Shown here piece by piece: positions 1 to 64,000 of a DNA stretch of 64,000 nucleotides (positions within the stretch are counted from its first letter, which is position 1; each line of letters begins with the position of its first letter). The notes below the pieces were generated by a model. It searched no databases and was not told the DNA's origin. It worked only from the letters and a program-made list of their open reading frames with translations. The translations under genes and the position numbers were made by a program. Source of the stretch: Scenedesmus sp. PABB004 (lineage: Eukaryota); assembly GCA_014905635.1 (NCBI GenBank), contig JABVCE010000010.1, positions 62,001 to 126,000 on the forward strand, in the 5' to 3' direction.

Positions 1-3000
1 TCACAGGTCCATTGAGCGCGCGAGCGCGCAGAGCGCGCGGCCCCGCCGCACGGGCGGGCGCGGGCTGCCGGTGCGGTCAGCGCTCGCCGGCCGCCGGCTG
101 CACACCTGGGCGCGCGCGCCCGCGACCCCCTGCTGCACCGCCGCTGCGCCGGCCGCCTGGCCCCAGTGCGAGAGGCTCATCGAGAGCGGGCCGTGGCCGT
201 GCGGGCTGCGCGCCCCGGAGCCGGGCAGCGCGGGCGGCGACGCGCAGGGGGCGAGCAGCCGCTCCGCGCTCGCGACCGAGCTCGCGACGCTCGCCGCGCT
301 CGCCATGGCGTGCAGGCCGTCGCCGTGCCCGGGCGTCGCGCCGGGCTCATGCGCCGCGCCCGCACCCGCTGCCGCCGCGGCCGCCGCGACCTCGGCGACG
401 CGCGGGCCGGGAAGCACGCCCGGCAGCGCCGCCAGCAGCTGCGCCAGCTGCGCGCCCGCCGCGGGGCAGCTCGCGCTGGCGGCGGCGAGGCGCTGCACCA
501 GCTTGAGCACGATCGCCAGCAGCGTGCCCTCGGGCAGCGCCGCCAGCTTGTGCAGCACGCGCACCACGAGCTCTGGGCTCGTGCCCAGAGAGCGGGCCAG
601 CATGCCGCTCACCGTCGTGGCCGCGGACGCCGCTGCCGCCTCGCCGCGTGGGCGGCCCGCCGGCGGCGCGCCCGGGCACGCGGGGGGCCGGTGCCGCTGC
701 CGCGGCCGCGCAGCCGCGGCAGGCTCCTCCTCCATCTCCAGCGGTGCCGCCATGCTGGGCTGCCGGTCGGCGATGGCTGGGCGCGTGACCGAGGCCTCCG
801 CGTCGAGCCGGAAGCCTGACGTGGGCGACAGACCGCGTGGCCCCGGCGGCGCAGCGGCGGCCGCAAACGCGCTTGCCGCCGCCGACGCCGCCGCCGTGCG
901 CGCCACGGGGCTGCGCGGGCTGCCCAGCGCCGACGCCGCAGCGGCGGCCGCGAGCGTGATGCGGCAGCCCGCGCCGCCGCCGCCGCGCCCCTGCGGCGCG
1001 GGCGCAGCGGGGATGCGGCTGCCCTGCCTGCTCCCAGCGCGCGCGGCGGGCGGCGCGCCGGGCACGCGGCTCAAGCCGGCGGCGGGCGCAGGCCTGGGGC
1101 GCGGCGCCTGCCGCAGCGCGGCGGCCCCGCCGTCCTTGGCCGCAACGACGGCGCTGACCGCCGACGCCAGCGCGGTGGCGGCGGCCGCGGCCGTCGACAC
1201 CGCCCGGTTGAGGCTGGCGACTGCGTCTGGCGGCGCGGGGGGCGCGTCTGCAGGCTTGGGTGGCCCGGCACGCCTGACGCCAGCCGGCCTGGCGCTCGCC
1301 GACGCCGCAGGTGCAGGCCGCGCGGCGCCGGCGCCGGGGGCGGCGGCGGCGGGGGGCTGGCCCTGCCGCGCGCCCGAGCCGCGGGCGGCTGCCGGTCGGG
1401 GCAGGGCGCCTGCGCCTCGCCGCCGCCGGGCTGCGGGCGGCTGCTGCGCGCCAGGCGCTCGCCGTAGCTGCCCGTCGCCGCGGCTTTGTCCGCCGCCGCG
1501 CGGCTGGGCGGCGAGGGCAGCCCCGCAAAGCGCTGGTGCTTGAACCGCGCGGCGTAGCCCGCCGCGCCCAGCTGCGCGCGCGCCGCAGCGGCCGCACCAA
1601 GCGCGGCGCTGCCGCAGCTCGACTGCGCAGACAGGCCGCCCTCGGGCGCCGGCGCGGGGTGCGGCGCCTCGGGCGCCGCCTCGGGCGCCGCCTCGGGCGC
1701 CGCCTCGGGCGCCGCCTCGGGCTGCTGCACCGCGCCGCCGCCCGCTGGCCGCTCCGCGGGCTCGGCGGCCTCGGCGGCGCCGGCCCCGCTGGCGCTGTCG
1801 ACGGGCCGCCTCCCGCCCGCCGTGCTGCTGCGCTTGCTGGCGCCGGGGCTGGCCAGCTTGACCGCGCCCGGGCGCCGCCGGCGGCTGCCGCCGACCTTCT
1901 GGCTCGCCAGCAGGTGCAGGATCTCCTGCCGCGCCGCCTCGACGTCGCCCCAGCCTTGCCCCGCGCCGGCGGCGCCGCGGCGCGCCGCGGCGCGGCCGTC
2001 GCCGTCGCCGCACGCCGGCGCGGGCTCGGCGGCCGCGCCCGGGAGCTGCTCCGGCTCCTGCGCCGCGCCGGGCTCAGCCGCTGGCGGTTCGCGCAGCGCA
2101 GACAGGCCGGGTACCAGGCTGGCGCTGCCAGGCTGCTGGCTCGGCGCCGTGCCGGCGCCGTCGTCGGGGCCCGCCAGCATCGCCGCCAGCACCGCCGCCG
2201 CGTGCGCCGCGTCAGCCGCCAGCTCGCCTGCGCCGGGCTGCAGCGCCGGCGCGCCGCCGCCGGTGCTGCCGCGGGGCAGGTTGAACGCCGGGTTGCTGAC
2301 CATGCAGGGCAGCGCCGCGCCGCCCGGCGCCCCGGCGCCCGCCTCGCCCCCGCCGGGCGCGCGCTCCGCGGCGCCGCCCTCCTCCTGGATCGTCTCGCCC
2401 TGCAGCGGCAGCGCCGAGCTGAGGCGCGGCAGCCGCGCGGGCTGCCAGCACGCGCCGGCGGCGCTCGCGGGCCGGCCTGGCCGTCCGCCGCCCGCGCCGC
2501 CTGCGCCGCCGCGCCGCGCGGGCCTGCCTCGTCGCGCGCGCGCGCGCCGCCGGCGGGCGGCGGCGGGGCGAGGCCCATGACCGTGCCCGCCGTCTGCGCC
2601 GCCAGCAGCAGCAGGTTGCCGCTCGCCGAGCGCGCGAGGCCCTGCTGCGCGCCGGGCAACTCCAGGCCGGTCGACGCGAGCACCAGCCCCGCGTCCGACT
2701 GCGACGCGGCGCCCGCGTCGTCGTCGCAGGCGCTGCCGGCCTGGGAGCGGCGGCGGCCGCCCAGGAAGAGCCCGGGGCCCTGCTCCAGCGTGATCAGGGC
2801 CGCGACGGGCGCCTGGCAGCCCGGCGCCGCGGGGCGCGCAGGCGGGTGCGCCGCACGCGCGCCGCTGCCCATCCTGGCGGGGATGCGTGCGAGGCGCTCC
2901 AGCGCCGCAGCCGCGGCGGCGGCGGCGACGGCCTCGCCGGCGGGCCTGGGCGCGCCCGCGCTGCTGGCGTGCGGGCTGCGGATGAGCCTTGCCGCCTGCG

Positions 3001-5845
3001 CAATCTCGAGCAGCCGCGTGTAGCGCGCGCTGCGCTGCGGGCCGCCGCCCGCGCCACCGCTGCCAGCCACGGGCGCGCGCGCGGCCGCGGACGGCGACGG
3101 CGCCGCCGCGGGCGCCGCCGCCGCAGCGCCGCGCGCCAGCGGGCTTGCGGCGCCGCCCCGCCCGCCCACGCCGGCCGCGCCCAGCCTGGGTGGGCTGGTC
3201 GCGACGGCGACGCAGCCAGGCCGCGGGCTGTCGCCGGCGCGGCCGTCCCCGCTCGTGGCGTCCAGGGCCGCCACCATGCGCGCGGCCAGCCCCAGCAGGT
3301 CGGCGCCGCTGGCGCCGGCGGCCGCGCCCGCCGCGGGCCGCTGCGCCTTGGCGGGCGAGGCGCCGAGCTGCGGCCTGCGCGCGCTCGTGGGCGTGCCGCC
3401 CCCCGCCCGTCGCGGCGTCGCGGTCGCCGCGGCGGGCGGCGTCGTGCGCTGCACGGGCGCATGCTGCGGCCTCACTGGGCCCGCATGCCTGGCCGCCACG
3501 CTCCCGCTGCCGCCGCTGCTGCCGCCGGGCTCCCGGGCGGCGCCAGGGGTGCAGGCTGGGCCGGCAGGCCGCCACGCGCGCGCCTGCTTCTTGGCGCTGT
3601 CGCCGAGCTTGGCGGCTGCGTCGGCCGCGGCTGCACAGTCCCTGGCCCGGGGCTGCGCGTAGTGGGGCACCCGCCTGTCAAGGCTGCCGCTGCCCGCGGC
3701 GCCCCGCGGCGGCGCTGCCGCTCCCGCGGCTGCGCTCCCGGACGCGCCCTGGGCGGGCAGGTCGTGCCGCACGGACGGCGGCGAGGCGGCGCGCGGCGTG
3801 AAGAGCGCCTGCGAGCCCGCCCACGCGACGTGCTGCGCTTCCGCCACGCGGCGCGCCCGCCAGCGTGCCGCGGCGCCCGGCGACGGCGGCAACGGCTGCG
3901 CCGGCGGCGCCGGCGGCGCCGCGTGCGCCTCGTCGCCGTAGGGTGAGGCCGGCCGCGGGAAGAGCTCGGTGGGCGACACGCCGCGCGGCAGCAGCGCGGC
4001 CTTGGGCGGCGCGCACGACCAGGCGCGCTGCTGCTCCGCCACGATGCGCGCGGCGGTGATGGAGGCAAAGACCTCGTCCAGCGTGCCCGCCGTCTCCACG
4101 CCCGCCGCAAAGCTGGCGCGCCGGCCGCGCTGCTGCTCGGCGGCGGCGGGGGCCGCGTGCTCCAGCGCGTCCGCGTGGTGCGCCTTGAGCCGCCAGCCGT
4201 CGGCGGCCCCGTCGTCGCCGCCGCGCGGGCTGCCGGCCGCCCCCTGCTCCTGCACCTTGGCCCCAGCAAAGGGCTTGGCGCCGGCCGCGCCGGAGCTGGC
4301 AGCCAGGCCCGCAGCTGCCTGGCGCTCCGTGCACGCTGCGATCCCGAGGCAGGCGACGGCAGCGACGCGCCTCTCACCTCCCGGGCTGGCCTCGCGGCCC
4401 GCCGCCGCCAGCGACGCCAGCTTGTCGCCGCCGCGCCCCGCCGAGATGGCCGCCAGCAGCGCCTCGGTGTCGGGCGACAGCACGCGCCCGCCGCCGCCCG
4501 GCTCGCCCTCGTCGTCCGCCGGCGCCTGCGGCGCGCTGGCCGCCTGCTGCAGCGCCCTCAGCTGCCGCTGCTTGGCCGCCAGCTGCGCCTGCACCTGCGC
4601 CGCGTACGCGTCCAGCATGGCCTGCAGCTCAGCCCCGTCCACGCCGCGAGCGGCGCCGCCGCCCGCGGCAGCGGCCTCGCCGGCGCCGCCGGGCGCGCAC
4701 GCCTGGGTGCACGCGTCTGCCACGTGCGGCACGCTGGCCGCTGCCGGCGGTGCGTGGCCCGCCCCGCCGTGGCTGCCCTGGCCCGAGCGCAGTGTCGTGA
4801 GCGCGCCGCTGAGCAGCCTCTTCAGGCCGCCGTGCTTGCCGCCGCCGCCGGTGAGCGGCGCGTCCGTGCTGCTGCTGCTGGCGCGCCGCGACGAGCGCTG
4901 GCTGCTCCCCTGCTCCTGGGGCGACTGCGCAGTGCCGCCGCCACTGCCCCAGCTCCTCGGCCGGCTGCTGCTCTGCTTGAGGCGCTGCAGCAGGCTGCCG
5001 TGCTTGCCCGCCTGGCTGCCGCCGCCGCTGGCGCCACGGCTGCCGCCCGCCGGCGTCGCGCCCGCACCGGGGCCTGGCTGGCCCGCGCCGCAGAGCGCCT
5101 CGCCAAACGAGGCCTCCGCGACAAGGCAGCGACCCTGCAGCTGCGGCTGGCTGGGCTCCGAGCTGGGCGACTGGCCCCAGAGAGGCAGCGCCACGGCCTG
5201 TGCTCCCGCACCGGGCGGCGGTGTGGGCACGGCAAAGCGCAGCTCGCCATCGGTGTATGGACTCGCGTCGCGGCTGCCGCCCTGCTGCTGCTCCTGCTGC
5301 TGCTCCTGCTGCTGCTCCTGCTGCTGGGTCTGATGCCGCTGCTGCTGCTGCTGCTGCTGCTGCCTCATTTCTTGCAGGCGTGCTAGCTCATGCTGCAGTG
5401 CTGCCCATCGCTCGCTGCGGGCCGTGGCGGCGCAGGCAGGGGCAGCCAGCGTCAGCGGCGGCGGGCGGGGCGGGATTGGCAGCGCCCCCCCCCCCTCCCA
5501 CAAAAAAGGTTACTCACTCGTCAGCCGCCCGTCCCACAGCCTGGCCGTCGCTGCGTCGCTGTGGGGAGGCCGGCCGCAGCGGCGCCCGCCCCCGCGGGCT
5601 CGGGCCGGGCGAGAACAGGCCGCGCCACGAGGTCGTCCTGCGGCGTGCGGCAGTGCGGAGGGGCTAAGCTGCAGGCAGAGCGCTCTGTACACGCTGCTGT
5701 GGCCGCGTCCTGCGAGCGCCTGGGCTACCGCAGCCCGCGCGGCCTCAGAGGGCAGCAGGGGCTGGCACGTGCTGGCCGCGGCCTGCGCAGCTCCAGCAAG
5801 CTCACATGAGACGTTTCACGGGTCTATAGGACTGCCTGAAGGCAT
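1..5845 (-). CDS. Large low-complexity Ala/Pro/Gly/Ser-rich hypothetical protein (spliced; 3' end uncertain, may run off the window)
   Basis: Manual model: ATG 5845 (MPSGSPIDP), exon ~5637-5519 (TTSWRGLFSPG..., ends at a GTGAGT donor), then a long exon from ~5414 (ERWAALQHELARLQEMRQQQ...). The protein-like frame switches near 2470 and 1355 at short C/G runs. No recognisable domain. Confidence 0.55.
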
Positions 5846-6066
5846 CGTGGAGCTCCTGCCGCGCGCTGTCGCGAGGCCGTCCGCGCGCGAATGGCAGGCG
5901 CGCCTGCGCCCCCTGGCGCGTCTGTGCCACCGCGGCGACTGTGCCAGCTGCTTCCTAAGCGTAGAAGACGTCTGGACGAAGCACGCGCAGGCGCTGCGGT
6001 GGCTCCGGCGAGGGCGCGTCGTTTTTTTGGCGCGTTTCAGCCTCCCGCGCTCCTGCGGGAGGAGAC

Positions 6067-7250
6067 GGCGCACCACGTCGACATGCCCGTGCACCGCCGC
6101 GACGTGCAGCGCGGTGTTGCCGCTCGCGGCCAGGCGCGGCGTCGTGCTCGCCCCCGCGTCCAGCAGCGCCGCCGCGAGCGCCGCCCAGCCGTTGCGCACG
6201 GCAAAGAGCAGCGGGCACCAGCCGGCCGGCTCCGCCGCGTTCAGCGCCAGCTCCAGCGACCGCCGCTCCGCGCCGCCGGCGGCGCGCTCCGCCGCGGCGC
6301 GCAGCTGCGCGGCGTGCGCCTCCGCCGCGGCCAGGTCGCCCGCCCGGCAGGCCGCCAGCAGTGTGGCGCCGTGGGCCCTGCCGGGGCTGAGCGCCTTGCC
6401 CGGCGACGCCGGCAGCGGCGACGGCGGCATCGCGGCGCCGGCGGCAGCGCCTCCTCCTGCCCGCCGCTGCCCGGGCTGCGCGCGCCGGCGCGACCTGCGA
6501 CGCGCCGCGCACGCCGAGGGGCAGCTCCCGCAGGCTGCACGGCACGCAGCCGGCGCGCAGCCCGAGCTACCAGACTGGCGGGCGAGGTGGTCCCGGGTGA
6601 GCGCGGCGGGCGTGCAGCACGCGGGACGCTGCCCCGATGCGGCTTGCGGTGTGTCGCGCGACAGCTCGGCGCCAGCTGGGGCCTCCCCTGCGGACAGGCC
6701 CGACCAGGCTCCGGCGGCGTCGTGCGGCGCCGAACCGCCGCAGCCGCCCCGCTGTGCACGACAGCCTCGCCAGCCTCGCGCGCAGGCGTCGACGGCAGCA
6801 GCAGCAGCAGCAGTGGCCCAGCCCGCGGCGCGGCGCGTTCCCCGGCGAGCTGCCGCCCCACGCCACCCACTCACCACCGCCGCCCAGCGGCGGCCGCGTG
6901 CGCCGCGTGCGCCGCGTGCGCAGCCGCCACCGCCGCCGCGCCAGGGCGGTTGCGGCGCCCCACCGCGCCCCAGCGCTCGCCGCCGCGTCATCACGCCCGC
7001 CAGCAAGCGCTCCGTTGCCTGGGCGGAGAGCGCGGCGCCCAGCGCGCTCTCCCCGCAGCAGAGCCCACGTGGTTTGATGTCACTAGGGCTTTGCTGCTGC
7101 TGCGGCCGGCCGCTCGCGGCCGGCGCCGCGCCGCCGCCCGCCCCCGCCCACCTCGCCCCTCCCCGCACCCGCAGCCGGGTCGCAGCGCCGCCGCGGAGCT
7201 CGCAGCCATGCAGGTCGCCTTCAAGCGCGCGTGCGCGGCCAAGGCCGGCG
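6067..7250 (-). repeat. Inverted repeat 1, left copy (1184 bp): ankyrin 5' coding fragment, shared promoter region and first 14 codons of GS2
   Basis: Reverse complement of 9779-10962 (coordinates sum to 17029 at both ends and at the ATGs). Only about 4 substitutions seen. Confidence 0.95.
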
Positions 7251-9152
7251 CCCGCGCCCCCGCCAGGGTGCGTGGGGGACGCTGGGGAGCAATCCTGCGC
7301 GCCCGTCCGGGCGCCGGCTGTGGCTGCGGGGCCTGCGGCCGGCGCAGCCTCCGCCCGCGCACGGCGCTCGGCGCGGCTTGGGGGCGCGCCCAGGGGTGTC
7401 ATTGGTCGGGGCGGCCGGCCCGGGCCCGGCGGAGCCGGCGTGCGCGCCCCCAGGGCGGCCGCGGCGCCATCCGCCTGATCGGCGCCGCGATGGGCCGGCC
7501 CCTCCGGCCGCACGGCGGCCCCGGCGCGCGCGGCGGCGCGGCGGCGCGCCCCTGGCCGCTCGGGCAGGTTCCGGGGCAGCCTCCGCGACCCCGCCTGCCC
7601 AGCGCTGAGCCGCGCGCGCCCTGCTGCTTGCCTGCAGGCCGGCCGCCGCCTGGCGGTGCGCGTGAACGCCGTCGGCCAGAAGCTGGAGTACCTCTGGTGC
7701 GCCGGGCTGGCCCGCGCCGGCTCCCCACTGCACAGCCGGCCGGCCGCGCGGCTGGGCGCGGTTCTGGCGCGAGACGACTCCGCCGCCAACAACGCCGCCG
7801 CCGCCGCGCAGGTTTGATGGCGGCGAGGGCACGGAGGCCAAGGTGCGCGGCGCGTCGCCCGCGCGCGCATGGCCCCCGCCCGCTGCGGCGCGCGCCCCGC
7901 CGCGCGCCCCGCCGCGCGCCGCGCGCCGCGCGCCGCCCCCGCGCACGCCCGCCCGTCCCGCCCGCCGCCCTGTTGCTGTGGCGCTGCTGCTCAGGGCATG
8001 CTGTTCAACGAGATGCGCTCCAAGACCAAGTGCCTGATGCAGCCCATCGAGAGCCTCAACCCCGCCGACTTCCCCGACTGGAGCTACGACGGCTCCTCCA
8101 CCGGCCAGGCGTCCGGCAACAACTCGGACTGCATCATCAAGTGCGACGCCCCGCGCGCTGCGCCGCCGCGCGCCGCGCCGCCGCGCGCCGCGCCTCCCCG
8201 CCCCGCGCGCCGCCGCCGGCGGCCGCGGCGGCCCCGCTCACGCCCCGCGCGCCGCCCGCGCCGCGCCGCGCGTGCCCGCCAGGCCCGTGCGCGTCGTGCC
8301 CGACCCCATCCGCGGCGCGCCGCACCTGCTGATCATGTGCGAGGTGCTCTCCCCCAACGGCGAGCCGCACCCCACCAACACGCGCGCCGGCCTGGCCGCG
8401 CTCATCAACGACAAGGTCATCAAGGAGGCGCCGCTCTTTGGCTTTGAGCAGGAGTACACGATGCTTAACCGCGGCACCGGCACCGTGCTGGGCTGGCCCG
8501 AGGGCGGCTTCCCCGCGCCCCAGGGCCCCTTCTACTGCGGCGTGGGCGCAAACAGCGTGTTTGGCCGCCCGCTCGCGGAGGCCCACATGGAGGCCTGCCT
8601 CGCCGCCGGCCTGACCATCAGCGGCATCAACGCCGAGGTGGGTGCGGGTGTGGGTGTGTGGGTGTGCGTTTGGCACGGCTCGGCGGCAAGAGGCGGCAGC
8701 CGCGACAGCAGGCGCAGCAGCACGCGCAGCAGCAGGCGCAGCAGCAGGCGCAGCAGCAGGCGCGCGGCACGCGCCCGACGCGCGCCGGCCGCGCCGCGCC
8801 CGCGCGCCGCAGGTCATGCCCGGTCAGTGGGAGTTCCAGATCGGCCCCGTGGGCCCGCTGGAGCTCGGCGACGAGGTCATGATCGCGCGCTGGCTGCTGC
8901 ACCGGCTGGGCGAGGACTACGGCATCACCTCCACCTTTGACCCCAAGCCCGTCAAGGGCGACTGGAACGGCACCGGCGCGCACACCAACTACTCGACCGA
9001 GAGCATGCGCAACCCCGGCGGCATGGAGGTGACCCGCCTTGCCCGCCGCACCCGCCGCGCAGGGCGCGCCCGCGCGCCCGCGCGCGCAGCAGCCGGGGCG
9101 GCGCGCGGGCGGCCCGCGGCGCGCGCGAGGGAGACCGCGCGCCGACGCGCCC

Positions 9153-9186
<34 letters not shown>

Positions 9187-9482
9187 GCGCGCGCTCTGCC
9201 CTGCCCTGCCAGGCGATCATGGCTGCGATTGAGAAGCTGAGCAAGACGCACGCGGAGCACATCAGCCAGTACGGCACGGGCAACGAGCAGCGCCTGACGG
9301 GCAAGCACGAGACGTGCGACATCAACACCTTCCGCTTTGGCGTCGCCGACCGCGGCAGCTCCATCCGCATCCCGCTGCCCGTGCAGCTCAAGGGCTACGG
9401 CTACCTCGAGGACCGCCGCCCCGCGGCCAACGTCGACCCCTACACCGTCGCCCGCCTGCTCATCAAGACCACGCTCCTGTGA
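7208..9482 (+). CDS. GLN2: Glutamine synthetase, chloroplast GS2 / GSII-B type (spliced)
   Basis: Exons join to [62 protein letters not shown]...[11 protein letters not shown]...FGFEQEY...[17 protein letters not shown]...[13 protein letters not shown]...RLTGKHET...[12 protein letters not shown]...[15 protein letters not shown]. Transit-peptide-like N-terminus. Confidence 0.95.
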
Positions 9483-9683
9483 GTGCACGACGGCCCGGCG
9501 CAGAGGGGGAGTGCGTGACGCGCGGGGGAGCTCTCCCTCTCTCCCCCGCCACGTGTGACGGCAGCGGCGGCGCGCGCGCCGCGAGAGGGCGGGCGGCGGC
9601 CGGATTTGCCCGAAACATGGCGGCGGCGCCCGCGGACGCAGCAGCAGCTGCGCACGCGGCTGCTGCGGCCGCCTCGGGGCTGG

Positions 9684-9688
9684 TGTAA
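9684..9688 (+). terminator. TGTAA polyadenylation signal of GS2
   Basis: Chlorophyte poly(A) motif ~200 nt after the GS2 stop; rare in this GC-rich context. Confidence 0.65.
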
Positions 9689-9778
9689 CAAGCTCGCTTG
9701 GCCTGCCGCGGGCGCGGCCAGGCTGACGAGGCGGGGCGCAGCCGGCGGCGCCGTCCGCGGCAGCGCACCGCGGCTCGT

Positions 9779-10962
9779 CGCCGGCCTTGGCCGCGCACGC
9801 GCGCTTGAAGGCGACCTGCATGGCTGCGAGCTCCGCGGCGGCGCTGCGACCCGGCTGCGGGTGCGGGGAGGGGCGAGGTGGGCGGGGGCGGGCGGCGGCG
9901 CGGCGCCGGCCGCGAGCGGCCGGCCGCAGCAGCAGCAAAGCCCTAGTGACATCAAACCACGTGGGCTCTGCTGCGGGGAGAGCGCGCTGGGCGCCGCGCT
10001 CTCCGCCCAGGCGACGGAGCGCTTGCTGGCGGGCGTGATGACGCGGCGGCGAGCGCTGGGGCGCGGTGGGGCGCCGCAACCGCCCTGGCGCGGCGGCGGT
10101 GGCGGCTGCGCACGCGGCGCACGCGGCGCACGCGGCCGCCGCTGGGCGGCGGTGGTGAGTGGGTGGCGTGGGGCGGCAGCTCGCCGGGGAACGCGCCGCG
10201 CCGCGGGCTGGGCCACTGCTGCTGCTGCTGCTGCCGTCGACGCCTGCGCGCGAGGCTGGCGAGGCTGTCGTGCACAGCGGGGCGGCTGCGGCGGTTCGGC
10301 GCCGCACGACGCCGCCGGAGCCTGGTCGGGCCTGTCCGCAGGGGAGGCCCCAGCTGGCGCCGAGCTGTCGCGCGACACACCGCAAGCCGCATCGGGGCAG
10401 CGTCCCGCGTGCTGCACGCCCGCCGCGCTCACCCGGGACCACCTCGCCCGCCAGTCTGGTAGCTCGGGCTGCGCGCCGGCTGCGTGCCGTGCAGCCTGCG
10501 GGAGCTGCCCCTCGGCGTGCGCGGCGCGTCGCAGGTCGCGCCGGCGCGCGCAGCCCGGGCAGCGGCGGGCAGGAGGAGGCGCTGCCGCCGGCGCCGCGAT
10601 GCCGCCGTCGCCGCTGCCGGCGTCGCCGGGCAAGGCGCTCAGCCCCGGCAGGGCCCACGGCGCCACGCTGCTGGCGGCTTGCCGGGCGGGCGACCTGGCC
10701 GCGGCGGAGGCGCACGCCGCGCAGCTGCGCGCCGCGGCGGAGCGCGCCGCCGGCGGCGCGGAGCGGCGGTCGCTGGAGCTGGCGCTGAACGCGGCGGAGC
10801 CGGCCGGCTGGTGCCCGCTGCTCTTTGCCGTGCGCAACGGCTGGGCGGCGCTCGCGGCGGCGCTGCTGGACGCGGGGGCGAGCACGACGCCGCGCCTGGC
10901 CGCGAGCGGCAACACCGCGCTGCACGTCGCGGCGGTGCACGGGCACGTCGACGTGGTGCGCC
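9779..10962 (+). repeat. Inverted repeat 1, right copy (1184 bp)
   Basis: Reverse complement of 6067-7250. Carries the start of the full-length ankyrin gene on + and a truncated GS2 start (ATG 9821) on -. Confidence 0.95.
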
Positions 10963-12698
10963 ACCTCCTGGCGGCGCAGCAGCAGGAGCGCGCGCAGCGC
11001 AGCAGCCCGCTGAGCAGCCCGTGCGGCAAGGCGGGGGCGGCAGCCCGCCGCTGTCGCCCAAGCCGGCGCCCGGCGTCGACGCGCGCAACACCAACGGCGA
11101 CACGCCCCTCATGTTTGCCTGCAGCGCCGGTCACATCGGCGTTGCGGCGCTGCTGCTCAACGTGAGCCGCAGCCGGCTGCGCGCACGCCACAGTCGCCCC
11201 GGTGCACGCGCGCCACCGCCACCGCCGCTCCGCAGGCGGGCGCCGCGCCCGGCGCGTCCAACGCCGTCGGCATCACGCCGCTGCTGGCGGCGGCGGGGCA
11301 CGGCCACGAGCCCTGCCTGCAGCTGCTCGCGCGCCACGCGGGGCCCGCCTGGCAGCAGCTGCTCGGCGCCAAGGACAGCCACGCGCGCACGCCGCTGCAC
11401 TTTGCTGCTGCGTCGGGTGCGCGCCCCAGCGCTGCGGTGGCAGGTGCGCGCTGGCCGGCACGCGGTGTCTGACGCGCGCGTGCCGCCGCCGCCGGCCGCA
11501 GGGCACGCAAGCGTGGTGGCACTGCTGCTGGGCCCTCCTGACGGCGCGAGTGCGCTCGACGTGTTTGCTGTGAGCGCCGCCGGCCGCACCGCGCTGCAGG
11601 AGGCGGAGCAGTCGGGGCACTGCGACTGCGCCCGGTGCGGCTGGCTGCGCGCACGCGGGCCGGGGCACCCCTCGGCTGCCCAGCACCACCTGGACTGCTG
11701 CGCTCACGCTCGCGCCGCTGTCCGCCGCCAGGCTCATAGAGGCCCGCATGGCAGCGGCTGCCGCGGCGGCAGAGGCGGCGGCCGCGCGCCTGCTGCGGGA
11801 CGAGGAGGCCGCCGCGGCGGCGGCGCCGGTGCCTGCGCGCAGCTCCGCCGCCGGCAGCGCCGCCAGGAAGCCTGGCCGCCGTCCGGCGGGGCTCGCCGTC
11901 CCCGATGCTGGCGCCGCGGCGGCGGCTGCAGCCCCGGCGCCGGCGGCACACGCGGCGGCGCAGGAGGATGCCGCGCCCGGCAGCGCGTCGCCGCCGCCGG
12001 GCAAGGCCGTGCCGCGCCCCCCGTCGCCCAGCAAGATCCCGGCGGCGCCGCTGTCGCCGGGCGCTGCGGCGCGCGGCGCCGGCGCGGCGGGCGACGCGGC
12101 GGGCGGCGACGGCTGGACGACCGTGGTCGCAGCCAAGCGCAAGGCCTCGGCCAAGTCCCCAGGGGCTGCAGCAGAGACGGCAGCGGCCAAGCTGCAGCCC
12201 GCCGCCGCCGCAGCAGGGGCGCGGCCAGCGGCTGCGGGTGCGGCGGCCGGCGCGGCTGCGGCGCCGCCGCAGCCGCCGGCGCCGGCCGGGCCGCAGCCGC
12301 TCAGCTACAGCCGCGCGCTGCAGCTGCAGGAGCAGCAGGAGCAGCGGGGGCAGCCGCCGCCGCCCGACCGCGCCGCGTCGCCCGCGCCGGCGGCGCAGGG
12401 CGCGGACGCGCCGGCGTGGTGGGACGACGCGCTCGCGGCCGTCTCGCCCGCCGCGGCGGCGCTGGACCTCCGCCCCGAGCACATGCTGGGCCTCGGACTG
12501 GGCGAGCTCAGCGCCGGCCAGCTGGACGCGCTCGAGCTGCTCCAGCGCACGGTCCTCGCGCAGCTGGCCGACGCGCGGCTCGCGCTCGCCGACGCGCAGC
12601 ACGCCGAGGCGCAGGCCGAGGCCGCGGCGCTGCGCAGCGAGATCGCGGGCCTCGCGGGCCTCGCGCCGGCGGGGCCGGGGGCGAGCGAGAGGGGCTGA
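10599..12698 (+). CDS. Ankyrin-repeat protein with low-complexity middle and C-terminal coiled coil (spliced)
   Basis: Ankyrin motifs GWCPLLFAVRNG, GNTALHVAAVHGHVDVV, GDTPLMFACSAGHIGVAALLL, GRTALQEAEQSGH. Apparent 1-nt frameshift in the G-run at ~11033-11037. Confidence 0.85.
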
Positions 12699-12936
12699 CG
12701 GAGAGGCGGGGGGCTGCCGGGAGCGGCAGGGTTCGGGGCCTGGCGCAGAGCTGACGCTTGAACCGCACCGACCCCCGTGGGACAAAAGCCCGCTCACACT
12801 CCTCCCGCGTTTGCGGAGGCCACGGTCCGCAGCACCGCCCTAGCCGCCGCGCACTGAGCAGTGCAGGCTGCGTGCAACAGCGCCGCCGCGCTCCGCCGCC
12901 GCCCCTGGGCCGCCTGTCGCCCACACGACCGGGCGC

Positions 12937-13841
12937 ATGGCGGCCGTCGATGCTTCACAGGCCCTGGAGGCCGCCGCGCTGCAGCCCTACGCCCACCAGG
13001 CGCGCGGCAGCGCGGCGCGGGCGGCAGCAGCGGCGGGGCGGCGCGCCCCGCTCACGCGCGCGCGCCGCGCGGCCGCAGGTCGGCGGGCACGGCCAGGACA
13101 CCACGCAGCCTCAGTGCTCGCAGGCGCGCACCGGCAGCGGCGCCAGCAGCGCTGCTGGCGGCGGCAGGGGCGCGAGCAGTGCTGGCGGCGGCGTCAGCAG
13201 CGCCAGCGGTGGCGGCGGCGGCGGCGACGCGCGCGCCCGCCGGCGAGCAGAGGCCTTCCTGGCTGGCGTGGCGAGCGGCGGCTTTGACGCCACGCTGGAG
13301 GGGCTCCGCGTTGCGGCCGCGGGCGAGGGCTGGGTGGAGTGCGAGCTCGACGTTGGGGAGGCGCACCTCAATCGCTACGGAACCCTCCACGGCGGCGCGA
13401 TCGGTGAGGCGCCGCTGCGCGCACCGCAGCGCGCGCCGGCTGACCGCCGCCGGGGCTGACCGGCCCTGCCGCCGCCGCCGCCGCGGCCGCGCAGCGACGC
13501 TGGTCGACGTCGTGGGCAGCGCCGCGCTGATTACGTCCGCGGACCGCGGCGGTGTGAGCCTGGGGATAAACACGCTCTTTCTCCGCCCCCACCCGGGCGG
13601 CGAGCGGCTGACCGTGACCGCGACCTTGACGAGGCTGGGGCGCGACGTTGCCTTCGTCGACGTGGCGCTCTGCGGCGCCGGCGGCGCCGTCGTGGCCAAG
13701 GGCACGCACGTCAAGAAGCTCGTGCCGGCATCAGACCTGGGCGCCTTTTTTGCGGCCGCCGAGGCAGACGGCGGCGCCGGCGGCGCGCGGCGGGGGGCGC
13801 TGGAGCTGCTGCGCCAGCGGCCGCCGCGCTCGCGGCTGTGA
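12937..13841 (+). CDS. Hotdog-fold acyl-CoA thioesterase (PaaI/ACOT13-like)
   Basis: HLNRYGTLHGGAI|ATLVDVVGSAAL...GVSLGINTLFL...LGRDVAFVDV...VVAKGTHVK; two introns. Confidence 0.88.
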
Positions 13842-14012
13842 GGGGCCGCGCCGGCGCCGCGCAGCAGGGCGTGCGTGTGCGGCCGGACGAGGAGCGGGCG
13901 GTGGGGACTGCCCGGCGGCGCACGCGGGCCCGGGTTCGGTGCAACGCTGCGCCGCGCGTTGCCCGTGCAGCTGCCGCAGGGGTGCGCACCGCGTTGCACC
14001 GCCACGCACCGC

Positions 14013-16300
14013 TCACGCCGCCGCCGCTCGCGCACCGCCCGCGGCGGCGTCGAGCCGCGCGCGCAGGTAGCGCGCCTGCAGCTGCGCGTCGCCGCCGAGC
14101 GCCTGCCACTCTGCGAGCGGCAGCGGCAGCACCGCCAGGCCCAGGCCCTGCAGCACCAGCACCTCCACCGCCGCGCCGCCGCGCAGCCGCCCGGGCGGGC
14201 TGTGGCAGTATCGGCTCTCGTCCAGCACCTGCGGCGGCGGCGCCGGCGCGCGGCGCGCGTCACGTGGGGCCGGCGCGGGGGCGAGCACGCCGCGCTCACG
14301 CGCGGCGCTCGCACCAGCACCGCCGCGGCGCGGCCGTCGGGCAGGGTGACGTACAGGTCCACCAGCGCGGCGGGCGGCGCGCCGTCTTCGCCGGCCTCGA
14401 GCGGCGCCAGCGGCGGCGGCAGCGGCAGCGCGGCGCGGCGCTGCAGCGCGCAGCCCATGGCCTCCAGCGCGCGCAGCATGTCCGCGGGCGCAAGCAGCCC
14501 TGCGTCGGCCCACTGCGCGGCGAGCTCGGGCGCGGCGGCCGCGACCGCGGCGGCGTCCTCGGCGCCCACCGCACCGCGCGCGCTGCCGAGCAGCAGCGCG
14601 TCGGGCTCGGCCTCCTGCACCAGGGCAAACAGCTCCAGCAGCTCCGGCGGCGGACGCGTGCCCTGGGCAGCGAGCAGCAGCAGCGCCTTCCACAGGCGCC
14701 CCAGCGTCTGCGGCTCAAGCTCCAGCACGCCCTTGGGGTCAGCGGCGAACGACTGACGTGGCGGCGGCGGCGTCGTCGGTGGCGATGGCTGCGACCACCG
14801 CCAAGGGTTTGTGCGTGCGCGCGCGCCGGGGCCCCGGCGGCACACGGGCGCCGGCCGCACGCACCTGCAGCGCGAGCTCCACAAACGCCGGCGCCGGCAC
14901 GCGGAAGAACGCGACGCACAGCAGCAGGCTGACCACCTCGTCCGCGCCCAGCGCGCCGGCCCCCTCGCCGCGCGCGCCGCCGCCGCCGCCGCCCTCGGCG
15001 GCCTGCTGTGCGAGCACCGCGTCGGCCGCGGCGCCGACCAGGGCGGGGCAGTATGCCTGAAGGTCGAGCAGCGCGGCCGCCATCGAGATGAGCGGCCCAG
15101 GCTCGGGCGACGCGCCGCGGAACGCGACCGCCTGCGCGCGCGCGGGCGTGCGGGCGGTGGTCGGGCGTGCGCCCGACAGGGCGGCGGTGCGCGGCGCGGA
15201 CGGCGCCGCCGTGCGTGCGTGCGTGGCAGGGAAGGGGAGAGAGGGCCAGCAGGGGGCGAGCGCTCCCCCGTCGCCGCCGCCGCCGTTGCTGCTGCCGCAG
15301 CCCGGCGCTGGCCGGCGCCGCACCTGCGCCGCGAGCTCCTCCAGCAGCTGCTCGTCGTGGTGGCCGTTCAGGCTGAACGCCACGCACAGGCTCAGCAGCA
15401 CGCCCGGCACGAGCGCCGCGGGCAGGGCTGCGAGCGCCGCCGCGCGCGGGGGGCCGGCGCTGACGCCGGCGGCGCCGCCGCCCTGCTGCTCCTGCTGCTG
15501 CTGCTGTTGCTGCTGCTGCGGCGGCTGCTTTTCAGCGAGCTCCGCCGTGACGGCGGCCGCGATGGCGGCGTAGGTGGGCGCGTGGTAGTAGTCGAGCTGC
15601 GCGAGCGCCAGCGCCAGCGCCGCCTGGCTCGGCAGCGGCAGCGCGCCGACCTGCGCCTCCGCGGCGTCGCAGAGCTGCTCCAGCAGGCCCTCGACCTGCA
15701 TGCGGGGAGGGAGGGGGGGGGGGCAGCGCGGCGCGGTGGGCGCGCAAGCGCGCGGCGCCGCCGGCCGCCGCCGCTCGTGGGGCCCGAGCGAGGCGCGGCG
15801 TGCAACGCTGCCGGCAGCGTGCAACGCTGCGCACGCACCAGCTCCAGCTGCTGCAGCACCTGCCCCTCGCTCGCCAGGCTGCCGTGGCCCAGCTTCTCGT
15901 CGCTGATGGTGTCGCGCAGCTGCACCGCGTGCAGCAGCGCGTACACGCACAGCGGCGAGCCCAGCAGCGCGGCGCGCTGGCTCTCCACGAGCGCCGCGAG
16001 CTGCGCGTAGCTCCGTGTGCTGGCCATCACCGACAGCAGCTCCGTGGGGTCCCAGTCACCGTCCTCCGCGCCAGGCTGGCTGCTGGGCGCCGCCTGCGCG
16101 GCGGCGGCGGCCGGCCGCTGCTGCCGCCGCCGCTGCGCGCTGCCGCAGCGGCTGCAGGGTCCGCTGCTGTTCCCCACGCGTTGGTGGGCCTCTAACGACG
16201 GCATTAACGGCACGGCCACAGCGCCGGGCGCGCGGCGCGCGGCGCTGCGCCCGGATGCCGCGTGGCCCGGCGCCACCGCGGCGCGCAGGGGCAGCGCCAT
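14013..16300 (-). CDS. RAP-domain organellar RNA-binding protein (OPR/FAST-like helical repeats)
   Basis: Transit-peptide-like start MALPLRAAVAP; helical repeats; C-terminal VLDESRYCHSPPGRLRG...LQGLGLAVLPLPLAEWQAL...QARYLRARL resembles a RAP domain. Confidence 0.75.
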
Positions 16301-16507
16301 CGGGCGCGGTGCGCGGGGTGTGGACCTTGAAGGTGTACCGATCGCACGGGCCACTGGCGCTGCCGCCACCGCCGCTGTGCCGCCGCTGTGCCGCTGCTGT
16401 GGCGCCGCCGCTGTGCCGCCGCTGTGCCGCCGCCACTGTGCCGGCTGCCACGCGCATCGGCGCGCGCAGCGGTTGCCTCTGAACAAAACCACAGCCGCCG
16501 CGCAGTG

Positions 16508-17868
16508 TCAACTGCGGAACGCCTCGCGCGTGAGGTTGGCGTCAAACGCCGGCAGCTTGGCGGTCGTCGTGGCGTACGCGAGCTTCAGGATCGTCCGCGA
16601 CCCCCGCGTCGACGGCACCACGCGGTGCTCCCAGCCCTCCGCCTGTGCCGCGCGTGCGCGGGCGGGCGCGGGCGGGCGTCGGTCGGCGAGCGCACGCGCG
16701 CTGCGCGCTGCGCGCGCCGCCGCCCCGCCTGCCTCCCTGCCCTGGCCTGCCGCGCGCGCGCGCGCGTCCACCCCACCTCGACCGCGAGCAGCGAGTTGGG
16801 CTCCGTCCAGACGCTGTGCGGCAGCCCCTCCGCGTCGCGCCACTCGGTGCGGCTGTCGCTGGTGTTGTCAATCGTGAAGATCATCTCCCACTGCGGCTCC
16901 TTGAACAGCTGCTCATCCAAGTGCCACGGCATCTCCGCGCCCTGGCGCGCGCGCGGCGGGGCCAAGGCAGCGCAGCCGCGCGGGAGAGGGCGGCCGGGCG
17001 TCGCGGCGCGTCCGCGCGCCCGCGCGGAGCGCAGCGGCCGGCCGCCGGGCTCCTCAACGCAGGCCGGGCGGCGCGGCGCGCACCTTGGGGTACTGCCGCA
17101 GCTCGATCGGAAAGTCACTCAGCGACAGCGGCAGCGCGCTGCGCAGGCGCTGCACGGCGGGCGGGCGGCGGCGGCGCCGCGGCGCTCGAGCGGCGCCGCG
17201 GCGGGCGGTCGCCCGCCCGCCGGCCGTCACTCAGCTGCCCGCCCGCCGGCCGTCCCTCAGCTGCCGCGCCGCACCGTGGTGAGCTGCTCTGCGAGGTCGC
17301 GCGAGCTGAAGACCGCCACCGCCGCCGAGCTGGGCGGCAGGTAGCAGCCCAGGCGGCCCTTGGCGATGCAGTTCAGCTCCTCGCGCAGCTGCGGCCTGGG
17401 CGCACGCGGCCGCGGCGGCAGCGTGAGCTGGCGAGTGGTGGCGGGCGCAGCCGCGCCCCGCCGCCCGCCGCCGCACGCGTGTTCACTCACTGCAGCTTGC
17501 GCGCCTCGGACTGCACCGCGGCAAAGTCGTGGGGCGACAGCAGGTGGGGGATGTAGACCACTTTCGCCGGTGCCGACCCGAACGGGCGCGCCGCCGCCGC
17601 CTCGACGGCGGGCGCGCGCCGGCCCCGGCCCGCGAGCGCCGCGTGCAGCGCCGCCGCCGGGTGGTGCGGCAGCCAGCCCCGGCCGCTGCAGGAGGCGCCA
17701 GCCGCGGACGCCGCCCGCGGCGGCATCGGCCGGGGCCGGGGCGCTGCTGTCGCCGCCGGCCGCTGCTGCTGTTGCCGCTGTGGTGGCGGCTGCGAGCGCT
17801 GGCTGGTGCCTGGTTAGACTGGGCAGTGCAGAATCGGTCTGTGCAACGCTGGCGCGCGGCGGGGCCAT
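16508..17868 (-). CDS. Putative 2-oxoglutarate/Fe(II)-dependent oxygenase-like protein
   Basis: Spliced ...PIELRQYPK|GAEMPWHLDEQLF...EPNSLLAVE|AEGWEHRVVPSTRGSRTILK: HxD...H triad plus a downstream Arg. Confidence 0.65.
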
Positions 17869-18003
17869 GTGTGCGTCACAGCGGTCGTTGGCGTTTGACG
17901 TCGTTTCGGCGCCTCAAACGTCGCCGCCGCGCCCGCGTTTGCGATTCCCGCCCGAGCCACGCCAGAGTGACGACCCGACGCCGCCGCCCGCGACCGGCGC
18001 GCG

Positions 18004-20114
18004 ATGTTGGGGGCGCGCGCGGGCCGCGGCGGCGCCGGCGCCTTCGGGAGCGCTGCCGCGGGCGACGCCGCGGACGCCGCCGCCTTCTTCCTGATCGCGG
18101 TGCGTGCGGGTCAGCTTCTGCAGACGTAGACACAGACGCCGGGGGGCAGCAGCCAGCGCAGCGCGGCCGCTGCGGCAGCTGCCGCCGCCGCGCCCGCTGC
18201 TGCACACGCCGTCGGCGTGCGCACGCCGCCGCCGCTGCACCCGCACACGCCGCCGCCGTCACACGCCGCCGCCGCCGCCGCAGGTCGGCTACAAGACGCC
18301 GTGGACGGCGATCGCATCGCTGCTGCACCAGCTCGCAGACTCTCACGGCGGGGGCGTCCTGCTTCAGCTCAACCTGGCGTACCTCGTCCCCAGCCTCCCC
18401 CTGCTCGCCGTGCACGCCGCGGCCGCGGACGCGCTCGAGCGGCGCCTCGGCCTGCCGCGCGCGGTGCTCGCCCGGCTCGGCGCCGGCCTGTGCGGCCTCG
18501 CGGCGCTGGCGCTCGCGCTGCCGGCGGCATGCGGCAGCCTGCCGTCGCTGCTGGCGGCGACCGCGGCCGTGGGGTGCAGCTACGCCCTCGCGTTCGGCAC
18601 GTCGCAGGCGCTCGTCACGCACTTTGCCGCCGCCAGCCAGCGCGCGCTGAGCGCGGGCTTTGTCGCGTGCGGCGGCGTCGTGCTCGCGGCAGACGTGTGG
18701 ATCAAGCGCGGCGCGCCCAACTACGACGCGGCCGGTGTCGCTGTCTTGTTCCGCGTCGTCGCGGCGGCGGCCCTGCTCGGCTGGGCTGCGGCGGCCGCGC
18801 TGGTGCGGCGCCACCGGCGCCGCCTGGACGCCGCGGGCGCGCAGCGCAGCGGCCGCGCCGGCGCGGCGGCGCGAGGCGGCGGCGGCGGCCTGCTCGGCGG
18901 CCCGTCCGACGGCGGCGGCCGCAGCAGCGGCGGCGCGCACATTATCAGCCTCGCGACCGCGGCCGCGCCGCGGCCGGGTGGCGGCCTCGGGCTGCGCCAC
19001 CACGGGCCGGGCGGCCTGCCAGAAGCTGCGCCGGCCGCCGAGGCGGGCCTGGCGGCGCAGCCGCACCCCGGCGCGGAGCGCGCGCCCGCGCACGGCCGGC
19101 CCGGCTCGGGCCGCGGCTCGCATCCGCGCCGCGCGCGCCTCGCGGCCTGGTCGCGCGCGGGCTGCGCCGCCGCCGTGCAGCTCGGGGCGCAGCTGCGGCT
19201 CGGCGCTGCGTTGTGGCCCGCCGTGGTGGGGCTGGGGCTCAGTGTGTGGTCCAGCATGGTGGCGTTTCCCTTTTTCACCTTTGTCCCGCGCTCCGGCGCG
19301 CTCGGCGAGCGCCTGCCCCAGGCGCGTGCGCGCGCGCGCGCGCGCGCGGCAGCGGCGCCAGGGCTCGGGGCTGGCAGGGGTGGCAGGGGGCTGGCAGGCA
19401 GCCCGGTCACACCCCTCGTCACCCCTCTTGCCACCCCTCCCGCCACCCCTCCCGCCGCAGGTGCTCTTTTACAGCAGGCTGCTGGGCGACGTCGGGGGCC
19501 GCCTCGTGCCCGTGCCTGGCCTGCACCTCGCGAGCGGCCGCGCCGTGGCCGCCGCCGGCGCGGCCAAGGCCTGCGCGCTGCTGCTGCTGCTGCCGGCGCT
19601 GCTGTCGCCGCGAATCGTGGGCGGCGATTGGGCGCTCTCGGCTCTGGTGTTTGCCTATTGGGTGTCGAGCGGCGCCATCAACACCGCCGCGCTGCTCGCC
19701 GCGCCGCGCCTAGCCGTGGCGGCGGCGGCCAGCGCGGGCGGCGGCCGGCGGCTGCTCGGGCTGCCGGCGCTCGACGGCGGCGAGGCCGACGTGCCCTGGC
19801 ACGACGCCAAGGCGCGTGGCATCAGCGGCGCTGGCGTCCGAGCCAGGGCCGGCGGCCTTATGGCGCTGGTCTTCCAGGCGTCGTGCCTGGGTGGCCTGCT
19901 CGCGGCGTGGGCGCTGCAGAGCGCGATGCTGGCGGGCTGGGGCCGCCCCGCGCTCGGCGGCGGCCCCTGGCCCGGAAGCGGCGCGGCGGCTGCTGCAGCG
20001 GCGGCGGTGAGCGTGGCGAGCAGCGGCGGCACGGCGGCAGCTGCGCTGCAGCCGGGCGCGGCGGCTGCAGCAGCAGCTGGTGGCGCTGCTGCGGCGCTGC
20101 CAGATGTGACGTGA
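18004..20114 (+). CDS. Equilibrative nucleoside transporter (ENT)-like membrane protein
   Basis: Many hydrophobic helices; AFFLIA|VGYKTPWTAI, LNLAYLVPSLP, LSVWSSMVAFPFFTFVP, YSRLLGDVGGR resemble ENT motifs. Confidence 0.7.
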
Positions 20115-20285
20115 GCGCCGACGGCCGCCGGGCGGCGTTGCAACTCGAGCCGTCTCCCCCGCCGCCAAGCCCGGGCTGCGGGCATGCAATGGGATCGCCA
20201 CACGTTCAACGGTGCCGCGCGGTGCAGTGCCCAGCCCCCTCCCCCCTCGGCCGCGCCGCTCGCGGGCGGGCCCGTGAGCCCGGGC

Positions 20286-23200
20286 TCACGCGCTCGTCGG
20301 CTCGTCGGCGTCGCCAAAGACAAAGTGTACGTCGACTGTCTCGCCCCTGACCTGGCCGACGGCCGCGACCATCGGGTCGCCGCCGCTGAGCGTGGTGCCG
20401 GCCAGCCGTGCGGCCGTGGGGGCGTCCTTGGCGTCGTCGTCGTCGTTGTCGCTGCCCTTGCCGAAGCGGCTGCTGAGCTTGTCGGCCAGCGCCGCCGCCT
20501 GGGCCTTGAAGTCCGGCACGCTCACCGCCTGCAGGCTGGGGAGCTTCAGGCTCGGCGCCGCGCCGTCCGGCGCGAGCACGGTCGGCAGGGCGGGGACCTT
20601 TTTCAGCACCGCCGCGGCCTGCTGCAGGAGGGAGTCGGGGATGACCAGCGCCTGGGGCGCGGCCGCGGCGGCCGCGCCGTCGGGTGCGGGCCTCGAGAAG
20701 AACTGCGCCGTGATGTTGGTCATGACGATGGCCGGCAGCTTGGGCAGGCCCGGCAGCAGCGCCCGCAGCTTCGCCTCGGCGTCGCCGGCCAGCTCCAGCT
20801 TGGGCAGCGACGCGCGCGCGGCGAGGCCGGAGACCCACTTGCTCACGACGGTTGGCAGGTCTGGCACGGCCCAGCTGAGCGACGCGCCGTGCGCCGGCGC
20901 CGGCGGGGGCGGGGGTGCGTCGGCGGCGGCGTGCGCCTGCTGCGGCACAAAGCGGCGGACGAGCTCCGACAGGCTGGGCAGCGAAACCCCTTCCAGCGAC
21001 AGCGGGGCGGCCTTGCCGGCGTCAGCGTCGGCGGCGTCGCGCACGAGGTGGGGCAGGCTGGACATATTGGGCAGCAGCGCCACAACGCCGGGCAGGGCCT
21101 TGGCAGGGATGGCAAACGACCGCAGCGACACGTTGGCCGGCACCTGCGGCGGGCGCGGCGACGCGACGTGAGGGCGCACGTGAGCGCACCCGGCGCGTCG
21201 CGGCGCGGCTGCCGCCACGCGGCACGCCGCGCCGCGGCTGCCGCCACGCGGCACGCCGCGCCGCGGCTGCCGCCACGCGGCACGCCGCGCCGCGCCGCAC
21301 GCGCCTTGAGCAGCGGCGCGCTGATGTTGGGCAGCAGCAGCGCCGGGGCCTTGAAGCCCGGCACGAGCGCAGCGAGCGCCGCGAGCTTTGCCGTGGGGAG
21401 GGTAAGGTTTGGCACGACGGCCTTGGCGTTCACCGCCGCGATCCAGTCGCGCAGCGCCTCGGCCACGGTCATGTTGACCAGCGCCTTGCCCCACGCGAGC
21501 GAGGGCAGCAGGCTCACGTTCTTGGCGGGCAGGCTCAGCGCGATCGCGTCCCCCGCGTCGGACACGGAGCCGCCGCCCGGCAGCGAGACCGACCACCCGG
21601 GCGAGGGCTTGGCGGGGCCGCCGAAGCCGCAGTCGCAGGCGCGCCAGGCGCGCGCGACGTACGTCCCGCTCGCGTCGTAGTCACCGCCGGCGGGCGGCGC
21701 GGCGCCGGGCTCGGGCTTGTGCCCCTCCGTGGCGATGCAGGGGTGCCCGACCGCGGCGGCGCCGCTCGGGTGCAGCTTGGCGGTCGCGCCCATTGCGACG
21801 ACGCGCCCTGTGCAGAAGCCGCCGATGCCGCTGCCGAGCAAGGCCTTGGACGCGCAGCCCGGCTTGTCCAGCTTGCACGCCAGGTTGGCGCACGCGTCGC
21901 CGGGGCCGCCCACGAGCGGGCCGGGCGTGAGGTTGGTGCCAGAGCAGTCCAGGGCGTCCACCTCACGGCCCATCCCGCCGAGCGCGCAGGAGCTGCTCGG
22001 GCACAGCCCGCCCGAGCACGCCAGGCCGGGCGAGCAGGGGCGACCGCTGGCGCCGGCAGCAGCCGCCGGGGCAGCCGCGGGCGTCGCCGCCGGCTCCGCC
22101 TCGGGCGCCGGCGCGGGGGTGGCCGCTGCTGCGGGGGTGGCCTCTGCTGCGGGCGCAGGCGCAGCCGCGAGCGCCGGCTCAGCAGCGGCTACAGGCGCAG
22201 CCGTGACGTCCACGGCAGCGTTAGGCGCAGGCTCGGTGGCCGGCTCCGGCTCGGCCTTGGCGGCCGGCTCCGTGGCCGGCTCCGGCTGAGCCGTGGCGCC
22301 CGGCTGCGCCGCGGCGGCGGGTGGCACCTCCGTGACGACCGGCTCAGCCGCAGGCGGTGCTGGCAGCGCGGCGTCCGGCTCAGCCGTGGCTCTCGCCTCC
22401 GTGCCAACCACCACGCCGCCGCCGGCGGCGGCGGCCGCATCCACAGGCGCCGGCGCTGCCGCGTCGACAGGCGCCGCCGCTGCCGCGTCGACAGGCGCCG
22501 CCGCTGCCGCGTCGACAGGCGCCGCCGCTGCCGCGTCGACAGGCGCCGCCGCTGCCGCGTCGACAGGCGCCGCCGCTGCCGCATCGACAGGCGCCGCCGC
22601 GGCCGCGTCGACAGCCGCGGCAGCGGCGTCGGGCTTGACCTGCGCGATGCGGTGCGCGTCGCTTGGCACGCCGGGCAGCACGACGGGCGCCGCCAGCTCC
22701 ATCGCCGCGGCCGCCGCGCCAGCAGCGGGCGCGACGAGGTCGTCCACGGTGGCGGGCGCGCCCTGGCAGGGGCGAACCCAGACGACCTGCAGCTGCTGCA
22801 GCGGGCCCTCCACGTGCGCCTTGAAAAAGCCAACGGCCGCGCCGGCGGCCGGCTTGTTGCCCTGTCGGGGCGTGGCGGAGGGGTCGTGAGCCGACCTGGC
22901 CGCGCGGTGGCCGCCGTCGCCGCTGCCGCAGTCGCGCGCGCGCCCGTGCACCTGCAGCGGCACGTCCAGGTCTGCGTCGCCGACGGCCACCGTGCGGCCG
23001 GTGCTGGTGGTCAGCCTCAGGAAGGCGATGCACCTGGGCAGTGATGGCGGCGGGGTGGCGGCGGTGGCGCGGCGGTGCCGGGGCGGCTGTCAGAGCCGAG
23101 CGCCCCCCGAGCCGCGCGGCGCTGGCGGGCGCGGCACTGGCGGGCGCGGCGCTGGCGGGCGCGGCGCTGGCGGGCGCGGCACTGGCGGGCGCGGCGCGCG

Positions 23201-23809
23201 CACTGTGTGATCTTGTAGTCGACGCCGACCACGACCTCGTCCGGCCCCAGCTCCAGGGACTCGGCCGGCAGCGGCGCGCCCTGGCCCAGCAGCGCGGGCG
23301 CGCCGCCGCCGTAGCGCGCGGCCAGGCCGGCGACGCAGCCCGTGGCTGGGTCGTGGTACAGCGTGACCCCAGACAGAGCGCCCGCCAGCTTCCACGTCGA
23401 CTCCTGCTCTACGCCGGTGAATGAGGCCAGCCAGGGCGCGCCAAACATGGTGGTGCTGCTGTCGACGCAGCCGGGATCGCCTGCGGCGACCGCGCACCGG
23501 CCGCGGCTCAGCCGCGCTCGTGGCGGCGGTGCGCGGCGCTGCTGCACGGGTTGAAGCTGGCCGAGAAAAGCTGCCGCAGCAGTCCCGGCGCACGGCACTA
23601 AGGGGGCCAGCCGAGCGGCGCCGGCCGCGCGCGCCGAGCTGCTGCTGTGCGCTGCTGGCCGCGCTGCCGTGCGCGCGCCCCGGCTGCGCCCAGCTGCCGT
23701 GCCCCAGCCCAAGCGGCAGCGTGCCCCCCTCCACACCTGTCACGGAGCTCGCGATGCCCAGCAGCAGCAGCACGCCAGCGGCCAGGAGCTGGCCGGCGAG
23801 GCGCGCCAT
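20286..23809 (-). CDS. Secreted jacalin-like lectin / Cys-rich / Leu-Pro-repeat protein, paralog A
   Basis: Signal peptide MARLAGQLLAAGVLLLLGIASSVTG; jacalin-like LELGPDEVVVGVDYK...CIAFLRLTTSTGRTVAVG...FFKAH...LQQLQVVW; Cys block CANLACKLDKPGCASK...GGFCTGRVVAMG...GHPC...AWRACDC. Confidence 0.8.
22437..22625 (-). repeat. 24-bp coding tandem repeat (PVDAAAAA) x ~8
   Basis: Repeated gcgtcgacaggcgccgccgctgcc. Confidence 0.9.
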
Positions 23810-24340
23810 TGCAGGCCCCTGCTGCCGCGGGCGGGGGCGCGCGGGGGCGGAGCTGGTGCGCAAAAGATCGATCAAGCCAAGGCAACGCTCCCGGGATCCA
23901 GATTGCGACCTGGAGCGCCGTCTGCGGTGCGGGAGGGGCGCCAACCAGATGATGTACGTGGCGGTTTCAGGGCGCCCGCGCGATTGGCGAGCGACGCAAC
24001 TGCGAGGTGTGCCCTCTCGGCCGGCTCGAGCTGCTGAGTGGCCCGTGGAGCTGCCGCGCACTGCGATAGGCGGCGATTGGGCTGCCGCGATTGCGAGCTG
24101 GCAGCGGCGAGGGCGGCCCCGCCGCGCTGCGGCTGGTCAGCGGTCCGTGAGCAGGGCGGGTGCTGATGCGCAGCTGATCTGTGTCGCCTGGCTCGCCTGA
24201 CCAGCCCTGCGGCGCTGGAAGCAGGCGCGCAGGGGCAGCAGCCAGGGGCTGGCGACGGCTCACAGCGCTTGGCCGCCGCGTGGCGCGCTCCACGCAGGCC
24301 GCCATCGCACCAGCACGTCACACAGCTGGTGATCACCGCC
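23508..24340 (-). repeat. Inverted repeat 2, left copy (~833 bp): promoter, signal-peptide exon and most of intron 1 of paralog A
   Basis: Reverse complement of 29131-29964 with a handful of substitutions and small indels. Confidence 0.95.
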
Positions 24341-24906
24341 GCATCGCGCCAGGCCCCTGCTAATGCGGCGCCCCGCCGCCGCGGGCGCGCGGCGCGCCGT
24401 GTGGCGTCCGGCGCCGCCCGTGGTCAGTCGACACAATCGCCGCCGCTCCTACACAATGCGCGCATTCTCTTGGTCTGCAGGCTCAGCGCCGATTGCAGCC
24501 GGCAGCCGCGCGCGCCGCGAGGCAAGCGGCTGGCGCCGCCGGCGGTTGAGCGCTTGCTGGGCCCTGCCGGCCGCCACGCAGCGCGCCCGGCCGACTCGAC
24601 GCGAGGAGCGTGCTTGAGCTTGCCACCTAGGTCGTGTGAACCATCAGCGCCGCTGGCCCGCGTTGTGGAGTCCCGAGCCAGGCTCGCATCAGGCCGCGCG
24701 GCAGCTCGGCAGGTGGGTCCTGGGGCGTGCGATACACTGCCCGGGAGCCGTCGGCGGCCCCCCGGGGCCTCGCACACGCGCCGGCCGGGGAGGAGCCGTT
24801 GTAGTGCTCGGGGCGCGCCCAGCGCTCGCGCGGGCTCGGCGCAGCTCCCTAACGTGCCCACGTGCTCCGGACGGGGCTCGACGCACCGAACGCAGCAGAA
24901 CCGGCG

Positions 24907-27900
24907 ATGGCGGGCGCCCGGCGCGCCGCCGCCGGCTGCGGCGCCGCGCTGCTGCTGGCTGTGCTCGCACTGGCAACAGGTGCGAGCGGGGCGCTGGGCG
25001 CGCGGGCTGGGGGCTTGGGGTGGCTTGGCTAGCTGCTTGAGGCGCGGCGCGGCGCGGCACCTCAGCGGGGCGCGCCGCTCGCCTGCCAGCCGCCGGACCG
25101 CGGCGGTGGCATGGTACGGCAGGCAGCAGGTTCAGAAGCTACAGCAGCACCAGCACCAGCAGCAGCAGCAGCAGGCCCGGATCTCGCCGCAGCGGCGGCC
25201 GGCCGGCTGGGCTGAGCTCCCCCGCCGCGCGCGCCCGCGCGCAGGCTCGCCGTCGTGCGAGGTGCGCGAGAGCAGCAGCGTGATGTTTGGCTCGCCCTGG
25301 AGCCCCAACAACCCCTACTACGTCCAGGAGGCGGCCTGGAAGAACCTGGGCAACATGACCAAGCTCAACCTCTACTACGACGAGGCGCGGCGCTGCATCG
25401 TGGGCGTGAAGCCGACCTTTGGCTGGCAGGCCGCCAACGCGCGCCGCCTCGGCGTCGAGAAGGCCGGCGGCGCGGCGCTGCACGAGAAGGACATCGCGCT
25501 CTCGCCGGGCGAGAGCATCGTCAAGGTGGAGTACAAGTTTGGCAGGTGCGGCGCGGCGCACGTGCGGCGGCAGCGCGACGCGGCCGGCGGCGCGGCGCCG
25601 CCCTGCTCACCCGCCCGGCCGCGCCCCCGCCGCCGCTGCGCGCGCTGTGTCGGCACCCGGCAGCTGCGTGACGTACCTGCGCCTCGTGACGAGCGCCGGC
25701 CGCGCGCTGGCGGTGGGCGACCCCGACGCGCCCGGCCCGCTGCAGTCGAGCGGGCCCGAGGCCGGCGGCGCGGGCGGGTGGCTGGCCTACTTCAAGGGCT
25801 ACACGCACGGCCCCAACACCGACGCCGCCACGGGCCCGCTGGAGCAGCTGCAGCTGGTGTGGGCGACCAAGCGCTGCGGGCGCCCGCTCGAGGTGCAGCG
25901 TACGGCGCAGGGCGGCGAGGTCGTGGCGGAGGTGCCGCCCGAGGCGGTGGCCGCCGGCAGCGACGACGACGACGACGACGACAAGGACAAGGACAAGGAC
26001 GGCAGCACGGCGGCCGGCGCCGGCGGCAGCGTGACCGCGGCCGAGGTCGAGGCGGTGACCACCGAGACGGTCGTGGAGGAGCCGCCGCCGCCGGGCAACG
26101 CCGGCGGCAGCGGCGCCTGCTCCGGCGGCGTGGCGTGCTCGGACGGCATGTGCGCGACGCCCAGCTGCGTGCTTAACGGAATGGGCAAGGTGCGGCGTGC
26201 GGGGGCGTCGCCGCGCGCGCGTGCGGGGGCGTCGCCGCACGGGCAGGCGCCCGCGCCGCTGCACGCCGCCGCGGCGCGCTCGCCCACTTCTCCGGCCGCG
26301 CTGCGTGCGTCGGCCGCAGGACGTGCCCGGCATGGTGTGCTACGGCACCAACATCATCCCCAACCCGCTGCTCGAGATGGTCAACGGCAACCCCTGCGCC
26401 AACCTGGCGTGCAAGCTGGACAAGCCGGGGTGCGCCTCCAAGGGCGGCTTCTGCACCGGCCGCGTCGTCGCGATGGGCGCGGCGTCGCAGCTGCACGCGT
26501 CCGGCCGCGCGCACGTGGGGCACCCCTGCGTCGAGCACAAGGCGCCGCTGCTGGGCCTCGTGCCGGCCGCCGACTACGACGCCAAGGGCACGTACGTGTC
26601 GCGCGCGTGGAAGGTCTGCGACTGCGTGATGGGACTCGCCCTGCCCAAGCTCCCCGGCCTCGGCGCGATCACCGCGACCGTCGGCGTCGGCGGGTCCGGG
26701 TCCGGCGGCGCCAAGTCATTCCCCACGCTGCCCTCGTTCCCCTTCCTGAGCAAGAAGCTGGTCAACATGAGCCTGCCCGACGTGGTCGCGCAGTGGGTCG
26801 CGGCCAACGCGGCCGACGCGGCGCTGCCGCGGCTGAGCCTCGACAAGGGCCTCGCGGCCAAGCTCAGCGGCCTCGTGCCTGACTTCACCCTCCCCGCGCT
26901 CGTGCTGCCCAAGTTCAGCAAGCCCCTGCTCAGCCTGCCCTCCGGGTTCAGCCTGCCCGTCATTGAGCTGCCCGCGGGCAACCACTCGCTCGCCAAGATC
27001 GCGGAGCTCCTGCCCGACATCACCTCCCTGCCCACAATCGTGCTGCCGACCTGGACCGACCTCAAGGCCGCGCTGCCAAAGGTCACCATGCCGCAGGTGC
27101 GGCCGCGCGCGCGCGGGCCGCAGCGGGCGGGCGGCGGCTGGCGGCCGGCTGCGCCACCGGCTGCGCGCGGCTGCACGCGGCCTCCCGATCGCCCGCCCGC
27201 CCACGCACTCGCACTCGCGCCCAGGTCACGGTGAGCAACCTGGACGACTGGGCCGCCTCGTTCGAGGTGCCGCACCTGCCCAAGTTCTCCCTCCCCAACG
27301 CGACGTTTGTGGACGCGGCAAAGGAGCTGGCCGCGGCGGTGCAGCTCAGCCTGCCGCTGCCAAAGTTCAGCCTCGACGCCAAGTCGCTCGCCGCGCTCGC
27401 GGCGGCGCTGCCCGACTTCAAGGCCCCTGCGCTGCTCATCCCCAACGTCAGCCTGCCGCTGCTCAAGCTGCCGTCGCCGTTCCAGCTGCCCGTCGTGACG
27501 CTGCCCCAGGACGCGGCGCTGCTGACCAAGGTCGGCAAGCTGCTGCCGCGCCTCAGCGCGCTGCCGGCGTGGGTCGTGCCCGCGGCGAGCGTGGACTTCA
27601 AGCTCCCGGCGTGGGGCGTCAAGAACGTGACCATCCCCACCTTTGACGCCATCTGGGCGGCGCTCGCGGCCAAGCTGCCCGACGTGTCGGCGCCGCGGCT
27701 GCCCATCAGCGTCACGATCGCGCCGCTCATCAAGCCCGACCTCACGCCGCTCGCCAACGCGCTCGCGGCCGCCAAGAAGGCGCCGTCCGTCGAGGTCAAC
27801 TGGGGCGCGCTGCCCTCGCTGCTGAGTGGCCTCAAGGCGCGCCTGCTGCGCGGCGCCAAGGGCGGCGGCATCGACGTCGCGGGCCTCGTGAGCGCCGTCG

Positions 27901-28955
27901 CGGCGGACAACGTGTTCACGCAGCTCGGCGACGGCTTTGAGGTCTCCTTCGAGGCGCCCGCCGCGCTCGCGCAGTGGATCGCGGGCGTGGCGCAGCACTC
28001 CAACGTCAGCACCGTCGCGCTCGACAAGCCCAGCCTCGCCGCGCTCTCCGCCGCGCTGCCCGGGCTGATGCCCAAGTCGGGCGCCGCGCTGCTGTCGGTC
28101 AACATGAGCGCGCCGTTCGTCAAGGCGCCGCGCGGGGTGGCCGCGGTCACCGTGCCCGACGCGGCGCTGCCGCGCGTCGCGGCGGTGCTGCCCAACCTCA
28201 CCTACGCGCCCACGCTCGTCGCGCCGGCGGGCGACGACGCGCTGGCCCGGCACCTCACGCTGCCCGACGTCGCGCACCCGAGCCTCGTCGCCGCGATCAA
28301 CCAGGTGCTCGGCAAGGCGCGCGACCAGGGCGTCAAGGCGGGCGGCCCGCCCGACAGCAACCTGGTCGCGGTCAAGCTCGACGCGCCGCCCGCCGCGGCG
28401 GCGGCGAAGCCGGTGGAGGTGCCCACCGCGCCCGCGGGCGCGGCGCCGGTGGCGCTGGAGCCGGTCGCGGAGCCCACACCCGTGCCCGCCGCGGAGGTGC
28501 CCGCGCCCGCCGCCGCCGAGCCGGCCGCGGCGGGGGCCGCCGCCGCGCCCGCGGTGACAGTGGAGCCCGCGGCCGCGACCGCGCCCGCCGCCGCGCCGCC
28601 GGTGGGCGAGGCGTCGGTTGCCGAGGCCACCCCGGCCGACGTGCTGGGCAACGGCGCCGCGCCGGGCGCCACGGCCGCGGCGGCCGAGGCGCAGCCGGTG
28701 CCCGTGGCCGCCGCGGCCGCGGTGCCGGCGGGCGCGGCGCCCGGGGCCGCGGCGCCCGCGCCCGCGGGCGCGGCGCCGGCCGACGCGGCCGCCAAGCCCG
28801 AGTCTGGCATGCTGCTGGACGACGAGGGCGCCATGATCATGACCGGCGCGGGGCCGGCGACGGCCTACATGGACCCCGCCGAGTTCTACGCGCTCGACGC
28901 CGAGACGCAGGCCGCGTTCCGGGCGATCTTTGCCGGCGAGCCCATCCCGGCGTGA
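24907..28955 (+). CDS. Secreted jacalin-like lectin / Cys-rich / Leu-Pro-repeat protein, paralog B
   Basis: Signal peptide [25 protein letters not shown] with the same intron-1 position as A and C; IALSPGESIVKVEYKFG|SCVTYLRLVTSAGR...WLAYFKGY...LEQLQLVW; same Cys block. Confidence 0.82.
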
Positions 28956-29130
28956 CGGCGCGGCGGCGCGCGGAGGGGGCGGGCGATTGATTGACTGAGC
29001 CTTGGCTCGACAGACCCCAGGGGGCTGGGGCGGCGGGAGGGGCGGGACGGTTGGCGGGCGGCCGGCGCCACGTGAGCGGGGCGGCGCACTAGCGGCCGCC
29101 CGAACGCGGCAGGGGGGCATGGGGCGTTGG

Positions 29131-29964
29131 GGCGGTGATCACCAGCTGTGTGACGTGCTGGTGCGATGGCAGCCTGCGCGTGGAGTGCCACGCGGCGGCC
29201 AAGCGCTGTGAGCCGTCGCCAGCCCCTGGCTGCTGCCCCTGCGCGCCTGCTTCCAGCGCCGCAGGGCTGGTCAGGCGAGCCAGGCGACACAGATCAGCTG
29301 CGCATCAGCACCCGCCCTGCTCACGGACCGCTGACCAGCCGCAGCGCGGCGGGGCCGCCCTCGCCGCTGCCAGCTCGCAATCGCGGCAGCCCAATCGCCG
29401 CCTATCGCAGTGCGCGGCAGCTCCACGGGCCACTCAGCAGCTCGAGCCGGCCGAGAGGGCACACCTCGCAGTTGCGTCGCTCGCCAATCGCGCGGGCGCC
29501 CTGAAACCGCCACGTACATCATCTGGTTGGCGCCCCTCCCGCACCGCAGACGGCGCTCCAGGTCGCAATCTGGATCCCGGGAGCGTTGCCTTGGCTTGAT
29601 CGATCTTTTGCGCACCAGCTCCGCCCCCGCGCGCCCCCGCCCGCGGCAGCAGGGGCCTGCAATGGCGCGCCTCGCCGGCCAGCTCCTGGCCGCTGGCGTG
29701 CTGCTGCTGCTGGGCATCGCGAGCTCCGTGACAGGTGTGGAGGGGGACACGCTGCCGCTTGGGCTGGGGCGCGGCAGCTGGGCGCAGCCGGGGCGCGCGC
29801 ACGGCAGCGCGGCCAGCAGCGCACAGCAGCAGCTCGGCGCGCGCGGCCGGCGCCGCTCGGCTGGCCCCCCTTAGTGCCGTGCGCCGGGACTGCTGCGGCA
29901 GCTTTTCTCGGCCAGCTTCAACCCGTGCAGCAGCGCCGCGCACCGCCGCCACGAGCGCGGCTGA
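29131..29964 (+). repeat. Inverted repeat 2, right copy (~834 bp): promoter, signal-peptide exon and most of intron 1 of paralog C
   Basis: Reverse complement of 23508-24340. Confidence 0.95.
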
Positions 29965-32900
29965 CCCGTCGCCGCCGCCGCATGGTCCGCCGCCGCCGCA
30001 GCCGCCGCGCCGCCCGCGGGCTGCGCCGCGTCGGCCAGCGACTTTTTTGGCGCGCCCTGGCAGCCCTCGTTCGCGCTGTACAGCACCGAGTCGGCGTGGC
30101 GCAAGTACGGCGAGATGAGCCTGGTGGACCTGTTCCTGGACCACGCCGACGAGTGCGTCGTCGGCGTGAAGGCCAGCTACGGCCCCCAGGCCGACACCAC
30201 CAAGGTGCTTGGCGTCGAGACCGGCGGCGCGGCCGGCGCGGCGTCGCTCGCGCTCGCGCCGGGCGAGGTCGTCACGCGCGCGTCGGTCAAGTACGGCAGG
30301 TGAGGCGCACGCGCGGGCGCACCGCCGCGGCGCGGCTCGGCTCCTTGCGGCGCCCGCGCCCGCGCGGCGGCCGGTGGCGGCGCGCCAGGCCGCCGACTTG
30401 CGCGCCCGCGCCCGCGCCGCGCGCGCCTCCGCCGCAGCTGCATCACCTACCTCCGCCTTGACACGAGCGCGGGGCGCTCGGTCAGCGTCGGCGACGCGTC
30501 GGCGAGCGGCGGCACGTCGGCGACCATCACGCCGACCGCGCCGGGCGGCTTCCTGGCATTCCTCAAGGCCTACACCGACGAGCTGGAGACCAACCACATC
30601 CAGCGCCTGCAGCTCGCGTGGGCCGCGCCCGAGTGCGCGGGCACGCCGCTGCAGGCGCCCTCCGGGCTGCGCACCGCGGGCGTGCCCGAGGCCGTGTGCA
30701 GCCCCGGGCCCGCGTGCTCGGGCGGCATCTGCCCCACCGCCTCCTGCGCGCTCGGCGGCATGGGCAAGGTGCGCCGCGCGGCGGCGGCGGCGCGCGCGGG
30801 GGGCGCGCGACGCGGGCGCCGCGCGCTCACTCAGGCCGTGCTTGCCGCCGCCGCCGCGCTCGCTCGCTCGCCCGCTCGCTCGCACCCGGACGTCCACGCA
30901 GGACGTGCTGACGATGATGTGCTTTGGCACCAACCTCGTCCCCAACCCCCTCCTGGAGCTCGTGGCCGGCAATCCATGCACCAACCTGGCGTGCAAGCTC
31001 GACCGCGCCAACTGCACCAGCCGCGGCGTGCTCGGCGTCGGCGGCTTCTGCACGGGGCGCGTCGTGCCGATGGGCGCGGCCGCGAAGCTGCACCCGAGCG
31101 GCAAGGCCTTTGTCGGGCACCCCTGCCTGGAGCACAAGGGCCCCGTGCTGGACATCATGCCCCTCGGCGACTACACCGCGCGCGGGACGTACATTGCCAA
31201 GGCCTGGAAGGTCTGCGACTGCATCGCGGGGCTCGGCCTCGCGGACAAGGCCTTCGCCGCGGCGTCGCCCGAGAGCGGCGCGCTGAGCCTGGAGCCGTCC
31301 GAGGCGTGGCCCGTGCTGCCGGCCTTCCCCTACCTGGACAAGCCCCTCCCCGCCATGGGCCTGCCGGACGTCCTCGCGCAGTGGGTCGCCGCGCGGCAGG
31401 CCGACGCCGACCTGCCCGGCCTCGCCGTCGCGCCCGACGCCGCGGCACAGCTCGCGGCGCTGCTCCCTGGCTTTGCGCTGCCCTGCCTGCTCGTGCCGCG
31501 CGTGAGCGCGCCCCTGCTGGCGTCGCTGCCGGAGGGCCTGGGCCTGCCGCTGGTGACCATCCCCAGCACCGGCGACGGCCTCGCGTCGGTCGCGGCGCTG
31601 CTGCCCCAGCTCACCAGCCTGCCGACCATCGCCGTGGCCGCCGGCGACGCCAGCACACCGCCGCGCGCCACCCTCGCCCAGGCGCGCGCGCCGGCGGGCG
31701 GGCGGGGAGCCGGCCTGCACCGCGCGCGGCGCCGCGGCGCCTCACGCGCCCCGCGCCGCCGCCGCCGCCGCCGCCTCCGCCGCCTTGGGCGGGCGCGCAG
31801 GTCGTGGTGCCCAACCTCGCCGACCTGGCCGCCACGTTTGGCGTGCCCGCCCTGCCAAAGGTCCCGGCGCTGCCAGAGATGACCGTGAAGGTGCGTGCCA
31901 AGCTGAGCTGGCAGGCAGCGCCGCGCTGGAGAGCTGCGCCGCGCTGGCGGGCTGGGCCGCGCAGCGATGCGGCCGCGCTCACGCGCGCGCGCGCCTCGCC
32001 GCCGCCGCGGCCCCCGCAGGACGTGGTCGCGCAGTGGGACGCGGCGGTGCAGTTCGGCCTGCCGCTGCCGCAGCTGACGCTGGACGACGCGCAGCTGGCG
32101 GCGCTGACGGCGGCGCTGCCCGACTTCAAGGCCCCCGCGCTGCTCATCCCCAACGTCAGCCTGCCGCTGCTCGCGCTGCCGTCGCCGTTCCAGCTGCCCG
32201 TCGCGGCGCTGCCGGCCGGGCCGGCGACGAAGGCGGTCGCGGCGGCGCTGCCCAAGCTGACCGCGCTGCCGACGCTCGTGAGCGGCCCCGGCGGTGGTGG
32301 CGCCAAGCTGCCGGCGCTGTTCCTGCCCAACGTCACGGCGCCCGGCTTTGACGCCATCGCCGCGTCCCTCGGCGCGGCGGTGCCGGTCTGGAAGCGCCTG
32401 CCCCGGCTCATCGCGGCGGGCGTGGCGAGCCTGTCGGCGCAGGCGGGCGCGCAGCTGTCGGAGCTGCGCCTGCCTGCGCTCGCCGACCTCGCCGCGCTCG
32501 CGCAGCCGCTCGCCGACGCGGCCAGCCTCGGCGTCGACCTGCCCGCGCTCGCCGACATCGTGGCGAGCGTGCTGCAGCTCAAGACCGCGGCCGTCACCGA
32601 CGCGCCCGCCGCGCCGGCCGGCGCGCCGCTGCCGGCCGAGACGCGCGACGGCCTGCGCGAGCTCGTCGGCGGCCTGCTGTCGAGCTTTGTCGAGAGCGCG
32701 GCGGCGGGGGAGTCGCCGTTTGCGGCGCTGCAGGGCCTCACGCTGCCCGACCTGTCGGCAATGACCGGACTCTCCCTGCGCGACATGGCCGGCGTCGCGG
32801 CCGGGCTCGGCGTGAGCCTCCCCGACATGGCCGCCGCGTTCAAGGGCCTCCAGGCCAGCCTCCCCGAGCTCGCCGCGAGCTTCGGCGCGCACGCGCCCGT

Positions 32901-33627
32901 GCAGCTGCCCGGCGGCGGCGGCGGCGCGGCGCAGCCGGTGCCGACGTATGACCCCGCCGCCGCCGTGGCCGCGCCGCCGGCCGGGGCCGGGGCGCCGTAC
33001 GAGCCCGACCAGGTCGATGCGGCGTCGCTCGCGCCGCCGCCGGCCGCCGAGGCGCCGGCGGGGCTCGACGCGGCGACGCCCAAGGAGGGCGTGGCGCTGG
33101 CCATCGACGGCGCGACCGGCGCGGCGGTGCCCGTGCTCGCGCCCGACGCGGCCGCGGCCGGGGCCAGCGACCTCATCCCCACGCCCGCCGTCACCAGCGG
33201 CCGGCACCTGCTCGGCGTCGGCGTGGACGTCGCGTTTGGCGCCGGCGCGGGCCTGCCGCCGCTGCCGGCGCACGCCCACGCGGAGCTGCCGCCGCTGCCC
33301 GTGCCCGGCGCGGGCCTGCCGCCGCTGCCCGTGCCCGGCGCGGGCCTGCCGCCGCTGCCCGTGCCCGGCGCGGGCCTGCCGCTGCCGGTGCCGGCGCACG
33401 ACGGCCGCCGCGTGGGCATGCGCATCCACTCGGGCCCCAGCGTCGCCACGGCCTTCCTGGAGCCGGCCGAGTTCTTTGCCTATGACGCGGCGACGCGGCA
33501 CGCCATGCTGGCCGAGGCGCGCGCGGTCATGGCCGACGTGCACGTCGACGCCGGCGTCGCGATGGACGGCGGGCATGAGCACGACGACGACGCGCACGGC
33601 GACGTGGACGTGCACGCGCTCTGGTGA
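29662..33627 (+). CDS. Secreted jacalin-like lectin / Cys-rich / Leu-Pro-repeat protein, paralog C
   Basis: Signal peptide identical to A; LALAPGEVVTRASVKYG|SCITYLRLDTSAGR...FLAFLKAY...IQRLQLAW; CTNLACKLD...GGFCTGRVVPMG...GHPC...AWKVCDC. Confidence 0.82.
33241..33395 (+). repeat. 30-bp coding tandem repeat (GAGLPPLPVP)
   Basis: Repeated ggcgcgggcctgccgccgctgcccgtgccc. Confidence 0.85.
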
Positions 33628-33893
33628 GCGCTGGCGAGCCGCGCGCCGTGCGCACCGCGCGCGCGCGTGAGGAAACTTCCCTGGCATGATTGATCGGTCC
33701 GCAGCCTGACCGCGCGGCCGGGCGTGCTGTGTGGCCATGGGGGGTGGCGGCGACCAGGGCGGGGCTGAGCAGGGCGGGGGGGACTGCGGGCGGGCGCGGC
33801 GTGCAACGCGAGCGATCGGTCGGCGTGTCGCCCGCTCGAGGGCGCAGCTTGCGCGCGCCGCGGGCGATCGAACCTCGGCGTCGCGGCGCGCGG

Positions 33894-35175
33894 TCAGGCG
33901 CTGCGTTTCAGGTCGAACTCCACCAGCCCCGCCACCGCGGCGCGCAGCTGCACCCAGTTGCACGCCTGCTTCACCGCGACGCCCGGCAGCGCGGCGAGCG
34001 CGACGAGCGCGGCGCCCGGCAGGCCGCCGCGCCAGCGCGCCGCGAGCGCGCCGAGCGCGCCGCTGCGCGCCGCGGCGGCCGCGAGCGGCGCGGGCAGGGC
34101 CAGCCGCAGCAGGCCGGCGTCCTGGTATGCGGGGAGGTGCAGCAGGTAGAGGGCGAGGTAGGCCACCTCGCAGCACACGCAGCAAAAGCCCATGAACAGG
34201 CGGTTGCGGTAGTACGTGCGCACGAGCCAGCTGCGGCTGCCCACGTCCTGCGCGCGGCGGCGCGGCGCGCGGGCGCGGGCGCGGTGTGCGGCGCAGCGGG
34301 GGGCAGGGTCAGACCCGCGCCGCGCGGCGCACGCGGCGGGCCGCCGCGGCACGGCGCGCGGGCGGCGGTGGTGGCGCCGCGCCTTGTGTGTGCTCGCGCC
34401 GGCGAGGAGGCTTGCGTACATCTGGAACCAGTGGCTGAAGATGTCCAGCGCGATGAGAGCGATGAACAGAATGCTCCACCCCGGGTACGTCGCGCACAGC
34501 AGCGCGAGCAGGCCCGTCGTCGCGACCCTGCGCGGCGCGCGCACGCCGGGCCGGGCCGGGCCGGGCGCCCGTGGGGCTGCCGCCGGCGGCTGCTCGCGGC
34601 CGGCCGGCGGGAGAGCCCGGCCGCACCGCCACGCCGCCGCAGCGGCCGCCGCCGTGCCGCGGGCTGCTGGCCGCGGGCCGCGCCTGTCTGTGACCATGTC
34701 GAGCACCGCGCCCAGCGTGGACGTCTGGTTGAACGTGCGCGCCGCGCGGCCGTCCAGCTCGTCGCACACGAAGCTGCGCGGCGCGGCGCGGCGGCGCGAG
34801 GCGCGGCGTCAGTGCGCGGGGCGCGCTGGCGTGGCGGCCCGCGGGGCATCTTTTCCCGCCGGGGGCGGGACGGCAGGCATCGCCGCGCGCCGCGCGCCGC
34901 TGCGGCGCGCTCACGCCAGGAAGTACGCGCCCACGCAGGCCTCCGGGTATGTGGGCATGAATCCCAGCGCCAGCAGCGTCAGCACGATGCGCACGTAGCC
35001 TGCGCGCGCCGGCGGCGCGTCGGCGGCGCAACAGCAGCGCGCCGCCGGCGCGCCGGCCGCGGGGGCGGCCGTCGGCTGCCGGAATGCTCCCACCTATGAG
35101 GTTGGGGACGTAGACGTAAATGTTGGCGTGGCGGCCCAGGAAGCCCGCCCGCGCCGCCGCGCCGGCGCCGCCCAT
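33894..35175 (-). CDS. PIS1: Phosphatidylinositol synthase (CDP-diacylglycerol--inositol 3-phosphatidyltransferase)
   Basis: IYVYVPNLIGYVRI; CDP-alcohol motif DELDGRAARTFNQTSTLGAVLDMVTDR; LDIFSHWFQMYASL...HK. Confidence 0.93.
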
Positions 35176-35625
35176 CGCGCGGCGCTGCCGCCGACGCCGC
35201 CGCTCCTGCGCTGCGGTGGTGGTGCTGCTGCGGGGAGTTCGGGCCCGTGAGTGCGGGGGTGCCACGCTCGCCTGGCGGCGGCTGTGGCGCTCCCTGGCCC
35301 TGGACGCGGCACTAGAGCCCCCGTGAAATCTGTCACTGCCCGCCCGCCTAACGAGCAGCACGCACCGCGCCCGCCAGCTTCCTCCGATCACAGGGCCGCC
35401 CAGACGATCTCCCCTGGCCACCACGCACGCCACCGCGCACGCCGGCCTCTGCCGCTCACAACGCCCGCCCGCGTGCTTTGCCGTCTCCCCTGGCCGCCCG
35501 GACCGCGGCCCCAATTCCGGGCCGAGCATAGCTTGCGCCCGGTCTAACGAGCAGCGGCCGCCGCGCGCCGGCGGCAGCGGCGGCGCACGCGCCCGCCCGC
35601 CTGGCGCGCCCGCCAGCGTGGCGCG

Positions 35626-38186
35626 ATGCGGCCCGCGGAGGCGCCGGGGTCGTACAAAAAGTTCTTCGGCTCGTCATTCCTGAGTGGTGCGCCGCCGCGC
35701 CGGGGCCGGCGCAGCACGGCGCCGCGGCAGCCGGCGGCGCCGCCCGCGCCCCGCCGCTGCCGCCCACCTCGCACCGCGCCGCGCGTCGCGCGCAGACTTC
35801 ACGCTCGTCATCTCCTGCGAGCAGTCGCCGCTGGTGGGGGATGCCGGCGCGGCCACGGCGGCGGCCAGCGCGCCGCCGAGCCCGCGCGTGAGCCAGTGCT
35901 CGGGCTGCGCCGGCGGCGAGGCGGCCGACGACGGCGGCGTGGGCGGTCACGACGCGGCGCGGGCGCCTGCGCTGGACAGCAGCGCCGCCGCCGCCGCGTG
36001 CGCGCCGTGCAGCGGCCAGCCCGACGGCGCCGCGCCGGAGCAGGCGCCGGAGCAGGCGCCGGAGCAGGCGCCGGAGCAGGCGCCGCCCGCGTCGCCGCTG
36101 GTCAAGCGCCACAGCGCCAACTGCCTCGCGGGGGGCGCCGCCCCGCTCGCCGCGGCCGCGGCGCCGTCGCCGCCGCCCGCGCGCGGCGGCATCCCCGCGC
36201 CGGTCGTGCTGCCGGTGCACGGCGTGGTGCTCGCGGGCGGCAGCCCCTATTTTGAGACGCTGCTGCGCGACTGGAGCGGCGCCGACGCGACGCTCACCAT
36301 GGTCGTGGGCGCCGACCAGGTGCGGCGGCGGCGCGTGGCGCGGGCCGGGGCGTGCCGCGGGCGCCGCCGCCGGGGCGCGCGCGCGGCGCCCGCTGCGCCG
36401 CCGCGCTCGCGCGCTCAGCTCAGCCCCTGTGCCGCGCCGCGCCGCGCCGCGCCGCGCAGGTGTGCGCGGCGCAGGTGCTGCTTGGGTTCATGTATGGCGG
36501 CGCGGTGCCCAGCAGCCTGCCGCAGCACGACCTGCTGCAGCTGCTGCTCCTTGCGGACCGCTTCGACGTCCGCGGCGCGCGCGGCGCCGCGAGCCGCGCG
36601 CTCGGCTGCCTCAGCCCGGCCGCGCTCGAGTGGGCCACGCTCACGGGCGTGTGGGCGCTGCCTGAGCATCTCTTTGACGCGGAGGAGCAGGCGCCGCTGC
36701 GGTGAGCGCCGCCCCGCGCGCGCGCAGGCGCGCCGCCGCCCGCGCGCCGGCCCACCCCGCCGCCCGCCGCACGCTGCGCAGCGCGGTGTCGCGTGACCGG
36801 CTGATGCAGCTCTTTGGCGATCTTGAGGACACGTGGGCCACCGCCGACGGCCGCGCGCTGTGGGCGCAGCTGCCGCTGCGCGCCGTCGTGTCGCTCGCGA
36901 GCAGCGATGCCCTGGCCGTTGCCAGCGAGAACACGGTCGTCGCCGCGCTCGCGTCGTGGGTCGCGCACGCCGGCGGCGCGTCTGGCGGGCTGCTCTCGCC
37001 GCACGACCTGCGCCTGCTCGCCGGCTGCGTGCGCCTGCCCACGCTGGGGCCGTGCTACATGAGCCACGTGGCCTTCCAGTTTGATTGGCTGCGCGCCGCA
37101 GTCGACCTGCCAGCCCTCGCGCGCGCCGCGGGCTACGCCGCCGCCGCGCCCGAGGTGCGCAAGGACCTGGCGCAGCATGCCGCCGCGAGCGCCGCCGCCG
37201 CGCTCGCGGCGCTCGCGGTCGGCGGCGCCGGCGCCGGCGGCGGCGGCAGCGGCGGCGGCGCGTGCTGCGCCTGCGCCGCCGCGCCGGTCGGCGAGGCGTC
37301 GCCCGGGGCGCCCGGCGCCGGCGCGGGCGGCGCCGCGGGCCCGTGGGGCGCGCCGCGCTGCGCGCGGTGCCAGCAGGGCCTGAGCGCGCCGCAGCAGGCG
37401 CAGCTGCTGGCGCTCGCGCAGGCGGTGCACCGCCCGCGCGCGGCGAGCTGCCGGCGCGCGTGTGTGTTCACGTGGGCCGTAGACCTCGCGGCGATCCGGC
37501 AGCTGCACGAGGAGGTCGCGGCCGCGGGGAGCCGGGACGGCCGCATCCTGCGCAGCCCCGCGCACTCCTTTGCGGGCTACGAGCTCGCGCTGCAGCTCGA
37601 GATCACGCAGACGCGCGGCGCAACGGGCTTTGACCCGTCCAAGCCCTGGGCGCTGGGCGTGTTTCTCACGTGCCAGGTGCGCGTCGAGTCGCCGAGCAGG
37701 CCCGGCGGCGAGGCGGCGGCGGGCGGCGCCGAGTCGCCGCTGCCCGGCGCGGGCGCGGGCGACAGCGCCGCGTGCGGCGGCTCGCGGCGCAGCAGCGCGG
37801 CGGGCGGCGGCGCCGGCGACGGCGCGCAGCAGCAGTGCGCCGGCAGCAACGGCGGCGCCGGCGCCGCGGCGCGGGCGGCGCTCGCGCTGCCGGCGGCGCC
37901 GGGGGCCCCCGGCGGTTCGGCGCTGAGCCTGCTCGACTTTGGCTTTGTCAGCACCGCGGCGACCATCAGCGTGCGCGAGGTCGGCGGCGGCAAGGACAAG
38001 CGCTGCGAGAAGAGCTGGGAGCACGCGGTCGTGCGCCACCGGGCCTCGTGGGGCTGGCCGAGCTTCCTGGACACGCAGGTCGTCGGCTGGGACGAGGCGG
38101 CGTTTGAGCGCTGGACCATACCCAGCCCCGATGGCGCTGGCGGCGGCCAGATGCAGCTGCAGGCGTCGGTGCGCGTGCTCGGCTGA
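35626..38186 (+). CDS. BTB/POZ (BACK-like) domain protein
   Basis: FLSDFTLVI...LPVHGVVLAGGSPYFETLL...LLGFMYGG...LLQLLLLADRFDV; BACK-like LASSDALAVASENTVVAALASWV; C-terminal WGWPSFL. Confidence 0.85.
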
Positions 38187-38310
38187 GCGGGGCCGGGCTG
38201 ACGTAACCCACGCGCCGGCGGAGGCACGCGCTCGCCGTCGTGCTCGCTCGCTCGCTCTAGAGGCTCACGTGCTCTCAGCGTGGCCGCTCGCGCCCGCGCC
38301 CGCGCCCGCC

Positions 38311-39209
38311 TCACCCGTCGGCGAGCACCTCTGCCAGCAGCTCCGCCTCGTGCGCGAGCTGCACCGCGGTGATCACCTCGCCCAGGCGGTCCCCCGCCAT
38401 GAAGCGCGGCACGTCCACGCTCAGGCTCAGGCCCACGCGGTGGTCCGTCACGCGGCCGTCTTGGTAGTTGTACGAGCGGATGCGCTCGTTGGTGTTGGCC
38501 AGCCCCACCGCAGCGCGCCGCGCGGCGCTCAGCCGCGCCGCCGCCTTTTGCGACTCCAGCTCGTGCAGCTTGGCCCTGGCGCGGCGGCGGCGGCGGCGTG
38601 CGGGGGGCGGCGCTGCGGTCCACCGCCGCCGCGCCGCGCGGCCGGGGCGCGCGCACGCGCGGCGCTCGCTGCGCGCCCGCGCCCCGACGCACCGGAGCAC
38701 GCGCAGCGCCTGCGCGCGGTTCTGCCCCTGGCTGCGCTCGTTCTGGCACGACACGGCGATGCCGGTCGGCAGGTGCACGATGCGCACGGCCGAGTCGGTG
38801 GTGTTGACGTGCTGCCCGCCCTTGCCGCTCGCGCGGCACGTCTCAATGCGCAGGTCGGCCTCAGCGATGTGCACCTCCACCTGCGGCCGCGGCGCGGGCG
38901 GCAGGGCAACGTCGCTCGCGCACGCGCGCGCTTGTGCTGAGGCCGCCCCGCCAGCACAGCGCGCGCCGCGGCACGCCGCCGCCGCCGCGCCTCTGAGGCC
39001 TCCGGCATGGCCACCACGACCGCGGTGCCCGTCTGCATCTTGCCGTGCTTCTCGTTCTCCGGCACCGCCGTCGCGCGGTGCACGCCGCTCTCCCAGCGCA
39101 GCTGCCCAAACGCGCCGGCGCCGCTCACGAGCGCGGTCGCAAACTTTATGCCACCGAGCTCCCCCGGCCGCGACTCGAGCACCTGCGCGCGCGCCGCGCG
39201 GGCGGGCCC

Positions 39210-39243
<34 letters not shown>

Positions 39244-40233
39244 GCGCTCGGCGGCCGTAGGCCCGCCCCCCAGGCAGGCGCCACGTCCCAACCCCGCACC
39301 TCGAAGCGCCAGCCCTGCGCGGCGGCGTAGCGGCGGTACAGGTCCAGCAGGTCGGCGGCAAACGCGGCGACCCAGTCGCCGCCCACGCCCGCGCGCAGCT
39401 CCAACACCACGTTGCCCTCGTGCGCCGCGTCGGCCGGCAGCAGCGCCAGCACCAGCGAGCCGCGCAGCTCCGCGACCTGCGCCGGCGCGTGGGTCAGTCG
39501 CGGCGGCCGCGCGGCGCCGCAAGTGTGGCCCCGGGCGCGCAGCGCCACAGCACGTGCCTGCGCGCGCAGCGTGGCGAGCTCCTCCTCCGCCAGCGCCGCG
39601 AGCTCCCTGTCCTGCTCGCTGCCGGCCATCTCGGCCAGGCCGTCGGCCTGCGGGGCGCAGCAGCCGAGCGTGGGTTCGGCCGGTGGGTCGGCGGCCGCGC
39701 GCAGCGCGCGGCACGCGCGGTGCGCGCCCACCTCGGCCCGCAGGCGCTGCATCTGCTGCCAGCCCTCGCTCAGCGGCGCCAGCGCGCCCGCCTCCTTCAT
39801 CAGGCGCTGGTAGGCCTCGCTGCCGGGGTTGGTCGCTGCGGCGGCGGTCGGCGCACGGCGATCAGAGCGCGGCGCGGGCGGCGCCCGCCGGCAGCGACCC
39901 GGTGCGCCGCGCGCGGCGGGCCGAGCGCCCACCTGCGATGGTGCTCTGGAGCGCCTCGTAGCGCGCGTGCGCCTCCGCCAGCTTGCGGTCGGCCACCGCG
40001 GCGGTGCCGTCGGCCAGCGCGCGGGCCGCCGCGGGCGCTGCGAAGCCCCGCCGCGCCTGCGCCGACGCCGCCCAGGCGGCGTAGTCGATGCCCGGCTGCT
40101 GCGGGCCCTCGCCGGCCGCCCAGCGCGCCGCCAGCGGCGCTGCGGCGCCGCCGCCCGCCCGCTGCTGCTGCCGGCTGGCCGCCGTGCCCGCGACGCGCAG
40201 CAGGCGGGCCGCGCCGCGCCCGAACGAGCTCAT
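38311..40233 (-). CDS. Class I peptide chain release factor, RF1 family, probably mitochondrial (mtRF1a-like), with divergent decoding motifs
   Basis: [64 protein letters not shown]; Arg/Ala-rich presequence [16 protein letters not shown]. Confidence 0.92.
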
Positions 40234-40364
40234 GGGCGCTGCCGCGTGCTGGACGAGCTTGCTGAAGCTGCGCAGCGGCGGCGGCGGTGCCGCGCGGGGA
40301 GCAGCGCGAGCCGAGCCCAGGAGGCCGGCGCGCGCTCGTCCCAGTCCTGCAAACGCCCCTGCAG

Positions 40365-40369
40365 TTACA
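40365..40369 (-). terminator. TGTAA polyadenylation signal of the FHA gene
   Basis: TTACA on +, ~60 nt past the stop at 40431. Confidence 0.6.
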
Positions 40370-40430
40370 TTGACGCTGGCTCGTACACAACTGCGCCCCC
40401 CACACGCACGGCGCCGCCGGAAGCCGCTCC

Positions 40431-43400
40431 CTAAAACCGCCCCGGCGCGGACGCGTGGTAAGGCGACGGTGACTGCTGCTGGTTGCCCAGGTCGCTCAGC
40501 GGCTGGCTGCGCGCGAGCGCCGCCGGCGAGCCGCCCAGGCTCCCGCCGAGCTTGACCGCCAGCAGCGCGCCGCCGGGCGGCTGCTGCTGCTGCTGTTCCT
40601 GCTGCGGCGAGTCCGACGGCGGCGCCGCCGCCGCAGCGCCCGGGGGCTCGTCGTCGCTGGCCTCCGTGCACTCCTCGCCCTCCTCGCTGACGCTGGTCAG
40701 CCGGCGCTTGCGCGCCGCGGGGACGTCATGCTCTGCTCGTGGCTGCCCGCCTGCGGCGCCCGCGGCTGCGGCGGCGTGGGCGGGCGAGCGAGAGAGCGAG
40801 CGTGCACGCGAGCCCGCTGCGGGCCAGCGGCATGCCAGCCCCGCGCCGGCCCACCTGCTCGCCCTCCGTCGCCGCGCCGTCGCCGTCGCCGCCCGCCGCC
40901 GGCGCCTCGTCGGCAGCGGCCGGCGGCAGGAGCTGCAGCAGGTCGTTGCTGCCGTCCGCGCCGCCACTGCTGGGGTCCGCGCCGGCCGCGCAGCCGGCCT
41001 CCGCCTCGGCCTCGGCCTCGGCCGCGGCCGCGACCGCGGCGGCCGCATCGTCTGCGGGCGCCGCGCCGGCGTCCTGCGGGCGCGCGCGGCGACGCAGCGG
41101 CCGCGGTGAGGCGCCCGCAGCCGCCGGCTGCGCGCCGCCACGGCTGGCCGCCCTGCCACGCGGCGGCCGCTGCGCGCCCGCCGCCCGGCCGCGCGTCTCG
41201 CCCGTCGCCGCCGCACCTGCTGCTGCTCAGCCTCCGCCATCTCCTCGTCGCCACCCGGGGCCGCCTCCTGCGCCGGGGCCGCCTCCTCCTGCCCCGGGCC
41301 ACTGCGGCGGGCTCGCACCCCTCCTGTGGCTGGCTGGCGGGCTCGAGCCCCGCGTCCGCCTCCTCGCCGCCGCCCAGCTCCTCGTCGCCCTGCTCCTCAC
41401 TCACGGCGTCGCCCGCATCGACGTCCGGGCTGCCGCCGCCCGCGCCCGCGCCCGCCTCTGCGGCCGCCGCCTCGCCGCCGTCCTGCTGCGGCGCCTCGTC
41501 GTCCGCCTCCTCCTCGTCCTCCTGCTCCGCTGCGTCCTCCCGCGCCGCCTCCGCCTCCTCCTCCGCCTCCTCAATCTCCTCCGCCTCCTCCGCCTCCTCC
41601 GCCACGGCCAGGCCGGTCGCGCCAAAGGCGGCCGCGGCGGCCGCGGCGACGCCGGTGGAGAGCTGCAGCGTGGCGAGCATGTCAAAGCCGCCGGCGCCCC
41701 CCAGGTCGTGCGTGGGCTCCGCGCCCACCGCAAACGCGGGCAGGCCGCTGTTGGGCGTGCCGCCCGGCGCCTGGGGCGGCGGCGGCGGCATGTCGCCGGC
41801 CGCGCCGCCGCTGCTGCCGCCGCTGCCGGCGCCGGGCAGCAGCTGGGTCATCATCGCCAGCGCCGCCATGTCGCCGCCGCTCGCCGCGGGGTCGCTGCCG
41901 CCGCCGGGGTGCAGAAAGGCCGCCTGCGTCGCGCCCACCCGGAACGGGCCGCGCCCGCGCAGCTCCTCCTCGCTCTCCTCGCCCTCCTCGCCGCCCGGCG
42001 CCGCCGGCGACGCGGCGTCCTGGTCCATCGCGTTGGCGCGCTCCGGCTCGCCGTCCTGCGTCACGGGCTCGGAGCCGCCCGCGTGCGGCTCGGCGGCGAG
42101 CGCAGTGCCGGCACGGAGCGCCTCCATGCGGCCCCCGAGGTCGTCGCACAGGGCGCCCACGTCGGCGGCGTGCGCGGCCAGCGCGGCCGTGGCGCCCGCC
42201 ACCACCTCCTGCGCTGCGTGCATGCGCTGCGCCACCTCGGCGGCCTGCGCGTCCAGCTTGGCGCGCTGCGCCAGCAGCGCCTGGTGCATCTGCGGCGCGG
42301 CGCGTGGCGCGCGGCGCCCGGTGAGCGCGGCCGCCGCGCGGCGCAGCTGCCGCGCCGTGCCGCGCCACCGCGCCTGCGCCCCCCCCCCCCCCGCACACCT
42401 TGGCCACCTCTGCGCCATAGAGCATCATCATCTCACGCTCCTGGTCAAGCTTGTCCCGCACCGCCGCGCTGCCGCGCACCGCGCCCGCCAGCGCGCGGCC
42501 CGCGTCCTGCGCGGCGGCCTCGGCGGCGCCCCGCGCCGCGGCCTCGGCGTCGAGCGCCGCGGTCGCGGCCGCCGCGGCCGCCTGCGCGCGTGCGAGCTCC
42601 TCCGCGGCCGCCTCCCGTGCGGCCACCGCGGCGGCGAGCTGCGCGGCGAGGTCGGCGTTGGCGGCGGCGGCCTCCGCCGCGGCGCCGGCGTGCGCAGACA
42701 GCTCCCCGCGCGCGCCCGCGAGCTGCTGGGCCGCGTCCGCGAGCTGCCCGTCCCGCTCTGCGAGCTGGGCCGCGAGCGCCGCCACCTGCTCCTGCTGCGC
42801 GGCGAGCGAGGCCTGCAGGCGGGCGGCGCCGCGGCGTCAGCGGGCGCGCGCGGCGGTCCGGCGGCGCGCCGCGCGCCCGCTGACGCCCCAGAGTGTGCCC
42901 CCCCCACACACACACGCCACAGTCGCGCGAGCACCCACCTGCAGCTCCTCCACGCTCGCCTGCAGCGCCGCCTCGCGCTCCGCAGCGGCCGCCGCCGCCT
43001 CGGCTGCCGCGGCGGCGCCGCGGTCCGCGCGCTCCGTCTCGGCCTGCAGCGCGGCCGCGGCCGCCTCTGCCGCCGCAGCCGCCTCAGAGACCGCCTGCTC
43101 GTCGCGCGCCCGCAGCGCCGCCGCGTGCGCGGCGGCCGCGTCGTGCGCCGCCGCGTCCGCGGCAGCGAGACGGGCCTCCAGGGCCTCGATGTCCGCCACG
43201 TGCTTGGCGGCGCGCTCGCGCAGCTCCTGCGCCAAGGAGGCGCGCGTGGCACGTGAGCACGGCCGCGGCGGGGGCGGCACTGCGGCGCCGCGCGCTCCCT
43301 CCCTTGCCAGGCGCGCCCAGGCGCGCCTGGCGCCGTCGCCGCCCCCCGCTCTGCGCCATGCCCCCATGCCACCCCCCCCCCCCCCACCACACACACAAAC

Positions 43401-44377
43401 AGCACCGCGCACCTTGTTCGCCGCCACGAGCTGCTTCATCTCAGCGCCGCCCGCGTCGTCGTGCGACGACGCGCGCGCGCGCTTGGCGCCGCCCGACGCG
43501 CCCCCGGCGGCGGCGCCGCCGCCCGTCGCGCCGGCGGCGCCGTCGGCGGGCGAGCCCTGCTGCTCCTGGCGGCGCTTGGCCGCGGCCGGCGGCGGCGGCG
43601 CGGCCGCGGCGCCGGGGCGGGCGGGCGGCTCCGTGTCGGCGTCGAATTCCAGCACATACTCGACGGTGTTGACGAAGCTCGTCGCGGGCTGCCCCGGCGG
43701 CGGGTGGATGGAGGAGAGGCCGAGGCGGTCGCCCGGGCGCAGCGGCGCGGCGGCGCCCTTGCCGACCTTTGCGCCGTTGATGAAGGTGCCGTTGGTGGAG
43801 CTGTCGCGCACGACCCAGCACGCCTGCGCGGCGCGGCGCGGCGTGGCGCGGTGGGTGGGTCCGTGTGTGTGTGTGTGGGGGGGGGGGGGGCGACGCGGCG
43901 GAGCAGCGCGGCGCTCAGCCCCCCGCGGCGCGCACCTCGGCGCCGTCGCCCTCAAACGCGAGCGTGCAGTGCCTGCTGCTGAGGCTGTTCCAGCTGTTGG
44001 GGTACTTGTACCCCTCGCCCTCCTTCACCAGGCGGCCCAGCAGCACCGGTGCGTGCGTCCACAGCAGCAGGTCTGTGCGCGCGGTGACGCGTGTGCGCGC
44101 GTGCGTGCGTGTCAGCCGCGCCGGCAGCGCGCGCAGCGGGCTCAGCGTGCGCAGCGTGGCAGCGCGCACAGCGGGCTCAGCGTGCGCGCCCCGGCGGGCG
44201 GGGGCAGGCGCGCGGCCCGGGGCGCGCGCCCGCCGGGCCCGGCGGCCGCGCTCGGCGCCGGGCGGCGCCCGGCGCGCCGCCGCTGCTGTCGCGCGAACGC
44301 CGCGCACCGGGCCCGCCGCCGCACAGCGCCAGCTGCTTGGCGTGCGCCCCGACCGCCACGAGCTTGTAGGTGCCCAT
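40431..44377 (-). CDS. FHA-domain protein with coiled coil and acidic C-terminal region
   Basis: FHA signature VLLGR...LSSRHC...VRDSSTNGTFING...LRPGDRL; Ala/Glu/Gln coiled-coil exons; Glu-rich tail. Confidence 0.85.
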
Positions 44378-44658
44378 GGCGGCCCCGCTGCGCGCTGCGC
44401 ACGCGAGTCGATTGTTGCGCGGCCTCCCGAACGCGACAGCCGCGCCGCGCGGGCGGGGATGCGTGCGCCGCGGACAGACGGGGTGGCGGGGAACGCGCGA
44501 GTGTGGCGGGGCGGGCGCGCGGAGCGCGGGAGAAGGCACTTGTTACGCCGGCGGCGCAAACGCGCTGCGGCGCAGCGGCGGTGCCAACGCGCCCCCCGCG
44601 CCGGGCGCGGAGCGTCCGGGCACACCGGGTGGGTGACGGACCACACACCGCCGCCGCC

Positions 44659-51289
<6,631 letters not shown>

Positions 51290-51461
51290 TGGGGCGAGCG
51301 CGCGGCGCTTCTGCGTGTTACGGCGCAGCGCCCCCCTCCACGACTGCGCGGTCATCCCACACCCCGCCGCACGCGCCGCGATCGCGCTCCCACCCGGACA
51401 CGCGCGCGCCAGCCAGCCTGCAGCGGGTGTCAAGAACGGTCAGGCGCACGCGAGCGTTGCC

Positions 51462-52670
51462 GCACGCGCGACACACACACTTTGCGGTCGTCGTAGTTGG
51501 GCGGGCCGTCATGGACGCCCCCTTTTACGACGACGGCAACAGTGCGGTCGCAGTGCCACGACTGCCCACTACGGGCGACCGCAATCAAGGCGTGCGAGCA
51601 ATGGGTGCGCACGCGTGCAAGCGCCCCGAGGTCGGCGGGGAGCGCGCGGCCGTAGGGCTGGCTGCCGCGCGGCGCGGACGCCGCGGCCGCGCCGTGCGGC
51701 TCAGCCGCCGCGGCCGCGCCTCCGTGGTCGCGGCCGCCGCCGCGATCTTGGTCGGCGGCGCGCAGACGAGCGGCTCGGGGCGGCTCTTGTCGGAGCGCCA
51801 GAGCATCGGACCTGGCGCTGACAAGAGCCGCCCCGAGCCGCTCGCCAGCGCGGAGCTGGGCGCAGGGCGTGCGCGCGCGGCGCGCGCCGCCGCCGAGGCA
51901 GCCGTGGGCGCGCCAGGCTCACCTGCTGCGACGAGGGTGCCCTCGTCGCACCCGCTCGCGCGGAAGGCCAGCATGAGCTCGCCTTCAACCATAGCGGGTG
52001 CGACTGCGCCGCGCCGGCCGGGCCGGGCCGTGCGCGGGGCCGCCGGCGCCGCCGGCGGGTCAGGCGCATGCACGGCATACGCGCGCGACACACACACATT
52101 GCGGTCGTCGTAGTTTGGCACGCCGTCATCGACGCCCCCTTCTACGACGACCGCAACAGTGTAGCGGTCGCAGCGCCACGACTGCCCACTACGGGCGACC
52201 GCAATCAAGGCGTCCGAGCAATGGGTGTGGGGCGCACGCGTGCAAGCGCGCCCCGAGGTCGCCGGGCAGCGCGCGGCCGTAGGGCTGGCTGCTGCGCGGC
52301 GCGGACGCCGCGGCCGCGTCGCGCGGCTCAGCCGCCGCGGCCGCGCCTCCGTGGTCACGGCCGCCACCGCGATCTTGGTCGGCGGCGCGCAGACGAGCGG
52401 CTCGGGGCGGCTCTTGTCGGAGCGCCAGAGCGCATCGATTCTCATCTGGCGGTACGACAAGAGCCGCCGCGAGCCGCAGCGCGGAGCTGGACGAGGCGCG
52501 GGGTGCGGGGCGTGCGCGCGCGGCGCGCGCCGCCGCCGAGGCAGCCGTGGATGCGGCTGGCTCACCTGCTGCGACGAGGGTGCCCTCGTCGCAGCCGCTC
52601 GCGCGAAGACCAGCATGAGGCAGCCTTCATCGCGAGCGGGTGCGACTGCGCCGCGCCGGCCGGGGCGGGC
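51462..52670. repeat. Diverged direct tandem duplication (2 x ~620-640 bp) rich in hairpins; candidate structured ncRNA / pri-miRNA locus
   Basis: ttgcggtcgtcgtag at 51482 and 52099; gcgggtgcgactgcgccgcgccggccggg at ~51994 and ~52637; each unit holds several inverted-repeat stems. Confidence 0.85.
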
Positions 52671-53161
52671 GGGCGCGGGGCCGCCCGCGCCGCTGTTCGC
52701 GCGGCCGATGACGCCGCTGCTGCTGCCGCAGCGATTGCGCGCCCGCCTCCTCGAGCAGAAGCGGAATGTTCTGCGCCGCCTCGATCGATCGCTGGTGGCG
52801 CGGGCGTGGGCGCGGCGACGGCGCGGCGGCGCGAGCGCGGTCGCGAGGCAGCGGCGCGGCGCAGCGGCAGAAGCGAGGAGCGGGACTGGCGCCACTGGAA
52901 AATGGTGGTGGCGGCGGCGGCGCGCTCAGCTATGCGCGGCGTGACGGCGATTTTGCGACTGCGCGCCGCTCCCTCTTGACGCCGCGCCCCGCGGTCGCCC
53001 CCACACAAACCTGAGCGCACCCCAATCGCGCTCCCACCCACACGGACACGCGCGCCCGCGGCCGCCGCGCGACCTCATCGCCGCCGGTCCGCGTGCCGCG
53101 CCCCAGGCCGGCCCAGCAGCGCGCCGGGGGCCGCCCCCAGCCCGTGCCTGCGACCCCCCAG

Positions 53162-54736
53162 ATGGCCGACGCCGGCGCGGGCCCCGCGGCGGCGGCGCCG
53201 GGCGACCGGTCGTTCAAGGACGCCCTGCTCGCGCCGAGCGACCGCGACGAGCTGTCCGCGCCCGACCAGGCGCAGCCGCCCGCGCCGCCGCCGACGGCGG
53301 ACGACGGCAGCCCGCCACTCACCGTCGCGGACGAGCTCGCCGCCGCCGCGCCCCGCGCGGCGCCGGCGGCGCCGGCGGACGCAGAGGGCTTCACGCCCGT
53401 CGCCGCCGGCGCGCGCGCGGGCGGCGATGCCGAGCCGGCGCCGCCAGCGGCAAGCGAGCTCGAGAGCGGTGGCGAGTGGGCCCCCGGCGGGACGACGCAG
53501 TCGGCGGTCGACGGCCGCTTCGCGCGCGCGCGCCCCGGCGGCGCCGGCGAGGCGGCGGCAGACGCCGAGTCGGCGCCGCGCGCCGGCGGCGGCCCGGCCG
53601 CCGCGCCGCAGGTGCGCATGCACGCGCGCCGCAGAGCGCGCCCACGGCGTGCGCCGCCCCGCCGCGCACGCCGCCCACGCCGCCCGCGCCGCCGCCGCAG
53701 CCGCAGAACGTGGACGACGCGCGCCCGAGCGGCGAGCCGGGCGAGCCGTCCGCGAGCGCCGCGCCGCCCCGCCCGGCCACGCCCGGCGCCGCCGAGGCGG
53801 GTGAGCTGCCCGCGCGCGCCACTCGCTGCGTCGTGCTCGCGCACCGCGCGGCGCGGGCGGCCCAGCAGGCTGACCCCGCCCCCTCACACACCCGCGCCCC
53901 CGCCTCCCCCTCGCCCGGCGCAGTGACGGCGCTGGCCGACCCCGGCGCCGGCGGCGTGCCGCTGAGCGACGTTGAGGCGAAGGCGATCGCCGACCCCTCC
54001 ACCGCCGACCTGGTCGCCGCGGCGGCCGCGCCCGACGCGGCGCGGCCCGACGCGCGCGCGCCGCCGGCCGCGCTGGTGCCCGACGAGCCGCCGCGCGAGC
54101 CTGTCGCGGCCGCCGGCGGCGGCGCGCCCGCGTGCGCCGGCCCCGGCTCGCCGGGCGGCGCGGCCGACCGCAACGCGCCCGGCAAGGCCCTGGGCATGCG
54201 CACCGGGGCGCCCGCGGCCGACCGCGCGCCGGCCGCGGCCGCGGCCGCTGCGGAGGTCCCCGAGTCTGGCGGCGGCGGCGCCCGCATCTTCACCGCCAGC
54301 GACGCCGCGGCGGCGGGCCTGGCCGACATCACAGCCGAGGCGGACGCCGCCGCGGCGGGCGGCGGCGGCGGCGGTGGCGGCGGCGCGGCAGAGGAGGAGG
54401 AGCCGGCGGCGCCGCGCGCGCCGAGCCGCGCGAGCCCGGCAGCGGCGAGCCCGTGCCCGCGGACGGCTCGTACGGCGCGCTCAAGCAGGCGCCTGCTGAG
54501 GCCGGCGACGCGGCGGCCGTGCCCGCGCCGTCCACGCCCGGCGAGAAGGCGGGCCGCGAGGGGGAGGGCGAGGGCGAGGCCGGCGGCAGCCACCTGGAGA
54601 CCGGTGGCGGTGGTGGCGAGGGCGAGGCCGGCGCCGACGAGGCCGGCCGCGGCGGCGGCGGCGGCCTGATGAGCGCGGCGGGCGGCGCGGTGGCGGCGGC
54701 GGGCGGCGCGCTGAAGGACCTGGTGCTCGGCCCGGA

Positions 54737-54778
<42 letters not shown>

Positions 54779-54878
54779 GCGCGCGGACAGCCACGACGAG
54801 GAGGCCGCGGCGTCGCTGGAGGCGGCGACCAACGCGGCGCGCGGCGACGAGGAGGGCGCGCCGTTTGCGGTGCTGTGA
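53162..54878 (+). CDS. Ala/Gly/Pro/Glu-rich intrinsically disordered hypothetical protein
   Basis: MADAGAGP...RSFKDALL; two GT-AG introns (~53612-53706, ~53801-53922); apparent frameshift near 54415; ends EEGAPFAVL*. Confidence 0.6.
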
Positions 54879-55236
54879 GCGGGGCGGCGGCGCGCGCGGC
54901 GGCGGCCGAGTGATCGCGGGCGGCGGTCGGCGGGCGAGCTCGAGGCGGGCGGGTTTATTTCAGGCTGCTTGCTTGCGTGTGTGTCGATGAGATGCCCGCC
55001 GCCCGGGGCCGGGGCGGCACGCGAGCGCGTGCTTTTTTGCCGCGTGCCCCGAGTTGGCGTTCCGTGGCGTGCGGCGCCGGTGCAAGTTGACGTGCCCCCC
55101 GCTGCTGACCGCAGCGCCGGGCAGCCAGGGACGGCGCGGGCAGGGCGAGTCAGGGCGAGTTACCTGCCGCCGGCGCCGCGCGGCGCTGCCGTCGCGGCAG
55201 CTGCGCGCGCGCCCCTGCGCGACCCCCCAGCCCCAG

Positions 55237-58200
55237 CTAGTGCGCGAGGCCTGGCACGCCGGGCAGCAGCGGGCCGACGCGCAGCGCGAAGAGCTCGCTG
55301 AGCGCGCGCTGCACGTCGGGCGGCGCGTACTCGCAGGTGATGAGCGCCGTCAGCACCGGGAAGAAGCGCTCCAGCTCGCCCTGGAACGTCGCGCCGTCCA
55401 GCGCGCTCAGCGCCTGCACCGGGCGCGGACGCACGCGGCGGCGGCGCGCGGGGCGGCGGCGCGCGGGGCGGGAGAGGGTGAGGCGCGCGCGCGGGCGCGA
55501 GCGCGGCGGCGGCGCGCGCGGCGGCGCGCGCGGCGGGCCGGCCGCGCCGCACCTTGAGCGTGGAGACCACGAGCGGCGCAAACGCGGCGTACTCGGCTGA
55601 GCTGGAGGCCATGCCGCCGCCGCCGCCGCCGCCGCCGCCGCTGGCCTGCCCGGGCCTGCTGCTGCCTGCTGCGCCGCCGCCGGCGCCCGCTGGCGCCGAG
55701 GCTGCCGCGCCGCCCGCGCCCGGCTGCTGGCCGCTGCCGAAGCGCTCCAGCACCGCGTACGACAGACCCACGAGCCGCTCCGACGCCTGCACCCGAGCGC
55801 GGCGGCGCGGCAGTGAGCGCGGCGGCGGACGAGAGAGCAGCGCGGCGCGCCGCGCAGCCCGGGGCGCGCGCCGCGCGCGCCCGCACCCGCATCGCCTGCT
55901 GCGCGTCGGCGCCGCCGCGCCAGCCGGCGCCGGCGCGGCCCACGCTGGCCACGTGCATCAGCACCGACAGGTACGCGTGGCTCGCCTCCGCCTCCTGCCG
56001 CAGCAGCGGCGGGTCGGCGAGCCAGCGGTCCTCCGGCACGCGGTCCTCCGCCTGCTGCGCCGCCAGGCGGCGGCGCAGCGGAAGGTCGGTGTTCACGCGC
56101 CGCGCGTGGCCGCCGACCAGCTGCAGGCTGTCCGCCAGCGCGACCATCGCCGCCGGCTGCGCGGCGGCCGCAGGCGGCCGCAGGCGGCGGGGCACGGAGG
56201 GGGGACCACGTCAGCGGGCGGCGGCCTGCAGCCTCGCCGCGCCGCGCCCGCGCGCCCCTGCGCGCCGCCCCCGCGCCCGCGCCGCGCCCGCGCCGCGCCC
56301 GCCCCTGCGCCCGCGCCGCCCCGGCGCCGCGCCGCGCCCGCCCCCGCCCCTGCGCCGCACCGGCATCTGGTGGTAGTGCTGCGCGTACACCTCGCTCCCC
56401 GCCTGCACCAGCAGCAGCTGCACGCCCGCCGCGACGCGGAAGCGCAGCAGCCGCCGCATGCCCACGCCCTCGCGCAGCGTGTACGGCGGCCGCGGCTGCC
56501 CCGGCGCCGCGCCGCCGCCGCCGCCGCTGCCCGGCAGCGCGTCGGTGCTGCCGCCGCCGGCGCGCAGCGGCGGCGTGACCAGCTCGGCCGCGTCAGGCAG
56601 CGTGTCGTGCATCGCCGACTGCAGCGTGCCCACCACCTGCGCATGGGCGGGAGGGCTGGCGCGCGTGGGCGGCCACGCGCGGGGCCACGCGCGGGCGCGC
56701 CGCGGCCTGCGCAGCGGCGCGTGCGCGGCGCGGCGCGCCTGCAGCCAGGTGTCGGGCGTGAGCTGTCGGGCGCAGCTGTGCACGAGGCGCACGTACGCGG
56801 CGACGCCGACGCTGGCGAGGCTCGCGTGCGCGCGCGTGATGAAGCTGGCCAGCAGGCCCAGCAGGCGGGGGAGCAGCGGGACCAGCGGCTCGTAGTACTG
56901 CCCCACCAGGTCGACCAGGTGCTGCGCGGGGGGAGGGCGAGAGGGGGGTGAGAGGGCGGCGACAGGGCGTGGGCGCGGGCGGCCACGGGTCAGTGCGTGG
57001 CGTGAGCGCAGGCCGCGTCCCGTGCGCCAGCCGTGACCCCCCCCCCCCCCCCCAAATGCCCCGAGCGCGCGCCGCGCGCGCCGCGCGCCTGCAGGCAGTG
57101 CGTGCAGGTGTCGTAGAGCCACGCGTCCTCCTGCGCGCGGCGGCGCTCGCTGGTGAAGGTCGTGGTGTCGGTCACCTCCGCGCGCACGTGGTCAAAGATG
57201 GGCAGCAGCACGCGCTCAAAGATGCGGACCCAGAACGACGCGGCAAACGCGCCGCCGTGCGTCGCGAGCACGTCAAACAGCACCTGCGCGCGCGCAGCGT
57301 TGTCGGCCGGGCACGGCGCGGTGGGGGCGTGCGGGCGTGCGGGCGCGCGGCACCCGGGGCGGGGCCGGGGGCAGGCGGCGGCGCCGCCAACCCCGAGCGA
57401 CGCCGCGCCGCGCGCGCTATGCGCCGCACCTCGAGCGCGGCGCGGCGGATCTCAGGGCGCGGGTCGAACGTGAGCTCGCTGAGCCCCGCGAGCAGCGGGA
57501 ACCAAAAGTACACGTGCTCGTCCCGGTCAACAAAGCGCAGCCCGCCCGGGGACGACGCGCCGCCGTCGTCGAGCAGCGCCGCCGCCGGCGCGCCGTCCGG
57601 CTGCGCGTCCAGCGCGACCTGCGCGGCGGCGGCGGCGCCGCGCGCGTGAGCGCGCACGCTGGCTTGATTGCGTGTGCGCGTGCGCCACGCGGCGCGGCCG
57701 CGTGCGGCGGCGCGGCGCGCACCACGCGCGTGGGCGCGAGCCGCCCCGGCTCGACGTCGGGCACCGCGTCCGGCAGCTCCCCGATCGCGCCCTCCGCGAG
57801 CTTGGCGGCGCAGAAGCGCAGGAAGGCGATGGCGCTGAGCGCGACGTCGAGGGAGTGGGGGTTGTTGGTGAAGGCGATGAGGCAGTTGACGCAGTCGGTG
57901 AATGTCGTCGTCTCCGTCTCTGCCGCGGTCCGGGGTTGAGGGGGGTTGAGGGGGTTGAGGGCGTGCGGCGGGGCGGGCGGCGGGCGTGTTGAGCGTGCGA
58001 GCGTGCTTGCTTTGTTGGGGAGGGGGGAGGGGAGCGGCGCGGCGCACGCGGCGCGCGCGCGGCGTGCCGCCACCCGCCGCCGCCTGCCCGCGTCGCGCGG
58101 CCGCGGCGCACCGGTGATGTGCGCAAAGTGCTGGCGCACGATGCGCTCGACGGTGTCAAACGCGAGCGCGACGATGCCCGGGTCGGCGTCGCCCGCGGCG

Positions 58201-61200
58201 GTGGTGAAGACCATGAAGAGGCTCTTCCAGCCGCTCTTGACGTTGGCCACGCGCGCGAGCACCATCTGGCTCACGCAGCGGATGATGAGCTCCCGGATCT
58301 CAACCGCCTGCATCCAGGCGGCGCGGGGCGGGAGAGTCAGGGGGAGGGCGGCGGCAGGGCTCGCTGACGCTGCGCCACTGCGCCGCCGCGGCCGCCGCTG
58401 CGGCCGCCGCTGCGGCGCACCTGCGACTGGCGCATGACGACGACGAAGGGGCGCAGGAAGTCGTTCTGGAAGGTGTAGTTGGCGAGCTCGTCGCGCTCCA
58501 GGAACTTCATCGCGAGCTGGCGCAGGCTGTCGACGGCGTACAGCGACACGGGCAGGCTGGGCGAGCAGCCGACCGTGATGAAGTGCTGCGCGAGCACCGC
58601 CCACATGCGGCTCCACACCAGCCTGGGGAGAGGGGGCGGGAGGGGGGGGGTGGGGCGAGGGCGGGCGTGTGAGGTCGGGCGCGCGGCGGCGGCAGGGCGC
58701 GGCGCCGGCGGGGCGTGGCATGGCGCGCCCCGTGCGCGCCCCGTGCGGCTGGTCGCGCCTGATGCGGCCCATATTGAAGTGGGAGATCTCGACGATCTTG
58801 GTCAGGCTGTACACGCGCGGCGCTGACGGCGCGGACAGCTCGTCCGCGCTGATCGCCGCGAGCGCGCGCACAAAGGCCACGATCGCGTCGCTGTCCAGGC
58901 CCGCGGACGACACGTACACCTGGCGGCGCGGGGCAGGGGCGCGCGCGGCGGCGCGAGCGGCGCGGCGTCCGCGCGGCGGCGGCGCGGGCGGCGTCCGCGC
59001 GGCGCCCGCGGCGGCGGCGGCGCGGGGAGGGGCGCGACGCGCGGCCCCCGGCGCGCCGCGGGCGCCCTGCCGCGCCTTGTTGATGGCGGCGGCGTCGACG
59101 GCGGCGATGATCTCCGGCGCGAGCGAGAGGCCCTCGAGCCCGCCCTCGTGGTGCCCGTGGTGGTGCCCGTGGTGGTGCCCGCCGCCCCCCGGCGCGCCCG
59201 CGCCGCGCTTGAGGCTGGCCTCGCTCATTGCCATCGTCTCCATCGACTGCGGCCCGCTCGGCGCGCCGCCGGCGCCCGGGCCGCCGCCGCGGCGCGGCGG
59301 CGCGCCGCCGCGGCGCTTTGCGTCGCCCGCCGGCAGCGCGCCGCCGGCGCCGGCGAAGAGCACCGCGTCGCTCGGCGTGCCGCTCGCCATCTGCTGCAGC
59401 AGCTCCCAGCGGCTGATGCAGCGCAGCACCTCCAGCCAGCTGCGGCGCGCGGCGCACGGCGGCGCGCCGGGTGGGTGAGCGGCAGCGGCGCGGCGCCACT
59501 ACCAACCCCTTCCCCGCGCCCCTTTCTCTCTCCCCCGTCCCGCGCCGCGCACCGCTCTCCGAGATGGTCCCCCACCGACAGCGCGACGTTGAGCAGCGCC
59601 CCGAACGCCAGCGCGTGCTTGACCCGCATCGTGGGCGGGCTGTGGAGGTGGCTGAAGTTGGCGAGGCAGTTGACGTACACGTCGCGCAGGTTGGCCACGC
59701 CGAGCGACGCGGAGAGGCACGCGGCGGCCTCAAAGCCGGTCAGCACGAGGCGCAGCAGGCGGGGGTCGCTGTACTCGTCAAACAGCAGGCTGAAGCAGCC
59801 CAGCAGCGGCGCCCAGATGACCTCCAGCATCGGGCGCACCGTGTCTGGCGGCGGCGCGTGCGGGCAGGGCAGGGCAGGGGCGGCGGCAGGCGAGGCGGGG
59901 GTCAGCGAGAGCAGGGCGCAGCGCGGGAGGTCAGAGAGGGCGGCGGCACGCGGCGCGCCACGCCCCCCCCTCGGGCCCCGCCGCCGCGCCGCCTGGCCCC
60001 AGCCGCATCACGCCCCTGCCACGCCGCCGCCGCCCCTGCTGAGCCCTGCCCGCCTCACCCGGGTCGGTCGCTGTGAAGTAGGTCGCGCCGTGCGCGCGCG
60101 CGTGCAGGTAGTCGAGCGTGCGCGCGATCGCGTCGTCGCTCGGCTCCGCGCTCGTCGCGGCCTTGGCCCCGCCGACGATGGACCAGAGCGCCGACATGAG
60201 CAGGCTGCCGCGCGCCGCCGCCTCGGCGGCCGCCTTGGCGCTCGGCGCGTCGACGAGCTCGTCCTTGATCTGGGGGGGGGTGTGGGTGGGCGGGCGGGCG
60301 GGTGGGCGGGCTGGTGCAGGGGGGTCGCTGGCTGGCGGCGCACCCGCTGGGCGCTCGCGCGCACGCATCGCATCCAAACGCCCCCTCATCCAGCCCTCTC
60401 CCCTCCCTCGCCGCGCCGCGCGCTGCGCCCGCGGCGCGCCTCCCACCTTGATCTCGTTGTGCACGATGCGGTCGTACAGCGCGCGCATGAAGGGCGGGGG
60501 CAGGTCTGCGCCGTCGTTGATGCCGCGGTTGTTTTTGAGAAAGTCCTCGGCGCTCATCTTCTTCTTCACCTGGCGGGCGGGCAGGCGGGGCGGGTGGGGG
60601 GGGGGGGGGGGGAGGGAGGCAGGGGAGCGAGTGAGAGAGTGAGATCGGGGTGAGTGAGGGAGTGAGCGAGGGGCACGGGGCGGCAGGGGCGAGGCGGCAG
60701 GCGCGCGCGCCGCGCCCGCGCCCGCGCCGCGCCGCGCCTGCGGGTTGTGCGCGTCGGTGTTGAGCATGATGACGCTGTAGGCGAGCACGTACGCGACGTC
60801 GGCGCTCTTGAAGCTCCCCGGGTTGCACAGCACGTAGCGCTCCGCAAACTTCTCCATCAGGCGGTCAATCTTCTGCGCCTCGCCCGGCAGCCGGAAGCCC
60901 TGCGCGCGGCCGCGCGCGCGCGCGGGGCCGGCCGGTCACGGCCGCGGCGCCGAGGCAGCAGCAGGCACCGCGCCGCCGGCCGCGCCGCCGGCGCAGGCCC
61001 TGGCCCGAGGGCCTGTGACCCCCCTCCCCCGTCCCCGCGCGCCTGCAGGAAGGTGCGTATGGCGGTGTCAAACTCCAGCCCCCCAAAGTCGATGCTGTCG
61101 ACATACGCATGCATCACGCGCAGCGCGCCCTCCTCGCGCTCGCCCAGGTAGTCCCCGATCAGCGTCTTGTCCAGCCCCTCCGCGCTGCGCAGGAAGGCCG

Positions 61201-64000
61201 CGACCTCCTCGGGGCTGCGCCCGACCATGCCCTCCGCCTGCGGCGGCGACGGGCGGGCTTGGCGGCGCGGCGGGGCCGCCGCGCGGCGCGGCGCGCGCAC
61301 AGCATGCGCAGCGCGCGCAGCGCACAGCGCAGCGCGCGCGCCTGCAGCGCGGCGATGCCCTTCTTGGGCTTGGTGTTGAAGAGGGCGATGCCCTCCGTCC
61401 ACTTCTCCTTGGCCGCGCGCTTGCGGATCAGCGCGTCGCCCGCGCCCGCGCCGCCGCCGCCGCCGCCGCCAGACGGGGCGCTCTCGCGTGGCTCGCCGCC
61501 GCCGGGCGAGCCGCCGCGCGGCGTGCTGGCCGCGGCGGCGCCGCCGCGCGGCGTGCCCGACTCGGGCCCGCCCGAGAGGCTCGTGGCGCTGGGGTGCGTG
61601 CTGCCCATGGCGCCGCCCGGCGCGGGCTCCTCGTCCCTGCGCACGGCGTGGTGCGCAGGCCATCGGCGCCGCGCCCGCGGCTGCCAGCCCCGAGGCGCGC
61701 GGCCGCCAGCAGCCCCCCCCCTCCCGCCGGCCCTCCGCCCCGGCGCGCGGCGCACCCGTCGGGTCCGTCGGCGCCCGCCGCGCCGGTCCGCGCGGCCTGG
61801 TACCAGCGCAGCAGCGCGTCGGCGGCGGCGGAGAGGCACGTGAGCGCCTCCTGGCGCAGCCAGGCCTCCTGCGCGACGCTGGCCGCGTCGGCGCCCGCGG
61901 GCAGCGCCGCCTGGGCCATCTTGACCAGGCCGCTGATGAGGCGCTCAAAGAGGTTGCTGCTGCCGATGTCGCAGTCGTAGTTCACAAACAGGTCCACCAG
62001 CAGCTGCCCCTCGCCGCACACCTCGCGCAGGCAGCGCAGCACGACCACCCTGGCGGCAGCGCGGCGCGCGGCGCAGTGAGCGGGGCGGCGTGCACGGCGT
62101 GGGCTAGACGGACGCAGCCCGCGCCCCTGCGCGCCCGCGCGCGCGCACTTGTAGCTGTACGCGTTGACCGCGAGGCTGCCGGCCGGGCCAGCGCCGCCGC
62201 CGGCGGGTCCGGGCCCCGCGCCGCCGCCCGCGCCGGGCGGCTCCAAGGGCTTGAGCATTATCATCGGGAAGAACACGCCCACCTCGGCCTTGAGCACGGA
62301 CCTGAAGCGCTGCAGCAGGGACAGGAAGATGCTCGCCGAGAGCTGCAGCGCGGCGGGGATGCTGCTCGCGCTGTTCTTCAGCAGGCTCAGGCACAGGTAC
62401 TGCCGGATCGCGCCCGCAAAGCGCTCGCTGCCGCGGAACGTCGGCCCGCTGTTCTCCAGCACGACCTTGAGCAGCTCCAGCGCGAGCAGCTGCGCGCACC
62501 GGCGGACGCGGCGGCGGCAGCAGTGGCAGAGGCGAGGCGGCGGGGTGGGCGCGGCGGCGGCGGCCGCGGCCGGGGGCGCCCCAGGCGCGCGTAGCGGCGC
62601 CGGGAGGCCGCGCGCGCACCTTGCCGCGCACGGCGGTCGGGTCGGCGACCGTGGCGGTGTCGCTCGTGCGTATGCTGAGCTTGCAGAGCGCGCGAAAGAC
62701 AAGGAACGCGTCCTTCACCAGCAGCGCCCGCAGCGCCTCGCCCGGCGGCAAAGCCGGCGCCGCCGGCCCAGCGCCCGCCGCGCCGGCGGGGCCCGCGGCC
62801 GCGGCGGGCTGCGGCGCCGCGGCCGCCGCGGGCGGCGTCGCGTCGCCGGCGCTGCCGCTGTCCGCGCCGGCGAGGTGGAAGGTCTCCCGGTCGTCGCCCT
62901 CCTCGTCCTCCTCCTCGTCCTCCGACGCGCCGCGGGCGCCGCCGCGCCCGGCTGACGCGGCCGCCGCGGCGGCCGCCGAGTGCGCTGCCGCCGCCGCGGC
63001 CGCGGCCGCGGCGTCCGCGGCGTCCATGCTCGCGCGCGGCGCGAGAACCGCGTCCGCCACGCTCTGCTTGAGCGCCTCCGCGCTCTCGCCCGGCGCGGCG
63101 CCGCCGTAGCCCGCCGCGGCGACGACGTTGTTGAGAAACCCCTGCACCGCCGCCGCGACGCTGCTCGCCTCGGGCGCGGCCTTCGCGCTCGGCCCCCCGC
63201 CCAGCAGGTCGGCGACGATGATCGGCCGCACCTGCGCGCACGCAGCACGCAGCACGCGGGCGGGCGCGCGGCGCGGCGGGCTCGTTGCTCGGCGGCGCGC
63301 GGGCGCAGGCAGCGCCGCCGCGCGGCCCGGGCGCGCGGGTGCAACACCGCCGCAGGCACAGCGCGGGCCGCTGGCACGTCGGCGCCGAGTCCTCCGCCGC
63401 ACCGCGACGCCGAGCCGGCCGGCCTCCATGCGCTGGAAGACGACGTTGAGCATCTGCGTGAGCGCGGCCTTGGCGGTGGTCTGGTTGACCTCGCTGCGCG
63501 ACATGAGGTGGATGTTGTACGCCGTGCGCACGCCCAGCAGCAGCGCCTGGCCGTGCAGGCTGAACGTGCCGCTCGTCGCCGCGGTGAGCAGGCCGCGCAG
63601 GACGAGCACCTCCACGCCCTCGTCGGGGATCTCGTCGCAGCGGCACACGAGCGACACCGCGAGGCCCTGCGGGCTGCCGCCCGCGGCGCCGCCGCCGCCC
63701 AGCGCGCCGGCGCCGCCCTCCTCGCCCCGCTCCGGCTGCAGGTGGTGCGCCGCGCCCTGCAGGTACCTGCGCGGCGCGGGGGCGCGCGGCGCTCGGGCAC
63801 GCGCGAGGCACGGCGCGGCGCGGCGCGGCGGCCGCCCCACGCGGCCGCGCCGGGTGCGCCACACTGCCGGGGCCTCGGGCGGGCCCACCTGAAGGCGATG
63901 AGCTTGTGGATGAGGTCCAGCGCCACCTCCACGATCGCCGCGCGCCGCGTGTCCACCGCCGCCGCGAGCACCTGTGCCGCGGGCGCCGCGCGTGAGCTGG
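55237..64000 (-). CDS. Brefeldin A-inhibited Sec7 ARF guanine-nucleotide exchange factor, BIG type (5' end outside the window)
   Basis: [35 protein letters not shown], Sec7 catalytic [84 protein letters not shown]. Confidence 0.96.

What the first reader, a model, noticed from the sequence alone, without database searches (positions are those of the whole stretch)
6067..29964. The same architecture twice in 24 kb: one intact gene bracketed by near-identical inverted copies of a host promoter and first exon
Seen: locus 1 is [gene<-][IR 6067-7250][GS2->][IR 9779-10962][ankyrin->]. Locus 2 is [lectin A<-][IR 23508-24340][lectin B->][IR 29131-29964][lectin C->]. In both, the IR consists of host promoter plus 5' gene sequence pointing outward, so the left and right flanking genes have the same upstream region. 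The two IR families are unrelated to each other, and I see no transposase or target-site duplication. Established: inversions from staggered breaks or template switching leave inverted duplications at both breakpoints, and long near-identical IRs allow homologous flip-flop inversion. Inference: this may be a recurrent promoter-copying or invertible-cassette process that co-regulates neighbours while leaving the central gene intact in either orientation.
Basis: partly seen in the sequence, partly recalled or inferred. Interest (0 to 1): 0.8.

Follow-up and report, generated by a model that had tools for sequence, protein, structure and literature searches.

The report
Two duplicated gene heads, two origins
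Two nearly identical inverted copies of a promoter plus first exon really do flank one gene each in this very GC-rich green-alga-like DNA, but they look like ordinary leftovers of a small inversion and of sequence copying between old gene copies, not a special switch.

Summary
Both inverted repeats are real. IR1 is 6067-7250 / 9779-10962: 1184 bp with 4 transitions. IR2 is 23508-24357 / 29114-29964: 2 transitions plus one 1-nt indel in its first 775 bp.

The shared architecture is only superficial.

Locus 1: the arm is the whole 777-bp region between two head-to-head genes, plus the first 364 nt of the ankyrin CDS and the first 43 nt of the glutamine synthetase (GS2) CDS. Only the left-inner and right-outer junctions are native. 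This fits one history: GS2 and the ankyrin gene were once divergent around one promoter. A ~3.7-kb micro-inversion of GS2 then duplicated the 1184-bp break interval, as in the staggered-break model.

Locus 2: both arms are working heads (promoter, signal-peptide exon, most of intron 1) of two ancient paralogs, A and C, whose bodies are only 41-52% identical. The outer repeat boundary lies 27 nt (A) and 37 nt (C) before exon 2. This fits homology-guided copying (ectopic gene conversion) better than inversion.

I found no transposase, recombinase, target-site duplication or RNA family. No reads and no genome were available, so assembly, flipping and genome-wide recurrence are untested.

Verdict: new examples of known kinds, low to moderate interest.

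The parts
6067..7250 (.). IR1 left arm (1184 bp)
   Evidence: complementary to 9779-10962 with 4 mismatches. Both boundaries are sharp, and there is no homology beyond them.
9779..10962 (.). IR1 right arm (1184 bp)
6067..6430 (-). Dead copy of the ankyrin gene head: ATG at 6430, 121 codons plus 1 nt. It runs on into non-coding-like sequence and stops at 5816-5818, giving a 204-aa open frame.
   Evidence: Pfam Ank hits. GC3 is 118/121 inside the arm but 66/83 after the junction, which is the background level.
6431..7207 (.). Left copy of the 777-bp region between the ankyrin ATG and the GS2 ATG (inferred bidirectional promoter). Here it serves GS2.
   Evidence: Positions of the two ATGs. Promoter function is inferred, not shown.
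7208..9482 (+). Glutamine synthetase type II gene with an N-terminal extension (GS2-like). Exon 1 is 7208-7267, the stop is 9480-9482, and a TGTAA signal lies at 9684.
   Evidence: Translation. tblastn of relative P0001 matches its residues 4-378. Homologues carry PF03951 + PF00120. TGTAA.
9779..9821 (-). Dead copy of the GS2 start (43 nt of CDS). It points back into the 3' end of GS2.
   Evidence: the reverse complement starts with the same 14 codons, then diverges.
9822..10598 (.). Right copy of the 777-bp inter-ATG region. Here it serves the ankyrin gene.
   Evidence: Mirror of 6431-7207.
10599..12751 (+). Ankyrin-repeat gene. Exon 1 starts at 10599 and the first clear donor is at 11163. 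The frame changes near 11032-11046, next to a G5 run. The 3' end was not mapped.
   Evidence: Pfam Ank. GC3 is 27/28 in the 28 codons that cross the arm boundary, so this junction is native. The frame change was read.
347..5503 (-). Left neighbour: a long low-complexity gene with no Pfam family. A probable non-coding 5' exon lies between about 5521 and 5800, directly downstream of the dead ankyrin head.
   Evidence: The GTGAGT donor on the minus strand near 5513-5520 was read (inference).
23508..24357 (.). IR2 left arm: about 550 bp upstream sequence, exon 1 (ATG 23809, minus strand) and all but the last 27 nt of intron 1 of gene A.
   Evidence: Public gene model P0135 joins this exon 1 to A's exon 2.
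29114..29964 (.). IR2 right arm: the same module as the head of gene C (ATG 29662), ending 37 nt before exon 2.
20286..23809 (-). Gene A: signal peptide, weakly jacalin-like N-domain, Ala/Pro-rich repeats, Cys-rich domain and Leu/Pro repeats.
   Evidence: P0135 (997 aa) begins with the same head and exon 2.
24907..28955 (+). Gene B, the central paralog, with its own different head (25-aa signal-peptide exon of the same length and phase).
29662..33627 (+). Gene C, a paralog whose body is nearest to B and to proteins of other algae, but whose head is ~99% identical to A's.

Best explanation
The two repeats are independent footprints of ordinary structural evolution in a green-alga-like nuclear genome with about 80% GC.

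Locus 1. GS2 and the ankyrin gene once stood head to head and shared one 777-bp promoter region. A micro-inversion of about 3.7 kb (the GS2 body plus the shared region) took place. Its right-hand break was staggered over 1184 bp, or an equivalent replication template switch occurred. That interval was filled in and now sits at both ends in inverted orientation. Both genes kept a complete head. Two dead fragments remain: 364 nt of ankyrin CDS in front of the left neighbour, and 43 nt of GS2 CDS behind GS2.

Locus 2. A and C are ancient inverted paralogs. Their 5' module (promoter, signal-peptide exon and most of intron 1) has been made identical by homology-guided copying between them, that is, ectopic gene conversion, either ongoing or recent. 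Their bodies stayed diverged.

In both loci the ~99.6% identity reflects young age, arm-to-arm conversion, or both. Homologous recombination between the arms could flip the central gene without harming it, but nothing suggests that this is a regulated switch.

Shown: the repeats, their exact content, and which junctions are native. Inferred: the ancestral order, the mechanism, and promoter activity.
For: Locus 1:
- The arm contains both gene starts.
- GS2 exon 1 runs across the left-inner boundary in the same way as in relative P0001 (its N-terminal part aligns to 7578-7706; the text around the boundary was compared by eye).
- Ankyrin coding bias continues across the right-outer boundary (GC3 27/28). 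It falls to background after the left-outer boundary (66/83).
- Alignment scores of the flanks beyond both IR1 boundaries are at shuffle level (23 vs 21.3+-3.2; 25 vs 26.5+-4.3).
- Only the order L - GS2(reversed) - arm - ankyrin gives both genes a head with a single copy of the arm (inference).
- Ranz et al. 2007 (PMC1885836; abstract and passages read) report inverted duplications of unique sequence at 17 of 29 Drosophila inversions. They are one-sided in 12 and reach about 1.9 kb. This matches the pattern here.

Locus 2:
- A, B and C are 37-54% identical in three domains.
- A's N-domain is nearest to P0128 of another organism (46/95), and C's Cys-rich domain is nearest to P0122 (70%). The A/C split is therefore old.
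- Homology continues beyond the outer boundary into exon 2 (score 80 vs 25.6+-3.6).
- The boundary lies 27 nt (A) and 37 nt (C) before exon 2, so it is nearly in register.
- No remnant of a displaced older head lies next to either arm. This points to replacement rather than insertion.
- Carson & Scherer 2009 (PMC2720389; abstract read) show that segment-limited conversion can persist for over 100 My.

Both loci:
- No direct repeat adjoins the boundaries; the longest shared words are 4-6 nt and not in register.
- There are 0 recombinase or transposase families in 39 long open frames between 1 and 20.3 kb.
- There are 0 Rfam matches in 5-31 kb, and the window's single ARAGORN tRNA call lies outside the arms.
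- All 4 IR1 differences are transitions, 3 of them at CpG. This looks like real mutation rather than read error.
Against: - No outgroup order, no reads and no whole genome could be examined. The ancestral state of locus 1 is therefore a deduction.
- Conversion in locus 2 needs pre-existing similarity. Exon 2 next to the tract is now only about 41% identical in protein, and no homology is detectable beyond the inner boundary (score 30 vs 24.9+-3.8). Either the heads have evolved in concert for a very long time, or the event was not strictly homologous.
- The outer boundary of IR2 is abrupt, with no gradient.
- The two repeats are similar in size and in divergence (4/1184 against 2 substitutions plus 1 indel in 775) and lie only 12.5 kb apart. 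That would also fit one common, recent cause.
- The signal-peptide comparison did not show which paralog donated the head (AC vs P0128 score 33, AC vs B 31).
Confidence: 0.55

Rival explanations
1. One common, lineage-specific break-and-copy process, or a single complex replication-based event, acts at gene 5' ends. Breaks or stalled forks near promoters are repaired by template switching to the opposite strand. This produces inverted copies of promoter plus first exon a few kb away. Locus 2 would then also be a recent non-homologous event in which C's (or A's) old head was lost.
For: There are two such pairs in 24 kb and no other long inverted pair in 64 kb. They are similar in size (1184 and ~850 bp), in spacing (2.5 and 4.8 kb) and in divergence (~0.3% each). 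Every boundary lies at or within the 5' part of a gene, except IR2's right-inner one, which lies 158 bp past B's stop codon. A and C are too diverged next to the tract for easy homologous invasion.
Against: The anatomies differ: dead fragments in locus 1, two working heads in locus 2. Any simple inversion or insertion model for locus 2 leaves one paralog headless or should leave an old head behind, and none is seen. The near-register position of the IR2 outer boundary in both paralogs (27 vs 37 nt before exon 2) is unexpected for non-homologous joining. The counts are too small (4 vs 2-3 differences) to show equal age. No older, decayed examples occur in the window.
Confidence: 0.2
2. An assembly or haplotype artefact: one or both inverted copies do not exist in the real chromosome.
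For: The assembly seems to carry single-base indel errors in G runs. One is the ankyrin frame change next to a G5 run at 11032-11036. Another is the only indel between the IR2 arms, which lies in a G run. No reads could be laid.
Against: The arms differ by transitions (3 of the 4 in IR1 at CpG), so they are not copies of one consensus. All four junctions of each locus join unique flanks. The native junctions give intact genes: GS2 against P0001, and the ankyrin coding bias. Public models P0135 and P0121 use both IR2 heads. Fold-back read artefacts give spacer-less palindromes at contig ends, not internal pairs with 2.5-4.8 kb unique spacers (my own knowledge).
Confidence: 0.07
3. A programmed invertible cassette: a regulated flip of the central gene that changes expression of the gene or of its neighbours.
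For: Long, near-identical inverted arms allow homologous flip-flop. After a flip, GS2 or gene B would face the other neighbour.
Against: The promoters sit in the arms, not in the invertible segment, so the central gene is driven identically in both orientations (geometry). No recombinase family was found in 39 long frames. The arms are 0.85-1.2 kb of ordinary gene sequence, not short recombination sites.
Confidence: 0.03

Closest known systems
Inversions with inverted duplications at the breakpoints (staggered-break model; Ranz et al. 2007, PMC1885836)
   Same: Locus 1: unique host sequence (gene 5' ends) is duplicated in inverted orientation at the two ends of an inverted segment. The duplication is one-sided and within the reported size range (up to ~1.9 kb). 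There is no repeat or transposon at the breaks.
   Different: The inverted segment is tiny (about 3.7 kb, one gene), whereas the Drosophila cases are chromosomal inversions. The duplicated interval is exactly a shared bidirectional promoter, so both genes survive. The copies are 99.7% identical, against ~88% on average in Drosophila. The outgroup state is unknown here.
Ectopic gene conversion / segment-limited concerted evolution between paralogs (e.g. Carson & Scherer 2009, PMC2720389); also arm-to-arm conversion in large palindromes such as those of the human Y chromosome (recalled, not read here)
   Same: Locus 2: a sharply bounded, near-identical tract that includes non-coding sequence, between old paralogs whose remaining sequence is strongly diverged. 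The paralogs are inverted and close together.
   Different: The homogenised part is the regulatory and signal-peptide module only, and it ends just before the first domain-coding exon. No homology is detectable at the inner edge. Whether the identity is ongoing or one-off is not known.
Partial and chimeric gene duplicates (review: Katju 2012, PMC3449122; passages read)
   Same: The dead ankyrin head (a 204-aa open frame made of 121 ankyrin codons plus recruited flanking sequence) is a classic partial duplicate with recruited sequence.
   Different: Here it is a by-product of an inferred inversion. Nothing shows that it is expressed.
Replication-based template switching (FoSTeS/MMBIR) producing inverted duplications (recalled, not read here)
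   Same: It can give the same end product as staggered breaks: an inverted copy a few kb from the original.
   Different: I saw no junction microhomology beyond a possible 5-nt match (AGGAG) two bases outside the IR1 outer boundary. The sequence alone cannot separate this from the staggered-break route.
Bacterial invertible promoter switches (fimS, Hin) and the flip-flop of plastid inverted repeats (recalled)
   Same: Inverted repeats bracket a segment that can invert. As with the plastid inverted repeat, a flip would be functionally neutral.
   Different: No site-specific recombinase was found, the arms are long, and the promoter lies in the arms rather than in the segment. No on/off outcome is possible.

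Membership tests
Inversion with breakpoint inverted duplication (staggered breaks) | Inverted copies of otherwise unique, non-transposon sequence bracket the inverted segment | tested here: met
   Each IR has exactly two copies in the window. The arms are host gene heads. Copy number in the rest of the genome could not be checked.
Inversion with breakpoint inverted duplication (staggered breaks) | One native and one novel junction per arm, in the pattern that a single inversion predicts | tested here: met
   Locus 1 only. The left-inner junction (GS2) and the right-outer junction (ankyrin, GC3 27/28) are native. The left-outer junction (GC3 66/83) and the right-inner junction are novel, and the flanks are unrelated.
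Inversion with breakpoint inverted duplication (staggered breaks) | The same junction pattern at locus 2 | tested here: not met
   Both outer junctions are functional gene heads. Either single-inversion history leaves A or C without a head, and no old head is present in 24340-24920 or in the 158 bp after B.
Inversion with breakpoint inverted duplication (staggered breaks) | An outgroup carries one copy and the opposite orientation | not testable with these tools
   No genome is held. The best metagenome contig is only 73% identical in GS2.
Ectopic gene conversion between paralogs | The identical tract is embedded in older, diverged paralogy | tested here: met
   Locus 2, outer side: score 80 vs 25.6+-3.6 in shuffles, and bodies 37-54% identical. 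Not met on the inner side of locus 2 (30 vs 24.9+-3.8) or at either side of locus 1.
Ectopic gene conversion between paralogs | Tract ends lie at equivalent positions in both copies, and nothing is displaced | tested here: met
   Locus 2: the boundary lies 27 nt (A) and 37 nt (C) before exon 2, and no remnant head is present.
Ectopic gene conversion between paralogs | Paralogs within the species are more alike in the tract than orthologues between species | not testable with these tools
   No full-length C-type orthologue with an N-terminus was found among the 83 hits. An exon-2 search found no protein at E <= 0.001.
Site-specific invertible DNA switch | A recombinase gene nearby and short inverted recombination sites | tested here: not met
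   0 recombinase or transposase families in 39 long frames of 1-20.3 kb (frames split by introns could be missed). The arms are 850-1184 bp.
Site-specific invertible DNA switch | Orientation decides expression | tested here: not met
   The promoter and start codon of the central gene (locus 1), or of the outer genes (locus 2), lie in the arms. A flip therefore restores the same gene structure. Expression itself was not measured.
Transposon or composite element | Terminal repeats with target-site duplication and a transposase | tested here: not met
   No direct repeat adjoins the boundaries; the longest shared words are 4-6 nt and not in register. No transposase was found.
Jacalin-like lectin (PF01419) for genes A, B, C | Pfam gathering score reached | tested here: inconclusive
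   Only C's exon 2 hits, at E 0.0038 and 18.1 bits against a cut-off of 22, covering profile positions 11-79 of 136. The domain would be split by an intron, and the joined exons could not be submitted.
Type II glutamine synthetase | Full-length similarity to proteins carrying PF03951 + PF00120 | tested here: met
   Green-algal homologues are up to 93% identical over the 118-aa exon. tblastn with P0001 matches its residues 4-378 in five pieces.

The most novel reading that the evidence does not exclude
In this extremely GC-rich alga, gene starts are preferred break or fork-stall sites. Their repair repeatedly copies the promoter-plus-first-exon module in inverted orientation a few kb away. That would be a lineage-specific mutational process. 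It would split bidirectional promoters, re-head paralogs, place active promoters in front of or antisense to neighbours (here antisense to GS2), and leave flip-flop-capable cassettes across the genome.
Probability: 0.12. Interest if true: 0.65.

Novelty: new member of a known kind. Interest (0 to 1): 0.3.

Why it matters
Locus 1 would be a clean, single-gene example of how an inversion with a staggered break can resolve a shared bidirectional promoter into two private copies without damaging either gene. It also plants an active promoter upstream of one neighbour and antisense to GS2, a key nitrogen-assimilation gene. Locus 2 shows a regulatory and secretion module kept identical on two otherwise long-diverged surface-protein genes, so expression control and protein function evolve separately. 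Neither is new in kind. The finding would become important only if a genome-wide survey showed many such pairs at gene starts.

Tried and rejected
- Whole-genome search: no genome is held for this window.
- Public sequencing runs: none was listed for 5001-15000, and no RNA holder was listed.
- Earlier notes of this scan: nothing turned up by place, by relatives or by words.
- Metagenome scan with the 118-aa GS2 exon: 80 loci were kept, the best only 73% identical. No close relative was found, so no synteny test was possible.
- Protein search with C's exon 2: 1189 candidates, none at E <= 0.001.
- Protein atlas with B's Cys-rich exon: no usable hit.
- Pfam on single exons of A, B and C: 0 families at E <= 0.01 for 4 pieces. 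Only the weak Jacalin hit appeared among 8 pieces at E <= 5.
- Direction of head transfer from signal-peptide similarity: not resolved (AC-P0128 33, AC-B 31, B-P0128 30).
- Tree of the Cys-rich domain (34 rows, 122 columns, quick method): 18 of 31 inner branches are open and A sits on a long branch. It was used only to show that C is nearer to foreign proteins than to A.
- Search for a displaced old head next to the arms: none was seen.
- Transposon reading: rejected.
- RNA gene or tRNA in the arms: none. No tandem array lies within the arms.
- The Scenedesmus preprint found by the literature search uses 'inverted duplication' only as a class of large rearrangement, so it is not relevant.
- The synonymous nature of all 3 ankyrin-CDS differences was considered as a sign of selection on the dead copy. 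I rejected this as not significant, because the changes are mostly CpG transitions at third codon positions.

Full report
WHAT THE WINDOW IS

The window has 74-84% GC throughout. Its genes have GT-AG introns and third-codon-position GC near 98%. The glutamine synthetase exon at 8284-8637 finds green-algal proteins as its best named hits: Haematococcus, Chlamydomonas, Gonium and Chlorella at 71-75%. Unnamed proteins reach 91-93%. This is therefore nuclear DNA of a very GC-rich green alga or a close relative of that group. No whole genome is held for it. No public sequencing run was listed for it. Earlier notes of this scan hold nothing on it.

THE OBSERVATION

A repeat search of the whole window finds only two long inverted pairs. 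A sensitive self-BLAST finds nothing else that is both long and similar.

- IR1 is exactly 6067-7250 against 9779-10962. It is 1184 bp without gaps and has 4 mismatches.
- IR2 is 23508-24357 against 29114-29964. Its first 775 bp hold 2 transitions and one 1-nt indel in a G run. A small cluster of changes follows at 24283-24300, then 42 identical bases, then the similarity fades.

The two repeat families are unrelated to each other.

ANATOMY OF LOCUS 1

The arm is not just 'a promoter and a first exon pointing outward'. It contains three parts:
- the first 121 codons plus one base of the ankyrin gene (ATG at 10599 on the right arm, mirrored at 6430 on the minus strand of the left arm);
- the whole 777 bp between that ATG and the GS2 ATG;
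- the first 14 codons plus one base of GS2 (ATG at 7208 on the left arm, mirrored at 9821 on the right arm).

The arm is thus the complete shared region of a head-to-head gene pair, together with both gene starts.

Of the four junctions, two are native.
- GS2 reads on from the left arm into an intact gene. tblastn with relative P0001 matches its residues 4-378 in five pieces, and its N-terminal text runs across the boundary position in the same way.
- The ankyrin frame reads on from the right arm with unchanged coding bias (27 of 28 third positions G or C).

The other two junctions are novel.
- After the left-outer boundary the ankyrin frame runs into sequence with background composition (66 of 83). 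It stops at 5816, giving a 204-aa open frame that still scores as ankyrin repeats.
- After the right-inner boundary the 43-nt GS2 start abuts the region downstream of GS2's own TGTAA signal at 9684.

Beyond all IR1 boundaries the flanks are no more alike than shuffled sequence.

Only one single-copy arrangement gives both genes a head: left neighbour, GS2 on the minus strand, the arm, then the ankyrin gene. The present order follows from inverting GS2 plus the arm while duplicating the arm. This is the one-sided version of the staggered-break inversion described for Drosophila. There, 17 of 29 fixed inversions carry inverted duplications of unique sequence, 12 of them on one side only, with sizes up to about 1.9 kb (PMC1885836; abstract and passages read). 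A replication template switch would give the same product, and the sequence does not separate the two routes. The only possible junction microhomology is a 5-nt match two bases outside the outer boundary.

Two consequences follow, both inferred. First, the right arm carries a copy of the GS2-side promoter that points back into GS2 and could make antisense RNA. Second, the left arm carries a copy of the ankyrin-side promoter and head just upstream of the probable non-coding first exon of the left neighbour. That exon was read, and the neighbour itself has no Pfam family.

ANATOMY OF LOCUS 2

Here both arms are working heads. Each holds about 550 bp of upstream sequence, a 74-nt first exon that encodes a 25-residue signal peptide, and all but the last 27 nt (gene A) or 37 nt (gene C) of intron 1. 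Public gene models use both heads. P0135 starts with this exon joined to A's exon 2. P0121 contains C with the same start, although it wrongly fuses B and C into one 2192-aa protein.

The bodies of A, B and C are old paralogs.
- They are 37-42% identical in the first domain, 43-52% in the second, and 52-54% in the Cys-rich domain.
- A's first domain is nearer to P0128 of another organism (46/95) than to B (34/92) or C (38/92).
- C's Cys-rich domain is nearer to P0122 (70%) than to B (67%) or A.

The A/C split therefore predates at least one speciation, yet their heads differ by about 0.3%. B has its own head of the same length and phase but a different sequence (10 of 22 aligned residues).

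A single inversion with duplication does not explain this locus. Whichever arm is taken as the original, the other gene would have had no head before the event. No displaced head lies beside either arm.

Three points favour homology-guided copying, that is, ectopic gene conversion:
- the old head was replaced rather than pushed aside;
- the outer boundary falls at nearly the same place in both paralogs;
- old homology continues from there into exon 2 (score 80 against 25.6+-3.6).

Segment-limited conversion that lasts very long is documented (PMC2720389; abstract read).

There are also points against. The neighbouring exon is now far too diverged for easy strand invasion. The outer boundary is abrupt. 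Nothing is alignable beyond the inner boundary. A one-off templated repair is therefore a serious alternative for this locus.

WHAT IS NOT THERE

- No direct repeat adjoins the boundaries of an arm or of a whole unit.
- None of 39 long open frames between 1 and 20.3 kb matches a recombinase, transposase or reverse transcriptase family. Only ankyrin repeats and one 4HBT thioesterase were found. Frames broken by introns could be missed.
- There is no Rfam family in 5-31 kb, no tRNA in the arms and no tandem array inside the arms.

ARTEFACT?

This could not be tested with reads. Several observations argue against it.
- The IR1 arms differ by four transitions, three of them at CpG, and the IR2 arms by two transitions. 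The arms are therefore not one consensus written twice.
- The junctions give intact genes.
- The pairs are internal and have unique spacers.

The assembly does seem to have single-base errors in G runs. The ankyrin frame changes next to a G5 run at 11032-11036, and the only indel between the IR2 arms lies in a G run. Small indels should therefore not be over-read.

ONE PROCESS OR TWO?

The similar size, spacing and divergence of the two pairs, and their closeness to each other, are suggestive. However, the counts are tiny, and the anatomies point to different routes. The window holds no older, decayed examples. Recurrence is a genome-wide question that cannot be answered here. I give the common-process reading about 0.2.

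FLIP-FLOP

Recombination between arms of this length and identity is plausible. This follows from geometry for any such pair. Because the promoters lie in the arms, a flip would not switch anything. I therefore see no support for a regulated cassette.

VERDICT

These are new examples of known kinds of structural change. They are tidy and instructive but not surprising, unless a genome-wide survey shows them to be common.

Noticed in passing
window 11025-11050: The ankyrin reading frame shifts by one base between exon-1 sequence and the next ankyrin repeat, next to a run of five G (11032-11036). It is probably a one-base assembly error, possibly a real frameshift.
   Followed up: partly
window 24907-33627; protein P0121: A public 2192-aa gene model fuses genes B and C. 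It splices from B's stop codon region into C's 5' untranslated region inside the right IR2 arm. With so few stop codons at 80% GC, this is likely a prediction artefact.
   Followed up: partly
window 6083, 6350, 6362, 7016 (and mirror positions): All four IR1 differences are transitions, three of them at CpG. The three inside the ankyrin CDS are all synonymous (His, Ala, Thr codons). Three of the four A/T-ending states are on the left arm, which holds the dead ankyrin head.
   Followed up: yes
window 51465-52693: A two-copy direct tandem duplication of about 600 bp at 88% identity, with no obvious reading frame.
   Followed up: partly
window 22434-22618 and 23114-23197: Gene A holds a 24-nt tandem array (7.7 copies, 95% matches) that encodes repeats of PVDAAAAA. 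A 15-nt array (5.6 copies) lies in the intron after its exon 2.
   Followed up: no
window 12861-13838: An open frame with a 4HBT thioesterase domain (E 3.6e-09) lies between the two loci.
   Followed up: no
window 53572-53672: ARAGORN calls a 101-nt 'tRNA' with a four-base anticodon on the minus strand. It is most likely a false call in GC-rich sequence.
   Followed up: no
window 9684 and 19469: The green-algal polyadenylation motif TGTAA occurs only twice in the first 35 kb: once 202 nt after the GS2 stop codon, and once on the minus strand at 19469.
   Followed up: no
window 7066-7100 (mirror 9929-9963): A short island of lower GC with a CACGTG motif lies inside the shared inter-ATG region about 110-140 bp upstream of the GS2 ATG. 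It could be a core promoter element.
   Followed up: no

Follow-up and report, generated by a model that had tools for sequence, protein, structure and literature searches.

Does the release factor gene found in the DNA of Scenedesmus sp. PABB004 encode a mitochondrial factor whose contacts with the stop codon have been rewritten, and how far can such changes be related to the deviant mitochondrial codes described for its relatives? The question arose in the course of a first-pass annotation of a window of 64,000 nucleotides (contig JABVCE010000010.1, positions 62,001 to 126,000 of the forward strand), in which an RF1-like region with altered stop-codon recognition residues was described as the likely nuclear partner of a deviant mitochondrial genetic code. 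The window consists of eukaryotic nuclear DNA with a GC content of 75-84% in 4-kb steps. Our analyses indicate that this is very probably the nuclear gene for mtRF1a, the class I release factor of bacterial type in the mitochondrion, from an alga that belongs or is closely related to the Scenedesmaceae (Sphaeropleales, 'Scenedesminia'), and that the rewritten contacts may alter the set of codons accepted by the factor.

The recognition of stop codons by RF1 is structurally well delimited. The uridine at the first position is read via G116, E119 and T186, the adenine at the second position by T186, with H193 as its stacking partner, and the third base, stacked on G530, by Q181 and T194 (PMC3974865). 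Decoding residues are given here in Thermus RF1 numbering; E. coli numbering was obtained from an ungapped alignment to 2b3t_B, and the offset of 4 between both systems from the double numbering in PMC3974865. The mitochondrial release factor mtRF1a is the sole one of chlorophytes, and each sphaeroplealean data set that yielded a mitochondrial release factor in the survey by Zihala and Elias (2019) contained exactly one, always mtRF1a (PMC6821328). That an altered mtRF1a is known for the order, as the first-pass annotation stated, is borne out by the same study. According to its available text, Gln181 is mutated in lineages in which UAG is a sense codon (Scenedesmaceae; Hydrodictyaceae/Neochloris) and kept in Selenastraceae; Thr186 is replaced by Asn in all but one Scenedesmaceae, together with Ser206, a combination linked by the authors to the return of UGA as a stop; and the loss of Arg182 is unique to Scenedesminia, for which they propose that C is accepted at the second codon position (UCA, UCG). 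UAG is read as Leu in Scenedesmaceae, while Monoraphidium neglectum, at least, still has UAG as a stop (PMC6821328).

Later work has returned to these assignments. The accessible parts of a 2025 study restate the Scenedesminia hypothesis and report no experiment on it (PMC12574857). They also describe Resultomonadaceae in which Gln181 is substituted, yet UAG remains a stop, and a pedinophyte in which Ser206 is present and UGA is probably read as Trp, so that two of the published links between residue and codon (Gln181 and Ser206) are weakened. Within the literature searched, work after 2019 included, we found no report of a release assay or of another biochemical test of codon specificity.

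The gene comprises seven exons on the minus strand (40233..38311) in a predicted splice model (Table 1), and the range 38990-39410 covered by the first-pass annotation extends from the 3' part of exon 4 through intron 4 and exon 5 of this larger gene. The preferred model is 1317 nt long and encodes 438 amino acids without internal stop, with a GC3 of 96%. Introns span 81-117 nt and all of them end in AG; four donors read GTG(G/C)G, and those of introns 3 and 5 are GC in the preferred model (CAG/GCACGT and GAG/GCGCGG, the slash marking the junction), because colinearity of the protein with its orthologs demands them. GT donors for these two introns, which would lengthen the product to up to 452 instead of 438 amino acids, add 3 and 11 residues that are seen in none of six orthologs and lower the score against the Tetradesmus-type ortholog P0002 from 1470 to 1436; they were retained as alternatives only. 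At the junction of exons 5 and 6 the orthologs read ...PEASE/VEV... without insertion.

Table 1. Features of the predicted mtRF1a gene (positions in the window; aa, residues of the preferred protein model).
Feature	Position	Strand	Description
Exon 1	39933..40233	-	start ATG at 40233, the first ATG in the open frame; GT donor after 39933
Exon 1 content	39933..40233	-	N-terminal extension of ~75 aa (presumed presequence) and beginning of RF domain 1; N-terminus aligns with P0002
Exon 2	39732..39835	-	domain 1; AG acceptor, GT donor; colinear with orthologs
Exon 3	39558..39647	-	domain 1; preferred GC donor at 39557; alternative GT donor moves the end to 39549, +3 aa
Exon 4	39300..39476	-	alpha-5 tip at 39395..39360 (aa 193-204); G116 kept, E119W
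Exon 5	38991..39182	-	recognition loop from 39092; PEN 39062..39054; MPEASE (Ser206) 39008..38991
Recognition-loop string of the first-pass annotation	39092..39015	-	aa 255-280
Exon 5 donor	38990	-	preferred GC donor; alternative GT donor moves the end to 38958, +11 aa
Exon 6	38693..38880	-	catalytic RF-1 domain; GGQ 38820..38812
Exon 7	38311..38575	-	domain 3/4; switch-loop tip ANTN 38499..38488 (canonical GDRS); stop TGA 38313..38311

The encoded protein, of ~438 amino acids, is a full-length class I release factor of the bacterial type, in which a PCRF domain (PF03462) is followed by an RF-1 domain (PF00472). Both were recovered by Pfam on two exon frames, PCRF at 8.6e-32 (111 bits, cut-off 24) and RF-1 at 4.2e-33 (114 bits, cut-off 35), and the GGQ tripeptide is intact at aa 309-311 within SGKGGQHVN, in agreement with the earlier description of a preserved GGQ and scaffold. 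Of the 197 frames in the window that reach 200 aa or more, the Pfam scan covered 62, chosen for high GC3 or for low Arg/Ala/Gly/Pro content; beyond the release factor gene, these frames yielded neighbour annotations only. When exons 4 and 5 were translated through intron 4 and the product was searched against the PDB, 41 distinct sequences were matched at E <=0.001, among them a Streptococcus RF1 chain (2.4e-24), mammalian mtRF1a (7nqh, 1e-21) and E. coli RF1 (1.4e-21), with weaker matches to vertebrate mtRF1 (1.4e-12) and RF2 (2.4e-09 or weaker). Bacterial RF1 has no equivalent of the N-terminal ~75 residues, which are partly conserved with P0002 (ARLLR and QPGIDYA.WA are common to both). With six Arg and no acidic residue among the first 41 positions, the composition of this extension fits that of a presumed mitochondrial presequence.

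Orthology was addressed by database searches and by a phylogeny. A word-indexed search with the decoding region returned 38 matches, the best three of which were of sphaeroplealean type (one named Tetradesmus obliquus) and the others bacterial RF1s with 28-38% identity. A search with P0002 retrieved six sphaeroplealean rows (three of Tetradesmus, one EukProt sequence, Raphidocelis subcapitata and Monoraphidium minutum), followed by bacterial RF1s; the named ones were alphaproteobacterial except for two MAGs labelled only Pseudomonadota or Proteobacteria, a pattern consistent with a mitochondrial ancestry. The spliced protein is colinear with its orthologs from the presequence to the last residue, and is identical to P0002 at 306 of 431 aligned positions (71.0%) and to P0003 at 242 of 362 (66.9%). 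In an IQ-TREE phylogeny of 33 rows, the window protein formed a clade with Tetradesmus and P0003, a EukProt sequence (SH-aLRT 99), sister to Raphidocelis plus Monoraphidium (Selenastraceae; SH-aLRT 99); the tool itself warned that an artefact may lie behind the following join, to the long-branched P0014.

P0002 agrees by eye with the mtRF1a sequences of Tetradesmus obliquus and Scenedesmus dimorphus in Table S5 of PMC6821328. Taken with the 71% identity and the supported clade, this identifies the gene as a sphaeroplealean mtRF1a ortholog. The alignment with bacterial RF1 and algal mtRF1a and the phylogeny, which the first-pass annotation had put forward as a check, hence place the protein with Tetradesmus mtRF1a and uphold its designation as a mitochondrial release factor. 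To judge from this placement, the host is a member or close relative of the Scenedesmaceae. Table S5 sequences were compared by eye and the tree was built from other rows, so that the position relative to Graesiella, Coelastrella and Hariotina rests on the comparison of motifs.

The alpha-5 and recognition-loop strings on which the original observation was based are both present in the minus-strand translation. Relative to canonical RF1, the changes are E119W, Q181T, R182A, T186N (the PxT motif reading PEN), I192M, H193Q and S195G, with Ser at position 206, here within MPEASE; G116, P184 and T194 are kept. Two members of the set by which UAA and UAG are read, G116 and T194, are therefore retained, and three others, E119, Q181 and H193, are changed. 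The canonical residues cited by the first-pass annotation proved to be near-invariant among 149 non-sphaeroplealean RF1-family proteins, in which E119, R182, T186 and S195 are each found in 149/149, Q181 in 148/149 and H193 in 147/149, so that the observation is real and far from chance. W119, Q193 and G195, in turn, occur in 7/7 sphaeroplealean rows. The decoding surface thus carries the published Scenedesmaceae signature (Q181T, R182A and T186N with Ser206) plus E119W, H193Q and S195G.

The rarity of these states was further assessed with a profile search of 1.84 billion representatives, which gave 27,792 matches at E <=0.001. Among the best 150 of these, which were inspected, Thr186 is present in 144 and Arg182 in 148; W119, a residue other than Arg at 182, and G195 occur in only two, both of sphaeroplealean type (P0041 and P0161), whereas Q193 is found in 13 and N186 in five, the latter in another context with a two-residue deletion.

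An unbiased column scan was conducted for positions at which all seven sphaeroplealean rows deviate from a residue that is present in at least 90% of the other 149 proteins. It identified 18 positions, ten of them in aa 193-288, seven in aa 377-401 (domain 4) and one at aa 353. Three of the first group (T115V, E119W and a Leu) lie in the alpha-5 helix; the others are R182, H193Q, S195G with the residue after it, position 206 and two more. Eight further positions, including Q181 and T186, are altered only in the window protein, Tetradesmus and P0003. The domain-4 cluster includes the tip of the switch loop, where GDRS is replaced by ANTN here and by ARFS or ARFN in Selenastraceae. ANTN aligns to residues 301-304 of E. 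coli RF1 and therefore covers switch-loop residues 302-304, the shortening of which slows peptide release (PMC6561943). In the accessible text of PMC6821328 we found no discussion of positions 116, 119 or 192-195, of the switch loop or of GGQ, some of which may be marked in its Figure 4. As far as the alignment indicates, E119W, H193Q, S195G and the rewritten switch-loop tip are a small addition to the published signature, and equally lineage-specific.

On the reading that we favour, the protein would be imported into the mitochondrion by means of its N-terminal extension of ~75 amino acids and, as the only mitochondrial release factor of the organism, would enter the A site of the mitoribosome, where GGQ would trigger hydrolysis of the peptidyl-tRNA. 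The rewritten contacts to codon bases 1-3 would change the set of codons accepted: UAG (Leu in Scenedesmaceae) would no longer be accepted, and UAA, UCA (and UCG) and possibly UGA would be. Since E119, T186, H193 and Q181 are all replaced, we infer that such a factor cannot read codons in the manner of RF1. The residue changes are those that PMC6821328, in its available text, links to UAG as a sense codon, UCA/UCG as stops and the reintroduction of UGA, and the sequence comparison supports this correspondence. The loss of Q181 would fit the rejection of UAG, and the published candidate for the additional acceptance of G at the second position is N186 in combination with S206. Candidates for accepting C at that position would be W119, the non-Arg residue at 182, Q193 and G195, common to all Scenedesminia, because Selenastraceae keep T186 and Q181. 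For the same reason, as Selenastraceae keep both residues yet belong to the group with UCA as a stop, T186N should be unable to enable UCA reading. By analogy with these relatives, a factor retuned to UCA and a deviant code may be presumed for Scenedesmus sp. PABB004 itself. All these assignments of residues to codons are correlations only.

A further reading can be put forward tentatively, although we consider it rather unlikely. The main determinants of the acceptance of C at the second position might be the changes common to all Scenedesminia, namely E119W, H193Q, S195G and the switch-loop tip (GDRS to ANTN/ARFS), rather than the published R182, Q181 or T186N/S206, and the window protein (W119, T181, A182, N186, Q193, G195) would be a single bacterial-type factor that reads U-A/C/G-A and rejects UAG. 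If true, this would set it apart from both RF1 and RF2 as a specificity class of its own. The rewriting of the switch loop may instead reflect co-evolution with the mitoribosome.

According to the most probable of the rival explanations, the substitutions are real and conserved but do not set specificity: they would compensate for a diverged mitoribosomal decoding centre, and the unusual stops would be handled by other means, e.g. a plastid RF2 with dual targeting or a rescue factor. The spread of lineage-specific changes beyond the base-contacting residues, into the switch-loop tip and neighbouring domain-4 residues that dock on rRNA and S12, speaks for this scenario, as do the doubts on the Gln181 and Ser206 hypotheses raised in the accessible parts of PMC12574857, where dual targeting of pRF2 is considered for UGA. 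Nevertheless, residues that hydrogen-bond to or stack on the codon bases (E119, Q181, T186 and H193) are replaced, the replacement of Q181 follows the lineages with UAG as sense while Selenastraceae keep it, and only one mitochondrial release factor has been found in Sphaeropleales (PMC6821328). On balance, we regard this explanation as improbable.

Considerably less probable is that the gene codes for a degenerate or rescue-type paralog, comparable to ICT1, C12orf65 or vertebrate mtRF1, and that a canonical mtRF1a with an intact PxT motif resides elsewhere in the genome. ICT1 and C12orf65 have lost the codon-recognition domain, and vertebrate mtRF1 carries loop and helix insertions of its own. 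The window protein resembles them in the loss of canonical decoding motifs, but it has the full length of a release factor, both domains are present, PCRF in full, and the codon-recognition domain is complete; ungapped alignments with RF1 show the alpha-5 tip and the loop to be free of insertions. Moreover, conservation extends to the substituted residues, with W119, Q193 and G195 shared by every sphaeroplealean row, the PDB score is better against mtRF1a than against vertebrate mtRF1 (1e-21 and 1.4e-12, respectively), and the one mitochondrial release factor per species in the published survey was always this ortholog (PMC6821328).

The least probable of all, a plastid release factor (pRF1) or an unexpressed pseudogene, is opposed in the first case by orthology to proteins classed as mtRF1a and by alphaproteobacterial nearest bacterial relatives, and in the second by a frame intact over seven exons, a GC3 of 96% and 71% identity to orthologs, which argue against decay. 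Given the mtRF1a orthology, the full domains and the intact frame, the readings as plastid factor, rescue-type paralog and pseudogene were rejected.

A retuned mtRF1a thus being preferred, the gene represents a new example of a published oddity, to which it adds a new member and a few lineage-specific positions not found discussed in the accessible text of the earlier survey. Reassignments from sense to stop are rare, and those considered here involve a bacterial-type release factor that would accept a pyrimidine at the second codon position. The present gene extends the published series of retuned mtRF1a by a further natural variant, this one from a genome of extreme GC content, and its value is that of comparative material rather than of opening a new question. 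In particular, position 182 is variable (Ala, Met, Lys, Thr) whereas W119, Q193 and G195 are invariant, which reduces the number of residues worth mutating or modelling.

Among the closest known counterparts is the mtRF1a of Graesiella sp. 549, which reads ...GGDW... and ...HRATKVPENDKHGRMQTG...AMPEASEVEV in Table S5 of PMC6821328 and has T181, PEN, GGDW, MQTG and S206 in common with the window protein, with four differences by eye in a loop segment of 34 residues. Ala182, for which Graesiella has Lys and Coelastrella, Hariotina and Tetradesmus have Met, also occurs in Monoraphidium minutum and, by eye, in Bracteacoccus and Ankistrodesmus sequences of the same table. The residue set therefore recombines states that are already published and adds no new one, and the first-pass annotation's expectation that novelty would lie in this specific set did not hold. 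As read by eye in Table S5, the published mtRF1a of Scenedesmaceae (Graesiella, Coelastrella M60 and UTEX B 3026, Hariotina reticulata, Tetradesmus obliquus and Scenedesmus dimorphus) resemble the window protein in Trp119 (GGDW/GGEW), Thr181 and the lack of Arg182, as well as in Asn186, MQTG at 192-195, Ser206, KGGQ and the ANTN tip. The motif at 184-186 varies among them, with PEN in the window protein and Graesiella, PDN in Coelastrella M60, PTN in Hariotina, PSN in Tetradesmus and PVT in Coelastrella UTEX B 3026. The present gene differs from these in belonging to a different species and in the unusually GC-rich DNA of its host (75-84%).

The mtRF1a of Selenastraceae and Bracteacoccus (Raphidocelis, Monoraphidium, Ankistrodesmus) have E119W, the loss of Arg182, H193Q and S195G as in the window protein, but keep Gln181 and Thr186 (PFT) and carry the tip ARFS or ARFN instead of ANTN. 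Outside Scenedesminia, the Atractomorpha echinata sequence in Table S5 is fully canonical (PMC6821328). With bacterial RF1 and canonical mtRF1a (E. coli, Thermus thermophilus, 7nqh and A. echinata) the protein has in common the four-domain architecture, the GGQ loop, G116, P184 and T194, whereas those factors read UAA and UAG and have E119, Q181, R182, PxT, IHTS and the GDRS tip. Other organellar release factors proposed in the accessible literature to read sense-derived stops, namely the mtRF1a of Marsupiomonadales and Pseudoscourfieldia (UUR), the labyrinthulean mtRF2a (UUA), the peDinoflagellate pRF2 (UUA/UCA) and vertebrate mtRF1 (AGA/AGG), differ from the window mtRF1a in being other paralogs or having other loop changes, and in the codons concerned. 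Vertebrates rely on an additional, specialised paralog, in contrast to the retuning of a sole factor that we propose here.

The tip of the switch loop of the mtRF1a gene, a release-factor gene of the Scenedesmaceae type, reads ANTN (aa 377-380, window 38488-38499, minus strand), whereas in 149 RF1-family comparators from outside Sphaeropleales the first three tip positions are occupied by G, D and R in 95-100% of the sequences, a tally from which the fourth position (canonical S) was left out. Close to the tip, NFPQGR is replaced by NYQDGR. Both changes are shared with the Tetradesmus-type orthologs; in Selenastraceae the tip is ARFS or ARFN. In the text of Zihala and Elias (2019; PMC6821328), the term "switch loop" was not found.

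Two of the six introns of this gene appear, from the genomic sequence, to use GC-AG sites (window 39557 and 38990, minus strand). Alternative GT donors lie 9 nt and 33 nt downstream of the GC donors, and their use would insert ARA and an 11-residue segment, respectively. Intron 4 is open in frame and carries a (CCG)n run, so that its read-through would yield a poly-Arg stretch.

For nuclear DNA of a eukaryote, the GC content of the window is extreme (74.8-83.7% in 4-kb steps). Over the six frames, 197 stretches of 200 aa or more are free of stop codons; an open frame by itself therefore carries no meaning here. Among the neighbouring features, the combination of Sec7, HUS and HDS domains indicates a predicted gene for a BIG/GBF-type ARF guanine-nucleotide exchange factor, and the BACK-domain frame is convergent with the mtRF1a gene, ending approximately 125 nt from its stop codon.

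Domain matches in the neighbourhood of the mtRF1a gene
Feature	Window position	Strand	Match
Sec7; Sec7-like HUS; HDS (in exon frames)	57420-62714	-	5.8e-37; 9.8e-33; 8e-15
BACK-domain open frame	36678-38183	+	1.4e-4
CDP-alcohol phosphatidyltransferase (short match)	33897-34808	-	3.9e-6
Ankyrin repeats	9519-11162	+	1.8e-9

Among the best 150 of 27,792 profile-search matches, Asn186 (Thermus RF1 numbering) was found in five RF1-like representatives (P0173, P0201, P0238, P0259 and P0265), but in a context different from that of the Scenedesmus gene, VP.ND. followed by a two-residue deletion; these proteins are otherwise canonical at E119, Q181 and R182. Within the same 150, the loop of P0253 (VPGH---LKKMHTS) is similar to that of the Pycnococcus/Pseudoscourfieldia mtRF1a (Table S5 of PMC6821328), which has been linked in the literature to UUR stop codons.
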